Shown in pieces: positions 1 through 64,000 of a DNA stretch of 64,000 bases. How positions within the stretch are numbered: the first letter of the stretch is position 1; every line of letters starts with the position of its first letter. The notes under the pieces are model-generated. The model did no database searches and was not told the DNA's origin. It saw only the letters and a list, made by a program, of their open reading frames with translations. Source of the stretch: Gammaproteobacteria bacterium (GTDB lineage: Bacteria; Pseudomonadota; Gammaproteobacteria; Poriferisulfidales; Poriferisulfidaceae); contig JAPONY010000055.1 in assembly GCA_026713705.1 (NCBI GenBank), positions 3,227 through 67,226 of the forward strand, written 5' to 3'. The position numbers were made by a program, and so were the translations under genes.

Positions 1-1
1 A

Positions 2-742
2 TCCGAAGCAGAAGGCCTCGTCCATCGGTCGCTTCGCGAGGGAGGGGCATTTGAAGCCCATGATCACGATGCCGGGGAAGGTCATGGAAATCACGAAAAA
101 GATGAACATTCGGATAGGGAAGAGCACCATGGTCATAAATCAGATGACGATCATGGACACCACGAGCACGGGAGTCATTCCGACGAAAGTGCGAGTGCCC
201 ACGAAGACAAGGAACATGCCGCTGTCGACCTGCATCTCTGGCTCGACCCAGTGAATGCGGGGGCGATGGTCCGCATGATCGCCGGCACTCTGTCGGAAGC
301 CGACCCTGCCAACGCCAAGACTTACACGGCCAATGCCGAGGCACTCCTCAATCGTCTGGATGACCTGATTGCGGAAATCGCCGAGGATGTGGCTCCAGTG
401 CGTGACAGGCCTTTCATAGTATTCCACGATGCCTATCGGCATTTCGAGGATCGTTTTGGCTTGACCGCAGTCGGCTCGGTCGTAGTGAGTGCAGAACAAA
501 CGCCGGGTGTCCGACGCATCATGGAACTGCGCGACAAGATCCATCAGCTCGGCGCGACCTGCGTATTTGCCGAGATTCAGTTCGAACCGCGCCTCGTCGA
601 CACGATTATCGAAGGTACCCAAGCGCAAGCAGGCGTCCTTGACCCTCTCGGTGCTACTGCTGAAAGCGGGCCCGGGGCATACTTCGACTTGATTCGCAAC
701 ATGGCCGCATCGTTTAAAAGTTGCCTGGCACCGGCAGGTTAG
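2..742 (+). CDS. znuA: Zinc ABC transporter substrate-binding protein ZnuA, 5'-truncated at window edge
   Basis: The frame is open from nt 2 with no in-frame stop; the track only reports it from the GTG at 251. It encodes a His/Asp/Glu-rich loop (DHDAGEGHGNHEKDEHSDREEHHGHKSDDDHGHHEHGSHSDES) followed by HLWLDP and FIVFHDAYRHFEDRFGL, which are ZnuA hallmarks. Confidence 0.8.
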   Translation, partial: SEAEGLVHRSLREGGAFEAHDHDAGEGHGNHEKDEHSDREEHHGHKSDDDHGHHEHGSHSDESASAHEDKEHAAVDLHLWLDPVNAGAMVRMIAGTLSEADPANAKTYTANAEALLNRLDDLIAEIAEDVAPVRDRPFIVFHDAYRHFEDRFGLTAVGSVVVSAEQTPGVRRIMELRDKIHQLGATCVFAEIQFEPRLVDTIIEGTQAQAGVLDPLGATAESGPGAYFDLIRNMAASFKSCLAPAG

Positions 743-858
743 AGCCCGAGAGAATATAGAGAAAAACCGGTTGGTTAACCCTCCGAGCTTGAACATCTGA
801 CGCTGGGTGGTCGGCTATACTTCCGACACGGGAAACAGTCAGAAATACAGGCAATAGT

Positions 859-1641
859 GTGAGCCGATTTTCAAGTCGCTACGGGCCTTGGGCTATTGTC
901 GCGGGCGCCTCGGAAGGGCTTGGGGCAGCATTTGCAAAGCAATTGGCAGCGAGAGAGATGAATCTCCTCCTGATTGCCCGGCAGGAGGAATTGCTCTCCA
1001 GCGTCGCGGAAGATCTCCAACACCAACACAAAATCGAAGTGCGGTGCCTGACCCAAGACCTCGCGGATACTGGGCTCGCTCAAATTCTTCAGGCAGCGAC
1101 AGCCGATCTCGAAATCGGAATCGTCGTCTACAACGCGGCCTACGTTCCGACGGGTCGGTTCGTCGACACGGACCCTGAAAGCCTGGAGAAGCTGATTCGG
1201 GTCAACGTTCAAGGTCCGGTGACGGCTGTCCGGACCTTGGCGCCTGCCATGTGTGAGCGGAACAGGGGTGCCATCATCCTGATGTCATCCTTGGCCGGTA
1301 TGCAGGGCGCCCCCGGAGTTGTCGGATACGCGGCAAGCAAGGCGTTCAACACTATCCTTGCCGAAGGGCTCTGGGATGAACTCGGAGAACAGAACATCGA
1401 TGTAGTCGTCTCGTGTGCCGGAGCCATGCTGACACCGGGTTATGAACGTACGTTCAATAGGGACGCCCCCGGCATGCTGGATCCTATGGACGTGGCGGAC
1501 CAGACACTGAAGGCATTGGGACGCGGCCCGCGCTTCATTCCCGGCTGGCTCAACCGGGCTGCGGCGACCCTCACGACTCGCCTGCTGCCTCGAAGGACCG
1601 CCATAAGCCTGATCGGCCGGTCCACTCGGCGTTTGCTATGA
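859..1641 (+). CDS. Short-chain dehydrogenase/reductase (SDR) family oxidoreductase
   Basis: N-terminal Rossmann motif GASEGLG, NAA motif, and catalytic YAASK (YxxxK). 260 aa. Its stop overlaps the next gene start (ATGA). Confidence 0.75.
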   Translation: MSRFSSRYGPWAIVAGASEGLGAAFAKQLAAREMNLLLIARQEELLSSVAEDLQHQHKIEVRCLTQDLADTGLAQILQAATADLEIGIVVYNAAYVPTGRFVDTDPESLEKLIRVNVQGPVTAVRTLAPAMCERNRGAIILMSSLAGMQGAPGVVGYAASKAFNTILAEGLWDELGEQNIDVVVSCAGAMLTPGYERTFNRDAPGMLDPMDVADQTLKALGRGPRFIPGWLNRAAATLTTRLLPRRTAISLIGRSTRRLL

Positions 1642-2723
1642 CCGAGCCCTTGCTCGGATTTTTTGCGCCCTGGGTCATTTTTGGCCTAATCCTGGGGCTT
1701 CAGGCTTTCGTGCCGGCTCGCCGGGTCGAAGGCTATGCCCGGGACGAGGCCTCGAACAAGCCAATCGTCTACCGGCTCAATGGACTCTCCGTCTTCCTGA
1801 TTGTCGTTGCCGCCTGGTTTGCGGCGGGGTACACGGGCGTGATGCCCTACGAGTGGCTTTGGGAACATCGCTGGAGCGGCTTGGCGGGCGCATTCGCCCT
1901 CGGTCTAATTGCTTCCGGCATTGCCATGGTGGGTGTGCCGGCCCGGTCGGCCTCCCGGCTCAAGGACTACTTTCTCGGACGAAGGGAAAACCCAAGCCTG
2001 GCAGGTGGCCGCGTAGACGCGAAGATGTACCTTTACGTGGCCGGTGCCATCCTTCTCGAGCTCAACTTGCTCTCATTCGCGGCGCACCATGTCCTGAGTT
2101 ATCCGACGGACCCTTCTCCGGGCGTGATCCTGTACATCTGCCTGTTCAGTTGGTTTGTCTGCGAATACCTGGTGTACGAACACGTCCATCTGTACACCTA
2201 CGACCTGTTTGCGGAACGGTTGGGTTTCAAACTCATCTGGGGCTGTCTCATGTTTTATCCGTACTGTTACGGGATGGGCTTGTGGGCGGTGGCCGATCTC
2301 GCCAACCCTCATTCACCGGCTTGGTACCTAGTTCTTTCAGCGGTGATTTTCTTTTCAGGCTGGATCTTCGCGCGCGGCGCGAACATGCAGAAATACTACT
2401 TCAAGCGAAATCCTTCGCATGTCTTTTTGGGGTTGTTCAAGCCTCAAAGCATCTCGGACGGAGAGCGGCAGGTGCTGTGCAGCGGCTTCTGGGGCTTGTC
2501 GCGGCACGTCAACTACCTGGGTGAAGTGTTGATGGCGACCGGCCTGACGCTTGCGCTGGGCTGGCCCTGGCTGATCGTGCCCTGGTTGTACCCGCTCTAT
2601 TACGTAGTGCTGCTGACCACGCGCGAACGGGACGATGACCGCCGATGCGAGGAAAAATACGGCGAACTATGGCATCGGTACCGGGAAAAAGTACCGCGGC
2701 GGATCGTGCCGTACATTTACTGA
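1638..2723 (+). CDS. ERG4/ERG24-type sterol reductase-like / DUF1295-like polytopic membrane protein
   Basis: Multiple hydrophobic helices. C-terminal signature GFWGLSRHVNYLGEVLMATGLTLALGW matches the sterol-reductase/7-DHCR family motif (LSRHxNYxGE). Translationally coupled to the upstream SDR. Confidence 0.55.
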   Translation: MTEPLLGFFAPWVIFGLILGLQAFVPARRVEGYARDEASNKPIVYRLNGLSVFLIVVAAWFAAGYTGVMPYEWLWEHRWSGLAGAFALGLIASGIAMVGVPARSASRLKDYFLGRRENPSLAGGRVDAKMYLYVAGAILLELNLLSFAAHHVLSYPTDPSPGVILYICLFSWFVCEYLVYEHVHLYTYDLFAERLGFKLIWGCLMFYPYCYGMGLWAVADLANPHSPAWYLVLSAVIFFSGWIFARGANMQKYYFKRNPSHVFLGLFKPQSISDGERQVLCSGFWGLSRHVNYLGEVLMATGLTLALGWPWLIVPWLYPLYYVVLLTTRERDDDRRCEEKYGELWHRYREKVPRRIVPYIY

Positions 2724-2748
2724 CCGGAGAGTTTCGGGCATCTTCGAT

Positions 2749-4002
2749 TCAATCCAGGTCGGCAGGGTCTGCGACCTCCTTCTTGTTTTTCATTTTTTTC
2801 TGCTGCCAAAGTTCCAGCAGGGGGGCTTGGATCAGTACCGAGAAGAGCACTACCCCGAAGCCGATGGATTCAATGGTCCACCAGTATTCAAGCTCGATCG
2901 GCACACTCAGCGCCAACCCGATGGTGACGGCACCGCGGGCGTTGCTGAAATACAGGATGTTGTGATTCGGCAGCTTCTTCAATGCCTTGTTCGTCCGGGC
3001 CAGCAGTGGCATGACGAGGGCAAGCCCGGCGATGCGGGCCAGGATGACTGCGCCGATACCGATCAGGATCGCCAGGTAGCGGTCGGAGAATATGTCGACC
3101 GCGATGCTCAACCCGAGCATCAGGAATAGCAGGGATTCGGCCAGAGTGGCCATGAGGCGCCAGAATTCGTCCACGAAATGATCCTGTGGAGCATCCAGAT
3201 CCTGGTGCATGGTTCGGCCCATGATCAGCGCCGTCGCCAGCACGGACAGGACGCCGGAGACATTGAGCACGTACTCCGCGACCAGGTAGGCCATGTAAGC
3301 GGTCACCAGGGTGAACAGGGCCACTTCGTGAGGAGAGGGTTGGCGCACCCGGAGGAAGATCAGCGCGAAGAAGCCGATGCCGATCCCGACAATGGCGCCG
3401 CCGACCACCTCCCAGGCGATGTACAACGCAATTTCCTGTGCCCCTAAAGTCAGGTCGGGCTCTAGGGCGAACGCCAGCAGCAGGGTGAACAGCACAATGC
3501 TGAATGCGTTGTTCAGCAAACTCTCGCCTCTGATCAGCGTGCGCAGGTCCGAGGGCAGATTCAGATGTATGAACACCTGCTGGAGAGCCTGGCTGTGGGT
3601 GGCGATCAGCATGGTGCCGGTCAGGAGGGCCGCGATCCACGGGAACCCGGTGGGGTGACCCATGCCGTAATAGATCAATACGGTGGTGAACACCAGAGAA
3701 ATCAGTGCCAGCGGCATCGCCAGCAGGATGATGCCGAACAGGTTCCGCCCGAAGCTCGGAGCGTCCATGCTGTAGGCCGCGGAGAAGATCAGGACTGGCA
3801 GGAAAACGTAGAAGACCAAGTCACGCAATATGCCGCTGTGGAGGCCCAGCTGGTCGGCATCGACCAGTTGGCTGCCGAAGGCGAAGCCCAGAAGCAGGAG
3901 CAGTGCCTCGAATGGAAACCTCAGGTGGCTGGCGAGAGGTTTCAGCACCAAGCCCAGGAGCAGCAGGCCCGCGAGGCTCGAAATCAGCAAAACCAGTTCC
4001 AT
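2749..4002 (-). CDS. nhaP: Na+/H+ antiporter, CPA1 (NhaP-type) family
   Basis: About 12 TM helices, start MELVLLISSLAGLLLLG. Resembles CPA1 exchangers. The track ORF extends 115 aa upstream (to 4347) through the neighbouring gene and is not credible there; the ATG at 4002 follows the stop of the upstream gene by 8 nt. Confidence 0.65.
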   Translation of the reverse strand: MELVLLISSLAGLLLLGLVLKPLASHLRFPFEALLLLLGFAFGSQLVDADQLGLHSGILRDLVFYVFLPVLIFSAAYSMDAPSFGRNLFGIILLAMPLALISLVFTTVLIYYGMGHPTGFPWIAALLTGTMLIATHSQALQQVFIHLNLPSDLRTLIRGESLLNNAFSIVLFTLLLAFALEPDLTLGAQEIALYIAWEVVGGAIVGIGIGFFALIFLRVRQPSPHEVALFTLVTAYMAYLVAEYVLNVSGVLSVLATALIMGRTMHQDLDAPQDHFVDEFWRLMATLAESLLFLMLGLSIAVDIFSDRYLAILIGIGAVILARIAGLALVMPLLARTNKALKKLPNHNILYFSNARGAVTIGLALSVPIELEYWWTIESIGFGVVLFSVLIQAPLLELWQQKKMKNKKEVADPADLD

Positions 4003-4010
4003 GGGCGAAT

Positions 4011-5522
4011 TCAGGCGGCCCGGACGGGCATGGGATAGAGTTTGTGGAGCGAGATGCTCAAGCCGTTGGGCTGCACGATGCGCGCATGGGTCCGGTTCAG
4101 TGCGCGCGGGTGGGGCACGCCGCAGGAATGGGCGATCATGGCGACTTCCGCTTCCATGTTGCGGGCCAGGTGGGCGACCCGGACGGCCTTGTCCGTCGGG
4201 TTCAGGCCCTGTTGCAGCCGTGGGTTGTGCGTGGTGACGCCGGTCGGGCAGGTATTGCGGTTGCACTGCATGGCCTGGATGCAGCCGAGTGCGAACATGA
4301 ACGCGCGTGCCGAACAGATGAAGTCCGCCCCCAGGCACAGTGCCCAAGCCACGTCAGAAGGGTTGACTTGTTTGCCGGACGCGATGATGCGGATGCGCTC
4401 GCGCAGGCCGCTCTGCTCCAGGCGGTCGACAACCATCGGTAGACTCTCGCGCAGCGGCAGCCCGACCGCGTCGAGCAGCGGCATGGGTGCGGCGCCGCTG
4501 CCGCCGTCGCAGCCGTCGATGGTGATGAAGTCGGGCGCAGAGGCCGGGCCCCGTTTCAGGATTTCCTCGACCCAGTCGTCCAGCACCCGCTCGGACCCGA
4601 CCACGGTCTTGAAGCCGACCGGCTTGCCGGTCAGGTCGCGCACCCGGGCCACCATGTCCAGCAACTGCGCGGGGTTGGCAACCTCGAGGTGCCGGCGCGG
4701 GCTGATCGAGGTCCGGCCTTCCGGGATGCCGCGGATGCGGGCGATTTCCGCGGTCACCTTGACACCCGGCAGGATCCCCCCGAAGCCGGGCTTGGCACCC
4801 TGGGAGAGCTTGATCTCGAACATGCGGATGTTCGGATTTTCGCCCAGTTCACGCAGGCGCGCCTTCGACAGGTCGCCGTGTTCGTCGCGCACGCCGTACT
4901 TGGCGGTGCCGATCTGAAAGACCAGGTCGCAGCCACCTTCCAAATGGTAGGGTGCCAGCCCGCCCTCGCCGGTGTTGAGCCAGCATCCCGCCCGAGCCGC
5001 GCCGCGCGACAGCGCCTGGACGGCAACATTCGAGATGGCGCCGTAGCTCATGGCCGAGATGTGGAAGAAGTGTTCGCTGGAGTAGGGTTCGGAGGTGTCC
5101 GGGCCGATGACCAGAGGAGGGCACTGGGCATCCTTCTGGCTGAGGTCAGGATAAGGGTCGTTGACGAACAGGACCGTGCCGGGGCGCGTCAAATCCCGGG
5201 TCGAGCCGAAAGGCAGCGTGTTGGTGATATTCTTGCTGGCGCGGTAGGCCCAGGAGCGTTGCGCCCGGTTGAACGGCATCTCTTCGCGATCTTGGGCGAA
5301 GAAGTACTGGCGGAAGAATTCGCCCAGATGCTCGAACCAGTACCGGAAACGGCCGATGACGGGATAGTTGCGGCGCACCGCATGGCGGGTCTGCGTGACG
5401 TCGACGATGTAGAGCATCATCGCGACCAGGATCAGCACCCCGATGCCGAACAGCAAGACCGAGGCCAGCAGGTCCACTGCGCCCAGCAGCAGATCCATAG
5501 AGACCGGTGTGATTTCTGTCAT
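4011..5522 (-). CDS. FMN-binding glutamate synthase family protein (GltB domain-2-like)
   Basis: N-terminal TM segment. Central conserved block GEGGLAPYHLEGGCDLVFQIGTAKYGV...ITIDGCDGGSGAAP and CNRNTCPTGVTT, typical of glutamate synthase large-subunit FMN/Fe-S domain homologs. Confidence 0.7.
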   Translation of the reverse strand: MTEITPVSMDLLLGAVDLLASVLLFGIGVLILVAMMLYIVDVTQTRHAVRRNYPVIGRFRYWFEHLGEFFRQYFFAQDREEMPFNRAQRSWAYRASKNITNTLPFGSTRDLTRPGTVLFVNDPYPDLSQKDAQCPPLVIGPDTSEPYSSEHFFHISAMSYGAISNVAVQALSRGAARAGCWLNTGEGGLAPYHLEGGCDLVFQIGTAKYGVRDEHGDLSKARLRELGENPNIRMFEIKLSQGAKPGFGGILPGVKVTAEIARIRGIPEGRTSISPRRHLEVANPAQLLDMVARVRDLTGKPVGFKTVVGSERVLDDWVEEILKRGPASAPDFITIDGCDGGSGAAPMPLLDAVGLPLRESLPMVVDRLEQSGLRERIRIIASGKQVNPSDVAWALCLGADFICSARAFMFALGCIQAMQCNRNTCPTGVTTHNPRLQQGLNPTDKAVRVAHLARNMEAEVAMIAHSCGVPHPRALNRTHARIVQPNGLSISLHKLYPMPVRAA

Positions 5523-5579
5523 CCGCGCCTCCTAGTGGGAGTTACAAAGGGGCGGCATTCGTCAGACTACCTCTGATTA

Positions 5580-8500
5580 CTAGTGTAGCACCGAGAGTGC
5601 CAGTTCCTGCGCCCTGCGCAGGTCTGGTTTGCCGCTGCCGAGAAGCGGCAGGGCCTCGACCGGCAGGATCAGCCGGGGGCGCGCCAATTCCCCCACTCCC
5701 TGTTCGCCCAGGGCCTGCCTCAGCTGGCCTCGGTCCGGTTCCGGATGCTCGGTAATCAGGACCAACTGTTCCCCGCGGGTCGGGTGGTCGATCGCGCAGA
5801 CGATGTGGCGGGATTCCGGCCAGACTTCGCTGACCTGTTGCTCCACATAGGCGAGCGATATCATCTCGCCGCCGATCTTGGCGAATCGCTTGGCCCGCCC
5901 GTGCAGGCTCAGGAACCCGTCATCGTCGAATTCGGCGACATCGCCGGTGTCGTGCCAGCCGTCCTCCGGCGGTGTCAGAAGCCGACTTTCCCCCGGCAGC
6001 CAGTAGCCGGACATCACGTTCGGGCCGCGCAGGAACAATCGGCCGCGGGTGGAGTCGGCGCTGTCCTGGGAATCGTCCAGCGGTTCCAGGCGCGCCTCGA
6101 TTTCCGGCATCAGGCGGCCGACCGACCCAGGCCGATTGCATGCCAATGTATTGACACTGACTGCGGGGGAAGTCTCGGTCACCCCGTAGCCCTCGTGGAC
6201 CGTCAGCCCGAAGCGTTCCTGCCAGAATTTCCGGGTGCTTGACTTGAGCGGTTCGGCTCCCGCCACGATCAGGTGCAAACTTTGCAAGTCTTCCCGGTCT
6301 GCCGCCTGTCCGTAACCGTTCAGGAACGTGTCGGTGGAGAAGAACACGGTAATGCCGAGCTTGCGGATCAGTTCGGGGATCTGCTTGTAATGCAGCGGAC
6401 TGGGATACAGGGTGCAGCGCAATCCCGACATCAGTGGCAGCAGCAGGCCGACGCCCAGGGCGAACGAGTGGAAGGTCGGAAGGCACAGCAGCAAATGATC
6501 CTCGGGAGTCAGGTCGAGCACCGCGCGGACCTGGCAGCGATTGCGCTGCAGGTTGCGGTGGCTCAGCACCACGCCCTTGGGCTCGCCCTCCGATCCGGAA
6601 GTGAACAGCACCACGGCAGGGTCCGAGGCATCTCCGCCCGCCGGCATGCGCACGGCGCGCCAGGCAGCGAGAAGCTTCATGCCGAGACTCAGTTCCGACC
6701 TCAGGTCTTCCAGCCACACCAGGGTGTAGTCCTTGGCGAGAGCATCGGCCAGATCTCCAAGATCGGCCTTTTCAATGAATCGGCGGGAGGTCACGATGTG
6801 GGTGAGCCCTGCGGTGCGGCAGGCGCTGGCGAGATTGGACGGCCCAGCGGTGTAGTTGAGCATGACCGGGATGCGGTGCAGCGCATGCAGGGCGAAGAAG
6901 GTGATCGGCGTGGCGACGGCATTCGGCAACAGGATGCCGACCGTGTCTTGCGTCTTCGGCAAGGCGCGTTCAAGCAGTTGGGCGACGGCGTGGGCCGCCC
7001 GCAGCAGTTGGCGATAGGTCAAGGTCCGCTCCAGATCGGCCAGAATGGAGCGATTGCCTCCAAGTCTCTGGACGGCCCCATACAGGGATTGCAGCGTCGT
7101 GCACTCCTTGCTGTGCATCCGGTATTCCAGCTCGCACAGCAGGTCGTAGATCTTCAAGGCGTCACGGCGGGTGGTTCCGGGCTCGTCGGCTGCACGGGGC
7201 GGCAACGGACAACTCTCGAATCCCACCCGGATGCGCGGGTAGAAGCGGGGCATGTAGAGCTCCGGGTCACTGACGTGCGCAACTTCAACGGGTCGGCCCG
7301 AACGCTGCCGGGCGATCTGCATCAGTTCGAGCAGCGAGGCCTGACCTTCCGGGCCGGCCGAAGGGAGGATCAGCGTGACATGCGAAGGCTCATCCTCGCC
7401 CCCTGGCCATTGGGAATCCAGGGCGGAGGGATTCAGCGGTCTCAGGCGAACCCAGCAGGCCAGCAGTCGCAGGCTTGCGCGGCGCAGCAGCGAGGGCTCG
7501 AGATAGATTTCAAGCTTGCCGGGAATGGTTGCCGCAAGGGCCCAGGCGGCCCATGCGCTCCCCCGGCGGACGAACACCAGCGAACCGGGTGGCGGTGTCT
7601 CCGAGGTCAGCGTGACCGATGCAACCGGCCAAAGCAGGATATGGCGGAAACTGCCCTGCGTGATATGCAGCAGGATCAGGGCCGTCGCGGCTGCGGTGGT
7701 GGCCATGGCCAGCCACACGGTGACGATCGTGCCGCCGGACTGGAAGATGACGATGGACCCCACCGAGGCCAGCGCCATGAAGATGGAGTTGAGGATGTTG
7801 TTGCAGGCGATGATCCGTGCACGCCGTTCTTCCGGCGCGCGCTGCTGCACCATGGTGTACAGGGGCGTGACGTAGAAGCCTCCTGCCACGGCAACTGCCA
7901 GCAGGATTCCGAGAGTCGTCACGGCTTGCGGATCTTCCAGCAACGCATCGAATCCGCGAAGCGGAACTTCGGCCGGAGGGACGAGGCCGAGCAGTACGAA
8001 TCCGGCCCCGAGGCCCGCTGCGGCCAGCGGTGCCCAGGTCGCCCGAGCCGTGCCTCCGAGCCAGCGATTGCAAAGCAAGGCACCAAGACCGATCCCGACG
8101 GTGAAGATCGCGAGCGCCCCGGCCAACGCCTGCTCGTTGCCGGCCAGGACATCCCGGACGAACAGGGGCAGCTGTATAAGCAGGCCCACCCCGATCATCC
8201 AGAACCAACTGATGGAGAGCATCAGCCAGGCCAGACGCGGCTGGTTCAGGCCTTCGCGCAGGATTCGCGAGGTTTCGCTGAATGGCTCGAAAGAGAGTCG
8301 CAACGCAGTGTTGCCGGAAGGTTGCGCCGGAATCCGGTGGCTCGCCAGATAGCCTGCAGCGGCACTGACCACCAGGATGCCAGGCACCCAGAGGGAGGCG
8401 TCGGGGACGCCCATCAGAAGAGTGCCGGTCAGGCTTCCGGCAAGGATGGAGATGAACGTGCCAACTGCCACCCAGGCATTGCCGGCCAGCAGTTCGGCTC

Positions 8501-8915
8501 GGGGCAACAGGTTCGGCAGGATGGCATATTTCACTGGCCCGAACAGGGCGGATTGCAGTCCGGTCAGGAACAGGATCGCGAACAGGAAACCGACCGACCC
8601 GGTGACGAAGCCGATCCAAGTCAGCGCCATCAGGGCGCACTCCGCCAGTTTGATGTGCTGGATCAGCCGGTGGCGGGGAAAGTGATCGGCCAGTTTCCCC
8701 CCTAGGGCGGAAAAAAGCAGGAAGGGAAGCAGGAATACGCCTGCGGAAGCGGCAACCAATTCTTCGCTGCCGAACCCGGCCAGTTCGGTGATGCGGTAGG
8801 TGATCAGAACGACCAGCGCGTTACGGAAGACGTTGTCGTTGTAGGCCCCGGTCAGTTGGGTGAAGAAAAAAGGCCCGAGCCGTCGTGTCAGCAGCAGACG
8901 GAAAGTCGAGGACAT
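5580..8915 (-). CDS. aas: Tri-domain fusion: MFS lysophospholipid transporter (LplT-like) + 1-acyl-glycerol-3-phosphate acyltransferase domain + acyl-ACP/CoA synthetase (AMP-binding) domain (Aas-like)
   Basis: The N-terminal ~400 aa has 12 TM helices in an MFS pattern. The middle has a PlsC-type acyltransferase region. The C-terminus has AMP-binding motifs (FTSGSEGEPKGVVLSHRNL, GYGVTETSP, GRAKRFAKIGGEMISL). 1111 aa, close to LplT plus Aas of E. coli combined. Confidence 0.7.
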   Translation of the reverse strand: MSSTFRLLLTRRLGPFFFTQLTGAYNDNVFRNALVVLITYRITELAGFGSEELVAASAGVFLLPFLLFSALGGKLADHFPRHRLIQHIKLAECALMALTWIGFVTGSVGFLFAILFLTGLQSALFGPVKYAILPNLLPRAELLAGNAWVAVGTFISILAGSLTGTLLMGVPDASLWVPGILVVSAAAGYLASHRIPAQPSGNTALRLSFEPFSETSRILREGLNQPRLAWLMLSISWFWMIGVGLLIQLPLFVRDVLAGNEQALAGALAIFTVGIGLGALLCNRWLGGTARATWAPLAAAGLGAGFVLLGLVPPAEVPLRGFDALLEDPQAVTTLGILLAVAVAGGFYVTPLYTMVQQRAPEERRARIIACNNILNSIFMALASVGSIVIFQSGGTIVTVWLAMATTAAATALILLHITQGSFRHILLWPVASVTLTSETPPPGSLVFVRRGSAWAAWALAATIPGKLEIYLEPSLLRRASLRLLACWVRLRPLNPSALDSQWPGGEDEPSHVTLILPSAGPEGQASLLELMQIARQRSGRPVEVAHVSDPELYMPRFYPRIRVGFESCPLPPRAADEPGTTRRDALKIYDLLCELEYRMHSKECTTLQSLYGAVQRLGGNRSILADLERTLTYRQLLRAAHAVAQLLERALPKTQDTVGILLPNAVATPITFFALHALHRIPVMLNYTAGPSNLASACRTAGLTHIVTSRRFIEKADLGDLADALAKDYTLVWLEDLRSELSLGMKLLAAWRAVRMPAGGDASDPAVVLFTSGSEGEPKGVVLSHRNLQRNRCQVRAVLDLTPEDHLLLCLPTFHSFALGVGLLLPLMSGLRCTLYPSPLHYKQIPELIRKLGITVFFSTDTFLNGYGQAADREDLQSLHLIVAGAEPLKSSTRKFWQERFGLTVHEGYGVTETSPAVSVNTLACNRPGSVGRLMPEIEARLEPLDDSQDSADSTRGRLFLRGPNVMSGYWLPGESRLLTPPEDGWHDTGDVAEFDDDGFLSLHGRAKRFAKIGGEMISLAYVEQQVSEVWPESRHIVCAIDHPTRGEQLVLITEHPEPDRGQLRQALGEQGVGELARPRLILPVEALPLLGSGKPDLRRAQELALSVLH

Positions 8916-8930
8916 GGGCGGACGTCTGGA

Positions 8931-9401
8931 TTACAGTTGGGTCGGATTCTCAGCGTCGCCGTAGACTTCCTCAGGGTCGAAAGTTTTCTCGCGTTCCAAG
9001 TTCTCCAGCGCCTGCCCGGCCGAGTCCCCCGTCGGCACCTTCCGGTAGAAACAGGATCGGTAGCCGACGTGGCAGCTGGCGCCGGAGCCCTCCACCGTCA
9101 CGCGCATCCAGACCGTGTCCTGGTCGTCGTCGATGCGCAGTTCGCGCACCTTTTGCACCAATCCGCTGGTGGCACCCTTATGCCACAGGCACTGGCGGCT
9201 GCGGCTGTAATACCAAGCCTCGCCGCTTCGGATGGTTCGTTCCAGCGCCTCGGCGTTCTGATACGCGACCATCAGCACTTCGCCGGACTCGTAATCGGTG
9301 GTGACGACAGGAATCAGGCCGTTCTCATCGAACTTCGGAGCCAATTGATCGCCTTCTTCGACCTGCTCGACACTCTCCCGCGGAGAAAATAATGAAGCCA
9401 T
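8931..9401 (-). CDS. hisI: Phosphoribosyl-AMP cyclohydrolase (monofunctional HisI)
   Basis: 156 aa. Conserved HisI core ([46 protein letters not shown], metal-binding C..C/H region). Confidence 0.8.
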
Positions 9402-9432
9402 GTTGTAAAGAAAAACTTTTGAACGATACAGT

Positions 9433-10806
9433 CTACATGACGCGCCGCCAGTGGCTGCCGTCCGCCAGGTCTTCCACCGCGACCCCGGCCTCCAGCAACT
9501 GGTCTCGAATGCGGTCGGCCGCCGCGTAGTCCCCGTTCTGTCGGGCGGATTGCCGCTCGGCCAGCAGGGCTTCGATCTCGGCGTCGGTCAGGTCGTCGGA
9601 AGTCGCGCCGGCGTGGAACCATTCCTCGGCAGAGGATTCGAGCAGCCCGAGCATCCGGGCGCCGGCGTACAGCCGCCGGGCGGCCTCCGTCCGTTGCTCT
9701 CCCTGTAGATGAGCCAGGGCCGCGGCTTCGTGCCGCAGGCACCGCAGGGCCAGCGGAGTGTTGAGGTCGTCGTGCAGGGCCTGCAGGAATTCCGCACCCG
9801 GCTCGGTTCCGTCGGCTTCCGGGCTTCCCGCATCCTGCCAGGCGCGGTAGAGACGGTCCAGGGTCTGGCGGGCCTCGACGATCAGGTCGTCCGTCCAGTC
9901 CAGCGGCTTGCGGTAATGCGCATGCAGCAGGGCAAGGCGCAGCAGTTCGCCCGGGTGCCGCTCGAGCAATTCCCGGACCTGGCGGACGTTGCCGATGGAC
10001 TTGGCCATCTTTTCGCCGTCGACCGTGACGTAGCCGTTGTGCATCCACAGTCGTACGAACGATTCGCCGGGATAGGCGCAGCAGCTCTGCGCGCGTTCGT
10101 TCTCATGGTGGGGGAACACCAGGTCCTGGCCGCCACCGTGGATGTCGATGGTCGGGCCCAGGTGATGCGCGATCATGCACGAGCATTCCAGGTGCCAGCC
10201 CGGCCGGCCCCGCCCGAACGGGCTGTCCCAGCCTGCCTGCTCCGGCGTCGAGGGCTTCCACAGGACGAAATCCGCCGGATTGCGCTTGTAGTCGGCCACT
10301 TCCACCCGGGCGCCGGGATTCATTTCTTCCACTCGCCGCCCCGACAGCTCGCCGTAGCCGTCGAAACGGTCCACCGCGAACAGGATGTGTCCGTCCGCTT
10401 GGTACGCATGGCCTGAATCCAGCAGGGTCTGAATCATCGTCAGCATGGCCGGGATGGTTTCGGTCGCGCGCGGTTCCAGATCCACCGGGAGCCCTCCGAG
10501 CGAGGCGCAGACTTCATGGAAAGCGCCGATGTAGCGGGCGGTCAGTTCGTCGTACCGGCAATTCTCCTGTTTGGCCCGATCCAGGATCTTGTCGTCGATG
10601 TCGGTCAGGTTGCGCGCATAGACGACCTGGGGGTAGAGGCGACGCAGCACGCGGGTCAGCACATCGAACACCACCAGCGGGCGGGCATTGCCGATGTGGA
10701 TGTGGTCGTAGACGGTAGGGCCGCAGACGTACAGGGTGACGCGTTCGGGGTCGAGCGGGGCGAAGGCAACCTTCTTGCGGGTTGCGGTGTCGTGCAGGTG
10801 GAGCAT
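9433..10806 (-). CDS. cysS: Cysteine--tRNA ligase
   Basis: Class I aaRS HIGH motif (HIGN in [16 protein letters not shown]), KMSKS-like motif (KMAKSIGN), and a zinc/cysteine-binding region. 457 aa. Confidence 0.9.
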
Positions 10807-10808
10807 GG

Positions 10809-11132
10809 TCAGTCGCTGAGTTTGCGTTCCTGCAGATCGATGTCACGCTGCTGCTCGCCAACGTGTCCGGCCAGGTAGAGGGCGATGGTGAGTGCCGCGG
10901 CCGTACCGACCGCCATGGACTGCTGCCAGATCGAGGGCCCGCCGCTCAGAAGCCGAAGAAGCCATAGCAGGCTCAGGTATGCCAGATAGAAAAACCAGAA
11001 TGCGACGGGCACCAGCGCAGGGTAAGGTGGATCATTGAACTGGATCAGGTACAGAGCCGCCAGCGCCACCCCCACGGCCAGCAGGATTACCTGGGACAGA
11101 TAATTCGAAATGAGGGTGCGAATGCGGGACAT
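10809..11132 (-). CDS. Small hypothetical membrane protein (3 predicted TM helices)
   Basis: Hydrophobic segments. Its stop lies 2 nt before the cysS start, so it is likely co-transcribed. Confidence 0.4.
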   Translation of the reverse strand: MSRIRTLISNYLSQVILLAVGVALAALYLIQFNDPPYPALVPVAFWFFYLAYLSLLWLLRLLSGGPSIWQQSMAVGTAAALTIALYLAGHVGEQQRDIDLQERKLSD

Positions 11133-11287
11133 CAGGTCAGAAGGGAGCCACCTGTCGAAAGGACAATTTTAGAACAGAGCGCATCGGCGTCTCTCGCCGG
11201 TTCTTCGATCCAAGACCGAATCGCTGAGCAAACCGGGAGCGGACATGAGATAAAATGGCGTTCCTCACAAGGAGTAGGTAGCACTCA

Positions 11288-11479
11288 ATGGATCAAATCT
11301 ATCGAGACGCGGTCACCCGCATGGAAGAACTGGGCGTCGATCCCGAGTACATTCTCGGCTGGCAGGGCGGTTATCTAGGCCACCCGACGCGAGAGGAGCA
11401 ACGCCTCACCGAGGCCTATCAGGCCGGATTTGAGGACGGTCAGGAAAAGGAAACCGGTAATTTCGAGAACTGGGCGTAA
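11288..11479 (+). CDS. Hypothetical small protein (63 aa)
   Basis: A good SD (AAGGAG) lies 10 nt upstream of the ATG. No recognisable family. Confidence 0.35.
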   Translation: MDQIYRDAVTRMEELGVDPEYILGWQGGYLGHPTREEQRLTEAYQAGFEDGQEKETGNFENWA

Positions 11480-11530
11480 TCGGGTCCATTAATCTCCATC
11501 TGGCCCATCGGCCTTTTGCAACAGGAAACG

Positions 11531-11548
11531 GGGCACTTCAAAGTGCCG
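11531..11548. terminator. Possible bidirectional hairpin between convergent genes
   Basis: GGCAC-ttcaaa-GTGCC inverted repeat between the 3' ends of 11288..11479(+) and 11551..12111(-). Short stem and weak U-tract. Confidence 0.2.
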
Positions 11549-11550
11549 AG

Positions 11551-12111
11551 TTACGCTCTGCCTGAAACCAGGCTTCGGAGGGTTCGCCGAAGCGCGGTTG
11601 CGAGCTTTGGTGCCTCGCGGTCGATGACATAGGTGGCGATCCATTCCTGATCCTTCTCTCCCATGCTGTCGGCCACCGCATCGCCGAGTTCCCGGCACAG
11701 AGCAAACCCTGGCCCTTCTCCCTCGGACCATTGACAGTCGGCATAGGCTTCGGTCTGCGCATTGAGTTGTTCGATGAAGCGGGCCGCGTGTTCTCCCGGG
11801 CCGTCGCATTCCAGCCGGTTGTCCTGCATCAGCGCGGCCAGGTGCTTGGCCAGCGAGGGGATCAGCAGGCCTCGCTCTTCGTCGGACAGCCGTGATTGGG
11901 TTTCGCGGTCGACCAGATGCACGCCGAAGACCGCGAATTGCCCGATCACGTCCAGTCGCTGCGACCAGTCGGCGGTTTCGAATCCTTCGTTCTCGAGCGC
12001 CAGCAGGGCATCGCTGGCGAGCCGCCAGATATTGACGGACAGGGCGCTGGCCGTCTGGCTCGCGCTGCGCGGCGTTTCACGCAGGTTCCAGTGTCGGGAA
12101 AGACGGGGCAT
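11551..12111 (-). CDS. Hypothetical protein
   Basis: 186 aa ORF with coding-like composition. No family recognised. Confidence 0.4.
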   Translation of the reverse strand: MPRLSRHWNLRETPRSASQTASALSVNIWRLASDALLALENEGFETADWSQRLDVIGQFAVFGVHLVDRETQSRLSDEERGLLIPSLAKHLAALMQDNRLECDGPGEHAARFIEQLNAQTEAYADCQWSEGEGPGFALCRELGDAVADSMGEKDQEWIATYVIDREAPKLATALRRTLRSLVSGRA

Positions 12112-12200
12112 GGTGGGACTCCGGTCGCGATGCTAACACGCTTTGCCTTGACGATTTTGCGTTTTTCGCCACTATAGTTAGTAGGAATCATCTTATTCTG

Positions 12201-13253
12201 TTGCCGAGACTGGAAATGCCGCCGATCGAACCCTTGTGTGAGCGCGTTCAGGCCAACTGCGACATCGCCGATGCCCGTCATGCGGGTGCCCTGACCATGT
12301 GCGTGTACCTGCTGAAGATGCGCGAATACTTCCGTTGGGAGATGGGCCTGGATTTCACGGCACGCCTGCCGAACGACGCGGTAGGGCGCTGGATCCAGGA
12401 ACGGGAGGAGCGTTGGGAGGAATTGGGCGAGGAATCTTACCGCCCGGTGTCGATCCGGGGGCGGGAATACGACCCGTTCGATACCGAGGGCATCAATGAA
12501 GCGCTGTTGCCGGAGGGCTACGTGTACAGCGCGGGGCTGGGCCTGCACAAGGTGCCGCACTTTTTCCTGGGCCGGTTGCTGGGCGAGCAGGGTCAAGGAG
12601 GCTATCGGATCTATGAGGCCCGGGAAGAGTGCGCACGGGATCTGGCCGCGCCGCCCGCGATGACTCTGGGCCAGACCATCTTCGTGCGTCGGGAGTCCTT
12701 GCGCCGCATGCTGTGGGAGCGCTTGCAGGAATGGCGTTGGAACCGGCAGGAAAACGCATTGGGCGAGGCTTTGCGCTGTTATCCGTTCGACGAGGACCTG
12801 GAATCGGCGCTTGATGCGATGACGGAATGCGAAGCGCGGACTCTGATCCTGCATGAAATCGGCGAGATCGAGGTCGGCCGGGAGTTGGGAGAGGACTGGC
12901 ACGAACTGTTGCATGCCCTGCCCCGCGGGATGGCGGAATTGGGCCTGCGCGCGGTGCGCGACCACTGGGCCGATTGCCAGGTGACATTGCCGGCCTTGCT
13001 GGAAGACGGCAATCGTGCGGCACTGCTGTTCTATCGAGCCGGCCTGACGGCCATGCGCCGGCAGTTGTTCCCGGAGTTGGTGGAAGCGTTTGACTGCTGG
13101 CGGGACGAGCATGATGAAGGCGTCCTGCTGAAAACGGTCGATCGGGGCCGTGCTCACTGGGGAGAAACCGCGAAACAACTGCTGCATGCCGGCAGCCGGA
13201 GCCGGACCCCTGCGAAAAAGTTGACGAGCATTCTGGAAGCGGCGGCGCTGTGA
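12201..13253 (+). CDS. Hypothetical protein (first gene of operon leading into fad genes)
   Basis: 350 aa. Its stop overlaps the start of the next gene (ATGA). No recognisable motifs. Confidence 0.45.
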   Translation: MPRLEMPPIEPLCERVQANCDIADARHAGALTMCVYLLKMREYFRWEMGLDFTARLPNDAVGRWIQEREERWEELGEESYRPVSIRGREYDPFDTEGINEALLPEGYVYSAGLGLHKVPHFFLGRLLGEQGQGGYRIYEAREECARDLAAPPAMTLGQTIFVRRESLRRMLWERLQEWRWNRQENALGEALRCYPFDEDLESALDAMTECEARTLILHEIGEIEVGRELGEDWHELLHALPRGMAELGLRAVRDHWADCQVTLPALLEDGNRAALLFYRAGLTAMRRQLFPELVEAFDCWRDEHDEGVLLKTVDRGRAHWGETAKQLLHAGSRSRTPAKKLTSILEAAAL

Positions 13254-13834
13254 GCGCGTCTCCGTCCGAGCTGCGCGAAGTTCTTCCCGGAAGTTTCATC
13301 TGGCAGCAGGACGGCGTCCTGGCGCCGGAGCAGTGCCAGGCCGTCATCGAGCGCTTCGAGGCGCATCCGGGCAAGGTGTCCGGACGCACGGGCGCCGACG
13401 CGAGCGAGCGGCCTGAACTCAAGCAATCGACCGACCTGGCTCTGGTCGGGCCGGAGTGGGAGGATGTTGATCGCTGGCTGTTTTCCTCCCTGTCCGCCGC
13501 GTTGCGGGAACTGCAGCGTCACCACCCGTATTTTCGCGGGCGGTTCAAGGATCAGGGATATGCGGTGCAGCGCACCGACGAGGGCGAGTACTATCACTGG
13601 CATGTGGATGCGGACAGTACGGCCTTGGCGGATCGGCAGTTGGTGGCAATCTGGTATCTCAACGACGTGGGGGGGCCGGGCGGGGAGACCGAATTCCTGC
13701 ACCAGGAAGTGAAGATCACGCCGGCGGCCGGTCGGCTGATCCTGTTCCCGCCGTTCTGGACCCATCAGCACCGAGGCGTCACCCTGCGCCAGGGCGTCAA
13801 GTACCTGGCAACCACCTGGATTGTTTTCGCTTAA
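13250..13834 (+). CDS. 2OG-Fe(II) oxygenase superfamily protein (prolyl-4-hydroxylase-like)
   Basis: HxD...H facial triad candidates (HWHVDAD and THQHRG) and an RxS-like 2OG-binding region (GVTLRQGVKY). 194 aa. Confidence 0.6.
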   Translation: MSASPSELREVLPGSFIWQQDGVLAPEQCQAVIERFEAHPGKVSGRTGADASERPELKQSTDLALVGPEWEDVDRWLFSSLSAALRELQRHHPYFRGRFKDQGYAVQRTDEGEYYHWHVDADSTALADRQLVAIWYLNDVGGPGGETEFLHQEVKITPAAGRLILFPPFWTHQHRGVTLRQGVKYLATTWIVFA

Positions 13835-13869
13835 GATGGGGTGGGGCGCGCCGACTAGAATAGTCGAGT

Positions 13870-14859
13870 ATGCGCTTGACTTCTTATCTACGTCTTCCAG
13901 ACCCGGCAATTTGGCGGCGGGTCGCGGGGCGTTGGTTGCACCGGGGCCGGATTTATGTGGCTCGTGCGCTCGAATTCTGGCGGTGGGCGGTGGAGTGGCT
14001 GGAGCGCCGGGCCATCGTCTGGCTGCTGGTCGAGAAGAGGAAAGGGGAGATCTTGTCGCCGATCAACTTCGAACACCTTCTGGCCGAGGTCCGCATGGGC
14101 GATGTGCTGTTGGTCGAAGGACGTACCCGGGTGTCGCACGCGGTGCGAAACATCACGAAGAGCGTGTGGACGCATTCGGCACTGGTCATCGGCACCCTGG
14201 ACAAGATCCGGGACCCAGCCCTGCGCGCGGTTGCGCGCAGCTATCTCCAGGACGATGAGCTGGAGGACCCGCTGATCGTGGAGTCCGAGCTCGGCTGCGG
14301 CACGATCATTTCCTCGATCCTGCGCTACCGCGACCACCACCTTCGCCTGTGCCGGCCGCAGAGGTTGAGCTATGCGGATGCCCGCCGAGTCTCGACCTAC
14401 GCTCTGCTGCACCTGGGTGCCGGCTACAACGTCCGGCAGATCCTGGACCTCGCGCGTTTCCTGGTGCCTTGGTGGACGGTGGTCCCGCGCCGCTGGCATT
14501 CGTCCCTGTTCGAACACAACTACCGGGATCCCACCCGGCTGATCTGTTCGACGATGATCGCCAATGCGTTCAGCCGGGTCCGCTTCCCCGTGGTCCCGCT
14601 GGTCGTCCAGGACGAAGGACAATTCCGTATGCTGCAACGCAATCCGCGCCTGGTTACGCCGCGCGACTTCGATCACTCTCCGTACTTCTCGATCATCAAG
14701 TACCCGCTGCTCGGCGAGGACGACATCGGGTTCTACAAGAAATTGCCGTGGTCGGAGCAGGGCCTGGCCGAAGAGGCCCAGGACAGTCTGGAAGACTGCA
14801 GCATCATGCATGTCAAACTGAACCAGCCGGAACCCGAGGATAGCGAGGAGAAAGACTGA
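13870..14859 (+). CDS. YiiX/DUF830-like permuted papain-fold (NlpC/P60-like) putative lipid-directed hydrolase
   Basis: N-terminal GDVLLVEG...SHAVRNIT...THSALVIG resembles the YiiX family. A conserved Cys lies in LICSTMIANAF. The stop overlaps the fadE start. Confidence 0.45.
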   Translation: MRLTSYLRLPDPAIWRRVAGRWLHRGRIYVARALEFWRWAVEWLERRAIVWLLVEKRKGEILSPINFEHLLAEVRMGDVLLVEGRTRVSHAVRNITKSVWTHSALVIGTLDKIRDPALRAVARSYLQDDELEDPLIVESELGCGTIISSILRYRDHHLRLCRPQRLSYADARRVSTYALLHLGAGYNVRQILDLARFLVPWWTVVPRRWHSSLFEHNYRDPTRLICSTMIANAFSRVRFPVVPLVVQDEGQFRMLQRNPRLVTPRDFDHSPYFSIIKYPLLGEDDIGFYKKLPWSEQGLAEEAQDSLEDCSIMHVKLNQPEPEDSEEKD

Positions 14860-17348
14860 TGGGCGGTTTTCTGGGCGCACTCTTCTGCCAGCTGGCCGGG
14901 CTCGTCCTGCTGCTTGCGGGCTTGGCGTTGATCACGGTTCATGCGGCGAACTTCTGGGTCTGGGTGGCCGCGGCGGGGCTGGCGCTGCTGCTGTGGATGC
15001 TGACTTTCGCGCCGCCGTTCTGGTGGGCCTTCCTGGTGGTTGCGGCGTGGGCGGTGCCGGTGCTGATGTGGGTGCATTCGGGCTGGCGGCAATCCGTGAT
15101 CGTCCAGCCTGCCTGGCACCGGTTGCGCAAGGCATTGCCGCCCTTGTCCGATACCGAGCGCGAAGCGCTGCAGGCGGGGGCCGCGGGTTGGGAAGAGGCA
15201 TTGTTCACCGGATCGCCCGATTGGGACGGGATCCTGCGCGGGAAGCCTGCGGAACTCACCGAGACGGAGCAGGAGTTTCTTGAAGGTCCGGTCGAGCGCC
15301 TGTGCGCATTGCTGGACGACTGGCGCATCACGACGGCCGACTACGACCTGCCGCCGGAAGCCTGGCAGCTGATCCGGGAGGAGAAGTTTTTCGGCATGGT
15401 CTTGCCGGAACAATACGGCGGCCTGGGATTTTCGGCGCTCGCCCACTCCGAAGTGGTCATGAAGATCGCCAGCCGCAGCGTCACCGCGGCGGTCACGGTC
15501 ATGGTGCCCAACTCGCTCGGCCCGGGCAAGTTGCTGCTGCGCTATGGCACGCAGGAGCAGAAGGACCACTACCTGCCTAGGCTTGCGCGAGGGGAAGAGA
15601 CGCCCTGTTTCGGCTTGACCGGGCCGCATGCCGGATCGGATGCGGCCTCCCTGCAGGATAGCGGCGTGGTCTGCCAATGGGAGGAGGACGGCGAAAGCGT
15701 CCTGGGCATCCGACTCAACTGGGAGAAGCGCTACATCACTCTGGCGCCGGTGGCGACGCTGATCGGTCTGGCCTTCCGCCTGTACGACCCGGACGGCCTT
15801 CTGGGCGGTGCGCGGGATCTGGGAATCACGCTGGCACTGATCCCGGCGGACACGCCGGGGGTTGAAGCCGGACAACGGCACATGCCCCTGCAAGTCCCGT
15901 TCATGAACGGGCCGGTTCTGGGACGCAACGTGCGGATTCCCATGGACCAGGTCATCGGCGGGCGCGAGGGTGCCGGACGTGGTTGGCAGATGCTGATGGA
16001 ATGCCTGGGCGAGGGGCGGGGCATTTCGCTTCCCGCCTTGGCGGTGGCCGCCGGCAAGACGGCGACCCGCCGCACAGGGGCCTATGCCGCCGTCCGGCGC
16101 CAATTCTCGTTGCCGATCGCCCGGTTCGAGGGGGTCGAGGAAGTGCTTGGCGGGATCGGCGGGAACACGTACCTGATGGATGCCGTGCGAACCGAGATCG
16201 CGCGTCAGGAAGATTGCGACGAATGTTCTTCCGTAGCATCGGCGATCGCCAAGCAGCAGCTGACCGAGCGCATGCGCCAGGTCGTCAATGGAGCCATGGA
16301 TATCAATGCCGGCGCGGGAATCTGCATGGGCCCCCGCAACCAAGTGGCCCGCCTGTACCAGGCGGTGCCGATTGCGATCACGGTGGAAGGCGCCAACCTG
16401 CTGACCCGCAACATGATAATTTTCGGGCAGGGACTGGTGCGTTGCCACCCCTACCTGCTGCAGGAGATGGAGTGCCTGCAGATGGAGGAAGAGGGCGAGG
16501 CACTGGAACGGTTCGACCTGATCTTGGGTCGGCATGCAGGCACTACTTTCCGCAGCGTCAGCCGCGCGTTCGTGCTGGGCCTCAGCGGCGGGCGTTATCC
16601 TCTATCGGACCTGCCTCCGGCGCCATACCGGGCCTTGGCCTGGCAGAGTGCTTGCTTTGCCTGGGTGGTTGACGTGCTGCTGCTGCGCTACGGGGGAGTG
16701 CTCAAACGCCGAGAACGCCTGTCGGCGCGCTTGGCGGACATGTTTTCGGCCCAGTACATGGCGGTATGCGTGATTCGCCGGTTTCAAGCGCGGGGCGGCC
16801 GCGCGGAAGAGGTCCCTTTGCGCGACTGGGCCCTGATGGAATGCCGACAGCACTTCATTACGGCGCTGGACGGACTGATCCGCAATCTGGACAACATCTG
16901 GCTGCGTGCTTTGCTGCGTGCCTCCACCCTCCCGCTGGGGCGCCTGGGCCAGTTCCGGGCCGACAAGGGGGACAGCGCCGTGGCTCGTTTGATCACGACG
17001 CCGGGTGAGGAACGCGACCGCTTGTGCGAAGGGATTTATTTGGGCGAAGACCCTGACGATCCCTCTGTCCGGCTGGAGCGAGGCCTGATCGAGGCGGAAA
17101 AGTTGGAGCCGGTCCGGCGCGCATTGCGCCGTGCGGTGCAGGAGGGGAAAGTCACGGTGGGTGAAGAGGGCGTCGACCTGGATCAAGCGGTAGAGGTTGG
17201 AGTCATGACCTCGGAACAGGCGGAGCAGTTGCGCGAAGCCGACCGCCGGGTGGACGAGATCATCGCGGTCGACGCATTTGCGCCGGAGGATTGGGCGCGC
17301 GCTGTACCCATTCTGCCGAGCGACCCGCCGGATCGTGCAGCGCAATGA
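14859..17348 (+). CDS. fadE: Acyl-CoA dehydrogenase, FadE type (large, N-terminal membrane anchor)
   Basis: 829 aa. N-terminal TM helices, then an ACAD fold (MVLPEQYGGLGFS, FGLTGPHAGSDAASL, catalytic region) and a DUF1974-like C-terminus, matching E. coli FadE architecture. Confidence 0.8.
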   Translation: MGGFLGALFCQLAGLVLLLAGLALITVHAANFWVWVAAAGLALLLWMLTFAPPFWWAFLVVAAWAVPVLMWVHSGWRQSVIVQPAWHRLRKALPPLSDTEREALQAGAAGWEEALFTGSPDWDGILRGKPAELTETEQEFLEGPVERLCALLDDWRITTADYDLPPEAWQLIREEKFFGMVLPEQYGGLGFSALAHSEVVMKIASRSVTAAVTVMVPNSLGPGKLLLRYGTQEQKDHYLPRLARGEETPCFGLTGPHAGSDAASLQDSGVVCQWEEDGESVLGIRLNWEKRYITLAPVATLIGLAFRLYDPDGLLGGARDLGITLALIPADTPGVEAGQRHMPLQVPFMNGPVLGRNVRIPMDQVIGGREGAGRGWQMLMECLGEGRGISLPALAVAAGKTATRRTGAYAAVRRQFSLPIARFEGVEEVLGGIGGNTYLMDAVRTEIARQEDCDECSSVASAIAKQQLTERMRQVVNGAMDINAGAGICMGPRNQVARLYQAVPIAITVEGANLLTRNMIIFGQGLVRCHPYLLQEMECLQMEEEGEALERFDLILGRHAGTTFRSVSRAFVLGLSGGRYPLSDLPPAPYRALAWQSACFAWVVDVLLLRYGGVLKRRERLSARLADMFSAQYMAVCVIRRFQARGGRAEEVPLRDWALMECRQHFITALDGLIRNLDNIWLRALLRASTLPLGRLGQFRADKGDSAVARLITTPGEERDRLCEGIYLGEDPDDPSVRLERGLIEAEKLEPVRRALRRAVQEGKVTVGEEGVDLDQAVEVGVMTSEQAEQLREADRRVDEIIAVDAFAPEDWARAVPILPSDPPDRAAQ

Positions 17349-17368
17349 ATTATCGGGCGATATGAGCC

Positions 17369-18670
17369 ATGCAACTGAGTTACGGGCGCACAGTCTACGT
17401 CGTTGATGGTCGGCGAACGCCGATCCTCAAGGCCTCCGGTTCTCCGGGGCCGTTCTCCGCGAGCGATCTGGCGGTAGCCTGCAGCCGGGATCTTCTTATG
17501 CGGCACCCGAAGGCCCGGGAGAACATACAGGAGGTGGTCTGGGGCTGCGTGATGCCCAGCGAGTCCGAAGCCAATATCTCCCGAATCATCGGCCTTCGCC
17601 TGGGGCTCGGCCTCGGCGTGCCCGCCCACACGGTCCAGCGCAACTGCGCATCCGGAATGCAGGCGCTGGATGCGGCGGCGCATCGCATCGCACAGGGTGC
17701 CGCGGACCTGGTTCTCGCCGGAGGGGTCGAGGCGATGAGCCGTGCACCTGTCCTCTTCGGGCCGGACGCCGTGGCTTGGCTTGGGGGTTTCAGCCGGGCG
17801 AGGGGCCGGTGGGCCCGGTTGCGCATGCTGGCGAAGCTAAGGCCCCGGATGTTGCATCCGGTCATCGCCCTCAAGTGCGGCCTGACCGATCCGGTGGTGA
17901 ACCTCAACATGGGCCAGACTGCGGAGGAACTGGCCTATCGTTTCCAGATTTCCCGCCGGGCCATGGACACTTTTGCGCTGGAAAGCCACGAACTTGCCGC
18001 ACGGGCGCAGGATGCGGGGGTTTTCGACGATGAAATAACACCTCTCTACGAGGGGGTGACCGGCAAAATCTATGCTCAGGACAACGGGGTGCGCCGCGAT
18101 TCTTCCCTGGAGCAACTGGGCCGGTTGCGCCCGGCGTTCGACCGTCCGAGCGGCAACGTGACGGCCGGAAACAGTGCGCAGATCAGCGATGGCGCGGCCG
18201 CGTTATTGCTGGCTTCGGGCGAGGCGGTCGAGCAATATGATTTGCCGATCCTCGGCATTCTGCATCACATTAGCTGGGCGGCGCTGGATCCGGCGGTGAT
18301 GGGGCTGGGCCCAGTGCACGCGATGCGGGATCTGTTCGACCGGACCGAAGTCGCGGTTCCCGAAATCGACTGCTTCGAGATCAACGAGGCGTTTGCGGTG
18401 CAGGTCCTGGCGTGTCTGCAAGCCTGGCAAGACGAAACTTACATGCATGAGGTACTGGGCCGGGGCGGTTGTCTCGCGCCGATCGACAAGGAACGGCTCA
18501 ATCCGCACGGGGGCGCAGTGGCCATCGGCCATCCGGTGGGCATGACCGGGGCGCGGATCGTGTTGCACGTGCTCAAGCAGCTGCAGCGCATGAAAGGACG
18601 GTTCGGAGTCGCGAGCCTGTGCATCGGCGGAGGGCAGGGCGGCGCGGCATTGCTGGAGCGCGTGTCATGA
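17369..18670 (+). CDS. fadI: 3-ketoacyl-CoA thiolase (FadI/FadA type)
   Basis: Thiolase motifs: NCASGMQAL (active Cys), GNSAQISDGAAA, CIGGGQGGA. 433 aa, typical FadI size. Confidence 0.8.
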   Translation: MQLSYGRTVYVVDGRRTPILKASGSPGPFSASDLAVACSRDLLMRHPKARENIQEVVWGCVMPSESEANISRIIGLRLGLGLGVPAHTVQRNCASGMQALDAAAHRIAQGAADLVLAGGVEAMSRAPVLFGPDAVAWLGGFSRARGRWARLRMLAKLRPRMLHPVIALKCGLTDPVVNLNMGQTAEELAYRFQISRRAMDTFALESHELAARAQDAGVFDDEITPLYEGVTGKIYAQDNGVRRDSSLEQLGRLRPAFDRPSGNVTAGNSAQISDGAAALLLASGEAVEQYDLPILGILHHISWAALDPAVMGLGPVHAMRDLFDRTEVAVPEIDCFEINEAFAVQVLACLQAWQDETYMHEVLGRGGCLAPIDKERLNPHGGAVAIGHPVGMTGARIVLHVLKQLQRMKGRFGVASLCIGGGQGGAALLERVS

Positions 18671-20691
18671 GCGATTGGCGGCACTGGCGGCTTACGGCGG
18701 GCGAGGGAGGGAACCTGGAGTTGTTCCTGGCGGTGGACGACCGCTCGGTCAATGTGTTGCACAGCGGGGTGCTGGACGAACTGGAGGATGTGCTGGAGCG
18801 CCTGTACACCGAGAGCCCTCCGGGCGTCATTCTCGGCTCGGATCCGGAACGCGCGTTCGCGATGGGTGCGGACGTGACCGAATTCGCGAAACTGGAAAAC
18901 CGAGACCAAGCCTTGGCGATGCTGCACCGAGGGCAGAAACTGTTCGAGGACTGGGCGAATCTGGAGTGTCCGACCGTTGCTGCAATCCGAGGGCACTGCC
19001 TGGGCGGGGGGCTGGAACTGGCGCTGGCTTGCGACTACCGGATCGTGGAGAGCGAACCGCAGGTCCAGATCGGGTTGCCCGAGGTGCGGCTCGGCATCCA
19101 CCCGGGATATGGGGGGTCCGTGAGATTGCCGGCCTTGGTCGGTGACCTGAAGGCATTGCGGATGATGGTCACCGGCAAAACCGTGTCCGGCGCGGCGGCG
19201 ATGAAGTTGCGGTTGGTGGATGCGATGGTGCCGCGGCGACAATTGTATGCGGCAGCGCGAGAGATGATCCGGCGTCGCCCCGCCCCGCACCGCCCGTCAT
19301 GGCGCGACCGGTTGCCCCACGTGCCGGCGTTGCGCGGCGCGGTGACATGGGCCTATGCCCGTGGTATGAAATCGGTCGCTCCGGAGGAACATTTCCCGGC
19401 GCCGTACCGTCTGCTCAAGCACTGGCAGGATTTGAGCAAGGATTCCTCTGAGGCGCTCGAGTCTGAAGCACAATCGGTGGCAAACCTTTTCGAATCGCCG
19501 CAGGCGCGCCAGATGACCCGGATATTCCTGCTCCGCCAGGAACTCAAGAGCCATGCCTCCAACGGCAAGAAGACCTCCAGCGTGCATGTCGTCGGGGCCG
19601 GCGTGATGGGAGGTGACATTGCTACTTGGTGTGCCCTGAACAGGCTGCGGGTGACGTTGCAGGATACGGACCCGGAACGGATCGCTCCGGTGATCCGACG
19701 TGCCCGCCGGATGCTCGACCGTCGTCCGGAAGACACGCAAGCCACGCTGGACCGTCTGATTCCAGATCCGGAGGGGCATGGTGCCAAATCAGCAGACCTC
19801 GTGATCGAGGCGATTCCCGAGAACCTTGAGGCGAAGCAGGAACTGTACCGCCAACTGCAATCCCGGATGCGTTCGGACGCCTTGCTCGCGACCAACACGT
19901 CGAGCCTTCCTCTCGAAGGGCTCGCGGAGGTCCTGGACGATCCCACCCGGCTGGTCGGCATTCATTTCTTCAACCCGGTATCCAAGATGCCGCTGGTGGA
20001 GGTCATCTACCATGACTCCGAGCAGCAGCCCTTGATCAACCAGGCCGCCGGGTTTGTCCGGCACATCCGGCGAGTGCCGCTGGTGGTGAAATCCTCACCG
20101 GGTTTCCTGGTCAACCGGGTGCTCATGCCCTACCTTCTGGAGGCGGTTCGCCTCCGGGAAGAGGGGATGTCGGTGGCCACCATCGATCGGGCGGCGACGG
20201 AGTTCGGCATGCCCATGGGTCCGCTGAAGCTGGCAGACATGGTGGGGCTGGATGTCTGCCTTGCCGCCGGTTCAGTCCTTGCCGGGGCCCATGGGGCGGA
20301 GATTCCCGGCTCTTTGGCCGAGGCGGTCGAAGCCGGCAACCTGGGGCGCAAGACCGGCCGGGGCTTTTACCACTGGAAGAACGGAGAGGCGAAACGCCTG
20401 CACGGCAGAAAGCCGTCGCAGGATTGCGGGGACCGGCTCGTCCTCAGCATGGTGCGCGAAGCGGTGCATTGTCTGCATGAAGGCCTGGTGGAGCGTGCGG
20501 ACTGGATTGATGCGGGGCTGATTCTGGGGACCGGCTTTGCTCCTTTCACCGGCGGGCCGTTGGAACTGGTGCGTCGAAGGGGCACGGATGCAGTCTGTCG
20601 CCGCTTGGAAGCGCTCGAGAAACGTTATGGGCCGAGGTTCGCCCCTGGACCGGGTTGGGACTCGGAGCACCTGCGCAAGACGGCTCCATGA
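18667..20691 (+). CDS. fadJ: Fatty acid oxidation complex alpha subunit (enoyl-CoA hydratase / 3-hydroxyacyl-CoA dehydrogenase)
   Basis: N-terminal crotonase fold (GHCLGGGLELALACDYRI), then NAD-binding VVGAGVMGGDIA and 3HCDH domains. Start taken at the ATG overlapping the thiolase stop (ATGA); the track ORF from 18469 overlaps the thiolase and is not credible. Confidence 0.8.
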   Translation: MSDWRHWRLTAGEGGNLELFLAVDDRSVNVLHSGVLDELEDVLERLYTESPPGVILGSDPERAFAMGADVTEFAKLENRDQALAMLHRGQKLFEDWANLECPTVAAIRGHCLGGGLELALACDYRIVESEPQVQIGLPEVRLGIHPGYGGSVRLPALVGDLKALRMMVTGKTVSGAAAMKLRLVDAMVPRRQLYAAAREMIRRRPAPHRPSWRDRLPHVPALRGAVTWAYARGMKSVAPEEHFPAPYRLLKHWQDLSKDSSEALESEAQSVANLFESPQARQMTRIFLLRQELKSHASNGKKTSSVHVVGAGVMGGDIATWCALNRLRVTLQDTDPERIAPVIRRARRMLDRRPEDTQATLDRLIPDPEGHGAKSADLVIEAIPENLEAKQELYRQLQSRMRSDALLATNTSSLPLEGLAEVLDDPTRLVGIHFFNPVSKMPLVEVIYHDSEQQPLINQAAGFVRHIRRVPLVVKSSPGFLVNRVLMPYLLEAVRLREEGMSVATIDRAATEFGMPMGPLKLADMVGLDVCLAAGSVLAGAHGAEIPGSLAEAVEAGNLGRKTGRGFYHWKNGEAKRLHGRKPSQDCGDRLVLSMVREAVHCLHEGLVERADWIDAGLILGTGFAPFTGGPLELVRRRGTDAVCRRLEALEKRYGPRFAPGPGWDSEHLRKTAP

Positions 20692-22376
20692 GCATTCTGG
20701 AACGGATTTCGCACGACCACACTCTGGGGCAGTTGTTCGAAGAGCGAGTCGCGGCCACGCCGGACGCGGTGGCCTACATCGAATACAGCCACGTGCTGGG
20801 GAAATGGTTCAACCACAGTTGGGAGTCGGTCCATCAACAGGCTGGCCGTGCCCAGTTTCTGCTCAAGGGATTGGGCCTTGGGCCCGGCGATCGGATCGGC
20901 ATCATGGCGCATGGCGGGACTTACTGGGTCACCCTGGATGTGGCTGCGGCGGGTCTCGGAATCGTGACCGTCCCGCTTTACCACCGGGATCGAGGGGGCA
21001 ATGTTGCCTACGTGGCCGAACGCAGTCGCATGCGTGCCCTGTTCATCGGTGGACATGCCCAATGGGAGGCCATCGGGGATGAGCGCGGTCGGATGCCCGG
21101 TGTCAAGCACATCTTCAGCGCGGTCCAGATACCAGACACGGAAGTCCAACCGTTTTTGCTGGAACTTTCTTCCGCGCAGCCATCGCCGTACCAAGTGATG
21201 CAGAAAGACCCCGCTTCCATTGCGACCATCGTGTTCACTTCGGGCACCACCGGTCGGCCCAAGGGGGTACAACTAACTCATGGCAACATTTTGAGCAACG
21301 CCATAGCGGCGACTGCCGCAGTTCCAGTCGGGCCGGAGGATCGACTGTTGTCTTTCCTGCCGCTGTCGCATATGTTCGAGCGGACGGTGGGCTACTACTC
21401 GCCCATGCTGCGGGGTTCTACGGTGGCATTCGCCCGTTCCATTGCCACTTTGCGCGAGGATCTTCGCCTGCAGCCGCCCACCGTCATGGTGTCGGTGCCG
21501 CGCGTCTACGAAAAAATCTATCGTGCCATGACTTCAAGGCGGCCGCTGAACAGTCCGGTCGGACGGTTGCTGGTGTCCCTGAGCCGCAAGGCAGGTCGTG
21601 CGGGTCCCTCCCCTTTATGGCGAGTCCTGGGCCTGTTGCCGCGCCGCTTGATCGGGCGGAAGGTCCTGCAGGGATTGGGTGGAAATTTGCGCATCGCCAT
21701 CACCGGCGGTGCGGCGATGAATTCCAGGGTGGCGGATTTCTTCGCCGGCATCGGGCTGAAGGTAGTGCAGGGCTATGGCTTGACGGAGACCTCTCCGGTG
21801 GTCAGCGTCAACCGGGAAGCAGATATCCGGCGTGGTTCGGTCGGCCCGCCGATCGAAGGGGTGGAAGTGCGGCTGGCCGAAGACCAGGAACTGCTGGTGA
21901 GGGGGAGAGGGATCATGCAGGGTTACTTGGAGGACCCGGAAGCAACCCAGGCAGCCATTGACCCTGAAGGGTGGTTCCATACGGGTGACCTGGCCCGCAT
22001 TGAGGAAGACCATATCTACATCATCGGGCGGGCGAAGGAAATCATCGTGCTGTCCAACGGGGAGAAAGTCCCGCCGGAGGATCTGGAAAGCGCCCTGTGC
22101 AACGACCCCCGAATCAGTCAGGCTTGGGTCGCAGGAGAAGGGCGGCCATTCCTGTCGGCGGTGGTCGTGGTCGAGGAGCCAGTGGACGAGGGTCAGCTGC
22201 TAGATTCGATCGACAGCCTGCTGCACGATTTTCCTGGATATGCGCACATCAGGCGCCTGCATGTCGAAACCGAGCCATGGACCGAACAGAATGGTTTCCT
22301 TACAGCGACGCTGAAGTTGCGCCGCCGCGCCCTTCACGAGAAATACGACGAGATTGTTTCCGCGTTTTACGGCTAG
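20688..22376 (+). CDS. fadD: Long-chain fatty acid--CoA ligase (AMP-binding, FadD-like)
   Basis: AMP-binding motif TSGTTGRPKGVQLTHGNI, motif GYGLTETSP, and a C-terminal domain. Start chosen at the ATG overlapping the fadJ stop. Confidence 0.75.
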   Translation: MSILERISHDHTLGQLFEERVAATPDAVAYIEYSHVLGKWFNHSWESVHQQAGRAQFLLKGLGLGPGDRIGIMAHGGTYWVTLDVAAAGLGIVTVPLYHRDRGGNVAYVAERSRMRALFIGGHAQWEAIGDERGRMPGVKHIFSAVQIPDTEVQPFLLELSSAQPSPYQVMQKDPASIATIVFTSGTTGRPKGVQLTHGNILSNAIAATAAVPVGPEDRLLSFLPLSHMFERTVGYYSPMLRGSTVAFARSIATLREDLRLQPPTVMVSVPRVYEKIYRAMTSRRPLNSPVGRLLVSLSRKAGRAGPSPLWRVLGLLPRRLIGRKVLQGLGGNLRIAITGGAAMNSRVADFFAGIGLKVVQGYGLTETSPVVSVNREADIRRGSVGPPIEGVEVRLAEDQELLVRGRGIMQGYLEDPEATQAAIDPEGWFHTGDLARIEEDHIYIIGRAKEIIVLSNGEKVPPEDLESALCNDPRISQAWVAGEGRPFLSAVVVVEEPVDEGQLLDSIDSLLHDFPGYAHIRRLHVETEPWTEQNGFLTATLKLRRRALHEKYDEIVSAFYG

Positions 22377-22403
22377 GCTCGCGCTTTCAGTTCGGGCTTG
22401 AGT

Positions 22404-24344
22404 CTATTCGAATTCCTCGGGCGCCCAGCGCCAGCCCATTTCCGGAAGGGTCTCGACCACCTCGAAGGGTTGCACATGCCGGAAGCTCCGGCCGTAGCGA
22501 TCAACGGTGGTGACCTCAAGCACATGCGGGCCGATCGGCAGGGACTTTGGCAGGTCGGCGCGCCACAGATGACTGGATTTCCGGGTCAGCATCCAGGGTT
22601 TGAACGGGCCGGGCGCGCCTTCCCAGGCGCCCCCCCGCCACGTTGTAAAACCGGCGGTCGCGTCTTTCCCTTCCTCGCTCCGAACCGCCAGGCGGGCGTT
22701 AGTCGATTGTTTGGCCAGGGCGAGCGGATCAGCATATTCGGGACCCTCAAGCCATCCCTCTCCCTCGCCCGGCTGGGTTCTTGCGGCTTGGATCGCTTCT
22801 CCGCCGTCGATAGATACGGAACCCCGGCTCTCCTTCGAGCCGTTCCAGACATTGACCGCGACCCAGCTGCCGCCTTCGAGGTCATCGAGCGTCAGCATGT
22901 TCATGTCGCCGAGGTCCGCGACCGTGACCGGCGGGAGAGTGTCGGCCGGAATCTCGTGGGTGTCGGCATAAAAGAACAAGGTCTCGGCCCACCGACGGAA
23001 ACGCGGCGTGTTGAAGGAAGCATGCATCTGATCTTCCTCCGTGCCGCCGAAGGCCACGTAGGTGTCGGTATAGGCGGTTCCGTCGAAGTCGATCACGTAG
23101 TAGCCGCGCGGCGCGCCCAGGCGCTGGGTCGCGTGCGGGATACCTTGATCGTTGAGGTCGCCTGCCCACCAGGAACCGGCGACGCTGCCAGTGACGATCT
23201 GGTGGAACGGGGCCGGGCCGACCCCCGTGATTTCCTGCCAGCCGTGGAAGTGCTCGCCCGGCATGATCTGCTCGGTGGTGTGGGTATGGCCGAACAATCC
23301 CAGACTCGGGCGGTCGCCGATGATCGCGTAGAGGTCGGCCAGATTGTCGACCTGACGCTTCTGCGTTGTCGCGTCCGCATAGCTGGCGAACGGGATATGT
23401 GCATTTACGACCAAAAGCTTGTCCTCGGGCACATGAGCCAGATCGTTGCGCAGCCAGTCGAGCTGGCGCCCGTGAATCACGCCGTTGTAGGCGGGTTCTC
23501 CCGCAGGGTCGCAGAAGGCATGGTCATCGACCCCGTTGCACGGGTATCGCACATCGTCCAGGACGACGAAATGGACCTGGCCTATGTCGAAAGAATAGTA
23601 CTCGGGTCCCCATTCGCGTCTGAAAGTGTCGAAGGAATGGGCATCGTCCGGGGCGTCGAAATCGAGATCGTGATTGCCGGCGACATAGTATTGGGGCACA
23701 CCGCCGGCCGAGACGATCTTCTTGAAACGCCCGTAAAGGGACAGGTCATCGCCGACGATGTCCCCCTCGAAGATCAGGCATTCGGTGGAATCGTGATTAC
23801 GATTGACGAGCATCTTGCCGACGGTGTCCCGGACATAGGAGACTTCCCGGTTTGTATAGGGCTGGGTGTCGCCGAACACCAGGCACCGGAATCGATCGCC
23901 GACCGGATCCCTGATCAGCGGGAAGTTGATTGCCTGGGGGAGGGGACCGGTCGGGTCGATTCCTCCGAAACGCAGGTCGGGCGAGCCTGCGACCTTATGG
24001 AGGTAGTTGAACTGAGGGACCAGATCCGCATCGACGGGTGTGGCATAGCCGGCGGGCTTGGTGATAAAAAGGTTCATGTCGTCATAGACCGGCAGCGTGT
24101 AGGCGCCGGCTGCGTCGGTCACGACGACCTCTCGGCCGTTGGAGACCATGACGCCCGCGATTCCGGCTTCGCCTGCGTCAAGCTCCGAGTTGCGGTTGGC
24201 GTCCAAGAACACGGTGCCGCGTGCGGCATCTGCAGGGGCACCGCGCACAACATGAACCGAGCCAATGTAGCTCGGGTCTTTCGCGTAAGATCCGGTTGCA
24301 GCCAAGGCCAGAATTGCGGCGAGGGTGAAAGCGGGGTGAGGCAT
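22404..24344 (-). CDS. Secreted calcineurin-like metallophosphoesterase with N-terminal Ig-like/carboxypeptidase-regulatory-like domain
   Basis: Signal peptide (MPHPAFTLAAILALAATGSYA). Metallophosphatase motifs GDTQ, GDIVGDD, GNHD, GHTH. 646 aa. Confidence 0.7.
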   Translation of the reverse strand: MPHPAFTLAAILALAATGSYAKDPSYIGSVHVVRGAPADAARGTVFLDANRNSELDAGEAGIAGVMVSNGREVVVTDAAGAYTLPVYDDMNLFITKPAGYATPVDADLVPQFNYLHKVAGSPDLRFGGIDPTGPLPQAINFPLIRDPVGDRFRCLVFGDTQPYTNREVSYVRDTVGKMLVNRNHDSTECLIFEGDIVGDDLSLYGRFKKIVSAGGVPQYYVAGNHDLDFDAPDDAHSFDTFRREWGPEYYSFDIGQVHFVVLDDVRYPCNGVDDHAFCDPAGEPAYNGVIHGRQLDWLRNDLAHVPEDKLLVVNAHIPFASYADATTQKRQVDNLADLYAIIGDRPSLGLFGHTHTTEQIMPGEHFHGWQEITGVGPAPFHQIVTGSVAGSWWAGDLNDQGIPHATQRLGAPRGYYVIDFDGTAYTDTYVAFGGTEEDQMHASFNTPRFRRWAETLFFYADTHEIPADTLPPVTVADLGDMNMLTLDDLEGGSWVAVNVWNGSKESRGSVSIDGGEAIQAARTQPGEGEGWLEGPEYADPLALAKQSTNARLAVRSEEGKDATAGFTTWRGGAWEGAPGPFKPWMLTRKSSHLWRADLPKSLPIGPHVLEVTTVDRYGRSFRHVQPFEVVETLPEMGWRWAPEEFE

Positions 24345-24384
24345 GAGTCGGTCTCCAGTGCACTCAATTGGAGGAAAATGTCAA

Positions 24385-24408
24385 TTAAGACAAGTCAACT
24401 TGTCTTAA
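24385..24408. promoter_or_regulatory. Perfect 24-bp palindrome in AT-rich promoter region of the metallophosphoesterase gene
   Basis: TTAAGACAAGT-CA-ACTTGTCTTAA, 11-bp arms. It lies 40 nt upstream of the start codon on the minus strand, in a ~130 bp AT-rich island. Confidence 0.4.
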
Positions 24409-24487
24409 CGGCAAAAATCGATGAAATTTATGCTATTTCAAATAGATATATACGCAAGATAATTCAGGAGAAGCGGAATTACCAATT

Positions 24488-24853
24488 TTACGGTTGAGCC
24501 CCGCGCTCGATCCGGGTCTGCGTCATGTCTCCATCGGTGTCGATCACGACCTCCCGGACATCGGGGGTCCGTGCCACGATGTAGGCGGCCATCATCGTGG
24601 CCAGTTCCTGATTTTGGTTTTCCATGGCTGTCAGCAGCCGGTCGGCGACGATCTGGCAGCGCTGGAGAGTGTCCGGATGATCTACCCAGACCCGGGACAT
24701 TTGCCAGCCCTGGTTCATGTCGGCATCCATGCGGGCGAACATATCGGCGGCTTCTTCGGGCATGCCGTCCGGAATCCGGATCGGATAGGCGTGTTCGTTG
24801 ATGGTGACGTTCAGAATCATGTCATCGGCCGGGAGGCCGTGCCATCCTAACAT
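24488..24853 (-). CDS. Hypothetical protein
   Basis: Coding-like ORF. The track start at 24877 is TTG; the ATG at 24853 or 24820 (MILNVTINEH...) is more plausible. No family recognised. Confidence 0.35.
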   Translation of the reverse strand: MLGWHGLPADDMILNVTINEHAYPIRIPDGMPEEAADMFARMDADMNQGWQMSRVWVDHPDTLQRCQIVADRLLTAMENQNQELATMMAAYIVARTPDVREVVIDTDGDMTQTRIERGAQP

Positions 24854-24947
24854 TCCTCGTGCGTACCTCTGATGCAATCGGGGTTAAAATAGAAAGTTCC
24901 ACAAGTGATAACTGTTACAGGCTTCCAGCTTCTCTGAAAATCCCTTC

Positions 24948-26915
24948 ATGCCGCGCCGCAGATCCTCACGGCGATCCACTCGTCAGTCTACTTCTTCCAA
25001 GCCGGTCCACGGGCGCCTCTCCGCGCACCGCGACGGCTACGGCTTCGTGACGCCGGACAGCGGAGGGGAAGACATCTTCCTGCCTCAGGCGCAGATGCAT
25101 ACTGCCATGCATGGCGATTACATTTCGGTCTGGCCGGGGGTGCCCGGCCGGCAGGGGAAGGTCAGCGGGATGTTCCATGAGATCCTGGAACGCAGCCACG
25201 AGACCGTAGTCGGGCGGTTTAAGGCGGCAGGCGAGCGCAAGGCGATGATCATCCCGGAGGATCCTCGGATCCAGCATGCCTTCGAAGCTGCAAAACATGC
25301 CAGTGCGAAGGCTGGGGACCTGGTGGTGGCCGACATCACGGACTTTCCGCAGCAGGGGTATCCCGGCAAGGCCCAGGTCAACCGCGTACTCGGCACCGCC
25401 GAGCAGAACACTGACATCGATTTCGCCATTGTTTCGTTCAGCCTGCCGAACACCTGGTCGCGCCGGGTTCGGGAGGAATTGCCCGGCCTGTCCGAACTTG
25501 AGGACGAGTTGCCGCGGCGAGACCTGACGGACCTACCATTCGTGACCATCGACGGCGCGGATGCGAAGGATTTCGACGATGCCGTCTGTGCGCGAGAGAA
25601 TAAGTCTGGCTGGACTTTGTGGGTGGCGATCGCGGATGTTGCGCACTACATCCGCCCAGGCAGTACGCTGGATGCCGAGGCGCGCAAGCGTGGCACTTCA
25701 GTCTATTTTCCGAACCGGGTCATCCCGATGCTTCCGCCGGATCTGTCGGAAGATCTGTGTTCCCTGCGTCCGGATGTGGAACGCAAGACGTTGGTCTGCG
25801 AGATGGAACTCGGCCCTCGCGGGGCACTGCAGTCGTTCCAGTTCTATCCGGCACAGATCCGCTCAAAGGCTCGGCTGACCTATTCGGCGGTGGAGCAGGC
25901 CGTATTTCAGAGCCAGCCCGATGCACGCGGGCGCCTTGAACAACATCTGCCCGCACTGGAGAAGCTCGTTACCCTGTACCGGCTCCTTCACGCCCGGCGC
26001 TTGCATCGTGGGGCACTGGATTTCAACAGCACCGAATGCCGCTTCAAATTCGATGGTCAGGGACAGGTCAAGGGCATTCGCCCCGTCATCCGGCTCGAAG
26101 CCCACCGGCTGATCGAGGAGTGCATGATTCTGGCCAATGTCGCGGCAGCCGAGCAACTGGATCGACACAAACAGCACGGACTGTATCGCATCCACGACCA
26201 GCCCCAGCAGGAGAAAATCGACACCCTGCGCGCCTTGGTAGCAGGTCTCGGTCTCAAGTTCCCGTTCAAAGATCCTGTCACTCCGAGCGATTGCGCCGAC
26301 CTGCTTGAGCAAGTTCAAGATACCGAACACCAGGCGCTGGTCGAGCGCGCCCTGCTGCGCTGTCAGAGCCTGTCTGTCTATTCGCCCGACAATATCGGGC
26401 ATTTCGGCTTGGCCCTGGAGCGCTACGCGCACTTCACTTCGCCCATCCGTCGCTATCCGGATCTTGCAGTACACCGGGCCATCCGCCATACGTTGAAAGG
26501 GGGCAAGCGGTTTGGCCCTGCACCGTCCCATGGCGAGATGACCGTTCTTGGAGAACACTGCTCCATGACGGAGCGGCGGGCTGATGAAGCCGTATGGGAT
26601 GTCGAGGGGGCCTACAAGTGCCGGCTTGCGGAAAAACACCTCGGGGAGCATTTCAGCGGAACCGTCACCACGGTGACGCAGTTCGGGCTGTTCGTGGAAC
26701 TGGACGGCTTATATACGGACGGTTTGCTCCACGTCAAGCAGATGGGGAGAGACTACTATCACTACGACCCTGACTCGCAGCAGTTGAGAGGGGAACGTAA
26801 CGGCGAGACCTGGCAGGCCGGCGACCGCATCGAAGTGACCCTCCAGGAGGTCAGCCTGCGGGAGCGCAGGATTGTGCTGGTGCCGCATGCCGGCCACCGT
26901 CGGGGCCGGGCGTGA
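24948..26915 (+). CDS. rnr: Ribonuclease R (RNB-family 3'-5' exoribonuclease), apparently lacking the N-terminal HTH region
   Basis: Cold-shock domain (HRDGYGFV), RNB catalytic domain (FVTIDGADAKDFDDAV, HFGLALERYAHFTSPIRRYPD) and a C-terminal S1 domain. It is followed by rlmB, as in E. coli. Confidence 0.85.
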   Translation: MPRRRSSRRSTRQSTSSKPVHGRLSAHRDGYGFVTPDSGGEDIFLPQAQMHTAMHGDYISVWPGVPGRQGKVSGMFHEILERSHETVVGRFKAAGERKAMIIPEDPRIQHAFEAAKHASAKAGDLVVADITDFPQQGYPGKAQVNRVLGTAEQNTDIDFAIVSFSLPNTWSRRVREELPGLSELEDELPRRDLTDLPFVTIDGADAKDFDDAVCARENKSGWTLWVAIADVAHYIRPGSTLDAEARKRGTSVYFPNRVIPMLPPDLSEDLCSLRPDVERKTLVCEMELGPRGALQSFQFYPAQIRSKARLTYSAVEQAVFQSQPDARGRLEQHLPALEKLVTLYRLLHARRLHRGALDFNSTECRFKFDGQGQVKGIRPVIRLEAHRLIEECMILANVAAAEQLDRHKQHGLYRIHDQPQQEKIDTLRALVAGLGLKFPFKDPVTPSDCADLLEQVQDTEHQALVERALLRCQSLSVYSPDNIGHFGLALERYAHFTSPIRRYPDLAVHRAIRHTLKGGKRFGPAPSHGEMTVLGEHCSMTERRADEAVWDVEGAYKCRLAEKHLGEHFSGTVTTVTQFGLFVELDGLYTDGLLHVKQMGRDYYHYDPDSQQLRGERNGETWQAGDRIEVTLQEVSLRERRIVLVPHAGHRRGRA

Positions 26916-27667
26916 GTTCGCCGGAACTGATCTACGGTCGCCATGCCGTGCTGGCCGCCCTGCAGGCGCGCCCCGGAGACATTCGCGAACTCTGGCTGCA
27001 GAACGAGGAGAGCACCTCGTCGACCGACCCGCTGGTGGCCCGCGCCAAAGAATTGCGCATTCCGGTCCAACGCGTCAATGCCGCCACATTACGTCGCCAC
27101 ACCCGGGACGCGGTGCATCAGGGCGTGGTCGCTCGGATTCGGTCTCAAGGATCCGGCCCGGAACTGGATTTATCCGTATTCTTGAAAGACGATCTTGAGA
27201 CTTCCCGCTTTCTCGTGTTGGATGGGGTGACCGACCCACACAATCTAGGAGCCTGTCTGCGTGTCGCCGAAGCGGCGGGAATCCGCGCCGTCATCGTGCC
27301 GGCCCACAATCAGGCCCGCCTGACGGGCAGTGCTCTCAAATCGGCATCCGGCTCGGCCGAACGGATTCCCTTGGTCCGGGTTTCCAACTTGGCACGCAGC
27401 CTGCAGCAACTCAAACAGGCCGGAGTCTGGCTCTACGCGGCGGCGGCAGATTCTGGCGAGAATCTTTGGCGGACGACGTTCCGTCTGCCTTGGGCCATTG
27501 TCGTGGGAGGCGAGGGAGGCGGCATTCGCGCCCGCACTCGCGCCTTATGCGATTTTTCCGTGGGTATCCCGATGCAGGGCGAAATCGAAAGCCTCAATGT
27601 AGCCACCGCCTCCAGCGTATTGCTGTTCGAGGCTGATCGGCAAACGCGGGAGCGGGAAGAACCATGA
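26912..27667 (+). CDS. rlmB: 23S rRNA (guanosine-2'-O)-methyltransferase RlmB (SpoU/TrmH family)
   Basis: SPOUT motifs (LVLDGVTDPHNLGACLRVAEAAG; IPMQGEIESLNVATASSVLLFE). Conserved rnr-rlmB synteny. Confidence 0.85.
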   Translation: MSSPELIYGRHAVLAALQARPGDIRELWLQNEESTSSTDPLVARAKELRIPVQRVNAATLRRHTRDAVHQGVVARIRSQGSGPELDLSVFLKDDLETSRFLVLDGVTDPHNLGACLRVAEAAGIRAVIVPAHNQARLTGSALKSASGSAERIPLVRVSNLARSLQQLKQAGVWLYAAAADSGENLWRTTFRLPWAIVVGGEGGGIRARTRALCDFSVGIPMQGEIESLNVATASSVLLFEADRQTREREEP

Positions 27668-28944
27668 AGGTGCTGGTGATCGGCGGGGGTGGCCGCGAGC
27701 ACGCCTTGGCGTGGAAACTGGCGCAATCGAAGGATGCGGAGCAGGTTTTCGTTGCGCCCGGCAATGCGGGAACGGCCCGGGAAGCCGGGATGCGGAATGT
27801 GCCGATTGCCGCCACGGATATTGAGGCCCTGCTGGAGTTCGCAAAGTCGGGGGGCATCGACCTGACCGTGGTCGGGCCGGAGGACCCGCTGGCGGCCGGA
27901 TTGGTCGACCGGTTCGAGGCGGAAGGTTGCCGGGTGCTTGGACCCCGCAGGGAAGCGGCCCAGCTGGAGAGTTCCAAGGGGTTCAGCAAGGATTTCATGG
28001 CCCGCCACGGCATTCCCACCGCGCGTTATGAGCGCTTTACCGATTTTGACCAGGCCCGTCGCTATCTGTCCGGGCAGACGGCCCCGATCGTCGTCAAGGC
28101 CGATGGCCTTGCGGCCGGCAAGGGAGTCGTGGTGGCCGCCTCCATCTCCGAAGCTGAACAAGCGGCCTCGGCGATGCTGCAGGAAGCGCAGTTCAAGGAA
28201 GCCGGCCAAGCCATCGTGATCGAGGAGTACCTGGAAGGGCAGGAGGCCAGCTTCATCTGCCTGGTGGACGGGACCGACGTAGTGCCGCTGGCCACGTCAC
28301 AGGATCATAAAGCGCGCGACGACGGCAACCGCGGCCCCAACACGGGCGGCATGGGTGCCTATTCGCCGACGCCGCTAATCACGCCGGACCTGCATCGCCG
28401 CGTCCTTGAGGAAGTCATCCAGCCCACGGTCCGCGGGCTAGCCTCGGAAGGGGCAAACTACCGAGGTTTTCTGTATGCCGGGCTTATGCTGGACGCAGAG
28501 GGAAACCCGAAAGTGCTCGAATACAACTGCCGTTTCGGCGACCCCGAGACCCAGCCGATCATGCTGCGACTGGATTCCGACCTGCTTGACCTCTGCTTTG
28601 CTGCCACCGAGGGGCGCCTGAACGAAACCACTCCGAACTGGGATCCTCGTCCCACGCTGGGCGTGGTGCTGGCCATCCGGGATTATCCGGGGGGCTATCC
28701 CAAGGGCGTTCCCATCACTGGTCTCGACGAAGCGGAAGAGGAGATCGATGTAAAAGTCTTCCACGCGGGGACCATGCTGGACAACGGGCGAGTGGTGACG
28801 AACGGTGGCAGGGTGCTTTGCGTCGGTGCGAAAGGGGATACGCTGGCCCTCTCCAAGGAAAAAGCCTACCGGGCGGCGGAGAAGATTCAGTTCGAGGGGA
28901 AATTCTGCCGAAGCGACATCGGCGCGGCCGCGCTGGCGGCGTGA
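27664..28944 (+). CDS. purD: Phosphoribosylamine--glycine ligase
   Basis: MKVLVIGGGGREHALAWKL N-terminus and an ATP-grasp fold. 426 aa. Confidence 0.9.
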   Translation: MKVLVIGGGGREHALAWKLAQSKDAEQVFVAPGNAGTAREAGMRNVPIAATDIEALLEFAKSGGIDLTVVGPEDPLAAGLVDRFEAEGCRVLGPRREAAQLESSKGFSKDFMARHGIPTARYERFTDFDQARRYLSGQTAPIVVKADGLAAGKGVVVAASISEAEQAASAMLQEAQFKEAGQAIVIEEYLEGQEASFICLVDGTDVVPLATSQDHKARDDGNRGPNTGGMGAYSPTPLITPDLHRRVLEEVIQPTVRGLASEGANYRGFLYAGLMLDAEGNPKVLEYNCRFGDPETQPIMLRLDSDLLDLCFAATEGRLNETTPNWDPRPTLGVVLAIRDYPGGYPKGVPITGLDEAEEEIDVKVFHAGTMLDNGRVVTNGGRVLCVGAKGDTLALSKEKAYRAAEKIQFEGKFCRSDIGAAALAA

Positions 28945-28964
28945 GAAGGCGCTGACTCTCTGTC

Positions 28965-30221
28965 TTAGCGCTTCATCGCCTCGAAAAACTCGTCGTTGGT
29001 CTTGGTGGCCTGCAGCTTGCCGAGCAGGAATTCCATGGCCGCGATCTCGTCCATGGAGTGGATGAACTTGCGCAGCACCCAGATCTTCTGCAGCTCGGCC
29101 GGGTCCATCAAGAGTTCTTCGCGGCGGGTTCCGGAACGGTTGATGTTGATGGCCGGGTAGACCCGTTTCTCGGCAATTCGCCGGTCCAGATGGATTTCCA
29201 AGTTGCCGGTGCCCTTGAATTCTTCATAGATCACTTCGTCCATCTTCGAGCCCGTGTCGACCAGGGCGGTGGCGATGATGGTCAGGCTGCCGCCTTCCTC
29301 GATGTTGCGGGCAGCGCCGAAGAACCGCTTGGGTCGTTGCAGGGCATTGGCGTCCACGCCACCGGTCAGCACCTTGCCGGACGAGGGTGCGACCGTGTTG
29401 TAAGCGCGTGCCAGGCGCGTGATCGAATCCAGCAGAATGACCACGTCACGCCGATGCTCCACCAAGCGGCGCGCCTTTTCGATCACCATATCCGACACCT
29501 GGACGTGCCGACTCGCCGACTCGTCGAAGGTGCTTGAGATCACGTCGCCCTGGACCATCCGCTCCATCTCGGTGACCTCTTCCGGCCGCTCGTCGATCAG
29601 CAGCACGATCAGATAGCATTCCGGTGAGTTGGCGGCGATGCTCTGCGCGATGTTCTGCAGCAGGATGGTCTTTCCCGCCTTGGGCGGCGAGACGATCAGG
29701 CCGCGCTGGCCCTTGCCGATCGGTGCGGTCAGGTCGATGATCCGGGCCGTGATGTCCTCGGTGCTGCCGTTGCCGCGTTCGAGCTTCAGGCAACTGTCCG
29801 GGTGCAGCGGGGTCAGGTTCTCGAACAGCGTCTTGTTGCGGGATTTTTCCGGGGGCTCGTAGTTGATTTCCGAGACTTTAAGAAGGGCGAAGTAACGCTC
29901 GCTTTCCTTGGGGGGACGGATTTTTCCCGACACCGTGTCGCCGGAGCGAAGGCCGAAGCGCCGAATCTGGTTGGGGGAGACGTAGATGTCGTCAACGCCT
30001 GCCTGATACGACACGTCAGGAGAGCGCAGGAAGCCGAATCCTTCCTGAAGGATTTCCAGCACGCCTTCTCCGAAGATGTCTTCCCCGTTTCGGGCATGCG
30101 ATTTCAGAAGCTGGAAGATAAGGTCTTGCTTGCGTGCGCGTGAGGCGTTTTCGATGCCGGCCTGTTCGGCCATTTCTAGCAGTTTCGTAATGGGGGTGCG
30201 TTTGAGTTCCGTAAGGTTCAT
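28965..30221 (-). CDS. rho: Transcription termination factor Rho
   Basis: N-terminal RNA-binding domain ([18 protein letters not shown]...), Walker A ([12 protein letters not shown]), Q and R loops. 418 aa. Confidence 0.95.
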
Positions 30222-30475
30222 GTCGGTATAGAAAGATCAGTGAAGTGAAAAGTGTTTGGGGGAAAATGCAGCGCTTTGCTGCATCGGGTAGAGGGAATGC
30301 CCCGCTTGCGGCAAAGTTCCCTGAAATTGTTATGGGCCGCAGGGCGAATGCCCTGCACGGAAAGGTTTCCTAGTCTAGCACATTCGGCACATCGCTTTTC
30401 GCCGAATTCGTCCGACCGTCAAAACCTCCAGAATCCGGTCGATAGCAAGATCCTCCTTCCGCTGCGAACCGGAAC
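30222..30475 (-). promoter_or_regulatory. rho leader / 5' UTR region (site of Rho autoregulation in enterics)
   Basis: A 254-nt non-coding gap between trxA and rho, as in E. coli where the rho leader contains Rho-dependent attenuators. Assigned by position only. Confidence 0.35.
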
Positions 30476-30802
30476 TTACAGATGTTCCTCGATGAACGCG
30501 GTCAACTGAGATTTGGACAGGGCGCCGACCCGTTGCCCGGCCACCTCCCCGTTCTTGAAGAGAATCAAGGTCGGAATCCCCCGGATGCCGTATTTCGGCG
30601 GGGTTTGCGGGTTATCGTCCACGTTCAGCTTCGCCACCTTGAGGCGATCCTTGTACAGGTCCGCGAGTTCGTCGAGAATCGGCGCGACCATCCGGCAGGG
30701 TCCGCACCATTCGGCCCAAAAATCCACCAGTACGGGTTCATCTCCGGAGAGAACCACGCTGCCGAAATCCTCATCGCCGACAGCCACAATGTTGCCGCTC
30801 AA
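30476..30802 (-). CDS. trxA: Thioredoxin 1
   Basis: WCGPC active site and conserved thioredoxin fold. 108 aa. trxA-rho synteny. Confidence 0.95.
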
Positions 30803-30942
30803 AGAAGCCTCCTAGTTTGGCGGGTTGTTCCGAAGTCGGATATTTTGGCCAGATATTGGCCGCGCCTCATTGTATCACCGCCGTCAGACCGCTTTCTGCT
30901 CCCGAAAGACGCGTAGCAAGGAAAGGGGCGCGGCCATGCTCT

Positions 30943-30971
30943 TTCTGAGAGATTCCCGCCTCAGGTATAAT
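30943..30971 (+). promoter_or_regulatory. Putative sigma70 promoter for rpoZ-spoT
   Basis: A perfect -10 TATAAT at 30966-30971, with TTCTGA 17 nt upstream as a weak -35. It lies 30 nt before the rpoZ start. Confidence 0.3.
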
Positions 30972-31001
30972 TATTACCCCATTTTTCAGGTTTGATTAGC
31001 A

Positions 31002-31460
31002 ATGGCTCGCATTACTGTAGAAGATTGTCTGGAGCGGATCGACAACCGTTTCGATCTGGTATTGGTGGCGGCCCGTCGAGCCCATATGCTCAAAAACGGG
31101 GCCTCCGAGTTGTTGCCTTGGGACAACGACAAGCCTGCCGTACTCGCCCTGCGGGAAATCGCCGCAGGAAAAGTGACGCCCGACATCCTGGATCAGCCGC
31201 TGCAGGCGCCGGATGACGAGATCGACCCTTCGGATCTGGAGGCGATACATCAACAGGCGGCAGAAATGGTTGTCGAGGATGTGTCTGCGGCGCATGACGA
31301 CGACGAAGATTTCGACGACGAATTCGACGTGAGCGAGGAGGATGCGGAGCTTTCCGCAAACGCCGCGCCTGCGGAGGCCAAGGCGGAGGCCAAGGTGGCT
31401 GAGGACGCGAAACCTCTTGGCGATTCTGGTTCGAGCGAAGAGCCTGCGAAGGGAGCCTAA
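31002..31460 (+). CDS. rpoZ: DNA-directed RNA polymerase subunit omega with long acidic C-terminal extension
   Basis: N-terminus [30 protein letters not shown] is canonical omega. A ~70 aa D/E/A-rich tail follows. 152 aa; it precedes spoT as in E. coli. Confidence 0.9.
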
Positions 31461-31479
31461 CCCGCTGGTTCCTTGAGCC

Positions 31480-33669
31480 ATGCCCGCGGCGATCGAATCG
31501 GCTCCTACGCCGGTTGACGAAACCTCGCCGAACCCTGTTCGCTTCCATACGCTCTGCGATCAGCTTGATCAGTACCTAGAACTGGATCAGGTCCGGCGAG
31601 TCTACCGCGCATATATTTTCAGTGCCGAGCGGCATGCCGAGCAATATCGGCTGTCTGGCGAGCCCTACATTACTCATCCGCTGTCGGTGGCCTGCACCTT
31701 GGCCGACCTGCACCTGGATGGGGACACCATCGTGGCGGCTCTACTGCACGATGTCATCGAAGATACACCGACCGCCCGCGACCAGATCCGGCAGGAATTC
31801 GGCGAGGACGTTGCCCATCTGGTCGACGGGGTCAGCAAGCTAACGCACTTGGACGGCGTCTCGAGAAGCGAGGCGCAGGCGGCCAATTTCAGCAAGATGA
31901 TGCTGGCGATGGTACGCGATATCCGGGTGATGCTGGTCAAGCTGGCCGACCGCCAGCACAACATGCGGACGCTGGATGTGCTGCCGAAAGAAAAACAGCA
32001 GCGCATCGCGCGCGAGACCCTTGAAGTCTATGTACCGATCACGCGTCGCTTGGGCATGAATGTACTCTGCCTGGAGTTGGAAGGGCGCGCCTTCGAGGCG
32101 CTGTACCCGATGCGCAGCCGTGTTCTCAAGGATGCTATCCGGGCGCACCGCGGCCGACAGCACGACCGGGTCGAAAAAATCAGGGGGAACCTGATTCAGC
32201 GCATCGAGGAACGAGGCATCAAGGCGCAGATCGAGGGGCGGGAGAAAAGCGTCTACAGCATCTACAGCAAGATGCGGGAGAAGCGCCTGTCGTTCAACGA
32301 GGTCTTCGATGTCCATGGGTTCCGGGTGATTGTGGATACGGCAGACCAATGCTACCGGGTGTTGGGTATCGTCCATGGCCTGTACAAGCCGCTGCCGGGC
32401 AAGTTCAAGGATTACATCGCAATCCCGAAAGCCAATGGCTACCAGTCCTTGCACACCGCGTTGCAGGGCCCGGACGCGGTGCCCCTGGAGATCCAAGTTC
32501 GCACGCAGGAGATGGAGCAGGTGGCCGAGGGCGGAGTCGCGGCGCACTGGAACTACAAATCCGGCACGAACCTGTCCCTGCCGGCGCACGCCAAGACCTG
32601 GATGCAGAACATTCTGGACATCCGGCGCCTCGCCCCGGATTCCGTGGAGTTTCTGGAACACGTCAAGGTGGATCTCTTCCCTCACGAGGTGTATGTATTC
32701 ACGCCGGCGGGAGACATTCTGCGTCTGCCGCAGGGGTCCACCGCACTGGATTTCGCGTATGCGGTCCATTCCGGTGTCGGCAACGCCTGCGTCGGGGTGA
32801 AAATCGACCGCATTGCCTCTCCCCTGAGTACGGAACTGAGCAGCGGGCAGACGGTCGAGATCCTGACCGCCTCACACGGCAAGCCTTCTCCGGCCTGGCT
32901 GGATTTCGTTGTGACGGCCAAGGCTCGCTCGTCCATTCGCCAGTATCTGAAGGGCTTGAAAGAGGAGCAGGCGGAGGAATTGGGTATGCGGTTGTTGGAC
33001 AAGGCGTTGTCCCGTTTCGAAGAGACCTTCAAGGAACTGCCGGGTGAGCAGGTGTCGGAAGCACTCGAGACCATGGAGGTGGAGGATGCCCAGCAACTGT
33101 TCCGAGACATTGGGCTGGGTCGCCTGATGGCGCCGATCGTGGCGCATCAGTTGATGGGATCGGAGGAATCTCCTCGGCGTTCGACTCGTTGGTTGGGTCG
33201 CATGTTGGGGCGGAAGCAGGATCAGCCCGTTGCGCTGCAGGGCACGGAGGGAATGGCGGTCACGTTTGCCAAATGTTGTCGACCAATCCCGGGCGACACG
33301 GTTACCGGCATCGCTTCGGTCGGACAGGGACTGGTCATCCACCGCGGCAACTGTCCGAACCTCAAACGGTTCCGCAAGTCTCCAGAGCAGTGGATTCCCT
33401 GCGAATGGGCGGAAAAGGTGGATGGCGAGTATCCGGTTTCGATCCGGGTCTCCACCAAGAACCGCCGAGGGTTGCTGGCCCGCGTCGCCGCTGCCATTGC
33501 CGAGGAGGGAAGCAACATCGCGGGGGTCAATCTGGACGAGGCGCAGGGCACGGCCAATATCAACATGAGATTCATCTTGAACGTCCGCGACCGGATTCAT
33601 CTGGCGGCGATCATCAAGGCGGTTCGGCGGCTGCCCGACGTGCACAAGGTAGTGCGCCTGTCGGGTTAG
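31480..33669 (+). CDS. spoT: Bifunctional (p)ppGpp synthetase/hydrolase
   Basis: HD hydrolase domain (HD motif in LLHDVIEDT), synthetase domain, TGS and C-terminal ACT domain. 729 aa; rpoZ-spoT synteny. Confidence 0.9.
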   Translation: MPAAIESAPTPVDETSPNPVRFHTLCDQLDQYLELDQVRRVYRAYIFSAERHAEQYRLSGEPYITHPLSVACTLADLHLDGDTIVAALLHDVIEDTPTARDQIRQEFGEDVAHLVDGVSKLTHLDGVSRSEAQAANFSKMMLAMVRDIRVMLVKLADRQHNMRTLDVLPKEKQQRIARETLEVYVPITRRLGMNVLCLELEGRAFEALYPMRSRVLKDAIRAHRGRQHDRVEKIRGNLIQRIEERGIKAQIEGREKSVYSIYSKMREKRLSFNEVFDVHGFRVIVDTADQCYRVLGIVHGLYKPLPGKFKDYIAIPKANGYQSLHTALQGPDAVPLEIQVRTQEMEQVAEGGVAAHWNYKSGTNLSLPAHAKTWMQNILDIRRLAPDSVEFLEHVKVDLFPHEVYVFTPAGDILRLPQGSTALDFAYAVHSGVGNACVGVKIDRIASPLSTELSSGQTVEILTASHGKPSPAWLDFVVTAKARSSIRQYLKGLKEEQAEELGMRLLDKALSRFEETFKELPGEQVSEALETMEVEDAQQLFRDIGLGRLMAPIVAHQLMGSEESPRRSTRWLGRMLGRKQDQPVALQGTEGMAVTFAKCCRPIPGDTVTGIASVGQGLVIHRGNCPNLKRFRKSPEQWIPCEWAEKVDGEYPVSIRVSTKNRRGLLARVAAAIAEEGSNIAGVNLDEAQGTANINMRFILNVRDRIHLAAIIKAVRRLPDVHKVVRLSG

Positions 33670-33698
33670 ATGCAAGTCGGGGGGAGCCCTTCCGGCCC

Positions 33699-33820
33699 CA
33701 GACTTTACATAATTTAAAAAACTTTACATTTCTCAAGTCTTTACAAATAAAACCATTTATTATCAAAGACTTGAATGGCAAAAAAATGGTCTAAAAAAAC
33801 TGACCATTTTCCCTTGCATC
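33699..33820 (+). repeat. AT-rich repeated regulatory element, copy A (3x CTTTACA direct repeats + IR AAAATGGTC-N10-GACCATTTT)
   Basis: Three CTTTACA repeats at ~33705, 33724 and 33741, and the inverted repeat at 33785-33812. About 80% identical to copy B at 47478-47600. Confidence 0.7.
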
Positions 33821-33974
33821 GGGGAATGGTTTTCGGGTACAACAGGGGCTTCCGCCATTTCGACCCAGAGGTGTTATATTTATGGCTGCGCCCCATCAGA
33901 CTCCGGAGATTGAATCTTCCGCAACCGCTTCGGTCTCCAAGCGTCCAGGCATTCGGGAGCACAGGAAACATCCT

Positions 33975-34313
33975 ATGTTCGATACCCTGCAAGTCACCAA
34001 CGACCTGAAAAGAGGCGGACTGGCTGAACCGCAAGCAGAGGCGATAGTCTCCGCGTTCAGCACCGTCTTCCAGGACATGGTGACGAAAGACGACCTGAAG
34101 GCTGCCTTGAAAGACTACCCGACGAGAGAAGAATTGAGGGCCGAAGTGAAGGCCGCTTTGGAAGGCTATCCGACGAGGGCCGGAATAGAGAAAGGATTCA
34201 AGGATTTCTATCGCCGGTTTGTGTATATTGCAGTCGCTATTGTTGGCGTCAATGCGACGGTCACGGCCATGTTGTTCGGGGCTTTCAGCATGATGATCCG
34301 CTCTCATCTGTGA
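33975..34313 (+). CDS. DUF1640-like (CCDC90-like) small coiled-coil protein with C-terminal TM helix, paralog A
   Basis: MFDTLQVTNDLKRGGLAEPQAEAIVSAF...TKDDLKAALKDYPTREELRAEVKAALEGYPT, with a hydrophobic C-terminus. Paralogous to 34786..35013 and 59967..60479. The track start at 33882 lies over a non-coding block that is conserved upstream of paralog B, so the ATG at 33975 is preferred. Confidence 0.55.
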   Translation: MFDTLQVTNDLKRGGLAEPQAEAIVSAFSTVFQDMVTKDDLKAALKDYPTREELRAEVKAALEGYPTRAGIEKGFKDFYRRFVYIAVAIVGVNATVTAMLFGAFSMMIRSHL

Positions 34314-34320
34314 GCGTGAT

Positions 34321-34501
34321 AGACGTCATTGCCGAGGAAGGGAGCAGCATTGCGGGGGTTAATCTGGACGAGGCGCAGGGCACGGCCAATATCAACATGA
34401 GATTCATCCTGAACGTCCGCGACCGGATTCATCTGGCGGCGATCATCAAGGCGGTCCGGCGGCTGCCCGACGTGCACAAGGTGGTGCGCTTGTCGGGTTA
34501 G
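34321..34501 (+). pseudogene. Duplicated fragment of spoT 3' end (ACT domain, last ~60 codons)
   Basis: Near-identical direct repeat of 33490-33669 at nucleotide level. Encodes IAEEGSSIAGVNLDEAQGTANINMRFILNVRDRIHLAAIIKAVRRLPDVHKVVRLSG, which equals the SpoT C-terminus. There is no upstream gene body. Confidence 0.8.
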
Positions 34502-34505
34502 GTGT

Positions 34506-34640
34506 AAATTGCAAGAAAGAAACTTTACATTTCTAAAACCATTACAAATAAAAATTTTATTTATCAATATTTTATATTAGATAAAGGCAGTTATAAAAAC
34601 CGGCTGTTTTTCCTAAAATTGAAAGAAAGTTATACATCAC
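34506..34640 (+). repeat. Degenerate copy C of the AT-rich repeated element
   Basis: AAACTTTACATTTCTAAAACCATTACAAATAAAA...AACCGGCTGTTTTTCC aligns with copy A, including a decayed inverted repeat. The downstream block CAGAGGTGTTATATTTAT (34662-34679) is also shared with copy A (33866-33883). Confidence 0.5.
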
Positions 34641-34785
34641 AATAGATGTGCCAACTATTCTAATCAGAGGTGTTATATTTATAGTTAGCCCTACTAGGTT
34701 CTGAAGGCGGAACCTGTCGAACCTATAATTTCAATTGCTTTGGTTTCGAATGACTAGACATACGGAATCATAAGGAGAAATTACT

Positions 34786-35013
34786 GTGCTCAACATTTAC
34801 CGGGTTGCCTATGATCTGGAAAAAAGTGGGTTCACCGAGTCGCAGGCCGAAGCGGTGGTCTCCGCCTTGAAGGACATTCAGAAAGACCGCCCAACAAAAC
34901 TCGACGTAAAGGCTGATCTGGCTACTTTAGAGGCGCGCCTGATTTTTGGGTTTGGTTTAGCGATAGTCATCCTCGAGACTGTGGTTATCGCTTTGGTTAT
35001 CAGGGTGTTGTGA
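34786..35013 (+). CDS. DUF1640-like small coiled-coil/TM protein, paralog B (GTG start)
   Basis: SD AAGGAG 8 nt upstream of the GTG. YDLEKSGFTESQAEAVVSAL...PTKLDVKADLATLEARL with a C-terminal TM helix. 75 aa. Confidence 0.5.
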   Translation: MLNIYRVAYDLEKSGFTESQAEAVVSALKDIQKDRPTKLDVKADLATLEARLIFGFGLAIVILETVVIALVIRVL

Positions 35014-35081
35014 GGGTCTGAAGAAAGAAGCGCAAATCGCTTCTTGCGTATAATCCCGGCGAATCTTCTACTTTCTAGCGA

Positions 35082-35468
35082 ATGGCCACCGAACCGATCA
35101 GCACGCCCGATGCGCCCGACGCCATCGGCACCTACTCCCAGGCAGTCCGAAGCGGAGACTGGGTATTTCTGTCCGGCCAGATTCCCTTGGAGCCTCAGAC
35201 CATGCAAATGGTCGAAGGGGATATGCGTGCACAGATCCAAAGAGTTTTCGATAATCTCGGCGCGGTTGCTAGTGCCAGCGGCGGCAGTCTAGCTGATTGC
35301 GTCAAGCTGACGGTATACCTGACCGACCTGAGTCATTTTCCGCTGGTCAACGAAGTGATGGCGGAATATTTCTCTGAGCCGTACCCGGCACGTGCGGCAG
35401 TGGGCGTGGCGGCGCTCCCGAAGGGTGCGGCGGTCGAGATGGATGCGATTCTGAATTTAGGCGCCTGA
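35082..35468 (+). CDS. ridA: RidA family reactive-intermediate deaminase (YjgF/TdcF-like)
   Basis: 128 aa. Conserved YjgF core (GTYSQAV...VFLSGQIP..., C-terminal [22 protein letters not shown]). Confidence 0.8.
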
Positions 35469-35479
35469 CTCCGGCCCGG

Positions 35480-37588
35480 ATGACCCGGACTGATTCACCC
35501 GCTCCCGACCCAGCAGTAGCGGCGCTTCGGGCATTGTCCGGCGTCGGTCCCCGAGTATGCGAGAAGCTTGCGCGGTTGGGCATTACCCGGATCGATCACC
35601 TGCTGCTGCATCTGCCCCGGACTTACGAGGATCGGACCCAGTTGGTGTCTCTGGATGCCCTGCGCCCGGGCATCCGCTGCATGGTCGAGGGAATTGTGCA
35701 GGATGCCCGCGTGGAGTTCTACGGTGGGCGCAGGTTGCGGGTGAAACTGGCCGACGACTCTCCGGGCATGCTGGAGTTGTGCTTCATGCGCTTCAGCACT
35801 TTCCAGCAGGAACAACTAACCCCGGGGGCACGGGTGCGTTGTTTCGGGGAAGTCAAGCTATGGCGCCGCTCTTTCCGGATGTTCCATCCGGAGTACGAAC
35901 CTGTCACGCCCGACACTTCTCCCGGTGCTGCAGCTAGTCTGACTCCGGTGTATCCAGCGACGGAGGGGCTCGCGCAGATCTCCCTGCGCAAATTGATTCG
36001 CCGCGCATTGGAGTGGGCCGAAGCCCATCCGGCGCAACTGGAACACCCGGCTTGGGAAGATCTGTTCAGAAGTCAGGGTCTGCCCGGCTTCACCGAAGCG
36101 CTGCGTCACCTCCATGAGCCGGATGTAGGACTGAGTGTGGAGAGTCTGCTTTCGGAATCCGAGCCGGCCCGCCAACGGCTGATCGTGGAGGAACTGGCCG
36201 CATACCATCTAAGCTTTATCCGTTTGCGCAACCGGGCGGAACAACGGCCGGCAGATTCGTTTTCAGGTGGCGACGAACTGATTCGCCGGTTTCTGGAACG
36301 CCTGCCTTTCCCGCTGACCCGGGCGCAGGAGAGGGTGATCGAGGAAATCCGGCAGGATTTGGCCCGGAACCATCCCATGATGCGTCTGCTGCAGGGTGAT
36401 GTTGGCTCCGGCAAGACCATCGTGGCGCTGGTTGCCGCGTTGTGCGTCACCGCCTCGGATGCACAGGTGGCGGTGATGGCCCCCACTGAACTGTTGGCCG
36501 AGCAGCATTACCGCAGTTTTTGGGAATGGTTGTTTCCGTTGAACATCCCGGTGGCGTTCTTGTCGAGCAGCCAGACCCGCAAGAAGAGAGAAGAAGAAAA
36601 AGCGCGCATCCGAAGCCACGAGGCCCGCATCGTAATCGGCACGCATGCCCTGATCCAGGAGGATGTGAGTTTCGATCGACTAGGCCTGCTGATCATCGAC
36701 GAGCAGCATCGGTTCGGGGTTCATCAGCGTTTGGCCCTGCGGCGCAAGGGAGAAGATGAAAAAACCTATCCACACCAGTTGATCATGACGGCGACTCCGA
36801 TCCCGCGCAGCCTGGCCATGACGTTCTACGCTGATTTGGATGCATCGATCCTGGATGAGATGCCTCCGGGCCGCAAGCCGGTTCAGACTGCCGTCATGGC
36901 GGAAGATCGACGGGATGAACTGATGCAACGGATCCGGGAGGCCTGTCAGGAGGGGCGACAGGCGTATTGGGTCTGCACGCTGGTGGAAGAATCCGAGGTG
37001 TTGCAGTGCGAGGCGGCGGAAAGCACCTGGGGTCGGCTTCGCCAGGCGTTGCCCGAGCTTGAGGTGGGGCTGATACACGGCCGGATGAAAGCGCTGGACA
37101 AAGATCAGGTCATGCAGCGTTTCAAGAATGGGGAGGTCCAGCTTCTGGTGGCGACCACGGTCATCGAAGTGGGCGTCGACGTCCCGAATGCCTCGCTGAT
37201 GGTGATCGAGAACGCGGAGCGCCTGGGGTTGGCGCAGCTGCATCAACTTCGCGGGCGGGTCGGGCGGAGTTCCGAACAGAGCAGTTGCGTGTTGCTGTAC
37301 AAGTCGCCGTTGTCGGAAAATGCCCGTACTCGCATCCAGATTATGCGGGAGACGACCGATGGGTTCGAGATTGCGCGGCGGGACCTTCGTCTGCGCGGAC
37401 CAGGCCAGTTGCTCGGGGCTCGTCAGGCTGGAGAAATGGTGTTTCGGGTGGCAGATCTTTCGCGGGATGAGCAACAGTTGCAGCGGGTGCAGCGAATCGC
37501 CCAAGACTTCCTCCGGAAGGATCCGGAAGCAGTGGAACCGATCATGGAACGCTGGCTCGGGGATTCCCGGAACCTTGGGTCTGTCTGA
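35480..37588 (+). CDS. recG: ATP-dependent DNA helicase RecG
   Basis: Wedge domain, then SF2 helicase motifs (GDVGSGKT, DEQHRFG, TATPIPR, QLHQLRGRVGR). 702 aa; downstream of spoT as in many gammaproteobacteria. Confidence 0.9.
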   Translation: MTRTDSPAPDPAVAALRALSGVGPRVCEKLARLGITRIDHLLLHLPRTYEDRTQLVSLDALRPGIRCMVEGIVQDARVEFYGGRRLRVKLADDSPGMLELCFMRFSTFQQEQLTPGARVRCFGEVKLWRRSFRMFHPEYEPVTPDTSPGAAASLTPVYPATEGLAQISLRKLIRRALEWAEAHPAQLEHPAWEDLFRSQGLPGFTEALRHLHEPDVGLSVESLLSESEPARQRLIVEELAAYHLSFIRLRNRAEQRPADSFSGGDELIRRFLERLPFPLTRAQERVIEEIRQDLARNHPMMRLLQGDVGSGKTIVALVAALCVTASDAQVAVMAPTELLAEQHYRSFWEWLFPLNIPVAFLSSSQTRKKREEEKARIRSHEARIVIGTHALIQEDVSFDRLGLLIIDEQHRFGVHQRLALRRKGEDEKTYPHQLIMTATPIPRSLAMTFYADLDASILDEMPPGRKPVQTAVMAEDRRDELMQRIREACQEGRQAYWVCTLVEESEVLQCEAAESTWGRLRQALPELEVGLIHGRMKALDKDQVMQRFKNGEVQLLVATTVIEVGVDVPNASLMVIENAERLGLAQLHQLRGRVGRSSEQSSCVLLYKSPLSENARTRIQIMRETTDGFEIARRDLRLRGPGQLLGARQAGEMVFRVADLSRDEQQLQRVQRIAQDFLRKDPEAVEPIMERWLGDSRNLGSV

Positions 37589-37606
37589 GGTCGAGGGTGT
37601 GTGGCC

Positions 37607-38389
37607 CTAGAAGAGGCAGCAGGCTAGTTCAAACTTGACTTCTTGAGTGGTCTGGGCAGGTCGCTGATCCAGGTCGCTTCCCTCGCGGAACACGATGCTG
37701 AAAGAGCGCTTCCCGATGCTGATTTCCGGGTAGAACTCCGAGTCCACCGGCATGCGAATCCGTATCATCTGATGAATTCGGCCGGGATCCAGTATCTGCT
37801 CGAACCAGCCCTCTTTCGCGATTTCGGGAGCGAACGAAGCGCTATTCCGGACCATCTCCAACACGGTTCGCGCAATCTGGATGATGGGGGCGAACGGCTC
37901 GTACCACTGTTGCAGTTGGGCCGCATGATCGGCCTGCCGGCTGGCCAGCCAGTTGTGGTACAGCGGAATGTCGGTTTCACTGGTGCAGCCGGGCATGCGG
38001 ATGCGCTGGCTGACAGTGTTGAGCATGTCGTGCCGGGTCAGGTGCTGGTGCACGGGATACTGCAAGCCATGTGCGTCATCGCGCAGGTTCTGATGCAGTT
38101 CGATGATTTCCTTGAGGAGATCCAGGTTCGCGTTGTCGGATGAACTCAACATTTCGAGCCAAGCGAGGCGTTGATCCAGCTCGCGTATCAGTTCGACCTT
38201 AATGTTGTGCCGGCTGATTAGGCTGACGAATTCCAGCAGAGTGGCGACGGTGGAGCGGGTTCCCCACAACGAAGGCTGAGCATAGTGATATTCGAACTGT
38301 CGCGCCAGAAAGTCGATTCGCAGAAACGTGCGCATCCGCTCGTTGACGGCCTGCTCGTAGATCAAAGGGGAAGGGGAGGTGTCGTTCAT
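37607..38389 (-). CDS. zapD: Cell division protein ZapD
   Basis: 260 aa DUF1342/ZapD-like sequence. It sits downstream of coaE in the coaE-zapD arrangement. Confidence 0.7.
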   Translation of the reverse strand: MNDTSPSPLIYEQAVNERMRTFLRIDFLARQFEYHYAQPSLWGTRSTVATLLEFVSLISRHNIKVELIRELDQRLAWLEMLSSSDNANLDLLKEIIELHQNLRDDAHGLQYPVHQHLTRHDMLNTVSQRIRMPGCTSETDIPLYHNWLASRQADHAAQLQQWYEPFAPIIQIARTVLEMVRNSASFAPEIAKEGWFEQILDPGRIHQMIRIRMPVDSEFYPEISIGKRSFSIVFREGSDLDQRPAQTTQEVKFELACCLF

Positions 38390-38976
38390 GCTGCCATGTA
38401 TTGCTGGTGCAACGCGTCCACCGCCCTGTCCAAGGCATCCATGCTCGCCGCATTTTCGATCACGTCGTCGGCATGCCGCAGACGTTCGGCCGCCGACAAT
38501 TGGGCGGCCAGGACAGCATCGGCCTGCTTATTATCCATTTTAGGAAAACGTTCCTGCAACCGTGCACGCTGCAGGTTCTCAGGGCAATTCACGACCAGAA
38601 TCCGATCCACGTCATCCAGCCAACCCGCCTCGATCAGCAGGGGGACCACCGCAATCGCATAAGACCCTTTCTGCTGCGTGAACCAGGTTCGGATGGCGGT
38701 CCGCACAGGGGGATGCAACAGGGACTCAAGATCCTGGCGCAGGGCTGCATCGCGGAAGAGGCGCGTACGCAGCAGTGCTCGATTCAGGCTGCCGTCGTCT
38801 TGCAGTATTTCCGGGCCGGCCCGCTCGACCACTTCCCCGAGAAGCGGGCCGTCTGGAGCCGTCAACTCCCGCACGATATCGTCGGCATCGATAATGGGCA
38901 CGCCTCGTTCTTCAAAGCACTGGGCAGCCTGCGATTTCCCGCAGGCGATGCCTCCTGTCATGCCGATTCTGATCAT
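38386..38976 (-). CDS. coaE: Dephospho-CoA kinase
   Basis: P-loop GMTGGIACGKS at the N-terminus. 196 aa. pilD-coaE synteny. Confidence 0.9.
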   Translation of the reverse strand: MIRIGMTGGIACGKSQAAQCFEERGVPIIDADDIVRELTAPDGPLLGEVVERAGPEILQDDGSLNRALLRTRLFRDAALRQDLESLLHPPVRTAIRTWFTQQKGSYAIAVVPLLIEAGWLDDVDRILVVNCPENLQRARLQERFPKMDNKQADAVLAAQLSAAERLRHADDVIENAASMDALDRAVDALHQQYMAA

Positions 38977-38986
38977 GTGCAGGTTC

Positions 38987-39781
38987 TCAAAGCCCAGACC
39001 AGCCGACCAGTGACCAGGCGGAATCCCTCCAGATCAGGAAGCCGAACAGCGACAGCGACAAAGCGGGACCAAAGGGCAGTGCACGTTGGGCACGGCCCCA
39101 TGCCCGCCGGGTCAGCCATAGCAGGAGGGTCAGGATTGAAGCACCCAAGGCCACCCAAGGAAGTATCATCCAGCCAAGCCAAGCCCCGCACACGGCAAAC
39201 ATCTTGAAATCACCGTAACCCATGCCGGCCTCTTTCTTGAAAAAGTAGAACAGGTGATTCAGCAACCACAGCGACAGGTAGCCCGCTACGGCTCCGATGA
39301 CCGCTTCGTGCAATGGCGCAAACAGTTCGTACGTGTTCACCAGCAGTCCCAGCCATAGCAGCGGATAGACAAGCAAATCCGGCAACAATTGTGTCTGCCA
39401 GTCGATCAAGGCAAGTGCCAGAAGTCCCCAACCCAGTATGGCATAGGCGCTGGCTTCCGGGAGGCTGTCCGTGCTCAGGAGCGCACCCATCGCGAGCAAT
39501 CCTGCCACCAGTTCCAGGAGAGGGTATTGCAACGAAATGGGGACGTTGCAGAAGGCGCAACGGCCCCGCAGGGCGAGGTATCCGAGGATTGGAATCAGAT
39601 GGGGGAGGCGGATCGTCCGATGGCAATGGGGACAGTGAGAGCGTGGAGACCACAGGGTTAATTCGGGGTTTTCTCCACGCACCATGACAGGGAGCCGGAA
39701 TACTATCACGTTCAGAAAACTGCCCACGGCAGTCCCGACGACAAATGCGATACAGAGCCAGAAGATCTCGGAGTGTGGCAT
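38987..39781 (-). CDS. pilD: Prepilin peptidase / N-methyltransferase (A24 family)
   Basis: Tetra-Cys motif CPHCHRTI...CAFCNVPI. Multiple TM helices with conserved catalytic Asp regions. 264 aa. Confidence 0.85.
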   Translation of the reverse strand: MPHSEIFWLCIAFVVGTAVGSFLNVIVFRLPVMVRGENPELTLWSPRSHCPHCHRTIRLPHLIPILGYLALRGRCAFCNVPISLQYPLLELVAGLLAMGALLSTDSLPEASAYAILGWGLLALALIDWQTQLLPDLLVYPLLWLGLLVNTYELFAPLHEAVIGAVAGYLSLWLLNHLFYFFKKEAGMGYGDFKMFAVCGAWLGWMILPWVALGASILTLLLWLTRRAWGRAQRALPFGPALSLSLFGFLIWRDSAWSLVGWSGL

Positions 39782-39812
39782 CGATGTGACCGAGGGCTTG
39801 TGGTGTTATTGT

Positions 39813-40991
39813 ATGGGGATTATGAGAGGCAGTATTACTCTCCTTTGTGGAGAGACGGCCCCAGGCTTATTTTTACGGTTGTTCTGCGCCGGGGTGATCC
39901 TGCTTGCGGCGGGGATGTTCGCGCCGAAGGCTTTGATGGCAGAGTCGGAGGGTCCGGCGTATCGGATCGAAACTCTAGAGGGAGGACTGGAATACCCATG
40001 GAGCTTGGTACAACTGCCGGACGGTTCCCTGCTGATTACGGAAAAACCCGGACGCCTGCTCCACCTGGATGCCGACTTCGCCGGTCGCGATCTCATCGAA
40101 GGGGTGCCGGAGGTGGCTTGGGTCGGGCAGGGAGGGCTTTTGGATGTGGTCCTGCATCCGGAATACGGGCAGGCGGACAATCGCTGGATCTACCTCAGCT
40201 ATAGCAAATCCTGCTCTGCGGGATTCACAACGGCGCTGAGCCGTTACCGCCTGCAAGGCAATCGACTTGAGAACGGCCAGCTGCTGTTCGAGGCTCGTCC
40301 GTGCGGGGGATTGACCTGGCATTTCGGGGGGCGGCTGGCATTCGATGCGAACGGACACCTGTTTCTGACTATTGGGGATCGGGGTGAGCGCGAGAATGCG
40401 CAGGCATTAGACAGCCACTGGGGCAAATTGATTCGCCTGCATGCGGACGGGCGGATCCCGGCGGACAATCCGTTTACCGGGAACTCCGATGCCTTGCCGG
40501 AAGTGTATTCCTATGGCCACCGAAACCCGCAGGGACTTGCGTGGAACCCTTTCGATGAAAAGCTCTGGTTGCACGAGCACGGCCCGAAAGGCGGAGACGA
40601 ACTGAACCGGATTCGCGCGGGAGCCAATTACGGCTGGCCCCAGGTGACGCATGGACGCGAGTACACCGGCGGGATCATCAGCGAGCAGACGCATGCGCCG
40701 GGGATGGAGCCGCCCGTGCAACACTGGACGCCGTCAATCGCCCCGTCGGGGTTTGCGGTCTACGACGGCGCCTCTTTTGCCGAATGGCGCGGAGATTTCC
40801 TGGTGGGTGCACTGAAGTTCCGAAGCGTGTACCGAGTACAGTTGCGAGCGGAGGGCGGGGTGCATGAGCAGGTCCTGCCGGAACCCAAGGAGCACCGCAT
40901 CCGCGATGTGCGGGTGCTGGCGGACGGCCTGATTTACTTGCTGACGGACGATTCGAATGGGCAACTGCTGAGATTGGTACCCAACAATTAA
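39813..40991 (+). CDS. PQQ-dependent soluble sugar (glucose/sorbosone) dehydrogenase, YliI-like
   Basis: Signal peptide, then beta-propeller sGDH motifs (PWSLVQLPDGSLLITEKPGRL, HFGGRLAFD, YSYGHRNPQGLAWNP). Start taken at an internal ATG, since the track start lies inside the pilD upstream region. Confidence 0.7.
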   Translation: MGIMRGSITLLCGETAPGLFLRLFCAGVILLAAGMFAPKALMAESEGPAYRIETLEGGLEYPWSLVQLPDGSLLITEKPGRLLHLDADFAGRDLIEGVPEVAWVGQGGLLDVVLHPEYGQADNRWIYLSYSKSCSAGFTTALSRYRLQGNRLENGQLLFEARPCGGLTWHFGGRLAFDANGHLFLTIGDRGERENAQALDSHWGKLIRLHADGRIPADNPFTGNSDALPEVYSYGHRNPQGLAWNPFDEKLWLHEHGPKGGDELNRIRAGANYGWPQVTHGREYTGGIISEQTHAPGMEPPVQHWTPSIAPSGFAVYDGASFAEWRGDFLVGALKFRSVYRVQLRAEGGVHEQVLPEPKEHRIRDVRVLADGLIYLLTDDSNGQLLRLVPNN

Positions 40992-41028
40992 GCTGATGAA
41001 GGCAATTGCAAAAGGGGTTGCATGCGTA

Positions 41029-41049
41029 GTTAATATTAAGTATATTAAC
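41029..41049 (+). promoter_or_regulatory. Putative parDE operator/promoter inverted repeat
   Basis: GTTAATAT-taagt-ATATTAAC, a perfect 8-bp inverted repeat 25 nt upstream of the parD start in an AT-rich stretch. Confidence 0.45.
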
Positions 41050-41073
41050 TACATTCCTTGTGGCTAAACCGTT

Positions 41074-41328
41074 ATGGCACGCACGACAACAATGACAGTT
41101 CGCCTCAGTGGCGCACTCAGTGATTTCGTTTCAGCGAATGTCAGTGAGACTGGATCTTACGAGAATGTAAGTGAGTACGTTCGCGACTTGATTCGACGTG
41201 ATAAAGAGCGGGTGGAGCTGGAGGCCTTTCAACGCCTCAAAGCTGAACTGGAACACGCTTTTGCAGCACCAGATAGTTCATTTCACCCTCTTTCGGCCTC
41301 GGATGTCATCGCACGGAACAAAACCTAG
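41074..41328 (+). CDS. parD: Type II antitoxin, ParD family (ribbon-helix-helix)
   Basis: 84 aa; MARTTTMTVRLSGALSDFV...SEYVRDLIRRDKER is typical of ParD. It lies immediately upstream of the toxin gene. Confidence 0.75.
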   Translation: MARTTTMTVRLSGALSDFVSANVSETGSYENVSEYVRDLIRRDKERVELEAFQRLKAELEHAFAAPDSSFHPLSASDVIARNKT

Positions 41329-41336
41329 GCTTGTGC

Positions 41337-41663
41337 ATGGCGTCGATCCGCGTTCAAGAGGCGGCTTCTCTCCGCATTGATGAGATTTATCGATATTCCC
41401 AAGACAAGTGGGGGAGCGATCAGGCTGATGCTTATATCATGGGATTGTTCGAGGTATTTGCCGCAATTGCGGCGGGTAGCGTTCTGTCCCGCCCGATCCC
41501 GGCAGAATTTGGAATAGATGGTTATTTTTATAGATATGAGAGACACTATATCTATTGGAAGAAACTAAATAATGGAGACGTTGGCATCGTTACTATTCTG
41601 CATGAGCGTATGCACCAGATCGACAGGTTTCAAGAAGATTTTAAAAATGAATTTTCCGCATAA
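41337..41663 (+). CDS. parE: Type II toxin, ParE/RelE family
   Basis: ~108 aa; IDEIYRYSQDKWGSDQADAYIMGLFEVF...YIYWKKLNNGDVGIVTILHERMHQ is typical of ParE plasmid-stabilisation toxins. Its start sits 9 nt after the parD stop. Confidence 0.7.
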   Translation: MASIRVQEAASLRIDEIYRYSQDKWGSDQADAYIMGLFEVFAAIAAGSVLSRPIPAEFGIDGYFYRYERHYIYWKKLNNGDVGIVTILHERMHQIDRFQEDFKNEFSA

Positions 41664-41714
41664 TCCTCCATAATTAGTGGGCATCTACATCATCCGCGCC
41701 CGCTACTTTATTTC

Positions 41715-43313
41715 ATGACTAATCTTCCGCCCGCCCGACTCGTCCAGTTCAACCCGCTGGTCGGCGACATCGACGGCAACCGTGCCCGCATCGAGGCGCG
41801 GCTGGAAGGTCAGGACCAACCTTCGATCTGGGTGTTTCCGGAACTGGCATTGTGTGGCTATCCCCCGGAAGACCTCCTGCTGCGTGATGATTTCATCAAT
41901 CGCATCGACGAGGCTCTGGAGGAACTGGCGCGCTGCAGCGGAGAGCATTGGGTGATCGTCGGGGCTCCGGTGCGTGAGAATGGCGCCTTGTTCAACGCCG
42001 CCTGCGTACTGCATCAGGGCCAACGGGTCGGCTTTGCCCGCAAGAGGCTGCTGCCGCAGTATGACGTCTTTGATGAGCAGCGCTACTTTGTTCCGGGCTC
42101 GGAGCCTTTCATCGTTGAAGCCGGGAGACGGCTGGGATTGCTGGTTTGCGAGGACTTGTGGCAGCCGGAGCCGGCTGCGGACTTGGCGGCGGCCGGGGCG
42201 GAAGTCCTGGTTTGCCTGAACGCCTCTCCGTTCGATCTCCACAAGGCCTCCAAGCGCTTGGAGGCCGCGCGTGCGCGCGCAATGGAAACTGGCTGCCCGG
42301 TCTGGTACGTCAACCAGGTCGGCGGACAGGACGAACTGGTTTTCGATGGGGCGAGTTTTGTGCTGGATGCTTCCGGGCAGCGAACGGCACAACTGCCTTC
42401 TTTTGTTGAAGCCGAAGCGGAACTGGTGCCCGAGGGCTTGGACTGGGGCGGTTCCCGGCAAGAGATCGAAGACTTGGACGAGAATGCGTCCTTATACCAG
42501 GCATTGGTGTTGGGAGTGCGCGACTACGTGAACAAGCACCGTGCCCCCGGCGCGTTGCTCGGCCTGTCTGGCGGTATTGATTCGGCTTTGGCGCTGGTCG
42601 TCGCGGTGGATGCTTTGGGTCCCGAGAGGCTGGAGGCAGTGCTGATGCCTTCGAGATACACGTCGCAGGCCAGCGTGGAGGACGCGGTGCTACTGTGCGA
42701 ACGCTTGGGCGTTTCCTCTCTGGCATTGTCGATCGAGCCAGCCTTCCAGGCTTTGCTTGAGACCTTGGGCCCGGAAGCCGAGCAAGACGATATAGTTTGT
42801 CAGAACCTACAGGCGCGCGTCCGCGGCCTGTTGTTGATGGCACGCTCGAACCACAGCGGGAAACTGCTTCTGACGACCGGAAACAAGAGCGAAATGGCGG
42901 TCGGCTACGCGACCCTGTACGGCGATATGGCGGGAGGGTTTGCGCCGCTCAAGGACATATTCAAGACCCGTGTGTACCAGTTGACCCGCTATCGCAACCG
43001 CGACGAGGAAGTCATCCCGGAGAGGATCCTGACTCGCCCACCGTCGGCGGAATTGAAGGCGGATCAGAAAGACTCCGATTCATTGCCGGATTACGCCGTA
43101 CTGGATGCCATTCTGCGCCTGTTCATCGAGGAAGACTGTTCGCTTTCGGAAATCGTGGCACAGGGGTTTGATGCCGACCTGGTCCATGATGTGGTCGCCC
43201 GGGTGCTCGGAAGCGAGCATAAACGCAGGCAGGCGCCGCCGGGAGTGAAAACGACGGAACGGGCATTTGGACGGGATCGGCGTTACCCGATCACGTCCGG
43301 CTACAAAGCCTGA
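41715..43313 (+). CDS. nadE: Glutamine-dependent NAD+ synthetase (N-terminal CN-hydrolase domain + NAD synthetase domain)
   Basis: Nitrilase-like N-terminus (VFPELALCGYPPEDLLL; catalytic C in LVCEDLW). PP-loop SGGIDSAL in the C-terminal domain. 532 aa. Confidence 0.9.
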   Translation: MTNLPPARLVQFNPLVGDIDGNRARIEARLEGQDQPSIWVFPELALCGYPPEDLLLRDDFINRIDEALEELARCSGEHWVIVGAPVRENGALFNAACVLHQGQRVGFARKRLLPQYDVFDEQRYFVPGSEPFIVEAGRRLGLLVCEDLWQPEPAADLAAAGAEVLVCLNASPFDLHKASKRLEAARARAMETGCPVWYVNQVGGQDELVFDGASFVLDASGQRTAQLPSFVEAEAELVPEGLDWGGSRQEIEDLDENASLYQALVLGVRDYVNKHRAPGALLGLSGGIDSALALVVAVDALGPERLEAVLMPSRYTSQASVEDAVLLCERLGVSSLALSIEPAFQALLETLGPEAEQDDIVCQNLQARVRGLLLMARSNHSGKLLLTTGNKSEMAVGYATLYGDMAGGFAPLKDIFKTRVYQLTRYRNRDEEVIPERILTRPPSAELKADQKDSDSLPDYAVLDAILRLFIEEDCSLSEIVAQGFDADLVHDVVARVLGSEHKRRQAPPGVKTTERAFGRDRRYPITSGYKA

Positions 43314-43324
43314 ATTGACCGGAT

Positions 43325-44485
43325 TCAGTTCGACGGCGCCGGGTCCGGCGCACTTTCTTCCGGCGATGTGTCCGAGGTTTCCGAGGTCACGGTGGGCTCG
43401 GGGATGTCCTCCGGGGCACTCGGGAGATCTTCATCGTCGGACAGGCTCAGCAGCCTGCGCAACTGATACCAGAGATCCTGGGAGTCGATGTCCGACGTCG
43501 GGACATGGCCGCTTGGGACCTCGCTGACCACGACCTTGTCCGGTTCGTGTGCCGCGACGAATTCCTCGGCTTCGCCGAGATTGAGTACGACTCTCTGGTA
43601 CTTGCCGCTGAATTCGGGCGGCGGGAACTCTTCGATGTCGAACCCGACCATGATGGCGGCGCTGTCGACCGTGTCGCTGATCCAGTCGCCCGTGTTTGAC
43701 AGCCAGGTTGGCTCTTCCACTTCGGCTGCCTTTCGGGCTTCATAATTCGGGAAGTTGAGATCCCGGACACTCCGCGTGTCGTCTGCGAGTTGGTGCATTT
43801 CCAGATGGCGGTAACCCTCTTCCAGGTACCACAGCATATCGTCCATGTTTGGCGCACCATGGTAGCGCTTCAGCGCGTGTTTGCTTCGGTTGACGACCGC
43901 GACGTAGGCTTTGCGGCGTAAATAGAAATCCGCGACATGCAGTTCATAGCGGGCCAGCAGATTGCGCAGGAAGATGGTGTGCTGGCGAGAGTCCGCCGCA
44001 TATCGCGATTCTGGAAATTTCGTCACGACCAAGGAAAAGTTCTTGAACGCATGCAGCCACGGGGTTGGGTCTTTGTTGTGTCGGATGTAGGGCAGGACAT
44101 AATGCATCAGGGTTCGGCCGTAATCCAGATAGGCAACGCCCTGCATGTAGTGTGCATACGCGATATGCGTGTGTAGCGGGTTTTGCTCCATAAAGCGATT
44201 GAGCACGACGATTGCTTCGTTATATTCCTCTTGCCGGTAAAAGGAGTAGGCCATCTCCAGCAGGCCTTGCTGGGCATAGGGATCAAATGGATACCCGGAC
44301 TCCAGATGTTCGAAAGCCTCGATCGCCTTGGTGAAATCGCCGCCTCGACGATAGGAAAGGCCCATGGCATACAACTGTGCCGCGGATTTGCCCTCGTATT
44401 CGGTTTCCGGCGCGTCCGGCAACAGCCCGCAACCGGCCATCATCAACAACGACGCAAAAGAAAGAACGACAGGGAGAAAACGCAT
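43325..44485 (-). CDS. bamD: Outer membrane protein assembly factor BamD (TPR lipoprotein) with acidic/Pro-rich C-terminal extension
   Basis: Lipobox (LLMMAGCG). TPR repeats. bamD/rluD divergent synteny. 386 aa versus the typical ~245, with a C-terminal D/E/P/S-rich tail. Confidence 0.8.
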   Translation of the reverse strand: MRFLPVVLSFASLLMMAGCGLLPDAPETEYEGKSAAQLYAMGLSYRRGGDFTKAIEAFEHLESGYPFDPYAQQGLLEMAYSFYRQEEYNEAIVVLNRFMEQNPLHTHIAYAHYMQGVAYLDYGRTLMHYVLPYIRHNKDPTPWLHAFKNFSLVVTKFPESRYAADSRQHTIFLRNLLARYELHVADFYLRRKAYVAVVNRSKHALKRYHGAPNMDDMLWYLEEGYRHLEMHQLADDTRSVRDLNFPNYEARKAAEVEEPTWLSNTGDWISDTVDSAAIMVGFDIEEFPPPEFSGKYQRVVLNLGEAEEFVAAHEPDKVVVSEVPSGHVPTSDIDSQDLWYQLRRLLSLSDDEDLPSAPEDIPEPTVTSETSDTSPEESAPDPAPSN

Positions 44486-44545
44486 TACAGGGGATTGGAT
44501 TCAACTGCAAAATTATATAACGGCAGTGATAGGATGGGATTTTTA

Positions 44546-45514
44546 ATGGTTGGCTGGAGCGGGCAATTGGACGGTTTGCCTCTGGTGGGGGAAGTGCCGG
44601 AAGACTTGGCGGGGAAGCGCCTGGACGTTGCGCTGGCACAGATGTTCAGCCAGTTTTCCCGGCGGCAGTTGCAGGACTGGATTCGGGCGGGGCGCGTGCT
44701 GGTGGAAGGAGAAATGGCTCGCCCCCGGGATCCGGTGGGGGGCTGTGAGCGGGTCGAGGTCTGGCCGCAGGCCGCCACACCCTCCCAGTGCGAGCCTCAG
44801 GATCTGCCTCTGGCCGTCGTGTTTGCCGATGATGACCTGATTGTTTTGAACAAGGCGGCCGGACAGGTTATGCATCCGGCCCCCGGGCACCCGGACGGGA
44901 CGATCCAGAACGCGCTCTTGTTCCACTTCCCGGCGACCGCTAAAGTGCCACGAGCAGGAATCGTGCACCGGCTGGACCGTGACACGACCGGGCTCGTAGT
45001 GGTGGCGCATAACCTTGAATCCTGCACGGCACTGACCCGGCAGCTTCAGATGCGCGAGATTCAACGGCGATATCAGGCTCTGGTCCAGGGTGAACTGATC
45101 GCAGGAGGGACGATAGAGGAGCCGATCGGGCGGCACCCAAGGCAGCGACAGCGCATGTGTGTACGCGAAGGCGGTCGGGAGGCCATCACGCATTATCGGC
45201 TTCGGCGAAAATTCCGCGGCCTGACCCTGCTCGATGTCCGTCTTGAGACCGGACGTACGCACCAGATCCGGGTGCATTTGGCGCATCTGGGCCATCCAGT
45301 AGTCGGGGATCCGGTGTACGGCGGACGCGCAAGAAGTCCATCAGACGCATCTGTCGCCGTACGCGACGCAGTTCGAGGATTCGGGCGACAGGCATTACAT
45401 GCCTGCTCCCTACAACTCCGGCATCCGACTCGAGGAACCCTAGTCGACTGGAACGCAGACTTGCCGGAAGACTTTCGGGGTTTGTTGGCGCAACTGGAAG
45501 GCGACCGTGACTGA
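44546..45514 (+). CDS. rluD: 23S rRNA pseudouridine synthase D
   Basis: S4 domain, then RluA-family catalytic motif HRLDRDTTGLVVVA. Alternative start at 44534. Synteny with bamD and pgeF. Confidence 0.85.
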   Translation: MVGWSGQLDGLPLVGEVPEDLAGKRLDVALAQMFSQFSRRQLQDWIRAGRVLVEGEMARPRDPVGGCERVEVWPQAATPSQCEPQDLPLAVVFADDDLIVLNKAAGQVMHPAPGHPDGTIQNALLFHFPATAKVPRAGIVHRLDRDTTGLVVVAHNLESCTALTRQLQMREIQRRYQALVQGELIAGGTIEEPIGRHPRQRQRMCVREGGREAITHYRLRRKFRGLTLLDVRLETGRTHQIRVHLAHLGHPVVGDPVYGGRARSPSDASVAVRDAVRGFGRQALHACSLQLRHPTRGTLVDWNADLPEDFRGLLAQLEGDRD

Positions 45515-46247
45515 GCCGGAATTCGTCTATCCGGATTGGCCCGCGCCTGACCACGTGCGAGCGGCGACGAGCACTCGGGCCGGGGGGGTCAGTCGGAACG
45601 CTTATGCAGGATTCAACCTTGCCGCGCATGTGGACGACCGGCCTGAGGATGTACAGCAGAACCGGGAGATTTTGGCGCAGACCCTTCGGTTGCCTGGCGA
45701 ACCGTATTGGCTGGATCAGCAACATGGTGCCATGGTTCAGGAGGCGCGGATCACACCAGAATTGGTCAAGGCAGACGCGAGCTACACCACCTGCGCGGGA
45801 CCGATCTGTGTTGTCCAGACAGCAGACTGCTTGCCGGTTTTGCTGTGCTCACGAAAAGGCGATTGGGTGGCTGCAGCACATGCCGGTTGGAAGGGCATTG
45901 CTGCGAATGTCCTGCAGGCGGCAATTCATGCCTACCCGGGACCGCCAGAGGATCTGCTAGTTTGGCTCGGCCCGGCAATCAGTATGGAATTCTATGAGGT
46001 GGATGAGCTGGTGCGGGCGGCATTGGGCAAGGAACTTGCTTCGGTGGCATTCCGTCCGTCTGGGCGTGCTGGACACTGGTTGTTGGATCTGACGTCTGCC
46101 GCCGCATGGCAGTTAGAGCGGGCCGGTGTCGAGCACTGTTACGGTGCCGAAGAATGTACTTTTCAGGATGAGCGCCGTTTTTATTCGTACCGCCGAGATC
46201 GGATAACTGGGCGTATGGCGACGTTGATCTGGATGGAAAAGCATTAA
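45507..46247 (+). CDS. pgeF: Peptidoglycan editing factor PgeF (YfiH/DUF152, purine nucleoside phosphorylase-like)
   Basis: 246 aa. Conserved H/C/H residues (DQQHG, TADCLPVLL, AAHAGWKG). GTG start overlapping rluD by 8 nt. Confidence 0.8.
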   Translation: MTEPEFVYPDWPAPDHVRAATSTRAGGVSRNAYAGFNLAAHVDDRPEDVQQNREILAQTLRLPGEPYWLDQQHGAMVQEARITPELVKADASYTTCAGPICVVQTADCLPVLLCSRKGDWVAAAHAGWKGIAANVLQAAIHAYPGPPEDLLVWLGPAISMEFYEVDELVRAALGKELASVAFRPSGRAGHWLLDLTSAAAWQLERAGVEHCYGAEECTFQDERRFYSYRRDRITGRMATLIWMEKH

Positions 46248-46355
46248 TTCCAGCCAAAATCAAACTGATGAGCCGGATAGCAATCAGGTGAAGGTTTCAG
46301 CAGGCCGATCCGGCCAAGATGCCTAAATGTAAGTAATTGATTCATGAGTGAGAAA

Positions 46356-46383
46356 AATGGTCTAAAAAATCTGACCATTTTTT
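46356..46383 (+). repeat. Partial copy D of the repeated element (inverted-repeat part only)
   Basis: AAAATGGTC-TAAAAAATCT-GACCATTTT lies 60 nt upstream of the first T4SS-module gene. Confidence 0.6.
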
Positions 46384-46446
46384 GTTTACTTCTCGGAAAC
46401 TTTGCGGTAGAACCAAATTCTTTGCAAATTTCTCTAGGAGGCACGG

Positions 46447-47097
46447 ATGAATTTCCAAAAATCATCCCGGACACGCTGGCGGGTGTGGTTGGCAGGCGGA
46501 GTCTTTTCTCTGTTATTACTGGCTGCGCTTGTCCACGAGATGTTACGAGGTTCGAACGAGACATTTGCATTTTCTGATCCAGGTGTTCAGCTACTTCAGC
46601 CAACAGAGCTTCCGTCGGCGGCAAGTGCAATTCCCGAAATCGATATGAAACTGTTGTCGGAATCTTTGGCACAGACTCTGGACAACCGTCTTAACAAATG
46701 GGATCAACGCAACCTTGAAGTGTTCGAAAAAACCTTTCTGTCTCAGATGCGAACATTCGAAAAATGGAGGGAAGGGCTTGACGAGAAACTCAAAACACAA
46801 TCCTCCAGGCTACAGGGCATGGACCAGAAGCTGCACTTGCTTGAGCGTGGCATGAACCGGTTGCTAGGTTCCCTTGAAGACGAAGCGATTCAGGTGTCCA
46901 TGGAGCCTGAGTTCATTTTTCGGGGCATTGAAGTCTGGCATGGGCAAGCGTATGCGCTGCTTGAGCACCAAGGGCGGATTTTGCCAGCACGGCAGGGAGA
47001 CTCTCGGCTAGGCTGGAGAATCAACGCCATTGACCGCGATAATCAGAAATTACACATCAGCGACGGTATGACGAAACTTATCCTGGAGGAACAATGA
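46447..47097 (+). CDS. ICE/T4SS-module protein: N-terminal TM anchor, coiled coil, C-terminal beta-rich domain (function unknown)
   Basis: 216 aa. First gene of the co-directional cluster. Its stop overlaps the next start (ATGA). Confidence 0.45.
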   Translation: MNFQKSSRTRWRVWLAGGVFSLLLLAALVHEMLRGSNETFAFSDPGVQLLQPTELPSAASAIPEIDMKLLSESLAQTLDNRLNKWDQRNLEVFEKTFLSQMRTFEKWREGLDEKLKTQSSRLQGMDQKLHLLERGMNRLLGSLEDEAIQVSMEPEFIFRGIEVWHGQAYALLEHQGRILPARQGDSRLGWRINAIDRDNQKLHISDGMTKLILEEQ

Positions 47098-47480
47098 GCA
47101 GGGTGTGGCGCCGGGAAGCCGGATGGTTGATAGGGCTTACGGCCCTAGCTGGAGTTGCGGCATCCGTAATTCTTGATGTGCAGGCGGCGCGCGAAGAAGC
47201 GAGTCAGTGGCAGAAAACCGACCTCCGTGTGCTTCGCTGGCTGGAATTGAGCGAGGAGGAATGGCGTCAATATCAATCGTGGCGCTCCTTGATTGGCAAG
47301 CCACTGGCCGAAATGACTCCATACGAGGTCTTAGGGATTTATGCGGATGATGCAGAACAGCGGCGCCGGTTTGCTAGAGAGAATGCCCGTTTTATGCTTG
47401 ATTTCTACCGACGAACTATGGAATTTGAACAGATTTACCGAGAAGAATTGGGAAAGCTTTCGGGCGAACAAAGGCCTTAA
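47094..47480 (+). CDS. ICE/T4SS-module small protein with N-terminal TM helix
   Basis: 128 aa. Translationally coupled to the upstream gene. Confidence 0.4.
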   Translation: MSRVWRREAGWLIGLTALAGVAASVILDVQAAREEASQWQKTDLRVLRWLELSEEEWRQYQSWRSLIGKPLAEMTPYEVLGIYADDAEQRRRFARENARFMLDFYRRTMEFEQIYREELGKLSGEQRP

Positions 47481-47600
47481 ACTTTACATAAGATAAAAAA
47501 CTTTACATTTCCCAAAGCTTTACAGATAAATTTATTATTTATCAGTATGTTAATAAGCAAATAAATGGTCAAAAAAAACTGACCATTTTTCCTTGCTTTC
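47478..47600 (+). repeat. AT-rich repeated regulatory element, copy B (3x CTTTACA + IR AAATGGTC-N10-GACCATTTT)
   Basis: AACTTTACATAAGATAAAAAACTTTACATTTCCCAAAGCTTTACAGATAAA...AAATGGTCAAAAAAAACTGACCATTTTTCCTTGC. Collinear with copy A at 33699-33820. Confidence 0.7.
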
Positions 47601-47651
47601 TGGCAATGAGTGTTAGAGACTGCACAGGCGGTAATTACTCCCACGGATGGG

Positions 47652-47676
47652 GGGCCGTGTAGGGCCGCCCAGCCTT
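47652..47676 (+). promoter_or_regulatory. GC-rich hairpin in 5' leader of the main T4SS operon
   Basis: GGGCCGCCC-agcctta-GGGCGGCCC, a perfect 9-bp stem 35 nt upstream of the 47711 start. No U-tract follows. Confidence 0.35.
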
Positions 47677-47710
47677 AGGGCGGCCCTCAACTCCGCCCGG
47701 AGGCCTAAGA

Positions 47711-48124
47711 ATGAGACATGCTGAATGGCTGATTGGCACAACTGCGGCATTACTAGTGGCAGGGTGCGAGATGTTGCACTATGCGGTTCCGGTTTCGCAG
47801 CCCCGGGAACTGAGTCACATCCCGCGGCCAGGGTTGATTGACCATTCGGCATCTTCAAGGCTGACTCCCGACTATCTAGTGCGCCCGGACATGGGCGAGA
47901 GGCAGGTTCTTGGGCAACTTCTGCACGAATTGCAATTAGCCCGACACCTGATTGACGATGCTTACGAGCGCCGCGATGAGCGTGCTCGAGTGCGGGTGGA
48001 CTACGTGCGCTTAGCGGACGAATTCGACCGGATCGTGATCGGTTTGAGGCGCACTCTAACGGTGGCCGAAACGACACCGCGCGATCGCATGGACATCACC
48101 GGAGACTATCAATTGTATGAGTGA
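47711..48124 (+). CDS. ICE RAQPRD-family conjugative-transfer lipoprotein
   Basis: Lipobox (LLVAGC). Pattern L..L..ARHLIDDAYERRDERARVRVDY.RLADEFDRIVIGLRR....ETTPRDRMDITGDY matches the RAQPRD family consensus layout. Confidence 0.55.
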   Translation: MRHAEWLIGTTAALLVAGCEMLHYAVPVSQPRELSHIPRPGLIDHSASSRLTPDYLVRPDMGERQVLGQLLHELQLARHLIDDAYERRDERARVRVDYVRLADEFDRIVIGLRRTLTVAETTPRDRMDITGDYQLYE

Positions 48125-48356
48125 TTCCATGCTTGGTCAGTTCGAGGTAACTTCCGGCATCTCGGGCGAAGTTCTGGCGGAAATAACTGCTGCGACTTGC
48201 CTGCTAGTCGTGACTCTTTGGGTGTCGTGGGTGGCCGTCTCTAGTCTGCGGCAGTTACGTGACGAGACCTTAGCAGTCGGCGAAGTCGCCACTCGAATCC
48301 TGTGGGCCGGCTTGATGTTTTGCATGGTGGTCGCCCTGATTGCCTTTGTGGAGTAA
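48117..48356 (+). CDS. ICE small inner-membrane protein (PFL_4701/TIGR03758-like)
   Basis: 79 aa, two TM helices. Position and size match the small membrane proteins of GI-type T4SS. Confidence 0.4.
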   Translation: MSDSMLGQFEVTSGISGEVLAEITAATCLLVVTLWVSWVAVSSLRQLRDETLAVGEVATRILWAGLMFCMVVALIAFVE

Positions 48357-48359
48357 ATC

Positions 48360-48710
48360 ATGAGGAAACTTATTCTTGTTTTAGCGTGTGCTCTAGCGCT
48401 TCATCCGCGCTGGGGAATTGCTGTAAACACACTGGATTTGCCTGTCTTCGACGGTATTGCCGCTGATGCGACCGATCCCTTTTCATTTATTAAGTCCGTT
48501 GCGATCACAGGTATGGCTTTGGTGTTCGGCTTTCTTGTGGTGGGTGCCTTCCTCGGCTACGGCGGCGGTCTGATCGCAAAACTTAACCAAGCGCGCGTTA
48601 AGGGGGACTGGGGAAGCCTTGGAATTTACTTGGGCACCGGTTTGCTGGTCGTGATCATCATTGCCCTGATGGGCTACATGGGGGGGCAGATTCTGTCCGA
48701 CTTCGAATGA
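48360..48710 (+). CDS. ICE pilin-like membrane protein (TrbC/VirB2-like; PFL_4702/TIGR03745-like)
   Basis: Signal peptide plus two hydrophobic helices with a Gly-rich region (AFLGYGGGLIAKL). 116 aa. Confidence 0.45.
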   Translation: MRKLILVLACALALHPRWGIAVNTLDLPVFDGIAADATDPFSFIKSVAITGMALVFGFLVVGAFLGYGGGLIAKLNQARVKGDWGSLGIYLGTGLLVVIIIALMGYMGGQILSDFE

Positions 48711-49030
48711 CGCGCCCAGCTTCTCCACTCGGTTTTGAGCCGCCGATGTTTCGAGGGCTCAGTGGCACCGAATTGACCGCGGCAATAGTGTTATCGGTGG
48801 CACCAGGCACGGTGGGGGCAGGCATATTTTGTTTGTGGACTGGTTCCCTGTTGTGGGCTCTTCCGGTGCTGGTGCTGAATGCTTTCATCACGGTGTTGCT
48901 TGCAGGCACAGCGCTGAGGCACCTCAAGCGGAACCGGCCGCCCAACTGTTATCTGCAACGCGTTGCTCGCCACTTCAGACGAAGCGCCAATATCATCTGG
49001 CGGGAAGGATCCTGGAGGGTGGAGCGGTGA
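48707..49030 (+). CDS. ICE membrane protein (VirB3-like; TIGR03750-like)
   Basis: 107 aa, two TM helices. Translationally coupled on both sides. Confidence 0.4.
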   Translation: MTRPASPLGFEPPMFRGLSGTELTAAIVLSVAPGTVGAGIFCLWTGSLLWALPVLVLNAFITVLLAGTALRHLKRNRPPNCYLQRVARHFRRSANIIWREGSWRVER

Positions 49031-49659
49031 CACCTTGTAGCTTCCGTGACGAAGAACTGAACCGCCGTCGCTATGTCCGGGCACTGCAGGTCGGTCTGGT
49101 GTTTCTGGCAGTGTCACAGTTACTTGCTTACGCCGGCTGGTGGCATGCATCCGGGACGCAACGCCTGAGTCTGCCGCCCCAATTGCGCTATGGCGCAACT
49201 CTCCATGGTGATGTGGTGCATCCATGGGAAGTGTATGTTTTCGCCGGATACATCCACCAGCAGATTAACAATTGGACCGACAATGGCGCCATTGATAATT
49301 TGGAAAATATTCAACGCTTGGCGGCATTTCTCAGTCCAGACTACCGCTTCTGGCTGACACGTGAACATCAGCGCCATGAGGCTCAGTTCCGAAACCGACA
49401 ACGCAGTGTTAGCCCGGTTCTCGGGAGTTACAGCAATGAATCCGTACATCCATTAGGACAAGACACTTGGCAGGTCATTTTGGATGTTCGCCTCCGGGAC
49501 TATCTGGAGGATCAAATCTACAAAGATATTGATGTCCGTTATTTCTTGGAGGTCGTATTGCTGGATGCTGATCCCGAAACCAATGAGTGGGGATTGGTTC
49601 TGAATCGGCAGTACCAACCTCCTGAACGTTTACGTTCTCACCTGTCGGCTCTCGAATGA
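49027..49659 (+). CDS. ICE protein (PFL_4703/TIGR03746-like), N-terminal TM
   Basis: GTG start overlapping the upstream stop (GTGA); the track ORF from 48829 overlaps the previous gene. 210 aa. Confidence 0.4.
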   Translation: MTPCSFRDEELNRRRYVRALQVGLVFLAVSQLLAYAGWWHASGTQRLSLPPQLRYGATLHGDVVHPWEVYVFAGYIHQQINNWTDNGAIDNLENIQRLAAFLSPDYRFWLTREHQRHEAQFRNRQRSVSPVLGSYSNESVHPLGQDTWQVILDVRLRDYLEDQIYKDIDVRYFLEVVLLDADPETNEWGLVLNRQYQPPERLRSHLSALE

Positions 49660-50420
49660 GGTGGTTTCTAGCACTGCTGCTGTGCTTGGCGTCATCGACG
49701 GTTCTGGCGTCGTCGTCGCGGGTCTACACTGGTGATCCGCTTCCGGTACTGCTGCCGCTTGGTAAAGAGCGGCGAATCGAAATCGAGGGCGCACAGGAAG
49801 TTCGTGTCGGATTGTCTGCGGTACTGAAGGAAAGCTTGCGTGCCGAAAGCGCTGGTCCTCATGTTTGGTTAACTGCCCGGGATGCTTTGTCCCTGCAGCG
49901 TGTATACCTCAAAACCGAGACCGAGCTGTTGGTGTTGAAAGTTCGGACGGATCCCCAGGCACCGACGGAGCCGCTGAGCATCACGGTAGATCTGAAGGGC
50001 TCCAGATCTTCTCCTTCGTTTTCACCGGACAGACAGCCAAGCTATGTGGCGCTGATGCGTTATGCCATCCAAGCCTTGTATGCGCCCGACTACCGTGAAG
50101 ATCTGGTTTCCAAAATCCGGCAGGTTCTTATCGATGAACAGCCGGTGGCCCTGTTTCGTTGTCGGGAAACATATCCGTCCGCGTGTGGGGATGCGGTCGA
50201 GTCTATTCCCCATGCTGCATGGGAGGCACTTCCTTATTACATAACCGCAGTCACGGTACGCAATCGCCTGCCTGAATCCCTGACGCTTGACCCTCGCGAT
50301 CTCCGCGGGCGATTTGCGGCATCCGCCATCGTACACCCTCGTTTGGAGGCATCTGGAAGCGTCCGAGATACGACGACTGTGGTGCTGATTTCGAGTATCC
50401 CGTTTGAGCACGCCCAATGA
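49656..50420 (+). CDS. ICE periplasmic protein with signal peptide (PFL_4704/TIGR03749-like; VirB9-like role possible)
   Basis: Signal peptide MRWFLALLLCLASSTVLA. 254 aa. Coupled starts on both sides. Confidence 0.4.
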   Translation: MRWFLALLLCLASSTVLASSSRVYTGDPLPVLLPLGKERRIEIEGAQEVRVGLSAVLKESLRAESAGPHVWLTARDALSLQRVYLKTETELLVLKVRTDPQAPTEPLSITVDLKGSRSSPSFSPDRQPSYVALMRYAIQALYAPDYREDLVSKIRQVLIDEQPVALFRCRETYPSACGDAVESIPHAAWEALPYYITAVTVRNRLPESLTLDPRDLRGRFAASAIVHPRLEASGSVRDTTTVVLISSIPFEHAQ

Positions 50421-51649
50421 ACGCGCGCAGCCCGCTGCTTAAGTTGCTTGCCGGGGTTGCCTTGTTGCTTGCACTATCGGTGACATTCCTGTCCACTTCT
50501 CCGCCACCGGCTGAGCCGGAGATTCTAGTTCCCTCCAGTCGAGAACTAGATGAAGCCGCTGAGGAAGTCCGAGCCGCGGCGACCGGCATGCGCCGCTTGG
50601 AGCAAAAGATTTCAGATCAGGCGGAACAAATCCGGGAACTGGACGAATCACTTGTTGAGTTGTCCTCCCGCGTTGAACAACTGGTGCAACACAGGCGGCG
50701 GCAAGAGGAGGCGCAGACATCCAAATCATCTCCACTCTCATCGGGCGAGGCACCCGAGAAAGGGGAAGCATTTGATCTGGACACCTTGACCTATGAGCCT
50801 CCATCCAACACGGAGGCCGAGCTTTCGACGCCTCAATTTGACTTGCCACTGACTTGGGTAGAGCCGATTGATAGTGACAGGGCGTTACAGCGCAATTTGG
50901 CGGCAGTTTCGGGCAATCTGGTCGCGGGGGAAGAGACCGATAAACCACCAAGGTTCTACATCCCGCCGTCTATCCTGTCCGGATTGTCCCTGACTGCTTT
51001 GGTTGGACGCATCCCGCGTGGCGGGGCCGTGCAGGACCCGTGGCCATTCGTCGTGGTGAGCCAAGCCGACAATTTGACGGCAAACGGCGTGCGCCTTCCT
51101 CAATTGCGTGGCATCCTGTGGCGTGGCGTCGTCCGTGGCGACGCAGTGCTGTCCTGTGCAAGCGCGTCCATCCGGAGCCTGGTCTATGTGTTCGATGATG
51201 GAACATTTCATGTTGCAAAGGCGCCAGCGCAGGAGGGTTTCGGCTATCTAGCCGATAAGTCTGGCAATCCCTGCCTGGTGGGAGAGATTCATACCACGGC
51301 CCCAGAGGATATGGGCACGCATCTGTTGGCCGGTGTTCTGGCCGGCATGGGTGGGGCTTTTGCTGAGTCTCAGGTGCGGCGCAATGTCTCCGGGGGAACC
51401 GAAACGTCTCAAGTGGAGGGAGATGCTTTCAGCTACCTGCTAGGCCAGACGGTTCAAGGTGCAGCCTCCGCATACGGCGACTATCTGCTGCGGTTTGCCA
51501 ACGATACTTGGGATGCAGTGGTAGTCCCGGCCGGTCGCGAAGTGGACATCCATATCACGGACAGCATCCCTGTCATCCATTCACCAACCCGGACGATCTA
51601 TGACGATCCGATTCCTTCCTTGGCTGTGTCTTTTGGCGGTCTGGATTAG
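50417..51649 (+). CDS. ICE protein (PFL_4705/TIGR03752-like; VirB10-like topology: N-terminal TM, coiled coil, C-terminal beta domain)
   Basis: 410 aa. Has a TM helix, a coiled-coil segment (EEVRAAATGMRRLEQKISDQAEQIRELDESLVELSSRVEQL), a Pro/Ser-rich linker and a conserved C-terminal domain. Confidence 0.45.
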   Translation: MNARSPLLKLLAGVALLLALSVTFLSTSPPPAEPEILVPSSRELDEAAEEVRAAATGMRRLEQKISDQAEQIRELDESLVELSSRVEQLVQHRRRQEEAQTSKSSPLSSGEAPEKGEAFDLDTLTYEPPSNTEAELSTPQFDLPLTWVEPIDSDRALQRNLAAVSGNLVAGEETDKPPRFYIPPSILSGLSLTALVGRIPRGGAVQDPWPFVVVSQADNLTANGVRLPQLRGILWRGVVRGDAVLSCASASIRSLVYVFDDGTFHVAKAPAQEGFGYLADKSGNPCLVGEIHTTAPEDMGTHLLAGVLAGMGGAFAESQVRRNVSGGTETSQVEGDAFSYLLGQTVQGAASAYGDYLLRFANDTWDAVVVPAGREVDIHITDSIPVIHSPTRTIYDDPIPSLAVSFGGLD

Positions 51650-51953
51650 TGCCTGTGCTGCTCCGGCCGAACTCCCGGAAACCGCGAGCACGGTGCGTGA
51701 TCTATACCGGCAGGCTATGCCGTCTGGAACGCCTGCGCCCATGCCTCGCCCGCTGCCAGTCCAACCGGGCATGGGTAGCCCCTTCATGGCCGAAGTGGAC
51801 CGACAGTTGCGTCGAGACTTCAGGGAGTTCCCCAACCCGCGACTGATCCTGTATGTCTATCCACACCTTACAGCCGATGGAACCCCGGTTCCCGGGTATG
51901 CCACTTGGTTCAACGTCTTCGAGCGCGGCCCGACCCTGAAGGTTGTGCGTTGA
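51600..51953 (+). CDS. ICE conjugative-transfer-region lipoprotein (TIGR03751-like)
   Basis: Lipobox LLAVWISAC. 117 aa. Overlaps the upstream gene by 50 nt. Confidence 0.45.
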   Translation: MTIRFLPWLCLLAVWISACAAPAELPETASTVRDLYRQAMPSGTPAPMPRPLPVQPGMGSPFMAEVDRQLRRDFREFPNPRLILYVYPHLTADGTPVPGYATWFNVFERGPTLKVVR

Positions 51954-52079
51954 AAAGTCAAGAAAAATGAATAACAAAAAATCATCACACCCAAGGAATA
52001 GGGATCCTAGAAGAAACGGTTATTGCCCTGTTTGTCTTCGATGTGGCTTTGCCACTGTGTTTCTGCCGAGGACGGGGCC

Positions 52080-52367
52080 ATGCTGAGTATTCGCGTTTTT
52101 CAGCTCTTGGCTGTCGGGCTGTGCCTGCTTCTGATCGCGAAGTACATGCAGTTCATGCAGGCGACGGTTCGTGGGCTGGATCGTCTGATGATGCGGCGCT
52201 TCTTCGACGTGGATGGATTGACAAACGAGATTCGGGCCAGAGTGGAACGCAATGGCGGGGACCCACCAACTCGACACTCCTCGGAAGGATTCATGTGCCG
52301 CGCTGCTTATTTGTGGCTTTGTCGTCGCCTGCGGCAGGTGGCTGGCTTGGATTCTAGGGTCGACTGA
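52080..52367 (+). CDS. ICE small membrane protein
   Basis: Start uncertain (52023 or 52080). One TM helix. Its stop overlaps the TraU-like start. Confidence 0.3.
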   Translation: MLSIRVFQLLAVGLCLLLIAKYMQFMQATVRGLDRLMMRRFFDVDGLTNEIRARVERNGGDPPTRHSSEGFMCRAAYLWLCRRLRQVAGLDSRVD

Positions 52368-53473
52368 TGCGCTTTCCGGTCCTGGCCAGTTTGTTCTTGT
52401 GCAGCCTTTCTATGGCAATGGCCGAGACGTTCAGTACGGCGGACGTGGCGCGGCGTTCACTCCAATCCAACTGCTTGGACTGGAAGATAGTCGGAGTATG
52501 CCTGTGGCTTCATTGCAAATACGGGCGCTGCCGAATCAATACCACGCCACGAGTCCGACACTATTTGCCGGACTTGGTTTTCACTGCATACGACCAGACC
52601 GGGGCTCCACCTTGGACGGAACTTCGCACCCTGTTGGATTTGGATTCTCCTTTGGGAGACCTGTTGCAGGGAGGATCGTTTCCGTCCACGGATGCCTCGG
52701 ACGGTCACACCCTGCGATTCAAGGAAGTCGATGCAGTTGGGCATCCGTTCCCGCTACGGCAGAAAGTCTTCAATGTGGTCTACCTGTGCCGCTCTCAGGC
52801 CAAGCCGATGTTTCCGTACTTTGTATCTGCACTCGACCACATGGAGTGGCGAGGTGGATTGGAATCTGCACGTCCAGAGAGCCTAACCCCGGGCTTGCGT
52901 GAAATCGGCGATTGGCCAAGAAATTCGTGGGGGTCGGTCTTTCCGCGCACCGGTTTCGTGTGGCAGGCTGAAGATGTAAAGGCGGCCGCCGTGGCCGTAC
53001 AGCGCGCTGCCGACATCGTGACTCAACCGAATCAGGCCCGGGTGTACGTGCCGTTCGGCTATGACGGCCACCGCCGGGTCACGCACGGAAACCCAAATGC
53101 CCCAAACCGCGAAGCCTGCGAACGGTCAGGAGGATTGTGGCGTTCTGATTCTCCAGTTCCAGAGCCTTCCCACTGTGCATCCACGGCCCCGCTGGAGGAG
53201 TGCATGACTGCCGCACCCCCGCCGTCGCACACACAATCCGGACATTGCCGCCAGCAGGCGCAATTGGCTTGGCTGCCCTCGATCAACGAGCGCAACGCGC
53301 GCTGGCAGATGATCAGCCCGCGCACGCAGTCGCGTTGCGAAACCTTCGGATCTCCCTCGAATTGGTCGTTCGACAAGACCAGCGAAGACGGGAGTTATGC
53401 CTGGAACCTGTGGCGTCCCTACGAATGTTGCGCCCCGGGCAAAGGGAAATTCATTGGCCACAAAACTTTCTGA
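52367..53473 (+). CDS. ICE TraU-like conjugal transfer protein (PFL_4710 family), Cys-rich, secreted
   Basis: Signal peptide. Many conserved Cys residues (CLDWKIVGVCLWLHC, CC near the C-terminus). 368 aa; size and composition match TraU homologs of GI-type T4SS. Confidence 0.5.
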   Translation: MRFPVLASLFLCSLSMAMAETFSTADVARRSLQSNCLDWKIVGVCLWLHCKYGRCRINTTPRVRHYLPDLVFTAYDQTGAPPWTELRTLLDLDSPLGDLLQGGSFPSTDASDGHTLRFKEVDAVGHPFPLRQKVFNVVYLCRSQAKPMFPYFVSALDHMEWRGGLESARPESLTPGLREIGDWPRNSWGSVFPRTGFVWQAEDVKAAAVAVQRAADIVTQPNQARVYVPFGYDGHRRVTHGNPNAPNREACERSGGLWRSDSPVPEPSHCASTAPLEECMTAAPPPSHTQSGHCRQQAQLAWLPSINERNARWQMISPRTQSRCETFGSPSNWSFDKTSEDGSYAWNLWRPYECCAPGKGKFIGHKTF

Positions 53474-53533
53474 GGAGGAACCATCGTGGGCAAAAAGAAA
53501 AAATCAAAAAAGAAAGTCACTCTGGAACGCATC

Positions 53534-53722
53534 ATGGCCCAGCCGATCGCCAAGCGGCTGTATGTGTCGTTAATCCCGATTGATAACCTGCTGGGCGACA
53601 TGAGGATGGAAATCGATGAAGGAGAACGTGCCGAGGATGATTCCTACTACGTTCGAATTCAGGAATTGCGTGAAGGTTTGGTCCAGACTCTGGACGAGGT
53701 ATTACAGGACTGCGATGAGTGA
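53534..53722 (+). CDS. Small acidic hypothetical protein
   Basis: 62-78 aa; the start could be 53486 (Lys-rich N-terminus) or 53534. Its stop overlaps the TraC start. Confidence 0.3.
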   Translation: MAQPIAKRLYVSLIPIDNLLGDMRMEIDEGERAEDDSYYVRIQELREGLVQTLDEVLQDCDE

Positions 53723-56507
53723 TCGCAAGCGGAATGCGTTTGACCGCTGGCTCGCCGGACTTCGTCCGGCGTTGCCAGCGGATCCAAGACACGCGCCGAA
53801 TGCGGGAGCTAGTTGCTGGAGCGGGCAGGGCCGCCGACCTTTAACCCGGGCACAATTTGCGCGTCCGATAGCGGGGAGTAAATCCGTTTTGCAGGAGATA
53901 AGAACTTCGGCATCCTTTGCGGAGTTACTGTTCCCCAAGGCCGCACTTGGGCCGGAGATGATTCTGATGAAGGATCTATGCAGTGTCGGCCGTTTGTTCG
54001 ATCTGGCTCCCGCACATACCGAAGGAAGGCCGGACAACATTATCGAGGACCTCCACCAGCGCCTGATGCCTTTGTTGCGTGACGTATTTCCGCAAAACCA
54101 GCGCAGGCCATGGGTGGCACAGTTTTTTGTGTATGACCGCCATCACCTAGCCGACGATCTTCAGGCACTTGAGCAGTATCTAAACTCGATGACTCGGAAT
54201 TCGGTCTATTCGCAGCACTGGATGGAAGTGTTACGCGAACACTACCAAGATGCCTGTAAAAAGAATGGTTTTTTCTTTGATCCGGTTAGTCAAACGCCGT
54301 GGAAAGGGAAAATACGATGCATACGATTGTGTGTTTGGCGCATTGAGGAGCCGGGTGGGGTCCCGGATGGACAGCACCTCGACGATCTATGCGAACGCCT
54401 GACTCATTCATTAGCTCAGGTGGGCATTCGTTTGATGCCTTTGAGTGGCGAGGATCTCTGCCGTTGGCTGGATGACTGGTTCGGCCCAGCCCAAGAAGCC
54501 GCGGATACCCCCAAGGTGCCACTGGCCGCTACACCGTTGACCTTGCTAAAAGGCACGGCCTTGGGAGATTTGGCGCATCGGGCCCTGCGGCGCGGTGCTC
54601 CATGGTCCTCAGCCAGTAATAACTGCTGGTATTTCCATGGTCGTCCACATCGCTTTCTGACGGTCAACGCGATCCTAGGGGAACCACGAATCGGACACTT
54701 GACTGCTGAGCGAATGATCGGGGACCGCCGGCAGACGCTCTGGGATCAGATGCCAGAAGAGGCAATCTGGATGATGGCTGTGGTGTTTGCCCCGCAGGAT
54801 GACATTTTGGAACATGTCGCCCGTGTTAAGCGTAATGCGGTCGGCGGTGATCCGCAGGCGATGGCCATCCGCACCCTTGCAGAAGAAGCAGTGCAGCAAG
54901 TGTCCGATGGCAATCCGATCATGCCGGTGTTTAGTGGCGTCTTCATTTCAGCACCGGATGACGACATTCTGGAGCAGCGGGTCCGGGGATTGTCTGCCAC
55001 TCTAATGGCTCACGGTATTGCGTTGATTCCCCCAAGGGATGATCCCTTGGCTCAGGATTCCTATATTCGTGCACTGCCATTCAATTTCAGCCCAGAGCAA
55101 GATCAGCGCTTCTACGTACGCCGTTCCCGTCTGTGGTTCATGGATCATGTGGTGAGGTGCCTGCCGGTATACGGACGCTCCACCGGAACGCGGCATCCGG
55201 GCCTAATGGCATGGAATCGTGGCGCAGAGCCGCTGTCATTCGATCCGCTTAATCCGGTGGATAGGACCAAGAATGCGCACTTATTCGTATTCGGACCGAC
55301 TGGCTCCGGAAAAACCGCTTTTCTCGTCAATACATTACTGCATACAGTCGCAGTACACCGTCCCCGGCTGTACCTAATAACGGCATTGCCAACATTTGGC
55401 TTGCTCGCGAAACACTTCAAGTCGCAAGGCTTATCGGTGAATCATGTCAACGGAGATCGGACCTCGATTCCTCCGTTTGCAGATGCCCGATTGCTCTTGG
55501 GTGCCGGCTCGGCACCCGCCGCCGACAGGGTGGAGGACGAGGTCGAGCGTGACCTTCTGGGCGAAATGGAGATACAGGCAAGGCTGATGGTTACGGGTGG
55601 AGATCCGAAAGAAGAGCAGCGCTTCACGCGCGAGGACCTGAATCTGATTCGAAAGTCATTGTTGGCGGTCGCTAATGCTGCTGCGAATCACCCGGACACA
55701 CCAGTGTTAACCCAGAATTTGTCGGACTTGATGCACCGGGCAGCCGAATCCGGACGACTGCAGGACGACATGCTGAGCGAGGATCAGCGGCGCAGCCTGA
55801 GTCGGATGGCTAATTCGATTGAACTGTTCTGCACTGGGCAGGCGGGGGAGATATTCAACCGCCCAGGAGAAACTTGGGTCGAGTCCGATGTGACCGTGGT
55901 GGAACTGGGGGCGTTGGCGCATCGGCGCAATGAGGCGTGGTTGGCAGTGGCAATGAGTGGGCTGCTGTCCCGCATCAATGACCAAGTACAGGCTCAGCAA
56001 TATTCTGCCCGGCAGACCGTCGTGGTTCTGGACGAAGCGCATCTGCTCCTGAAGAATCCATTAATTTCTCCCTACATCCTGTCAATTTCCGCAATGTGGC
56101 GCACATATGGCGCTTGGTTGTGGATCGCAACTCAAAGCCTGCGTCAGATTCCGGAAACCGCGCGTGAACTTCTAAATCAGCCGGAGTGGTGGATTTGCAT
56201 GGCCATGGAGCAGGACGAGGTAGACATGATCGGACGATTTCGAAGGCTTGACGAAGAGCAGAAAGCGATGATTCTGTCCGCCCGCAAGGAGTCTGGCAAA
56301 TATACCGAAGGTGTGGTGATGTCCGGCAAGTTGATGACTCCGTTTCGCAATGTTGTGCCAGCGTTGTCGCTAGCCCTGAGCCAGACGGAGAAAGATGAGA
56401 AAGCGCATCGGGCCAGTCTCATGCGGCAGCACGGATGCACGGAACTTGAGGCGGTTCACCGGATCAGCGAGTCGATTCGTCAGCAACGCCAAGGGCGGGA
56501 ACCATGA
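53715..56507 (+). CDS. traC: Conjugative transfer ATPase TraC/VirB4 family (ICE PFL_4706-type)
   Basis: 930 aa. Walker A FVFGPTGSGKTAFLVNTLL, Walker B-like VVVLDEAHLLL. Size and domain order match VirB4-class ATPases of GI-type T4SS. Confidence 0.7.
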   Translation: MSDRKRNAFDRWLAGLRPALPADPRHAPNAGASCWSGQGRRPLTRAQFARPIAGSKSVLQEIRTSASFAELLFPKAALGPEMILMKDLCSVGRLFDLAPAHTEGRPDNIIEDLHQRLMPLLRDVFPQNQRRPWVAQFFVYDRHHLADDLQALEQYLNSMTRNSVYSQHWMEVLREHYQDACKKNGFFFDPVSQTPWKGKIRCIRLCVWRIEEPGGVPDGQHLDDLCERLTHSLAQVGIRLMPLSGEDLCRWLDDWFGPAQEAADTPKVPLAATPLTLLKGTALGDLAHRALRRGAPWSSASNNCWYFHGRPHRFLTVNAILGEPRIGHLTAERMIGDRRQTLWDQMPEEAIWMMAVVFAPQDDILEHVARVKRNAVGGDPQAMAIRTLAEEAVQQVSDGNPIMPVFSGVFISAPDDDILEQRVRGLSATLMAHGIALIPPRDDPLAQDSYIRALPFNFSPEQDQRFYVRRSRLWFMDHVVRCLPVYGRSTGTRHPGLMAWNRGAEPLSFDPLNPVDRTKNAHLFVFGPTGSGKTAFLVNTLLHTVAVHRPRLYLITALPTFGLLAKHFKSQGLSVNHVNGDRTSIPPFADARLLLGAGSAPAADRVEDEVERDLLGEMEIQARLMVTGGDPKEEQRFTREDLNLIRKSLLAVANAAANHPDTPVLTQNLSDLMHRAAESGRLQDDMLSEDQRRSLSRMANSIELFCTGQAGEIFNRPGETWVESDVTVVELGALAHRRNEAWLAVAMSGLLSRINDQVQAQQYSARQTVVVLDEAHLLLKNPLISPYILSISAMWRTYGAWLWIATQSLRQIPETARELLNQPEWWICMAMEQDEVDMIGRFRRLDEEQKAMILSARKESGKYTEGVVMSGKLMTPFRNVVPALSLALSQTEKDEKAHRASLMRQHGCTELEAVHRISESIRQQRQGREP

Positions 56508-57832
56508 CTGTTTGGGTTCGCGCTTGTGCGTGGGGTCTGATCCTATCAATAATCCCCACAGTCTCCGATGCGCAAATCAAGCTTCCGAGCAGTGAGGAAT
56601 TGGGTTTGTATTACACGCTTGGGGGTTCGCGTGCGGTTCCCCCGACTCCCGGCCAGACGTTACGCATCAAACTGCTTCCAGACATTCAGGCGGGGGCTAC
56701 CTACAGCTGCGGAAAGTTCGACTTTCGCTTTCAGGTCGAAGAAATCCTAAAACGGTTGGAAGATCAACTAACGACCCTGAAATCGCTTCCGGAACAGATC
56801 CTTTTGGCCTTGCCGGGCGGTTTGTTCTGTCGGGCCTTTCCAGGTGCCTGTCAGTTGATGCAGTACTACACCATCCGCGCGGGTGAAGCATATAAGTTAG
56901 CGCTTGGCTCCTGCCAGGAAATAGAGAAAGGGATTGCCGATCGGGGGCCTGCTGGCGCTTGGACGAAGATTGCCAAGTCGCTGGAGTGGGGGCAGCAGGC
57001 GCATGAGGGAAGCAATGTGCTGGAAGCACAGGAAGAAGCGGAGGAAGCTCCCGAAAAGGGATTGGCTTGGGTTGGCGGCCAACGTGCAGGGGGTGTAGGT
57101 CAGGACTTAATTCGCCCGGTTTATGACAGCACTCGTGCCGGGTGGTGTCTGCTGAACGGTGAGCCGGTCACATGCCGGGAATCCGAACGTACAACTGAAA
57201 TTTCAAGTTTGTTCGAGACTCCAGAAGCTGCAGCGAATTGGTTGGTCGACATCTCTGGTGAACAGGCCATCAGTTTGGTTGACAGTGCGCCGAGTCCGAC
57301 TATTACCGGACATGGTCTGTTGCCTTTGATCGAGACCGAGCGACAACGCATCGAGGAAATTCTGCAGCGGTTGGTCAAAACCGATCTGGTGGAATTAACA
57401 AGCGAAGATTTGACGAACATCTCAAGCCGCAATCTGGCGATGCGTCGGGAAATTATCGACGGTTTGCAAGCCCATCCGGATGCGGAATGGCGTATTCAGC
57501 GCTTGGCGTCGGAGTTGGCGACTGCGCGAATCGTGGAGAAGACCTTTGTTGCTAGGGCCGCCTTGATGGCAGGGCGCCAAGAACCGAATGTTGCGGCATT
57601 GGCTCCAGCCCAGGAGGCGCTGGGCACGGCATTCGAACGCATCAATCATCAGGTGGATTTCGTACTGAATGAAGTGCAAGCTTCGCACCGCTTGGCGTCC
57701 GAAACGATCCGGACCTTTATCGAATACGAAATGCTCGGTGGCGTCCTCAAGCCGATCCGGTTGAGTCCTCCCGAGGATACCGATTCCCGATTGATCGATG
57801 GCGGGTTTCCACTTCCGAAGGAAGAACCCTAA
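56504..57832 (+). CDS. ICE protein with signal peptide (PFL_4711/TIGR03755-like)
   Basis: 442 aa. N-terminal signal peptide. Coupled to traC and the following gene. Confidence 0.4.
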   Translation: MTVWVRACAWGLILSIIPTVSDAQIKLPSSEELGLYYTLGGSRAVPPTPGQTLRIKLLPDIQAGATYSCGKFDFRFQVEEILKRLEDQLTTLKSLPEQILLALPGGLFCRAFPGACQLMQYYTIRAGEAYKLALGSCQEIEKGIADRGPAGAWTKIAKSLEWGQQAHEGSNVLEAQEEAEEAPEKGLAWVGGQRAGGVGQDLIRPVYDSTRAGWCLLNGEPVTCRESERTTEISSLFETPEAAANWLVDISGEQAISLVDSAPSPTITGHGLLPLIETERQRIEEILQRLVKTDLVELTSEDLTNISSRNLAMRREIIDGLQAHPDAEWRIQRLASELATARIVEKTFVARAALMAGRQEPNVAALAPAQEALGTAFERINHQVDFVLNEVQASHRLASETIRTFIEYEMLGGVLKPIRLSPPEDTDSRLIDGGFPLPKEEP

Positions 57833-58203
57833 TGGATAGTTTCCGGGTGCGCCGCATACTTTGGTTCCTGCTGGCTATCTTGGCGGGAGGAACAGTATTT
57901 TTCTATGCGGCACAGCAATTGGCGGATGCGACTCCAGACTCTTTGGGTCGTACGGCCGCCATCATGTCGCGGTGGAAAGACTTCTTTGAGCGCTATGGTC
58001 TCTGGCTTCACCTGGGTGCACACGGGGCAACCTACCTGTACCTGATTTTGCGTTGGCCACAACTGGTCTGCTGGGTCGATCGGCGGCGGGCCGCACGGGG
58101 ATACACGCCGCTGTCGGTGGTCGAGCAGCGCCGGCTGGTGTGGGCCGTGATCACTGTCTGCGTGACTTACGAAGGCTTGTTGATGTTGCGCTATCTGGAT
58201 TGA
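57832..58203 (+). CDS. ICE small membrane protein
   Basis: 123 aa, three hydrophobic helices. Confidence 0.35.
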   Translation: MDSFRVRRILWFLLAILAGGTVFFYAAQQLADATPDSLGRTAAIMSRWKDFFERYGLWLHLGAHGATYLYLILRWPQLVCWVDRRRAARGYTPLSVVEQRRLVWAVITVCVTYEGLLMLRYLD

Positions 58204-58208
58204 CGGGA

Positions 58209-59780
58209 ATGTACGCGACGATCCCCGCGTTCAGCCACATAGAGGTCTACTTGACCATGTTTGGCTGGAGCATGTACGAGCTACTGTTCGAACTGGCCGA
58301 CGACCTCAACCTGCTCCTGATTCCATTTCTGGTGGTGATCGTTCGCAACTTCATTGTTCCGCTTAGCACCGAAAACATTTTCCCTAACAGCGGGGGTTCT
58401 GTCAGTCAGATGAGAGTGGACCTCCCGGTGGCACTGGTGGTGTTCATTTTCATGGTCGTGCCTTATGTCAAGGTTGAGCCGAACTCTATCGAATACACCC
58501 CGGTCTGCCAACTTGGAAGTGTTACTCATACCTACGGGGACACTGGCACTACTTACGACACCACCCAGTTGGCCCGTTTTCATGAGAAACATCCCAGAGT
58601 TCCAATATTCTGGGCCGTGGTGCTGTCGGTCAGTGGTGGCATCACTCAGGCCGTGCTGCAGCATTTGCCATGCTTTCAGGATTACTCTGGGCTCGCATTC
58701 CGAACCCGCCACGCTTTCATCAAGGACCCGGGCATCCGCCAGGAATTTGATCATTTTGCTAGTCAGTGCTTTGTGCCAGCTTGGCGAAAATATGAGATCT
58801 TCCGGCCTTCAGAAGAAATTGTGCCGCGTAAGGATGCAGAGTATCCGGGTAACCGCTATTTTCTGGAAGAGCCTGGATATTACGCTCTATGCAGCGCGGT
58901 CACGGAGCAGGGCGCCTGTTCGTTCGATCCCTACCCCCGGCCTCGAACGACGGTCAAGCGTTGGAAGGGGGATCATCAGTTGCCAGTTTGCCGGGACTGG
59001 TGGCTTGGCAATGGAGAGAATGAGGGCTTGTTGAAAATTCTGGCACGCTTTGTGCCAGATATGGACTGGATTGCGGACTTCACCAAGGGGACTTATAGCC
59101 AGGACTTCATTGAAGAACAAATGGTTCGCAACACTATCCTCAACGGTCCGCGTCGTTATGGCATCGGTGGGCCAGACAATGAGATACTGGCAGGCCTTGC
59201 AGCGTTTGCCGCAGGCTCTGGAATTGCCAGTGGTTTGGCTGCCTGGGCTGCGAGCGGTAGCCTTGCGGCATTCACGCTATCCACTGCGGTTGGCGCAACT
59301 GCTTTCGTCGGGTCCGAAGCACTGGGGCTGTATGCCCGGTTGCATATCATGCGGCGGATTGCGCCCATGGCGCAGAGCCTGATGCTGATGGTGCTGTATA
59401 TGCTTCTGGGAGCGTATTTGTTCCTGACTTTCTACAGCCTAACGGCGGCCCTGAGAATCATGATCATGATAGTGGCGGTCCGGTTGTTTTCAATGATGTT
59501 TGGCATATCGAATTTCCTTGACGATACGCTGATAGATGCAATGTATCCCGGTATGAAGCTTGGCGATGCCGGGCGCTGGGAAGTGGACCGGATCGCTCTT
59601 GGCTACGGCACGATGGCATTACACATGCTGCTGCCCCTGGGAATGTTGTGGGTGATTTATGCAGCGGGTAATGCTGCCATGCGAGGGTTGGATGCGCTGG
59701 GGCCCTCTTCGGATCCGACCGGAGTCGGAAATGCCGGTCGCGTCAGCACTCTAGGGATGGCGCGCAACATCAAACGATGA
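58209..59780 (+). CDS. traG: TraG-N-like polytopic membrane conjugation protein (mating-pair stabilisation family)
   Basis: 523 aa with 8+ TM helices. Last gene of the cluster. The track start at 58053 overlaps the previous gene; the ATG at 58209 is preferred. Confidence 0.45.
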   Translation: MYATIPAFSHIEVYLTMFGWSMYELLFELADDLNLLLIPFLVVIVRNFIVPLSTENIFPNSGGSVSQMRVDLPVALVVFIFMVVPYVKVEPNSIEYTPVCQLGSVTHTYGDTGTTYDTTQLARFHEKHPRVPIFWAVVLSVSGGITQAVLQHLPCFQDYSGLAFRTRHAFIKDPGIRQEFDHFASQCFVPAWRKYEIFRPSEEIVPRKDAEYPGNRYFLEEPGYYALCSAVTEQGACSFDPYPRPRTTVKRWKGDHQLPVCRDWWLGNGENEGLLKILARFVPDMDWIADFTKGTYSQDFIEEQMVRNTILNGPRRYGIGGPDNEILAGLAAFAAGSGIASGLAAWAASGSLAAFTLSTAVGATAFVGSEALGLYARLHIMRRIAPMAQSLMLMVLYMLLGAYLFLTFYSLTAALRIMIMIVAVRLFSMMFGISNFLDDTLIDAMYPGMKLGDAGRWEVDRIALGYGTMALHMLLPLGMLWVIYAAGNAAMRGLDALGPSSDPTGVGNAGRVSTLGMARNIKR

Positions 59781-59966
59781 TACGGAATTCGGAGTAGACA
59801 TGAGGTTCGCACGGACTGTTTTCTTTGAACCAAAGGAGGGTCTATTCGGATTGTTGGGGGCCCGCGTCCACGTGTTTCCCTCTAAGCCATCGCGTATGAG
59901 ATCAATGCGAAGAACCAGCCTATCCGAATCGATGGTTGATCACACTTTCATTCAAGGAGGAATTTT

Positions 59967-60479
59967 ATGACATCACCAAATCCAAAAACCAGCCACACCA
60001 AAAGTGTAGCGAAGCCAACACCGCCACCAAATTTTGATACTATGAGTGCTATGAGAATGCTGACGAAAGCTGGCTTCACTCAGGATCAGGCAAGTGCCAT
60101 AGTTGGGACTGTGCGCGATGCTCAACGTGAACTTGCCACAAAAACCGACTTGGACCAGGCAGTTGGTGAACTGAAGGCTGACTTGGGCCTAGCGTTTAGT
60201 GAACTGAAGGCTGACTTGGGCCTAGCGTTTAATGGACTGAAAGCAGATTCGGACTTGGCGTTGAGTGGATTGAAGGCAGATTCGGGCTTGGCATTTAGTG
60301 GATTGAGGGCAGAGATGGAGGCCATGAAATTTACGTTGCAAAAAAATCTGGAAGAGCAAGACAGTAAGGTAGAGCGACAATTCACTCAACTCTATCGGCA
60401 TCTTTGGATTGGCACGGGCATGACTATCACTGCGGTAACCAGCATCCTCGGCATGATGATAGTTTTTTCTGGCGGATAA
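59967..60479 (+). CDS. DUF1640-like coiled-coil/TM protein, paralog C, with internal 11-aa tandem repeats
   Basis: Strong SD (AAGGAGG) 7 nt upstream. ...TKAGFTQDQASAIVGTVRDAQRELATKTDLDQAVGELKADLGLAFS x4, with a C-terminal TM helix. 170 aa. Confidence 0.55.
   Translation: MTSPNPKTSHTKSVAKPTPPPNFDTMSAMRMLTKAGFTQDQASAIVGTVRDAQRELATKTDLDQAVGELKADLGLAFSELKADLGLAFNGLKADSDLALSGLKADSGLAFSGLRAEMEAMKFTLQKNLEEQDSKVERQFTQLYRHLWIGTGMTITAVTSILGMMIVFSGG
60168..60299 (+). repeat. 4 tandem copies of a 33-bp repeat inside the DUF1640-like gene
   Basis: GAACTGAAGGCTGACTTGGGCCTAGCGTTTAGT repeated; copies 1 and 2 differ by 1 nt, copies 3 and 4 are diverged. The repeat is in-frame, encoding ELKADLGLAFS units. 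Confidence 0.85.
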
Positions 60480-60625
60480 GTAATTTGTGCAACTTCCCCT
60501 TTGGGTTTGGAGAACTCATTCACTTCCAGCTTTAAACTGCTCTTCTGAACTGACCTAATTTTTTGATGAATCTTGGCATACTGAGGTGTACAATCAGGAT
60601 AGCATTCCCGACTAGGAATTTATTT

Positions 60626-61141
60626 ATGGCAGTTCAGGAAATCAAGGCAAGCGAAGCCCGACGTTGGCTGGATGAAGGCCGTGCCGAGTTAATTGATATT
60701 CGTGATTCCGGGGAACGTAGTCAGATGAGAATCCCTGACGCTCGGTGGATACCTTTGACAGGATTGGAAGCGGGGCTAAAGGCCGATCCGCATCAGAAGA
60801 TTGGCATTTTCCACTGCCGCAGTGGCCGTCGGACACAGATGTACGCGGACAAACTAACAAGTGTAGGTTATCCCGAGACATATACTCTAGAGGGAGGCAT
60901 CATGGCTTGGAAAAAGGCCGGTTACCCGGTCGCATCGGATTCCAAGGCTCCTATTGAGATCATGCGCCAAGTCCAGATTGCTGCGGGTAGCTTGGTTCTG
61001 CTTGGCGTAATCTTAGGGGTATGGGTTGATGCTAATTTCTTCTGGTTGTCTGGTTTTATAGGAGCGGGCTTGGTTTTCTCTGGTGCCACTGGCTCCTGTG
61101 GGATGGCTTCGATGCTTTCCAAGTTGCCATTTAATCGCTAA
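60626..61141 (+). CDS. Inner-membrane rhodanese-domain protein (YgaP-like: rhodanese + C-terminal DUF2892 TM domain)
   Basis: Rhodanese active-site loop FHCRSGRRT. C-terminal two TM helices with a GxCG region (GATGSCGMAS). 171 aa. Confidence 0.65.
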   Translation: MAVQEIKASEARRWLDEGRAELIDIRDSGERSQMRIPDARWIPLTGLEAGLKADPHQKIGIFHCRSGRRTQMYADKLTSVGYPETYTLEGGIMAWKKAGYPVASDSKAPIEIMRQVQIAAGSLVLLGVILGVWVDANFFWLSGFIGAGLVFSGATGSCGMASMLSKLPFNR

Positions 61142-61206
61142 AACGATTCCAACGCCGACTACTCTCGGCCGTGAGCGCCGGGTAATTCTCGAAAACCTGT
61201 GCGACA

Positions 61207-62775
61207 TTAATGTCGAAAGTGACGCATTCCAGTAAACATCATTGCTATGCCATGCTCATTGGCTGCAGCAATAACCTCGTCGTCCCTCAGGCTTCCGCCT
61301 GGCTGAATGACCGCTGCGATGCCGACTTCGTGGGCGGCATCAATCCCATCGCGAAACGGGAAAAACGCATCTGAAGCCATTACGGCACCATCCAGCGGCA
61401 GGTTTTCATCCGCAGCTTTGATGGCGGCGATCCGTGCTGAATAGATTCGACTCATCTGCCCCGCTCCAATCCCGACAGTGCATTGGTCGCGTACGTAGAT
61501 AATGGCGTTGGATTTGACGAATTTGGCGATTTTCCAGGCGAATAGAAGGTCGCGATGCTCGTTCTCAGTAGGAGACCGTTCGGTCACCACGCGCATTGCG
61601 CTGGGATCCAAGAGTTCGTGATCAGCAGTTTGCGCAAGTAGTCCACCGCTGATGCTGCGTACGGTTGCGCAATGGTCGCTAGTCTGGGTAGTGCCTGTGG
61701 CGAGCACCCGCACCTTGGGTTTTTCAGCTAGAACCTCCAATGCGTCTTTATGGAAATCCGGTGCAATCAGGACTTCCACGAATTGCCGCTCGATGATTGT
61801 TTGGGCAATCGGACCGGTTACTGTCCGGTTGAATGCGATGATGCCGCCGAATGCCGAAGTGGGGTCAGCCCGATAAGCTCCTTCGTAGGCGGATTCGATG
61901 TTGTCTGTCTCCGCCGCACCACAGGGGTTGGCATGCTTGACGATGACGCAAGCGGGTTTTCCGAATGCTTGAACGCACTCCCAGGCAGCATCCGTGTCAA
62001 CGAGGTTGTTGTACGAGAGTTCCCGTCCCTGATGGAGGGTGGCAGAAGCCAAGGTGCCTGGGGGCGGATTGTCGAAGCGATAAAGTGCTGCTTGTTGGTG
62101 CGGGTTTTCACCATACCGCAGTATCGAGTGCCGGTTCAAAGCCAGATGCATGCCCTGGCCGAAAAAATTGTCTGGCTCAAGCTGGTTGCCGAGGTAGTGC
62201 GCAATGTCCGCATCGTAGGCTGCGACATGTGAAAAGGCTTTGACAGCTAATTCAAACCGCATTTCTCTACTAATGCCTTCTTTAGTGCTGACGATTTCAG
62301 ATATCCTCGAATAATCGGAGGGGTCGACCACTACACAGCAATGTGCATGGTTTTTGGCAGCGCCACGCAACATGGCTGGGCCGCCAATATCAATGTTCTC
62401 GATTGCTTCCTGAAAACTACAATCTAGCCGGGCGATAGTCTGTGCGAAAGGATACAGGTTGACGACCAGAAGGTCGATGGCTTCTATTCCGTGCAGAGCA
62501 CAAACCTCAAGGTCTTGTTCTCCGCGAGACAGCAGGGCACCATGGATTTTAGGGTGGAGGGTCTTGACCCGTCCGTCCATGATCTCCGGGAAGCCGGTCA
62601 ATTCGGAGACTTCTCGGACCGTCAAGCCAGATTCGCGGAGTGTCGCGGCTGTGCCGCCGGTGGAGACTAATTCGACTCCATTTTCAGCCAACACCTGGGC
62701 CAGTTCAACGATGCCGGATTTGTCCGAGACGCTCACAAGCGCTCTCCGTATGGCCAAGAGGTCGGGAGAATTCAT
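61207..62775 (-). CDS. purH: Bifunctional AICAR transformylase / IMP cyclohydrolase
   Basis: MGS-like N-terminus (RRALVSVSDKSGIVELAQVL) and an AICARFT domain. 522 aa. Confidence 0.9.
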   Translation of the reverse strand: MNSPDLLAIRRALVSVSDKSGIVELAQVLAENGVELVSTGGTAATLRESGLTVREVSELTGFPEIMDGRVKTLHPKIHGALLSRGEQDLEVCALHGIEAIDLLVVNLYPFAQTIARLDCSFQEAIENIDIGGPAMLRGAAKNHAHCCVVVDPSDYSRISEIVSTKEGISREMRFELAVKAFSHVAAYDADIAHYLGNQLEPDNFFGQGMHLALNRHSILRYGENPHQQAALYRFDNPPPGTLASATLHQGRELSYNNLVDTDAAWECVQAFGKPACVIVKHANPCGAAETDNIESAYEGAYRADPTSAFGGIIAFNRTVTGPIAQTIIERQFVEVLIAPDFHKDALEVLAEKPKVRVLATGTTQTSDHCATVRSISGGLLAQTADHELLDPSAMRVVTERSPTENEHRDLLFAWKIAKFVKSNAIIYVRDQCTVGIGAGQMSRIYSARIAAIKAADENLPLDGAVMASDAFFPFRDGIDAAHEVGIAAVIQPGGSLRDDEVIAAANEHGIAMMFTGMRHFRH

Positions 62776-62807
62776 GAACCGAGAAAATGCGATGTTTGGC
62801 AGTATGC

Positions 62808-64000
62808 TTACTCTTCCTGGCCTTCACTTTGAGAGGCATGCTGCTCCATCTGAAAAGAGACCCGGAGCAACTGGTCTTTAAGCATCTTGATGGTATTCGG
62901 ATCAAGCTTTGACCGAAGTCGTTGTGCCTGCCACTCAGCGACCGCGTCATAGACGCAGTGCCGGAAGTAGTTGATCAATCCCTGCTCTCCCTCGACGTTC
63001 AAGACGTGTGGGTGCTGAAGATTGATGATAACGATTATCTTACCGTTCTGCCCTGTTTCGCAGACGACGTAGGGGTCATTTGGCCCAAAATCGCCGCTGA
63101 CGATATAAACCCAGACTTCAATCTGATCTAGGACAGCACGAATATCAGGCTGTCTGGTGGATTTCACAGGTTCGGCGATCCGCTCCAAGCTTTCGTTTAA
63201 AGCGCTTTCTTCGGGTAGAACAGTGATTGAAACTTTGTCAATCATTTCCGGTGAGAGAAGCTCATCTTTCAGACCAGCAATCGCTATATCTACTTCACCT
63301 GCCGAGGGCCCACGTGGGTCTTCTTGATCTTTCCAAGGGGTCCGGGCAGTGCTAATCAAGTTGGCAATCTGCTTTTCGAGCTTTTTTTCAACCTGCTCCT
63401 CGTCATCCCCATACCACTGTATGTTGTCCTTGGTATGAGTGACTTCGAACTCATCAAGGTGGATTTCTCCGAGAAGGCGCTGGTTGATCAAGTCGTTGCG
63501 GTTCAGACCGAAAATACACTCAGGTCGCCAAGCATCTGGCCAACCGTAGACAACTCGATTGGCGTGAAGGATCGAAAATCCGGTATCGGCTCGAGCGCCA
63601 CGATCCAAGATGCCTGCCCAACCATATACTGTCTTGCCATTGATCTCGAACGAAAATTCATTCTTAAATGGCTCTCCAGCACGGTTGACCCGTAGACGAT
63701 CCTCAAACTCTTCCCAGGTTAATTGTTCGCCGTTGTAAAAGAGTGCGAGCGAGCCACTGCGAAAGTCTTGACGGTACATCGACTTTAAGTAACTTTTGAT
63801 CTTGCCAATGGTGCGCCCCTTGAATTCGCGATGATGATTAAAGATTTCGAGGCGTGTGTAGTGTGCAGCCGGATCCATGTTCTTCACGATGGTGGTTTTC
63901 AGTTCGGGATCGCCGTTTTCAATCTTTTCCACATCGACCTCAACGGTATACTCTTCTGTTTCTCCGAGCTTCTTGGTAACAATTACCCAGCGATTGCCAA
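62808..64000 (-). CDS. Hypothetical protein, 5'-truncated at window edge; lower GC than surroundings
   Basis: The frame stays open to the window end. No family recognised from the 397 aa seen. Codon usage and GC (~50%) are atypical for this genome. Confidence 0.45.
   Translation of the reverse strand, partial: GNRWVIVTKKLGETEEYTVEVDVEKIENGDPELKTTIVKNMDPAAHYTRLEIFNHHREFKGRTIGKIKSYLKSMYRQDFRSGSLALFYNGEQLTWEEFEDRLRVNRAGEPFKNEFSFEINGKTVYGWAGILDRGARADTGFSILHANRVVYGWPDAWRPECIFGLNRNDLINQRLLGEIHLDEFEVTHTKDNIQWYGDDEEQVEKKLEKQIANLISTARTPWKDQEDPRGPSAGEVDIAIAGLKDELLSPEMIDKVSITVLPEESALNESLERIAEPVKSTRQPDIRAVLDQIEVWVYIVSGDFGPNDPYVVCETGQNGKIIVIINLQHPHVLNVEGEQGLINYFRHCVYDAVAEWQAQRLRSKLDPNTIKMLKDQLLRVSFQMEQHASQSEGQEE

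Follow-up and report, generated by a model that had tools for sequence, protein, structure and literature searches.

Two independently conserved gene modules probably adjoin in Ca. Porisulfidus: a hydrolase-led beta-oxidation operon and a DUF6866/oxygenase set

We analyzed a stretch of 64,000 nucleotides (the window) from Ca. Porisulfidus, a sponge-associated sulfur oxidiser that belongs to a reduced-genome symbiont lineage with chromosomes of about 1.6-2.0 Mb. Seven tightly packed genes (g1 to g7) in this window probably represent two independently conserved modules that lie side by side. Module B (g3-g7, 13870-22376) would be a fad operon with a hydrolase that frees fatty acids, and module A, which includes g1 and g2, would be a separate set. 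The slot between g2 (or a GNAT gene) and the small conserved gene c4 is occupied by module B in Porisulfidus and one further lineage. Gene neighborhoods were compared across about 160 related loci; the features of the window are collected in Table 1.

Table 1. Genes and candidate promoter elements of the two modules and their surroundings, in positions of the window.
Feature	Position	Strand	Basis
c25, small conserved ORF, about 64 aa, start uncertain	11285..11479	+	tblastn match of cluster c25 at 11285-11473
up186, divergent 186-aa all-alpha protein	11551..12111	-	most conserved neighbor of g1
Promoter-like TTGACG-N19-TATAGT, candidate g1 promoter	12148..12178	+	up186/g1 divergent spacer, read directly from sequence
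g1, DUF6866 / Sfum_1244-family, 345 aa, predicted metal-binding helical/beta enzyme-like protein	12216..13253	+	
g2, prolyl-4-hydroxylase-like 2OG-Fe(II) oxygenase, 194 aa, GTG start	13250..13834	+	PF13640
GACTAGAAT, "-10-like" element, part of the palindrome CGACTAGAATAGTCG	13853..13861	+	inside the 35-nt g2-g3 spacer
g3, YiiX/YaeF-like circularly permuted NlpC/P60 cysteine hydrolase, 329 aa	13870..14859	+	PF05708, 3kw0 profile match
g4, FadE-type long acyl-CoA dehydrogenase, 829 aa, N-terminal membrane helices	14859..17348	+	Pfam Acyl-CoA_dh_N, _M, _1 and ACDH_C
g5, thiolase, PRK08170 type, 433 aa	17369..18670	+	Thiolase_N, Thiolase_C
g6, bifunctional enoyl-CoA hydratase / 3-hydroxyacyl-CoA dehydrogenase, FadJ/FadB-like, 674 aa	18667..20691	+	ECH_1, 3HCDH_N, 3HCDH
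g7, AMP-forming acyl-CoA ligase, 562 aa, last operon gene	20688..22376	+	AMP-binding, AMP-binding_C_3
Metallophosphoesterase, calcineurin-like, 646 aa, signal-peptide-like N-terminus	22404..24344	-	Pfam MetallophosN, Metallophos, MetallophosC
c4, conserved small protein, 108-129 aa	24488..24877	-	tblastn match 83% identical to L002 c4

All seven ORFs lie on the forward strand and each has family-level support. The co-directional, tight packing described in an earlier, sequence-only reading was confirmed apart from small coordinate errors. That reading had named four ATGA junctions, and the overlaps at 18667 (g5-g6) and 20688 (g6-g7) are indeed ATGA, whereas the junction at 13250 is GTGA, where the GTG start of g2 overlaps the TGA stop of g1, and the one at 14859 (g3-g4) is TGATG with a 1-nt overlap. 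Together with the gaps of 35 nt between g2 and g3 and 20 nt between g4 and g5, these are the short or overlapping same-strand junctions that a single operon would need. The start of g1 is probably the ATG at 12216 and not the listed 12201, because homologues have 345 aa. The cluster ends with g7. A 699-aa forward-strand ORF beyond it (22398-24497) was rejected as spurious, since that stretch actually encodes a convergent metallophosphoesterase on the reverse strand. This gene is present in L001 and missing from L085, L002, L003, L004, L007 and L012, where g7 abuts c4; it is a strain-specific insertion outside the operon. The c4 product matched no Pfam or NCBIfam model. Since c4 follows g2 or GNAT in other genomes, it delimits, on the far side, the site at which the fad operon was inserted.

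Conservation of g3 to g7 was counted directly. In 56 of 58 metagenome loci FadE comes after the g3 homologue, and the g3-centred loci further contain the thiolase (38/40), a FadJ-like gene (33/35) and a ligase after FadJ (20/29). The order g3-FadE-thiolase-FadJ(-ligase) is kept across unrelated flanks, which carry GGDEF/EAL genes in one locus (L082) and a SufS-like aminotransferase with UvrC in another (L083). Frequently a 4HBT thioesterase stands last in the g3-led operon. Judged by gene order and content, module B is a predicted beta-oxidation operon that is almost always begun by a YiiX-like hydrolase, and the link between hydrolase and beta-oxidation that had been proposed from the sequence is well supported in several unrelated contexts. 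Loss of g3 with retention of fadE through the ligase in one Porisulfidus genome, L010, shows that g3 is not indispensable to the operon.

The earlier YiiX-like call for g3 is backed by a match of the g3 family profile to PDB 3kw0 (BcPPNE, E 3e-4) across both the GD...H and the Cys motifs and by the invariant His and Cys, though the score against Pfam PF05708 (YiiX/C92; E 2e-5, 99 of 166 model positions matched) is 25.2 bits and thus under the gathering score of 27. Many homologues carry a precomputed PF05708 match, and no NCBIfam model matched g3. In 25 sequences, D78 of the GD motif, H102 and C226 were invariant and stood in that permuted order. The GD motif and a His before the Cys are shared with the YaeF/YiiX permuted NlpC/P60 proteins (E. 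coli YiiX, 2IF6; B. cereus BcPPNE, 3KW0), whereas the invariant segments PRRWxSSLFEHN and TPRDFDYSPYF and a C-terminal extension beyond the Pfam model are particular to the g3 subfamily, which comprises 283 representative clusters at E<=1e-30. No transmembrane segment or signal peptide was found in the sequence, and g3 is predicted to be cytoplasmic.

Functions of bacterial YiiX-family enzymes were still called poorly understood in a 2020 paper. Published work on permuted NlpC/P60 enzymes indicates lipids as substrates (PMC3142127, PMC12994826): YiiX was crystallised with a bound fatty acid and a lipid amidase role was proposed for it (PMC3142127), and the T6SS effector Tox-Act1, also a permuted NlpC/P60 protein, is a phospholipase (PMC12994826). 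S. aureus LnsA participates in lipoprotein N-acylation (PMC7387801). Together with LRAT/HRASLS (PLAAT), Tox-Act1 and LnsA would share with g3 a Cys/His acyl-thioester chemistry on fatty-acyl esters or amides. However, they are phospholipases or acyltransferases acting on membranes, toxin targets and lipoproteins, whereas g3 appears to be a cytoplasmic, housekeeping-type enzyme in a catabolic operon, and no sequence-level match between g3 and them was obtained. Among the papers retrieved on YiiX/YaeF and on YiiX together with acyl-CoA dehydrogenase, none described a fixed place ahead of fadE.

The fad names given to the following four genes stand for families and domain architectures, but g5, g6 and g7 stay below the equivalog cut-offs that NCBIfam sets for fadI, fadJ and fadD. 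For g4, FadE-type membership is clear (PRK09463, 966.9 bits, cut-off 600), while the score against the E. coli FadE "exception" model, 842, falls short of 1300; Kyte-Doolittle windows indicated transmembrane segments within residues 1-75. The thiolase g5 passes the cut-off of NF006030 (PRK08170; 614.5 vs 593) and stays below that of the FadI equivalog (319.6 vs 560), which makes it FadI-like at family level only. Scores of g6 against the FadJ model (479.5, cut-off 869) and of g7 against FadD (120, cut-off 884) are likewise below threshold, and g7 is best described as FadD11/long-chain-ligase-like at sub-equivalog level. The same four activities and domain architectures are known from the fad genes of E. 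coli and Pseudomonas (fadE, fadIJ or fadBA, fadD). Unlike there, all four genes are here joined in one operon that is led by a YiiX-like hydrolase.

Module A has a conservation pattern of its own. Outside Porisulfidus, 58 of 62 g1-centred loci keep up186 and g2 follows g1 in 48 of 55, whereas a following g3 was seen in 1 of 47 loci and FadE in 1 of 43. Genes there are usually ordered g2-GNAT-c4-PKHD hydroxylase-DsrC-like-Cas6-like-TauD-like-dsrAB, and the up186/g1/g2 trio usually lies beside dsr sulfur-oxidation genes. In Thiocapsa marina (L077), g2 has moved to the up186 side and is still within the module. Seen from the other module, g1 and g2 are upstream of g3 in only 4 of 48 g3-centred loci, so that relatives do not conserve the seven genes as a set. 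Read from gene order, module A (up186 <-> g1 -> g2) appears to be a separate set that is typical of dsr-type sulfur-oxidising Gammaproteobacteria. These counts do not support the earlier placement of the DUF protein g1 and the 2OG oxygenase g2 in one pathway with the fad genes. The sequence-only reading had itself stated that a lack of conservation between the three upstream genes and the fad genes in relatives would refute it; g3 is conserved with them, g1 and g2 are not, and the refutation thus applies to two of the three.

Both g1 and g2 score above the cut-offs of their family models. The Pfam models DUF6866_N and DUF6866_C match g1 above their cut-offs (205.8 and 204.1 bits), as does NCBIfam NF045620 (436 bits, cut-off 150). 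Its fold is predicted to be DPP III/PolE-like, with an invariant HExxE...E motif. Compared by sequence motif, assignment to DPP III itself (peptidase M49; HExxGH and EExR(K)AE(D) zinc motifs) was rejected since HExxGH is absent. The Fe-pterin oxidases of the DUF6421/PolE type were likewise rejected: their motif is HE/DxxH-X(21-23)-E, whereas g1 has H-E-x-x-E-X23-E, with Glu in place of the second His. Neither sequence profiles nor Foldseek gave a match between g1 and DPP III or DUF6421/PolE. For g2, PF13640 scores 50.4 bits (cut-off 27) and the H-x-D...H iron triad is present in the translation as HVD plus a downstream His. As in bacterial and viral prolyl 4-hydroxylases, to which the best PDB matches belong (5c5t, 3itq, 5hv0; among the nearest are P4H 5c5t and Bacillus anthracis P4H), both domain and triad are found. 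However, the similarity is low (E 2e-6 for 5c5t, 30.8 bits), and the constant companions of g2 are DUF6866 and up186, not a known P4H substrate.

Whether the modules are transcribed together in Porisulfidus depends on the spacer between g2 and g3. It measures 30-38 nt in most Porisulfidus genomes, and the tight junction is kept across genomes that are about 65-99% identical. A promoter scan found no sigma-70 consensus promoter in the spacer, and its hairpin is weak (fold z = -1.7, 13 of 200 shuffles as good), which makes no convincing terminator. With such a short gap, no consensus promoter and no convincing terminator, co-transcription of all seven genes within Porisulfidus is possible. The spacer also contains a motif, G[ATG]CTA[ATG]A[CAT]T, that is shared by 25 of 51 non-redundant regions upstream of g3 homologues (background 0.013 per 150 nt), has only 3 matches on both strands of the whole window and is conserved in Porisulfidus g2-g3 spacers. 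The pattern was defined post hoc, after viewing the data, and sits only 9 nt before the annotated ATG; it is suggestive of a promoter-like element belonging to g3 itself. Module B may thus receive read-through from g1-g2 in Porisulfidus and at the same time keep its own promoter-like element. The juxtaposition with fad genes recurs in a second g1 clade (L031, L081, L086, L088, L090), where a GNAT gene and a gap of 127-180 nt separate g2 from g3; in L081 the insertion slot is the same, with GNAT, then g3 through the ligase, then c4 and PKHD. This second occurrence could reflect selection for linkage rather than chance.

For module B, the mechanism we infer as best has g3 supply beta-oxidation with fatty acids that it cleaves off a lipid conjugate. 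The Cys226/His102 enzyme would form an acyl-thioester and release the fatty acid from its conjugate, which could for example be a (lyso)phospholipid ester, a lipoamino acid or an N-acyl amide. The ligase g7 would activate the acid to acyl-CoA, and chain shortening would fall to the membrane-anchored g4 together with g6 (hydratase/dehydrogenase) and g5 (thiolase). A position first in an operon that often has its own ligase fits a step liberating free acid, and YiiX bound a free fatty acid (PMC3142127). Both points argue against a role in which g3 supplies no substrate and instead tunes or protects the fad pathway as a thioesterase (on acyl-CoA or acyl-enzyme), an LRAT/LnsA-like acyltransferase or a de-S-acylase, for example by freeing acyl groups that have stalled or by channelling acyl chains to a different acceptor. 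We regard such a role as rather unlikely. It is nevertheless consistent with the acyl-Cys intermediate of permuted NlpC/P60 enzymes, among which acyltransferases (LRAT, HRASLS, LnsA) are known besides hydrolases, with the predicted cytoplasmic location, where acyl-CoA is an abundant acyl donor, with the loss of g3 but not of the fad genes in L010, and with the frequent terminal 4HBT thioesterase, which makes thioester editing a theme of these operons. The data point to no acceptor substrate.

The same spacer and neighborhood data bear on how the two modules relate. We consider it very unlikely that the seven genes together encode one dedicated pathway, with g1 and g2 modifying, for example hydroxylating, a conjugated or amide-linked lipid, g3 cleaving it and the acyl chain then being beta-oxidised. 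Seven co-directional genes that overlap or lie no more than 35 nt apart, a tight g2-g3 junction conserved in Porisulfidus with adjacency in the second clade, the lack of a significant g2-g3 terminator and the lipid amidase activity proposed for g3-type enzymes (PMC3142127) would all suit it. On the other hand, 44 of the 48 g3 loci lack g1 and g2 upstream, and about 98% of the non-Porisulfidus loci lack g3 and fad genes beside g1-g2, which instead keep up186, GNAT, c4 and the PKHD hydroxylase and adjoin dsr genes. Moreover, g2 stays with module A in Thiocapsa marina despite its move, the second clade interposes the GNAT gene and the longer gap, and the g3 upstream motif is still in the spacer. 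The adjacency in Porisulfidus could also be adaptive co-regulation only, with module B placed behind the g1-g2 promoter and both expressed together in the sponge host without shared chemistry. Tight spacing conserved in a reduced-genome lineage, the loss of the GNAT gene between the modules and the lack of a detected consensus sigma-70 promoter point in this direction; but the g3-type upstream element is retained, and genome reduction alone could have shortened the spacers, so that we give this explanation a limited chance. Two independently conserved modules remain our preferred reading. A bolder version of it, which we hold with similarly restrained confidence, would make g3 the dedicated entry step of a widespread gammaproteobacterial beta-oxidation operon, at which a lipid conjugate (for instance a lysophospholipid or an N-acyl amino acid) is cleaved, and DUF6866 a new HExxE...E metalloenzyme of DPP III/PolE-like fold whose partners in dsr-type sulfur oxidisers would be a P4H-like oxygenase and a helical, Cbp3-like protein. 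If true, bacterial YiiX-family enzymes would gain a physiological role, and the Porisulfidus modules would now be one transcription unit that links the use of host lipids to module A.

Upstream of g1, the divergent spacer shared with up186 contains the candidate promoter TTGACG-N19-TATAGT, which we infer to drive g1. The promoter scan did not list it because its 19-nt spacer falls outside the 16-18 nt rule. Its TTGACG and the CACTATAG block are kept in L004, L005 and L006, and the flanks vary. On the other side of up186, c25 matched no Pfam model; many loci have its cluster upstream of up186, and it belongs to the g1 synteny block in other Gammaproteobacteria.

Within 12201-22376, seven plus-strand genes each have clear family support. 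The sequence-only reading had described them as co-directional and tightly packed, which is essentially correct. For g1, the first gene, ATG 12216 is the likely start codon, since the homologues are 345 aa long. The tightness of the junctions was confirmed, as were the ATGA overlaps at 18667 and 20688, but the junctions at 13250 and 14859 read GTGA and TGATG, respectively. Gaps of 35 nt and 20 nt separate g2 from g3 and g4 from g5. Naming g5, g6 and g7 fadI, fadJ and fadD is justified at the family level, but not as equivalogs, because all three proteins score under the NCBIfam equivalog cut-offs. A search of the whole window against Rfam gave zero matches.

Features of the seven-gene cluster and its surroundings
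Feature	Position	Strand	Description
MFS/AMP-binding fusion	5583-8858	-	1092-aa MFS transporter and AMP-binding fusion
c25	11285-11479	+	Small conserved ORF, ~64 aa, no family match
up186	11551-12111	divergent from g1	186-aa protein
g1	likely start 12216	+	DUF6866/Sfum_1244 family
g2		+	194-aa 2OG-Fe(II) oxygenase, PF13640 type
g3		+	329 aa, weak Peptidase_C92 (YaeF/YiiX) match
g4		+	829-aa FadE-type acyl-CoA dehydrogenase, membrane helices at N-terminus
g5		+	Thiolase
g6		+	Enoyl-CoA hydratase/3-hydroxyacyl-CoA dehydrogenase
g7		+	AMP-forming acyl-CoA ligase; last cluster gene
Metallophosphoesterase	22404-24344	-	Calcineurin-like, 646 aa, signal-peptide-like N-terminus; convergent, between g7 and c4
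c4	24488-24877	-	Small conserved ORF, 108-129 aa, no family match

A plus-strand ORF at 22398-24497 (699 aa) was rejected as an eighth operon gene; it has no family match, and the metallophosphoesterase is encoded on the opposite strand. The metallophosphoesterase gene is present in the homologous locus L001 (99.8% identical) and missing from six further Porisulfidus genomes, L085 among them, and we therefore regard it as a recent strain-specific insertion of 2.1 kb. The small ORFs c25 and c4 flank the region, and both belong to the g1-g2 synteny block of other Gammaproteobacteria. The gene for the MFS/AMP-binding fusion is some 5 kb upstream of the seven genes and is retained in Porisulfidus loci. 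This protein resembles LplT-Aas, an acyl-[ACP]--phospholipid O-acyltransferase (PRK06814, 958 bits, under the cut-off of 1349), and is of the lysophospholipid uptake and re-acylation type.

We compared the window proteins by tblastn with 80 loci from a g1-seeded scan of a genome collection. One locus, 99% identical, lies on the chromosome of Ca. Porisulfidus, a sponge-associated sulfur-oxidising gammaproteobacterium. About a dozen more loci come from other Porisulfidus genomes, and some 65 from outside this group, mostly from Gammaproteobacteria with a few from Betaproteobacteria. The complete g1-g7 order was found only in Porisulfidus and one further locus, L031. Outside Porisulfidus, g1 is adjoined by up186 in 58 of 62 loci and by g2 in 48 of 55, while g3 follows g1 in one of 47 and FadE in one of 43. 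Downstream, the genes there are usually ordered as g2, a small acetyltransferase gene (GNAT), c4, genes for a PKHD-type 2OG hydroxylase and for DsrC-like, Cas6-like and TauD-like proteins, and finally dsrAB and dsrEFH. In Thiocapsa marina g2 has been relocated to the up186 side, still within the group. An invariable pairing of DUF6866 with a 2OG oxygenase was ruled out by Sulfuricella (L076), where g1 stands alone beside the cell-division genes mraZ, rsmH and ftsI.

Loci centred on g3 gave the complementary picture. Gammaproteobacterial MAGs commonly encode g3 homologues (~45-55% identity), which some sources label "YiiX/YebB-like NlpC/P60 family cysteine hydrolase". We examined 80 such metagenome loci and limited each count to those with enough sequence. 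Downstream of g3, FadE was found in 56/58 loci, the thiolase in 38/40, the FadJ-like gene in 33/35 and the ligase in 20/29; just 4/48 have g1 and g2 on the upstream side. The five-gene unit is found in various surroundings: behind GGDEF/EAL signalling genes in L082, behind a SufS-like aminotransferase gene near uvrC in L083, and between the GNAT gene and c4 in L081, a slot that matches its place in the window. One Porisulfidus locus, L010, has lost g3 and kept the rest of the operon intact, with fadE ~140 nt after g2 (11604-11747).

The neighbourhood counts of g3 and g1 therefore define g3-g7 as one conserved operon and up186, g1 and g2 as another module, placed back to back in Porisulfidus. 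The interpretation of all seven genes as a single dedicated route for the breakdown of a modified or conjugated lipid is thus half right. Coupling of the hydrolase to the fad genes is real and conserved, but g1 (DUF6866) and g2 (2OG oxygenase) are part of a different module, which has fad neighbours in Porisulfidus and a single further lineage only, and their inclusion in the fad pathway is not supported by the g1-centred loci. A dedicated seven-gene pathway is a poor foundation for experiments. With the hydrolase gene in front, g3-g7 vary a well-known operon type; we found no description of a YiiX-fadE operon in the YiiX/YaeF literature searched or under YiiX combined with acyl-CoA dehydrogenase.

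Two recurrent neighbours of the five-gene unit were seen in other loci. A 4HBT-family acyl-CoA thioesterase gene (131 aa) follows the ligase gene in L082 (17828-18223) and 11 other loci and is not present in the window. The SufS-like gene, encoding a 376-aa class-V aminotransferase (L083, 8700-9830), is the immediate upstream, same-strand neighbour of g3 in 44/84 loci from several FadE clades, which may reflect functional linkage or synteny alone; its product scores under all NCBIfam cut-offs.

Sequence signals between the modules were also analyzed. No sigma-70 consensus promoter was found in 11000-25500. Using a pattern set after inspection of the sequences, we detected a "-10-like" motif (GTCTATACT, GACTAAACT and variants) in 25 of 51 non-redundant g3 upstream regions, with a background of 0.013 per 150 nt. 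The g2-g3 spacer is conserved in Porisulfidus and holds CGACTAGAATAGTCG; in the window it includes GACTAGAAT at 13853-13861, one of only three matches to the pattern on both strands of the 64 kb. This post hoc element is suggestive of a promoter belonging to the fad operon itself, either carried in with it or retained. Transcription may also read through from g1-g2 into g3. The only hairpin, at 13862-13881, overlaps the start codon of g3; its region folds at -24.8 kcal/mol (z = -1.7), a stability that is not significant, has no U-tract and is unconvincing as a terminator. In the up186/g1 spacer, a conserved TTGACG-N19-TATAGT is a candidate g1 promoter. Some Porisulfidus genomes carry a ParD/ParE type II toxin-antitoxin pair (PF03693, PF05016) in this spacer (L002, 9422-9977; also L003 and L007), which puts 350-700 nt between up186 and g1. 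In the stretch about -75 to -30 from the g3 ATG, four g3 loci (L107, L108, L111 and L112) share a conserved AAACAAAGCGTCCnATTTG block just upstream of the GTCTATACT element; it has CAAA...TTTG dyad symmetry and may be an operator bound by a repressor that responds to fatty acids.

How the two modules came together can be read in two ways. The neighbor-joining tree calculated for g1 places the loci with fad genes in two clades, one being Porisulfidus and the other L031/L081/L086/L088/L090, and the two fad-linked lineages are likewise apart in the FadE tree. The fad module may have been inserted twice into the same slot, or a single ancient insertion may have been followed by losses; since the deep branches are short, the trees fit either history. 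No flanking repeats of the kind left by mobile insertion were found around the fad module, and GC content is uniform over both modules, hence there is no mark of recent transfer.

The g3 protein scores 25.2 bits against Pfam C92, just under the gathering score of 27. It matches no NCBIfam model and has neither a signal peptide nor a TM helix. A profile of 25 homologues matches the permuted NlpC/P60 enzyme BcPPNE (3kw0, E 3e-4), and the alignment spans both the GD...His and the Cys segments. Residues D78, H102 and C226 are invariant and in permuted order, and the subfamily has the additional invariant blocks PRRWxSSLFEHN and TPRDFDYSPYF. In the crystal structure of E. coli YiiX the hydrophobic S1 pocket is occupied by a fatty acid, and a role as lipid-amide hydrolase was proposed (PMC3142127). 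Phospholipase or acyltransferase activity is known for other permuted NlpC/P60 enzymes (PMC12994826, PMC7387801). These precedents point to a lipid role for the enzyme class of g3. The functions of YaeF/YiiX-type enzymes were still called poorly understood in 2020 (PMC7387801). We propose that Cys226 and His102 would form an acyl-thioester and that g3 would free a fatty acid from a lipid conjugate located in the cytoplasm or the inner leaflet. The main rival is that g3 acts as a thioesterase or acyltransferase with an editing role; acyltransferases occur among the permuted members. With g3 as a lipid-conjugate hydrolase, the fatty acid would be activated by g7 and then oxidised by g4, g6 and g5.

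If g3 indeed feeds beta-oxidation, this would give a testable physiological role for bacterial YaeF/YiiX-type permuted NlpC/P60 enzymes, and such an entry step into lipid-conjugate catabolism would be common in marine and sediment Gammaproteobacteria, given the 283 representative clusters of the subfamily at E<=1e-30. A full lipid-to-acetyl-CoA route in a reduced symbiont genome would suggest heterotrophic lipid use beside sulfur oxidation. Our literature search found nothing on beta-oxidation in sponge sulfur-oxidising symbionts, and on Porisulfidus genome notes only.

The g1 protein has the invariant residues H213-E214-x-x-E217, followed 23 residues on by E241. This echoes the iron motif of PolE, HE/DxxH-X21-23-E (PMC12614342), but g1 has Glu in place of the second His, and the HExxGH motif of DPP III is missing. 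A sequence-profile search of the PDB with g1 returned only noise, and Foldseek nothing at E<0.5. The resemblance to PolE may serve as a lead, not as a classification. The g2 protein is nearest to prolyl 4-hydroxylases (5c5t, E 2e-6), with the HxD...H triad present. We found no literature on DUF6866 or Sfum_1244, and none linking dsrAB with prolyl hydroxylase. Recurrence of up186, g1 and g2 beside dsr in sulfur oxidisers is an observation and not evidence of a role; the trio is a separate, widely conserved set that merits its own study. The GNAT-to-dsrAB-dsrEFH order is seen in L021 (11585-20978) and ~30 other g1 loci of free-living relatives (e.g., L014-L017, L026, L072). The GNAT protein encoded between the modules was considered as an N-acyl amino acid synthase and rejected, being an ordinary small Acetyltransf_1/7/10 protein. 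In these g1 loci the DsrC-like protein is without the usual C-terminal Cys pair and the Cas6-family protein (PF09559) has no evident CRISPR context; it is odd to see Fe/2OG oxygenases, three in all, together with a Cas6-like gene beside dsr.

Follow-up and report, generated by a model that had tools for sequence, protein, structure and literature searches.

The 3′ end of spoT recurs downstream of the intact gene in a “Candidatus Porisulfidus” sponge symbiont, and sequence comparison indicated that this repeat probably arose as an ordinary tandem duplication, the units of which were later swapped between strains by homologous recombination. The whole stretch of DNA that was analyzed (64 kb) is referred to as the window; the genes, repeat copies, upstream regions, stem, junction, and right flank described below lie on its + strand. 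A preliminary description had raised both tandem cassette duplication and site-specific integration, with the spoT tails as attL/attR. The former was supported by head-to-tail collinear units with one novel junction, which was shared with the long-read chromosome L103 and partly kept in contig L067. The latter lacked support, as no recombinase was found among the tested ORFs of the window, the bracketed DNA was native to the locus, and a second tandem array (L008) had different endpoints.

The spoT repeat and the junction of the probable duplication

The spoT gene (31480 to 33669; 729 amino acids [aa]) was intact in the list of open reading frames (ORFs). Its product was 100% identical to SpoT of L001, and Pfam domains of SpoT orthologues supported the assignment. 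A repeat search, with which a MAFFT alignment agreed, identified a direct repeat of 181 nt (33495 to 33675 versus 34327 to 34507) with 94% identity and an offset of 832 nt, which confirmed the near-exact downstream recurrence of the spoT 3′ end that had been described; the coordinates given for it (33490 to 33669 and 34321 to 34500) were correct to within a few bases. Copy 1 contains the last 58 codons and stop of spoT plus 6 nt past the stop, and copy 2 is a truncated spoT 3′ end, as identified from the repeat search, the ORF list, Pfam, and comparison of the two copies. In-register likeness of the copies may start at GCGT (33482 and 34314), immediately 3′ of the stop codon of DUFA, the gene lying between them. 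The left edge of the repeat falls inside the ACT domain and shows neither a conserved core nor inverted repeats. Within an 8-kb region, the next-longest direct repeats were blocks of 51 nt and 25 nt, both in the same repeated unit, and all remaining direct repeats were ≤22 nt, which excludes chance as the source of the repeated spoT tail.

No spoT gene body precedes copy 2, as previously reported; DUFA ends directly before it, at 34313. The ORF in copy 2 (34310 to 34501; 63 codons) opens at a GTG that overlaps the DUFA stop codon (GTGA), and no Shine-Dalgarno (SD) sequence was found before this GTG in the window sequence. The ORF matched Pfam family ACT_4 (PF13291; E = 5.5e-11; 43.4 bits, cut-off 27) at model positions 22 to 80 of 80 only. 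It had been identified earlier as the C terminus of the SpoT ACT domain; the domain is incomplete, with the first ~21 model positions, including the first strand region, missing. The second spoT tail appears to be a passenger, a truncated ACT-domain pseudogene fragment.

Over 174 coding nt, the two copies differed at 9 positions, all by transitions, and 8 of the 9 differences were synonymous (the exception being N to S). Five of the nine were assigned to the functional spoT lineage. In a first comparison, four differences were specific to copy 2 (positions 20, 24, 33, and 82), three of them synonymous (P = 0.13); once L103 was added, position 82 was common to both L103 copies, leaving three differences specific to copy 2 of the window, one of which was nonsynonymous.

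The repeats enclose 651 nt (33676 to 34326) consisting of an upstream region, element A, and one CCDC90-like (DUF1640) gene, in line with the ~650 bp first estimated. Beyond copy 2, weaker collinear similarity continued through 51 nt at 80% identity, an exact 18-nt SD box (33866 and 34665), and the 5′ part of the gene. The order of tail, upstream element, SD box, and gene was present twice, with a single junction (34311 to 34327). Identity between the two units per 50-nt interval was 84 to 98% in the spoT tail and 36 to 64% elsewhere; divergence confined mostly to the regions outside the tail fits swapped alleles and not decay in place.

The novel duplication junction, J (TGAGCGTGATAGACGTC; 34311 to 34327), carries the DUFA stop at its left edge. 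The GCGT at J follows the stop codon natively in L002, L003, and L005 and lies in register with spoT positions 33482 to 33485 as well; it may represent a 4-nt microhomology. The 9 nt 3′ of it match neither parent well. The L103 junction was identical to that of the window (CATCTGTGAGCGTGATAGACGTCATTGCCGAGG; core …CTGTGAGCGTGATAGACGTCATTGCC…). In L067 the beginning of the junction (TGAGCGTGAT) is preserved, and window positions 34321 to 34620 are missing after it, a deletion of 300 nt whose left end lies within a few nucleotides of J (an unexplained coincidence, ~2% by position). The junction common to the window, L103, and L067 is best regarded as identical by descent.

Two divergent cassettes in the spoT-ridA slot

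The bracketed DNA is AT rich (40% GC, versus 59% for the window). Element A (33700 to 33881; 40% GC), the cassette upstream region, was delimited from repeats, folding, and comparison with relatives. It contains CTTTACA three times (33703, 33722, and 33739), an inverted repeat (33733 to 33774), the palindrome ATGGTC-N10-GACCAT (33786 to 33807), TTGCAT-N18-TACAAC (33814 to 33843), and the SD sequence GAGGTG (33868 to 33873). Its blocks are conserved in L001 to L008 and recur twice in the type IV secretion system (T4SS) block of the window and, at the rph/parE locus, upstream of a paralog. Element A is a putative promoter/operator, and the presence of this promoter-like element in both the cassette and the T4SS block hints at a shared regulon.

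DUFA (33882 to 34313) was tentatively annotated with PF07798 and a family profile as a CCDC90-like (DUF1640), tail-anchored coiled-coil protein of 143 aa. Its match to PF07798 (E = 2.7e-5; 24.5 bits) was under the gathering score of 33.5, as was that of the second cassette gene, DUFB (34786 to 35013; E = 1.2e-4; 22.4 bits), a 75-aa CCDC90-like paralog. Both matches span only the first ~38 model positions; PF07798 was matched by 22 of 22 aligned family members at E ≤ 1e-3, and the CCDC90-like family profile matched PDB entry 6h9m (CCDC90B; E = 2.7e-5). The first 256 nt of DUFA are as in L001. Its 3′ end (34138 to 34313) was found by BLAST only in tandem-bearing genomes, and more than simple duplication may therefore have been involved in the initial event.

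DUFB and its upstream region, element C (34508 to 34785; 30% GC), constitute a type C allele, as recognized by alignment and by comparison with L094, in which a protein 96% identical to DUFB is encoded by the sole cassette. Element C has one CTTTACA and a CATTACA (34523 and 34540), no palindrome, a relic SD box with a dead start (34665 to 34682; ATG changed to ATA, followed by TAG), TATAAT at 34724 to 34729, and the SD sequence AAGGAG at 34772 to 34777. It had been interpreted as a decayed element, but the same form stands directly 3′ of full-length spoT in L094, which rules out a copy of element A that decayed after the duplication. Alignment upheld the reported presence of a GC-rich hairpin after the first spoT stop and its lack after the second copy: 31 extra nt (the GC-rich stem and the first CTTTACA) follow copy 1 and are missing after copy 2. 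The stem (33678 to 33699; fold of −14.6 kcal/mol, z = −0.64) was no more stable than shuffled sequences. It occurs in type A and not in type C alleles, follows both copies in L103, and is missing in L094; its lack after copy 2 is a property of the type C allele. The right flank (35044 to 35468), with the ridA promoter-like sequence TTGCGTATAAT (35044 to 35054) and ridA (35082 to 35468), was common to all alleles.

The same locus in related strains

Most relatives have a single cassette between spoT and ridA, consisting of a promoter-like, AT-rich element and a tail-anchored gene of the CCDC90-like/DUF1640 type, and lack a second spoT end (L001 to L005, L007, L075, and L089). Whether spoT directly adjoins ridA elsewhere had been proposed as a check; it does so in L010 and L011 and not in these eight relatives. 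Each copy in the window aligns collinearly with the locus of single-copy relatives, and spoT is intact, as expected of a tandem duplication. Up to 34137, the window was 99.1% identical to L001, which carries a type A single cassette. L001 is the closest relative and has no tandem, so loss or recombination is required. From 34321 to 40012 the window was collinear with L094 (96.2% overall), including the same element C and DUFB behind full-length spoT; the spoT tail, element C, and DUFB (34321 to 35081) matched the native single-cassette allele of L094 at 734 of 761 positions (96.5%).

The second unit of L103 is of type A/K, unlike the type C unit of the window. It was 92.4% identical to the first unit of L103 over 699 nt, with even divergence, and collinear with the single-copy locus of L001 over 848 nt (96.3%). 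L008 carries an independent tandem duplication (units 8226 to 9037 and 9090 to 9802; 87 to 91% identity, evenly diverged), which took in the ridA promoter and ~20 nt of ridA and no spoT tail. The even divergence expected of tandem copies was thus observed in L103 and L008 but not in the window, which requires a later exchange of alleles. Along the flanks of the slot, the identity profiles were mosaic, and the deeply diverged allele classes (K, DUFA, and DUFB types) occurred in strains that are 95 to 99% identical elsewhere.

Alternative explanations

The arrangement has next to no chance of being an assembly artifact, that is, a collapsed or chimeric join of the alleles of two strains. Short-read Logan contigs L069 and L071 do end inside copy 2, but the arrangement was present at 99.98 to 100% identity in nine ENA and JGI contigs (L068, L070, L072, and L097 to L102) that cover either both copies or copy 2 together with the junction. 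These represent at least nine independent assemblies from different samples and assemblers, and the junction recurs in the long-read chromosome L103.

Integrase-driven insertion of an element into the spoT 3′ end, which would make the locus a remnant integrative cassette array, is very improbable and largely refuted by the sequence comparisons, although direct repeats of a gene 3′ end around DNA of low GC content, together with empty spoT-ridA sites in L010 and L011, are what it would predict. A recombinase search had been suggested in the preliminary description; with Pfam and NCBIfam, no tyrosine or serine recombinase or integrase was detected in 38 tested ORFs (most large ORFs of the window), with the relatives' genomes covered in part, and the DNA between the repeats holds only DUFA. 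Element A with a DUF1640 gene is native to the slot in the repeat-free relatives, and the DNA after copy 2 is the native allele of L094. The crossover site was not reused, as the L008 endpoints lie at the ridA 5′ end and J is shared by descent, and the left edge inside the ACT domain offers no core or inverted repeats. Plasmid, phage, and viral collections and contigs yielded no matches. An integron cassette array was rejected, as no intI was found among the tested ORFs and there is no attC-type site and no shared imperfect inverted repeat at the cassette ends.

Mobility that needs no recombinase is somewhat less remote but still unlikely. The 832-nt module (spoT tail, element A, and DUFA, closed at J) would circularize by recombination between tails and reintegrate, in the same or another strain, through a RecA-dependent single crossover at the resident spoT 3′ end; equivalently, linear DNA would move with spoT and the tail as arms, the tail acting as a built-in homology “att.” The same J and DUFA unit precedes two different resident alleles, one of type C (window) and one of type A/K (L103); the DUFA type was never found as a single cassette among the relatives compared; deletion between copies 1 and 2 would yield exactly L094-like or L001-like loci; and DNA exchange could be aided by the T4SS block that this genome carries. 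However, the final structures are those produced when unit 2 is replaced by an ordinary double crossover, so a circle is not specifically required; no circular form was found, nor were copies detected on mobile DNA or at other loci, and the module occurs in three lineages only. Slightly more doubtful still is the speculation that a module of ~0.8 to 1.0 kb (tail, promoter element, and DUFA) spreads in a RecA-dependent manner among co-resident symbiont strains, stacking a second envelope-protein allele before the resident one, or, as a variant, that SpoT is modulated by an expressed 63-codon ACT remnant. Retention of this ORF as the source of a small ACT-domain peptide, whose translation would be coupled to that of DUFA through GTGA and which would modulate SpoT or another ACT partner, is itself improbable. 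Two lineages, L103 and the window type, keep the ORF intact, the synonymous share of the copy differences is high (P = 0.0016 if all were neutral), and copy 2-specific changes pooled over both lineages were 4 synonymous to 1 nonsynonymous (5 to 1 counting position 82). Most differences, however, fall on the functional spoT lineage, the copy 2-specific counts are small (P = 0.13 for the window), and any recombination with spoT alleles would bring in synonymous variants only; the truncated domain and the lack of an SD sequence also argue against a peptide, and the ORF is deleted in L067.

A single unequal crossover between a type A chromosome (just past DUFA) and a type C chromosome (inside spoT), with no prior same-allele duplication, would explain why the two units of the window differ in allele class and why each is collinear with a relative that has one copy. 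It has a low probability, as L103 has the same junction with a type A/K second unit, and later allele exchange is needed either way; it is a variant of tandem duplication with exchange that differs only in the order of events.

Proposed history and relation to known systems

Under duplication followed by exchange, the shared junctions suggest that J was created by one illegitimate join, guided at most by microhomology, in a strain from which several closely related “Candidatus Porisulfidus” strains descend. The duplicated segment would extend from spoT codon ~668 to slightly beyond the stop codon of the CCDC90-like gene downstream, by a few bases, and would have left the order spoT-A-DUFA-J-[spoT tail]-cassette-ridA, with spoT intact. 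Collinearity with single-copy alleles suggests that homologous recombination between coexisting strains then exchanged parts of the array, with spoT, both spoT tails, and ridA/recG as arms, placing a type C allele (element C and DUFB) behind the second tail in the window and a type A/K allele there in L103. Unit 2 may have been replaced, or unit 1 and the tail may have moved into other backgrounds. The array could finally collapse by tail-tail recombination or illegitimate deletion, as exemplified by the 300-nt deletion in L067. The net effect would be that a strain gains a second, divergent tail-anchored coiled-coil protein.

Bacterial tandem segmental duplications, known from Salmonella and Escherichia coli genetics, arise by unequal or illegitimate recombination at joins with short or no homology and are later lost by recombination between repeats. 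The spoT locus resembles them in its head-to-tail collinear units, its one novel join with ≤4 nt of microhomology, the truncated gene fragment at that join beside an intact original gene, a deletion derivative (L067), and an independent event with other endpoints in the same slot (L008). It differs in that the window units are now different alleles, which makes later homologous exchange between strains necessary, and in that the array persists across strains differing by 1 to 5%. Integrative elements in the 3′ ends of tRNA, transfer-messenger RNA, and protein genes bring a replacement end and thereby generate attL/attR direct repeats. The likeness here extends to a gene 3′-end repeat around AT-rich DNA with the gene intact, whereas no recombinase was found, the DNA is native to the slot, the 181-nt repeat has no defined core, and its boundaries were not reused in L008. 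Hypervariable surface or envelope gene slots, such as capsule and O-antigen loci and pilin cassettes, pass from strain to strain through homologous recombination in conserved flanks. Conserved flanks (spoT and ridA/recG), diverged allele classes, and mosaic flank identity are shared with such slots, but each allele here is one small gene, and an additional homology arm inside the array is supplied by the duplicated piece of flank. Short one-gene units in tandem at a fixed chromosomal slot recall integron arrays; unlike in those, integrase and recombination sites are lacking, each unit comes with a separate promoter-like region, and all units are paralogs from a single family.

The mechanism is thus ordinary, a tandem duplication that leaves a gene fragment followed by homologous exchange, and the locus serves as a worked example of how a gene 3′-end repeat around AT-rich DNA can mimic attL/attR without an integrase, a matter that comparison of strains from the same population settles. 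The spoT-ridA slot of “Candidatus Porisulfidus” has three or more deeply diverged classes of allele and has undergone two independent duplications as well as deletions and an insertion sequence (IS) insertion. It is a hypervariable, recombination-active site for small tail-anchored CCDC90-like coiled-coil proteins and offers a starting point for studies of how the envelope varies among sponge symbionts.

A duplicated spoT 3' end in the window

The 3' end of spoT (31480-33669; 729 codons) was found twice in the window, as a direct repeat of 181 nt (33495-33675 and 34327-34507) with 94% identity, 832 nt apart. MAFFT alignment of the two units agreed with the repeat search, confirming the near-exact repetition claimed in the preliminary description. 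The second tail (copy 2) began 13 nt past the stop codon of DUFA (33882-34313; 143 codons), the CCDC90-like/DUF1640 gene of the first unit, with no spoT body upstream, and its 63-codon open reading frame (ORF) (34310-34501) encoded the C terminus of the SpoT ACT domain (Pfam ACT_4, E = 5.5e-11; partial, model positions 22 to 80 of 80 only), both as previously described. The GTG of this ORF overlapped the DUFA stop codon (GTGA, 34310-34313). Over 174 coding nucleotides, the tail ending spoT (copy 1) and copy 2 differed at nine positions, all nine transitions and eight of them synonymous. A diversity-generating retroelement (template and variable repeat) was rejected, as the transitions were of all kinds and not adenine-specific.

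After the stop codon, copy 1 was followed by 31 nt with no counterpart after copy 2; these contained a GC-rich stem and one CTTTACA motif (the first of three). Past the tails, the units were collinear and far less alike, sharing a 51-nt block at 80% identity, an 18-nt Shine-Dalgarno box exact in both (33866 and 34665; no occurrence expected by chance), and the 5' portions of DUFA and DUFB (34786-35013), the corresponding gene of the second unit. Identity per 50 nt was 84 to 98% in the spoT tail and 36 to 64% elsewhere. Assemblies from ENA and JGI yielded nine contigs covering the arrangement at 99.98 to 100% identity, which excludes an assembly artefact; two Logan contigs ended within copy 2.

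The spoT-ridA slot in related genomes

A SpoT-based scan with one genome per species assigned the window to Candidatus Porisulfidus, sulfur-oxidising sponge symbionts with chromosomes of 1.6 to 2.0 Mb. Papers found on Porisulfidus and on DUF1640 contained nothing about the spoT-ridA locus. The question of whether spoT directly precedes ridA elsewhere received a divided answer: it did in the two most distant relatives (L010 and L011) but not in L001 to L005, L007, L075, and L089, in which a single cassette (an upstream element plus one small CCDC90-like gene) lay between the two genes, without a second spoT tail. The cassette was partly deleted in L018, with a DUFB-like 3' remnant kept, and the slot held a distant family member in L009. 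In L006, spoT was separated from the cassette element by an insertion (8257-10293 of that locus) comprising the genes for an ISL3-family transposase (461 aa) and a DUF2335 membrane protein; an IS has hit this intergenic site too.

Cassette elements were AT-rich and contained CTTTACA repeats, an invariant palindrome (ATGGTC-N10-GACCAT), TTGCAx-N17/18-TACAAC, and a strong Shine-Dalgarno sequence, and the proteins encoded by their genes were conserved in the N-terminal region, varied in their coiled-coil repeats, and had a membrane helix at the C terminus. Because one cassette was present in relatives without a second tail, element A (the AT-rich region upstream of DUFA) and its DUF1640 gene are native to the slot and not an insertion bounded by repeats.

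Allele classes and a shared junction

Each unit of the window corresponded to a known allele. Up to position 34137, the window was 99.1% identical to the single-cassette genome L001 (SpoT 100% identical), and from 34321 on it was collinear with L094 (734 of 761 positions identical over 34321-35081), the DUFB of which was 96% identical to that of the window. In L094, element C, the region upstream of DUFB, lay directly behind a full-length spoT in the same form, without the GC stem, the first CTTTACA, or the palindrome. Element C is therefore not a decayed postduplication copy of element A, as had been proposed, but the leader region of another, old allele class; this explains the uneven divergence between the units. 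The DUFA 3' end (34138-34313) had no source outside tandem-bearing genomes in BLAST searches of all fetched loci and the window, and its similarity to the C terminus of a paralog at the rph locus was at the protein level only.

The novel junction (34311-34327) was found exactly (CATCTGTGAGCGTGATAGACGTCATTGCCGAGG) in L103, a 1.63-Mb chromosome holding a 98% homologue of the 63-residue ORF of copy 2. In L103, the second tail was followed by the GC stem and then by a complete element A with a K-type gene. The sequence in this position differed between strains sharing the junction; the reported absence of the hairpin after the second copy stands for the window but is not general. The two units of L103 were 92.4% identical over 699 nt, and the second was collinear with the single-copy locus of L001 (848 nt, 96.3%). 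Another locus, L067, contained the DUFA unit and the start of the junction (TGAGCGTGAT), but lacked an equivalent of 34321-34620; beyond the gap came a DUFB-like gene preceded by the 3' half of a C-type leader. L067 most plausibly arose from the array by a 300-nt deletion. The identical junction in L103 and its start in L067 indicate that the junction arose once. The nine nucleotides after GCGT at the junction matched neither parent well, and the mismatched bases gave DUFA two further in-frame stops (TGA GCG TGA TAG). The unit 2 leader (GAACCTGTCGAACCTATAATTTCAAT) had no match in the metagenome scan.

Integration versus duplication

The preliminary description had offered site-specific integration, with the spoT tails as attL and attR, or tandem cassette duplication as the origin of this structure. 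Duplication was supported by the collinear units, the single junction shared by the window and L103, and the match of each unit to a known allele. The integration reading failed: the bracketed DNA is native to the slot, and of the 38 window ORFs tested, including those of the type IV secretion system (T4SS)/ICE-like block at 46.4 to 59.8 kb, none showed a recombinase or integrase domain. Across the whole window, ARAGORN detected neither a tRNA nor a tmRNA as a candidate att site, and Rfam (gathering thresholds) detected no RNA family; the unit ends showed no inverted repeats or conserved core. Plasmid and phage collections contained no match to the 1.6-kb region, nor did viral contigs contain a relative of DUFA. 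In an independent, clean tandem duplication in the same slot of another Porisulfidus genome, L008 (units at 8226-9037 and 9090-9802 of that locus, 87 to 91% identical), the first unit ran through the ridA promoter and some 20 nt into ridA, without a spoT tail; these endpoints differ from those of the window, which argues against a targeted site. The first gene copy of L008 (within 8226-9802) showed an internal repeat expansion.

An 83-aa stand-alone ACT ORF in L104 was rejected as a further duplication, as it belonged to a split spoT (641 plus 83 aa; 3062-5252 of a 9x long-read contig) attributable to a frameshift or sequencing error. A terminator role for the GC stem was not supported (z = -0.64, no T run), a sigma-54 promoter in element A was rejected (spacing wrong by eye), and a sigma-70 consensus scan gave nothing above shuffled sequences.

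Status of the second tail

Eight synonymous changes among nine (P = 0.0016 if all were neutral) resembled selection before the changes were assigned to lineages. Comparison of nine spoT alleles placed five differences on the functional spoT lineage (two specific to the window and three common to L001) and, initially, four on copy 2, one of these nonsynonymous (P = 0.13). Position 82 was common to both L103 copies, leaving three changes specific to copy 2 of the window; copy 2 of L103 had two more synonymous changes. Selection on the second tail was not significant after this assignment, and recombination with spoT alleles would import synonymous variants only. The copy 2 ORF lacked the start of the ACT domain and a Shine-Dalgarno sequence before its GTG and was deleted in L067; the second tail is treated as a remnant.

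The CCDC90-like family and other occurrences of the upstream element

PF07798 was matched by DUFA, DUFB, and a third window gene (59967-60479; 170 aa), all under the gathering score, and by 22 of 22 aligned relatives. The family profile found the solved CCDC90B fragment 6h9m (E = 2.7e-5), and "DUF1640-like" seems a fair label. Modules of 14 residues (KAALKDYPTKEELR) varied in number between strains, with DUFA comprising 211 aa in L103 (4369-5004) versus 143 aa in the window. The coiled-coil part of the third gene contained 4.5 copies of a 33-nt unit (60166-60313), and a rhodanese/YgaP-like gene (60563-61141) lay downstream.

An MPF-G type IV secretion block of ICE-like character lay between pgeF and purH (46447-59780), with the third gene at its right end; it included TIGR03759-like, RAQPRD, PFL_4703 family, TraC PFL_4706 ATPase, and TraG_N genes. 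The block had a GC content of 56% (59% for the window), and a metagenome contig, LXNI01000965 (L084), preserved it at 97%. The window yielded neither an integrase nor a relaxase. A small gene pair at 41074-41663 resembled ParD/ParE toxin-antitoxin genes (ParE_toxin, E = 2e-7), with a low third-position GC of 0.46 to 0.47.

A copy of the upstream element (33700-33881) with 79% identity (47473-47596) preceded the RAQPRD gene, and a copy reduced to the palindrome (46357-46378) stood before the gene at 46447. In relatives, the element was also found upstream of a second DUF1640 paralog, located between rph and parE (L073/L074, approximately 3820-4000; L080; L085; and L092). A metagenome scan with the CTTTACA pair returned 18 loci, six of them Porisulfidus-like with the palindrome (L080, L084, L085, L089, and L092); the remainder were put down to chance in AT-rich sequence. 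DUF1640 genes and T4SS operons may be linked by a common operator or regulon.

Probable homologous exchange at the cassette slot

Flank identity was mosaic along the locus, indicating that interstrain exchange is common here. Homologous recombination with the tail (about 175 to 188 nt) and ridA/recG as arms would place different alleles behind the second tail; equivalently, unit 1 and a tail could have moved into other backgrounds. Duplication may have preceded exchange of unit 2, or unit 1 and a tail may have been transferred. Recombination between tails would restore single cassettes of the L001 or L094 kind, with which the restriction of the DUFA type to the first unit of arrays is consistent. 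That the structure represents a recombinase-free "homology-armed cassette" is improbable. The repeat itself is real, and its mechanism is ordinary and not site-specific integration: from the sequence comparisons, the spoT-tail feature appears to be a segment duplicated in tandem at a hypervariable cassette slot, with the two units made heteroallelic afterwards, when strains exchanged DNA by homologous recombination.

Follow-up and report, generated by a model that had tools for sequence, protein, structure and literature searches.

SetCD (SXT/R391 ICEs) and AcaCD (IncA/C plasmids) are FlhDC-type master activators. Every SXT transfer operon has a SetCD box directly before its -35, and such boxes are found in unrelated islands too (PMC4344509). 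In ICEclc, the transfer promoters carry a common motif and a BisC site, and in the ChIP consensus of BisC a 12-bp spacer separates the arms of a weak inverted repeat (PMC9286271, PMC12409273). Shared upstream regions are also known from work on putative mobile promoters and promoter propagation (Matus-Garcia, Nijveen and van Passel 2012; PMC3488235).

How does the present locus compare with these systems? The window, that is the whole 64 kb stretch of DNA analysed, comes from 'Ca. Porisulfidus', an uncultured gammaproteobacterium and sponge symbiont with a chromosome of about 1.6 Mb. A first-pass annotation had noticed an element shared by the upstream regions of DUF1640 genes and of type IV secretion operons. 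The element is real. Aligned without gaps over 124 nt, the collinear copies A (33694-33817) and B (47473-47596) agree at 79% of positions, and the CTTTACA triplets and the inverted repeat (IR) described before were recovered. The A copy of a near-identical genome (L093) matches window copy B by blastn with E = 2e-24. We consider the element to be the control region of consensus-weak sigma-70-type promoters forming one regulon in the 'Ca. Porisulfidus' clade, with a probability of about 0.62. The IR motif in front of these genes is previously unreported.

As with SetCD and AcaCD, one conserved site stands before every transfer operon, directly upstream of a poor -35 hexamer, and also before genes outside the conjugative element, as in the mobilisable islands that use the same activator (PMC4344509). 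The sequences are unrelated, however, with a 6-9 bp dyad and a 10-bp spacer here and a 19-bp box there; secretion is of the MPF_G ICE type, not the F type; and the site here is a predicted operator. No setCD- or flhDC-like genes were seen in the window. ICEclc, a model ICE, is of the same MPF_G class with the same secretion gene family (TIGR037xx), and several of its operon promoters, including the secretion-component promoter P67231, have a motif in common. That published 27-bp motif is GC-rich and bears no likeness to ATGGTC-N10-GACCAT (PMC9286271 S3 Fig); unlike it, the present motif also serves host DUF1640 genes and is absent from homologous secretion clusters of more distant lineages. 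Genes for bisC, bisD and bisS were not found in the window. Like mobile promoters, A and B are closely similar upstream regions before non-homologous genes in one genome, but there is no sign of a transposable vehicle, and the copies are old, positionally stable across species, and conserved in discrete sites, not evenly. The order of distal repeats, IHF-consensus site and promoter-proximal site is also that of the IHF-bend upstream activating sites of many sigma-54 and some sigma-70 promoters, although the sigma-54 -24/-12 element (GG-N10-GC) was not found between IR and genes.

Window copies and neighbouring genes

Copies A, D and B and the genes behind them are arranged as follows.

33702..33745, + strand: copy A direct repeats r1 (33703-33709), r2 (33722-33728) and r3 (33739-33745), exact matches to the core CTTTACA
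33761..33773, + strand: copy A IHF-consensus site TATCAAAGACTTG, exact match to WATCARNNNNTTR
33783..33810, + strand: copy A IR AAAATGGTC-TAAAAAAACT-GACCATTTT, the proposed operator, arms identical in copies found by homology or synteny
33814..33843, + strand: copy A putative sigma-70 promoter, TTGCAT (33814-33819), 18-nt spacer, TACAAC (33838-33843)
33868-33873, + strand: ribosome-binding site GAGGTG, AGGTGTTATATTTATG conserved in orthologs
33868..34313, + strand: DUF1640a gene call including the ribosome-binding site, 143 aa, ATG 33882 to stop 34313
46330..46342, - strand: copy D IHF-consensus site AATCAATTACTTA, consensus match
46353..46382, + strand: copy D IR AAAAATGGTC-TAAAAAATCT-GACCATTTTT, exact IR match
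46385..46413, + strand: copy D putative promoter by sequence reading, TTTACT, 17 nt, TAGAAC
46447..47480, + strand: orf216 and orf128, first operon of the secretion cluster; orf128 has a weak TIGR03759 match
47482..47524, + strand: copy B direct repeats r1, r2 and r3, exact CTTTACA matches
47540..47552, + strand: copy B IHF-consensus site TATCAGTATGTTA, consensus match
47563..47588, + strand: copy B IR AAATGGTC-AAAAAAAACT-GACCATTT, exact IR match
47593..47621, + strand: copy B putative promoter, TTGCTT and a candidate -10, in a stretch identical in three genomes
47661..47687, + strand: GC-rich hairpin in the RAQPRD operon leader, 10-bp stem
47711..59780, + strand: main ICE-type (MPF_G, ICEclc/PFGI-1 class) type IV secretion operon

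CTTTACA occurs nine times in the window against 2.2 expected, and six of the nine form two triplets, starting at 33703/33722/33739 (A) and 47482/47501/47518 (B), with start-to-start spacings of 19 and 17 nt. The extended form of the repeat is ACTTTACAT. In A-type and F-type orthologs r1 and r2 are near-invariant and r3 is variable; all three repeats of copy B are kept in two further genomes. The array is limited to the A, B and F locus types, with only r1 and r2 conserved, and the CTTTACA region is absent from the D, E, G and H types.

For AAATGGTC-N10-GACCATTT the expectation is 0.25 occurrences in the window, and there are exactly three, at 33784 (A), 46355 (D) and 47563 (B). All IR copies share a 22-bp dyad, ATGGTC-N10-GACCAT, usually extended to 9-bp arms. 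The first-pass annotation had described a perfect 9-bp IR within a shared unit of about 130 bp. The IR is indeed present in A and B, but the perfect arms of B are 8 bp (TAAATGGTC on the left), and what the IR copies all share is not the whole 130 bp but the IR and a hexamer 6 nt beyond it. The 'TATCA box' of A, B and C is more correctly an exact IHF consensus, WATCARNNNNTTR. The 64 kb window has five exact matches to it, four of them within A, C, D (on the minus strand) and B. The ATTGATT block of copy D is also found upstream of the IR in the E and G locus types.

The remaining DUF1640 genes and the spoT region contain the following features.

33495..33675, + strand: spoT 3' end, copy 1 of a 181-nt direct repeat (repeat comparison)
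34310-34501, + strand: 63-aa ACT-domain ORF (PF13291), overlapping the DUF1640a stop codon by 4 nt
34327..34507, + strand: spoT 3' end, copy 2, 94% identical (repeat comparison)
34517..34574, + strand: copy C, with CTTTACA at 34523, CATTACA, and an IHF-consensus site at 34562-34574
34786..35013, + strand: DUF1640b, short 75-aa paralog whose conserved upstream ATG is now ATA
59967..60479, + strand: DUF1640-3, 170 aa, five 33-nt tandem repeats, closing the secretion cluster

Since the last 181 nt of spoT are duplicated, A with DUF1640a and C with DUF1640b are two tandem units. This duplication had been overlooked before, as had DUF1640-3, which has no element of its own upstream. Copy C is decayed, as already recognised: it keeps repeat two, a degenerate form of repeat three and the TATCA box, has lost the IR, and goes undetected by the core profile. 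The N-terminal extension of DUF1640a is in frame in paralogs too, and the 63-aa ORF is also found in another species (L112). DUF1640 products are membrane coiled-coil proteins, and their genes are dispersed.

The main secretion operon encodes RAQPRD, TIGR03758, 03750, 03746, 03749, 03752, 03751 and 03756, followed by a TraC-type ATPase (TIGR03744), TIGR03755 and a TraG_N protein. Five sequences, among them some of distant lineages, retain the stem of its leader hairpin; one change in it is compensatory and two are G-U changes.

Conservation of the dyad and the putative promoters

Is the motif conserved beyond the window? In a scan of 185,579 species genomes, matches to the strict IR pattern are confined to the genus Porisulfidus, and one complete 1.57 Mb chromosome (OZ220694.1) has four, each upstream of a gene. 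Relatives provide about 30 copies of nine locus types in several species. These are not randomly scattered: all are intergenic, in the same orientation as the downstream gene, and 60-125 nt before its start. Downstream are DUF1640 genes at the spoT, rph, rpsA/lapB and Fic/hemH loci, and also orf216, RAQPRD, pilL2 (then secretin) and a CPBP protease gene; the E copy is similar to G-type DUF1640 promoters. For pattern-found copies the identity of most arms is built into the search itself. Exact arms are also present in copies reached independently of the pattern, via DUF1640 or RAQPRD homologs and synteny, namely those of L112 (n=2), L113, L115, L147, L149 and L150, the L095 B copy and the L151 D copy.

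The arms are constant even where flanks and spacers have diverged, and the sole change is ATGGTT, in the H locus type only. This lack of drift argues for sequence-specific recognition. In L151, of a distant lineage, the loop has become AGGTTGTCCT with the arms and N10 spacing retained, so it is the arms and spacing that matter, not the A-tract. The B-type copy of L151 has lost the loop (TGGTCtGACCA) but is still symmetrical and still has its -35. In the N10 dyad the two half-sites are centred about 16 bp (1.5 helical turns) apart, an unusual spacing for a simple dimer.

In all locus types a TTG-type hexamer begins 7 nt past GACCAT (6-nt gap), and a -10-like hexamer stands 17-18 nt further on. 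The putative promoter hexamers agree with consensus at 6-9 of 12 positions, and TACAAC is missing the final T usual in a -10 hexamer. A simple consensus promoter scan called none of them; copy A's promoter was missed as well, so it is weak by consensus. As read from the hexamers, transcription at copy A would start near 33850. The -10 of copy B is uncertain and may be TAGAGA (15-nt spacer, TG before it) or GAGACT (17-nt spacer). L151 has TTGACG, 17 nt and TACAAC at the position of the copy D promoter. From IR to start codon, copy D is near-identical in three other genomes, and it is divergent upstream of the IR. Among seven F-type and six A-type orthologs, r1, r2, IR, -35, TACAACAG and the ribosome-binding site are invariant, and the -35/-10 spacer and leader are variable. 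The conserved blocks run in the order r1/r2, IHF-consensus site, IR, TTG hexamer, -10-like hexamer and ribosome-binding site, with variable spacers; in A, D and E the gap from IR to ribosome-binding site is only about 55-60 nt, which just accommodates one promoter. The proposal made from the window, of a promoter-associated module common to DUF1640 genes and secretion operons, is supported.

Alternative explanations

Could the IR be an intrinsic, possibly bidirectional terminator, so that the shared sequence is a terminator-plus-promoter insulator without a dedicated regulator? The genes ended would be spoT, pgeF, orf128 and the CPBP protease gene, and A, D, B, E and H each follow a co-directional gene. 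Four to six T come after the hairpin, as in a weak hairpin terminator, and the minus strand has its own T-run; over 51 nt the predicted folds range from -13.5 to -18 kcal/mol (z-scores -2.2 to -4.3), copy B is flagged on the minus strand by a terminator scan, and the H-type arm change retains a G-U pair in the plus-strand RNA and so equally fits an RNA hairpin. However, only 3 of 9 stem pairs are G-C, the loop is 8-10 nt, and the arm sequence is the same at nine locus types and in several species without compensatory changes, whereas loops and flanks vary. At the F locus a terminator would have no upstream gene to end, since rph is divergent there; the loopless L151 copy keeps its symmetry and -35; and the fixed 6-nt gap to the TTG hexamer is left unexplained. 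We regard the insulator as unlikely, and likewise the IR acting as a terminator alone.

It is quite unlikely that transcription starts upstream of the IR, for example in the AT-rich CTTTACA region, which would make the IR a 5' leader RNA hairpin serving as an attenuator or RNA-binding-protein site. TTTACA is similar to a -35 hexamer, the hairpin with its U-run is shaped like an attenuator, and the H-type change preserves G-U. Nevertheless, none of the three repeats has a usable -10, the candidates ending in A, not T; the D, E, G and H types have neither the CTTTACA region nor a consistent promoter upstream of the IR; and the stem is without covariation. The element matches no Rfam family, the best being Spot 42 (E = 0.4), whose 18 bits fall short of the gathering score of 80.

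The likeness might also reflect common descent only, DUF1640 genes having been duplicated with their upstream regions, with a few chance recombinations and no co-regulation. DUF1640 paralogs are downstream of most copies, so descent of gene and promoter together could explain much of the sharing; the two tandem units of L112 are nearly identical, and the A, C and F copies have the ribosome-binding-site block in common. We find this rather improbable, for non-homologous genes or operons, four in all (orf216, RAQPRD, pilL2 and CPBP protease), also have the IR and hexamer upstream, the arms are invariant although the paralog proteins have diverged to 35-50% identity, and conserved blocks between variable spacers point to purifying selection on discrete sites.

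Mobile or structural DNA (a MITE/REP-type repeat, an attachment site at the spoT 3' end, a transfer origin, or an iteron-type origin or partition site) is highly improbable: the element is an AT-rich island within a 60% GC genome, combines direct repeats, IHF site and IR as attP sites, transfer origins and replication origins do, adjoins the 181-nt spoT duplication at copy A and stands at the edge of the inserted secretion cluster at copy D, but terminal inverted repeats and target-site duplications are absent on reading copies A and B, one 1.57 Mb chromosome has only four strict-pattern copies, orthologous positions are stable across species, and every copy stands at a fixed distance before a gene of the same orientation. 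Genes for recombinases, relaxases, replication or partition are next to none of the copies, and no similarity to plasmids or phages was found. A MITE identity was rejected on the missing terminal repeats and target duplications and the stable positions; for the same reasons the mobile promoter cassette suggested earlier is acceptable only in a weak sense, as reuse of promoters.

A probable regulon shared by host and secretion genes

How would such promoters be controlled? In the regulon reading, we infer that the dyad is bound by a dimeric or higher-order DNA-binding protein. Given the 6-nt gap to the -35 and the 17-18 nt to the -10, the dyad would span about -63 to -42, and the protein most likely activates from this position beside the -35. 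Upstream of the dyad, at 10-20 nt, comes the IHF-consensus site, and beyond it the A, B and F types have a conserved pair of ACTTTACAT direct repeats, 19 bp apart; these probably bind a second factor, which DNA bending would carry to the promoter. The distal direct repeats, with their 19-bp spacing, are putative sites that recall LytTR- or AraC-type binding, and the half-sites TGGTC/GACCA and the collapsed TGGTCtGACCA form of L151 resemble GntR/FadR-type operators. By analogy with SetCD, AcaCD or BisC boxes, the best reading is that the promoters would be activator-dependent with one common operator. Directly visible are the sequences with their conservation, geometry and neighbouring genes; promoter function, protein binding, the sign of control and the direction of recruitment are inferred from them. 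No regulator gene was found, and none adjoins any copy.

Is the regulator encoded by an ICE, as the first-pass annotation had considered possible? There is no support for this. The secretion cluster lies in the chromosome as an insertion, with pgeF on one side and a DUF1640 gene on the other; in a relative without the cluster at this locus the DUF1640-3 ortholog is directly beside pgeF, and in a second species the position is unchanged at 89% identity. No relaxase, coupling protein or integrase is present in the 64 kb window, and homologous clusters of more distant lineages are without the IR. With the cluster stable in the chromosome and its distant homologs lacking the IR, the motif seems to stem from the host, and the secretion genes probably recruited it. 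The regulon would then comprise the DUF1640 genes, two ICE-type secretion operons, the pilL2 type IVb pilus operon and the CPBP protease gene. Since the secretion and pilus promoters are homologous to DUF1640 promoter subtypes, they probably joined a pre-existing host regulon, and promoter capture or copying may have been the route.

Copies in the window and among relatives

The element is an AT-rich control region around an inverted repeat, ATGGTC-N10-GACCAT, here called the dyad. Its copies in the window are given with the features that they flank.

Copies of the element and adjoining features
33694-33817: copy A, dyad at 33784, ahead of the DUF1640 gene DUF1640a
34517-34574: copy C, decayed and without the dyad, ahead of DUF1640b
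46248-59966: 13.5 kb secretion cluster, between pgeF and DUF1640-3
46355: dyad of copy D, ahead of orf216
47473-47596: copy B, dyad at 47563, ahead of the RAQPRD operon
59967-60479: third DUF1640 gene, DUF1640-3

The description of A and B in the first-pass annotation is borne out: their gap-free alignment of 124 nt is 79% identical, and both carry CTTTACA three times (r1, r2 and r3) with start-to-start spacings of 19 and 17 nt. For the whole window the count of this heptamer is 9, where 2.2 would be expected. The motif AAATGGTC-N10-GACCATTT is found exactly three times, in A, D and B, where 0.25 are expected, and a profile made from all related copies gave no additional copy in the 64 kb. Two details need correction. 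The arms were said to be 9 bp long, while those of B are perfect over 8 bp; and the reported TATCA box is present but is an exact IHF consensus (WATCARNNNNTTR); A, C, B and, on the opposite strand, D contain four of its five exact matches in the window.

It was missed at first reading that A with DUF1640a and C with DUF1640b form two tandem units, each opening with a copy of the final 181 nt of spoT (33495-33675 and 34327-34507). The spoT copies are 94% identical and the remainder of the units is clearly less alike (74% over 58 nt for the A and C elements). The second spoT copy makes up an intact 63-aa ACT-domain ORF (34310-34501) that overlaps the stop codon of DUF1640a by 4 nt (GTGA). In another species (L112) the same arrangement is found with two nearly identical units; this mini ORF may be a functional gene, its similarity maintained through gene conversion. 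Note that the 1.57 Mb chromosome OZ220694.1 (L093) lacks window positions 34138-35008, its one DUF1640 gene coding for a different C-terminus, and that L113 likewise has one unit only; thus the spoT-ridA spacer is structurally polymorphic.

How widely is the element distributed? OZ220694.1, labelled 'candidatus Porisulfidus', is 98% identical to the window, and a second species (OY288106.1) is 89% identical and shares the order pgeF-D-orf216-B-RAQPRD; exact protein matches come from metagenome assemblies only. When a strict dyad-plus-loop pattern was scanned over 185,579 species, one genome each, true matches were found in these two chromosomes only: A, D, B plus an additional copy, E, in the first (4 strict copies in 1.57 Mb), D and a copy F in the second. 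A looser pattern added 13 related copies from JGI metagenomes, in 12 of 30 matching loci, true and chance matches being told apart by loop, flanks and GC content. Exact arms are also present in copies to which DUF1640 or RAQPRD homologs and synteny led without use of the pattern (two in L112; one each in L113, L115, L147, L149 and L150; B of the second species; D of L151, a distant lineage). These carry weight because the arms were not imposed by the search that found them. A profile scan of the retrieved loci revealed an additional type, H, whose left arm is ATGGTT. The total is about 30 distinct copies of nine locus types, with at least six types per genome.

Locus types: gene downstream; -35-like hexamer; spacer; -10-like hexamer, where listed
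A: DUF1640, after spoT; TTGCAT; 17-18 nt; block TACAACAG
F: DUF1640, beside divergent rph; TTCCAT; 17-18 nt; block TACAACAG
G (three variants): DUF1640 paralogs, two of the three loci adjoining rpsA/lapB and Fic/hemH; TTGCCT or TTGACT; 17-18 nt; CATCAT or CACCAT
D: orf216; TTTACT; 17 nt; TAGAAC (in L151: TTGACG; 17 nt; TACAAC)
B: RAQPRD operon
E: pilL2, then a PilN-type secretin; TTGATT; 17 nt; TAATGT
H: CPBP/Rce1-like protease, immediately upstream of pilL2

All copies are intergenic and directed at the downstream gene, whose start codon lies 60-125 nt past the dyad's end. The MITE-like scatter that the first-pass annotation would have held against its own proposal is not seen, as every copy is associated with a gene. 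One site is common to several secretion or pilus operons (orf216, RAQPRD, pilL2 and CPBP-pilL2) as well as DUF1640 genes. Among viral contigs the inverted repeat alone gave 59 matches, none related, with other loops and no CTTTACA. A blastn search of A and B against plasmids and phages returned none, with part of the query possibly masked by the low-complexity filter. Further pattern matches in genomes and metagenomes were chance or unrelated, such as a repeated coding motif in Latescibacterota. There, many ATGGTCTGAAAAAGCTGACCAT copies, each within a conserved stretch of about 150 nt (L070, L072, L076-L078, L080, L082, L083, L087, L090, L091, L096, L098, L100, L104), look like a multi-copy coding family, which is unrelated to the element.

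Anatomy of the element and its predicted action

A footprint was obtained from ortholog alignments of seven F-type and six A-type sequences, in which the following blocks and their conservation are seen directly.

Conserved blocks, 5' to 3', all invariant or nearly so
r1 and r2 (ACTTTACAT), 19 bp apart
Part of the IHF-like site
Dyad with flanking A and T runs
-35-like hexamer, starting 7 nt past GACCAT
-10-like block TACAACAG, after another 17-18 nt
AGGTGTTATATTTATG or AGGAGTGCTATATTATG, the ribosome-binding site and start codon

The sequence between the hexamers is free to vary, as is most of the leader. This geometry recurs in the remaining locus types, the TTG hexamer starting 7 nt past GACCAT in all types. 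Among D copies of four genomes, the sequence from dyad to start codon is almost constant and the 100 nt upstream of the dyad are divergent. In the D copy of L151 a loop AGGTTGTCCT replaces the A-run and the arms and their 10-nt spacing are retained; therefore arms and spacing are the constrained features. The CTTTACA array is confined to A, B, F and, in decayed form, C, whereas D, E and G have ATTGATT upstream of the dyad instead, which is the IHF consensus on the other strand.

What might the dyad do? In A, D and E only 55-60 nt separate it from the ribosome-binding site, which is just enough room for one promoter, where both hexamers sit. The hexamers match 6-9 of the 12 sigma-70 consensus positions, and a simple promoter scan did not call them. 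Judged from sequence, the putative -35 is weak and stands at a fixed place next to the dyad in all types. Such weak hexamers fit promoters that require an activator, and together with the limited space they lead us to read the dyad as a regulator binding site. What we infer here is that the promoters are active, that proteins bind them and in which direction they regulate. At about -63 to -42, the dyad would be bound by a regulator in dimeric or higher-order form, most likely one that activates by contacting RNA polymerase at -35; the IHF-like site would provide a DNA bend, and r1 and r2 may be sites for a second factor at a subset of promoters. No candidate regulator gene was found in the window or adjoining any copy. 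As possible leads to families, direct 9-bp repeats about 19-21 bp apart bring to mind LytTR- or AraC-type regulators, and the half-sites TGGTC/GACCA, like the collapsed TGGTCtGACCA in the B copy of L151, resemble GntR/FadR operators.

Other promoter readings were rejected. With GTCWAA of the left arm as a sigma-E-type -10, there is no consistent GGAACTT upstream and the symmetric right arm is unexplained. Taking TGTTATATT, immediately ahead of the ATG, for an extended -10 is at odds with an N-terminal extension that is in frame in all paralogs, so this block is the ribosome-binding site and start codon. No sigma-54 element (-24 GG/-12 GC, TGGCAC-N5-TTGC) occurs on the plus strand between inverted repeat and start codon of A, D and B with up to 3 mismatches, and the 278 matches in the entire window are at chance level (289 expected).

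Could the dyad be a hairpin terminator instead? This is the most serious rival for the dyad, which does fold, has 4-6 T after it with a T-run on the other strand too, and in most copies follows a co-directional gene; a terminator scan passed B alone, on the minus strand. The stem is weak, however, with three G-C pairs out of nine and a loop of 8-10 nt. The arms are the same everywhere except for one C-to-T change in type H and there are no compensatory pairs, the upstream gene at the F locus is divergent, and the B copy of L151 has lost the loop and retained the dyad symmetry. Moreover, the constant distance to the -35 plays no part in termination. The dyad may additionally insulate the promoter from upstream transcription. 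A hairpin in leader RNA would need a promoter further upstream, and no consistent one exists in D, E, G or H; support from Rfam is absent too, with no match in the window at gathering score (Rfam 15). At a permissive threshold Spot 42 alone appears (33715-33827, minus strand, with 18 bits where the gathering score is 80, at E = 0.4), judged to be a chance match to an AT-rich stretch containing a hairpin.

Pure paralogy, by which the copies would be alike because their genes are, cannot explain the similarity: it leaves four non-homologous downstream genes unaccounted for, and the arms are invariant beside proteins that are 35-50% identical. A MITE or REP-type repeat, an attachment site, a transfer origin and an iteron origin or partition site can be dismissed on copy number (4 strict copies per 1.57 Mb), stable orthologous positions and constant orientation upstream of and along with a gene, there being no terminal repeats or target duplications at the borders of A or B and no recombinase, relaxase, replication or partition gene flanking any copy.

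Gene context and origin of the proposed regulon

Gene order in the window
spoT; A, DUF1640a; 63-aa ACT-domain ORF (from the spoT 3' end); C, DUF1640b
ridA, recG, zapD, coaE, pilD, glucose/sorbosone dehydrogenase
ParD/ParE-type toxin-antitoxin pair, nadE, bamD, rluD, pgeF
D, orf216, orf128 (first secretion operon); B, RAQPRD and the rest of the ICE-type T4SS genes
DUF1640-3, rhodanese, purH (opposite strand)

The secretion system is of class MPF_G (ICEclc/PFGI-1 class), with TIGR037xx families, a TraC-type ATPase and a TraG_N protein, and at 46.2 kb the GC content, about 0.61 until then, drops to about 0.55. Genes for mating-pair formation are the only ones between pgeF and DUF1640-3/purH. The window has no tRNA gene, relaxase, coupling protein or integrase, and within it the cluster does not show the set expected of an ICE, in which secretion genes are accompanied by an integrase, a relaxase, a coupling protein and att repeats. 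The pilus genes map to another part of the chromosome, next to tig-clpX and the CPBP gene.

Two local features deserve mention. In OZ220694.1 about 30 nt stand in place of the toxin-antitoxin pair (41074-41663, in the stretch 40982-41708); the insertion or deletion is specific to the strain. The RAQPRD operon has a GC-rich hairpin (47661-47687) in its leader, found in five sequences including lineages without the dyad; one change in it is compensatory and two are G-U changes, and it may represent an attenuator or a structure of the leader RNA.

Proteins of the DUF1640 family are coiled coils anchored in the membrane and bear a beta-layer motif A-T-K-x-[DE] (PMC4786415). DUF1640-3 has it as LATKTD, the F-type proteins have VATKDD, and DUF1640a has the variant VTKDD. 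The literature on the function of bacterial DUF1640 yielded only the structural note on beta-layer coiled coils. DUF1640-3 contains five tandem 33-nt repeats (60147-60311) encoding 11-aa units; the second species has an ortholog with 33 additional residues, suggesting that repeat number varies. GDMEKME repeats of a similar kind are seen in the G-type paralogs.

Where did the shared control come from? The evolutionary account is what we infer throughout from comparison of loci. The secretion cluster is read as an insertion, because a relative (L154) has pgeF, a restriction-modification gene, DUF1640-3, rhodanese and purH in order with the secretion genes absent. Homologous clusters of other lineages have different neighbours, and the dyad is absent from both such clusters of high-GC lineages. 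In one high-GC lineage a different dyad, ACGGATTTT-CTGA-AAAAATCCG, followed by a TAGGAT hexamer, lies upstream of the orf216 homolog (L152:2150-2200); it may be an equivalent site with other specificity, or a terminator. The gap between pgeF and DUF1640-3, filled in L154 by an MmeI-like restriction-modification gene (566-4000), looks like an insertion hot spot.

Every secretion or pilus promoter resembles one subtype of DUF1640 promoter. B resembles A and F, r1-r3 included, and A and B, at 79% identity, stand before the non-homologous DUF1640a and RAQPRD; D and E resemble G, types E and G being alignable through the -35 and leader, and E sharing the leader block CCCGAACCGGAG with one G copy. 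The simplest account would be that the motif belongs to a host DUF1640 regulon, which acquired secretion and pilus operons joined by promoter capture or copying. This reverses the earlier suggestion of an ICE-encoded regulator. A check for capture at pgeF in L154 found no dyad, the restriction-modification gene occupying the spot. The fuller reading is more doubtful, and we give it about one chance in four: a host-encoded regulator would govern the trimeric coiled-coil DUF1640 membrane family and would have taken over an ICE-derived T4SS and a type IVb pilus, the modules of which are now dispersed in the chromosome of a reduced-genome symbiont.

Relation to known systems and significance

The closest analogues would be the operators of conjugation master activators such as SetCD, AcaCD and BisC. 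SetCD acts through a 19-bp box directly upstream of the -35 in all SXT transfer operons, and in unrelated islands too (PMC4344509). The transfer-competence promoters of ICEclc, whose secretion system is of the same class as that of the window, have a common 27-bp motif, and the ChIP consensus of BisC is a weak inverted repeat with a 12-bp spacer (PMC9286271, PMC12409273). These boxes agree with the dyad element in logic and position, but the ICEclc motif is GC-rich, unlike the dyad, and a comparison found no similarity. Genes for cognate activators of the SetCD or ICEclc kind were not found in the window or next to any copy. The element may thus work like a master-activator box; membership is not claimed, because its sequence is unrelated to the ICEclc motif and cognate activators were not found. 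The likeness of A and B also fits the reuse of promoters before non-homologous genes (PMC3488235).

The element is a real, conserved regulatory module of one clade only, its motif undescribed and of a familiar kind. No general principle is altered, since operators shared beside the -35 of transfer operons are well known. An uncultured clade of sponge symbionts now has a concrete cis-regulatory signature, in the form of a profile with a catalogue of genes, and the element probably exemplifies the wiring of horizontally acquired secretion genes into a host regulon via promoter capture. If the fuller reading, with a host-encoded regulator in charge of T4SS and pilus, is true, the dyad with its unusual 10-bp spacer would be a new class of operator, and DUF1640 proteins would be a partner, or cargo, of a domesticated conjugation machine in symbiosis. 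Through predicted shared control, the bacterial DUF1640 proteins, which are uncharacterised, are tied to a type IVb pilus and to an ICE-type secretion system fixed in the chromosome of a reduced-genome symbiont; this is a useful and testable lead to the role of both in symbiosis.
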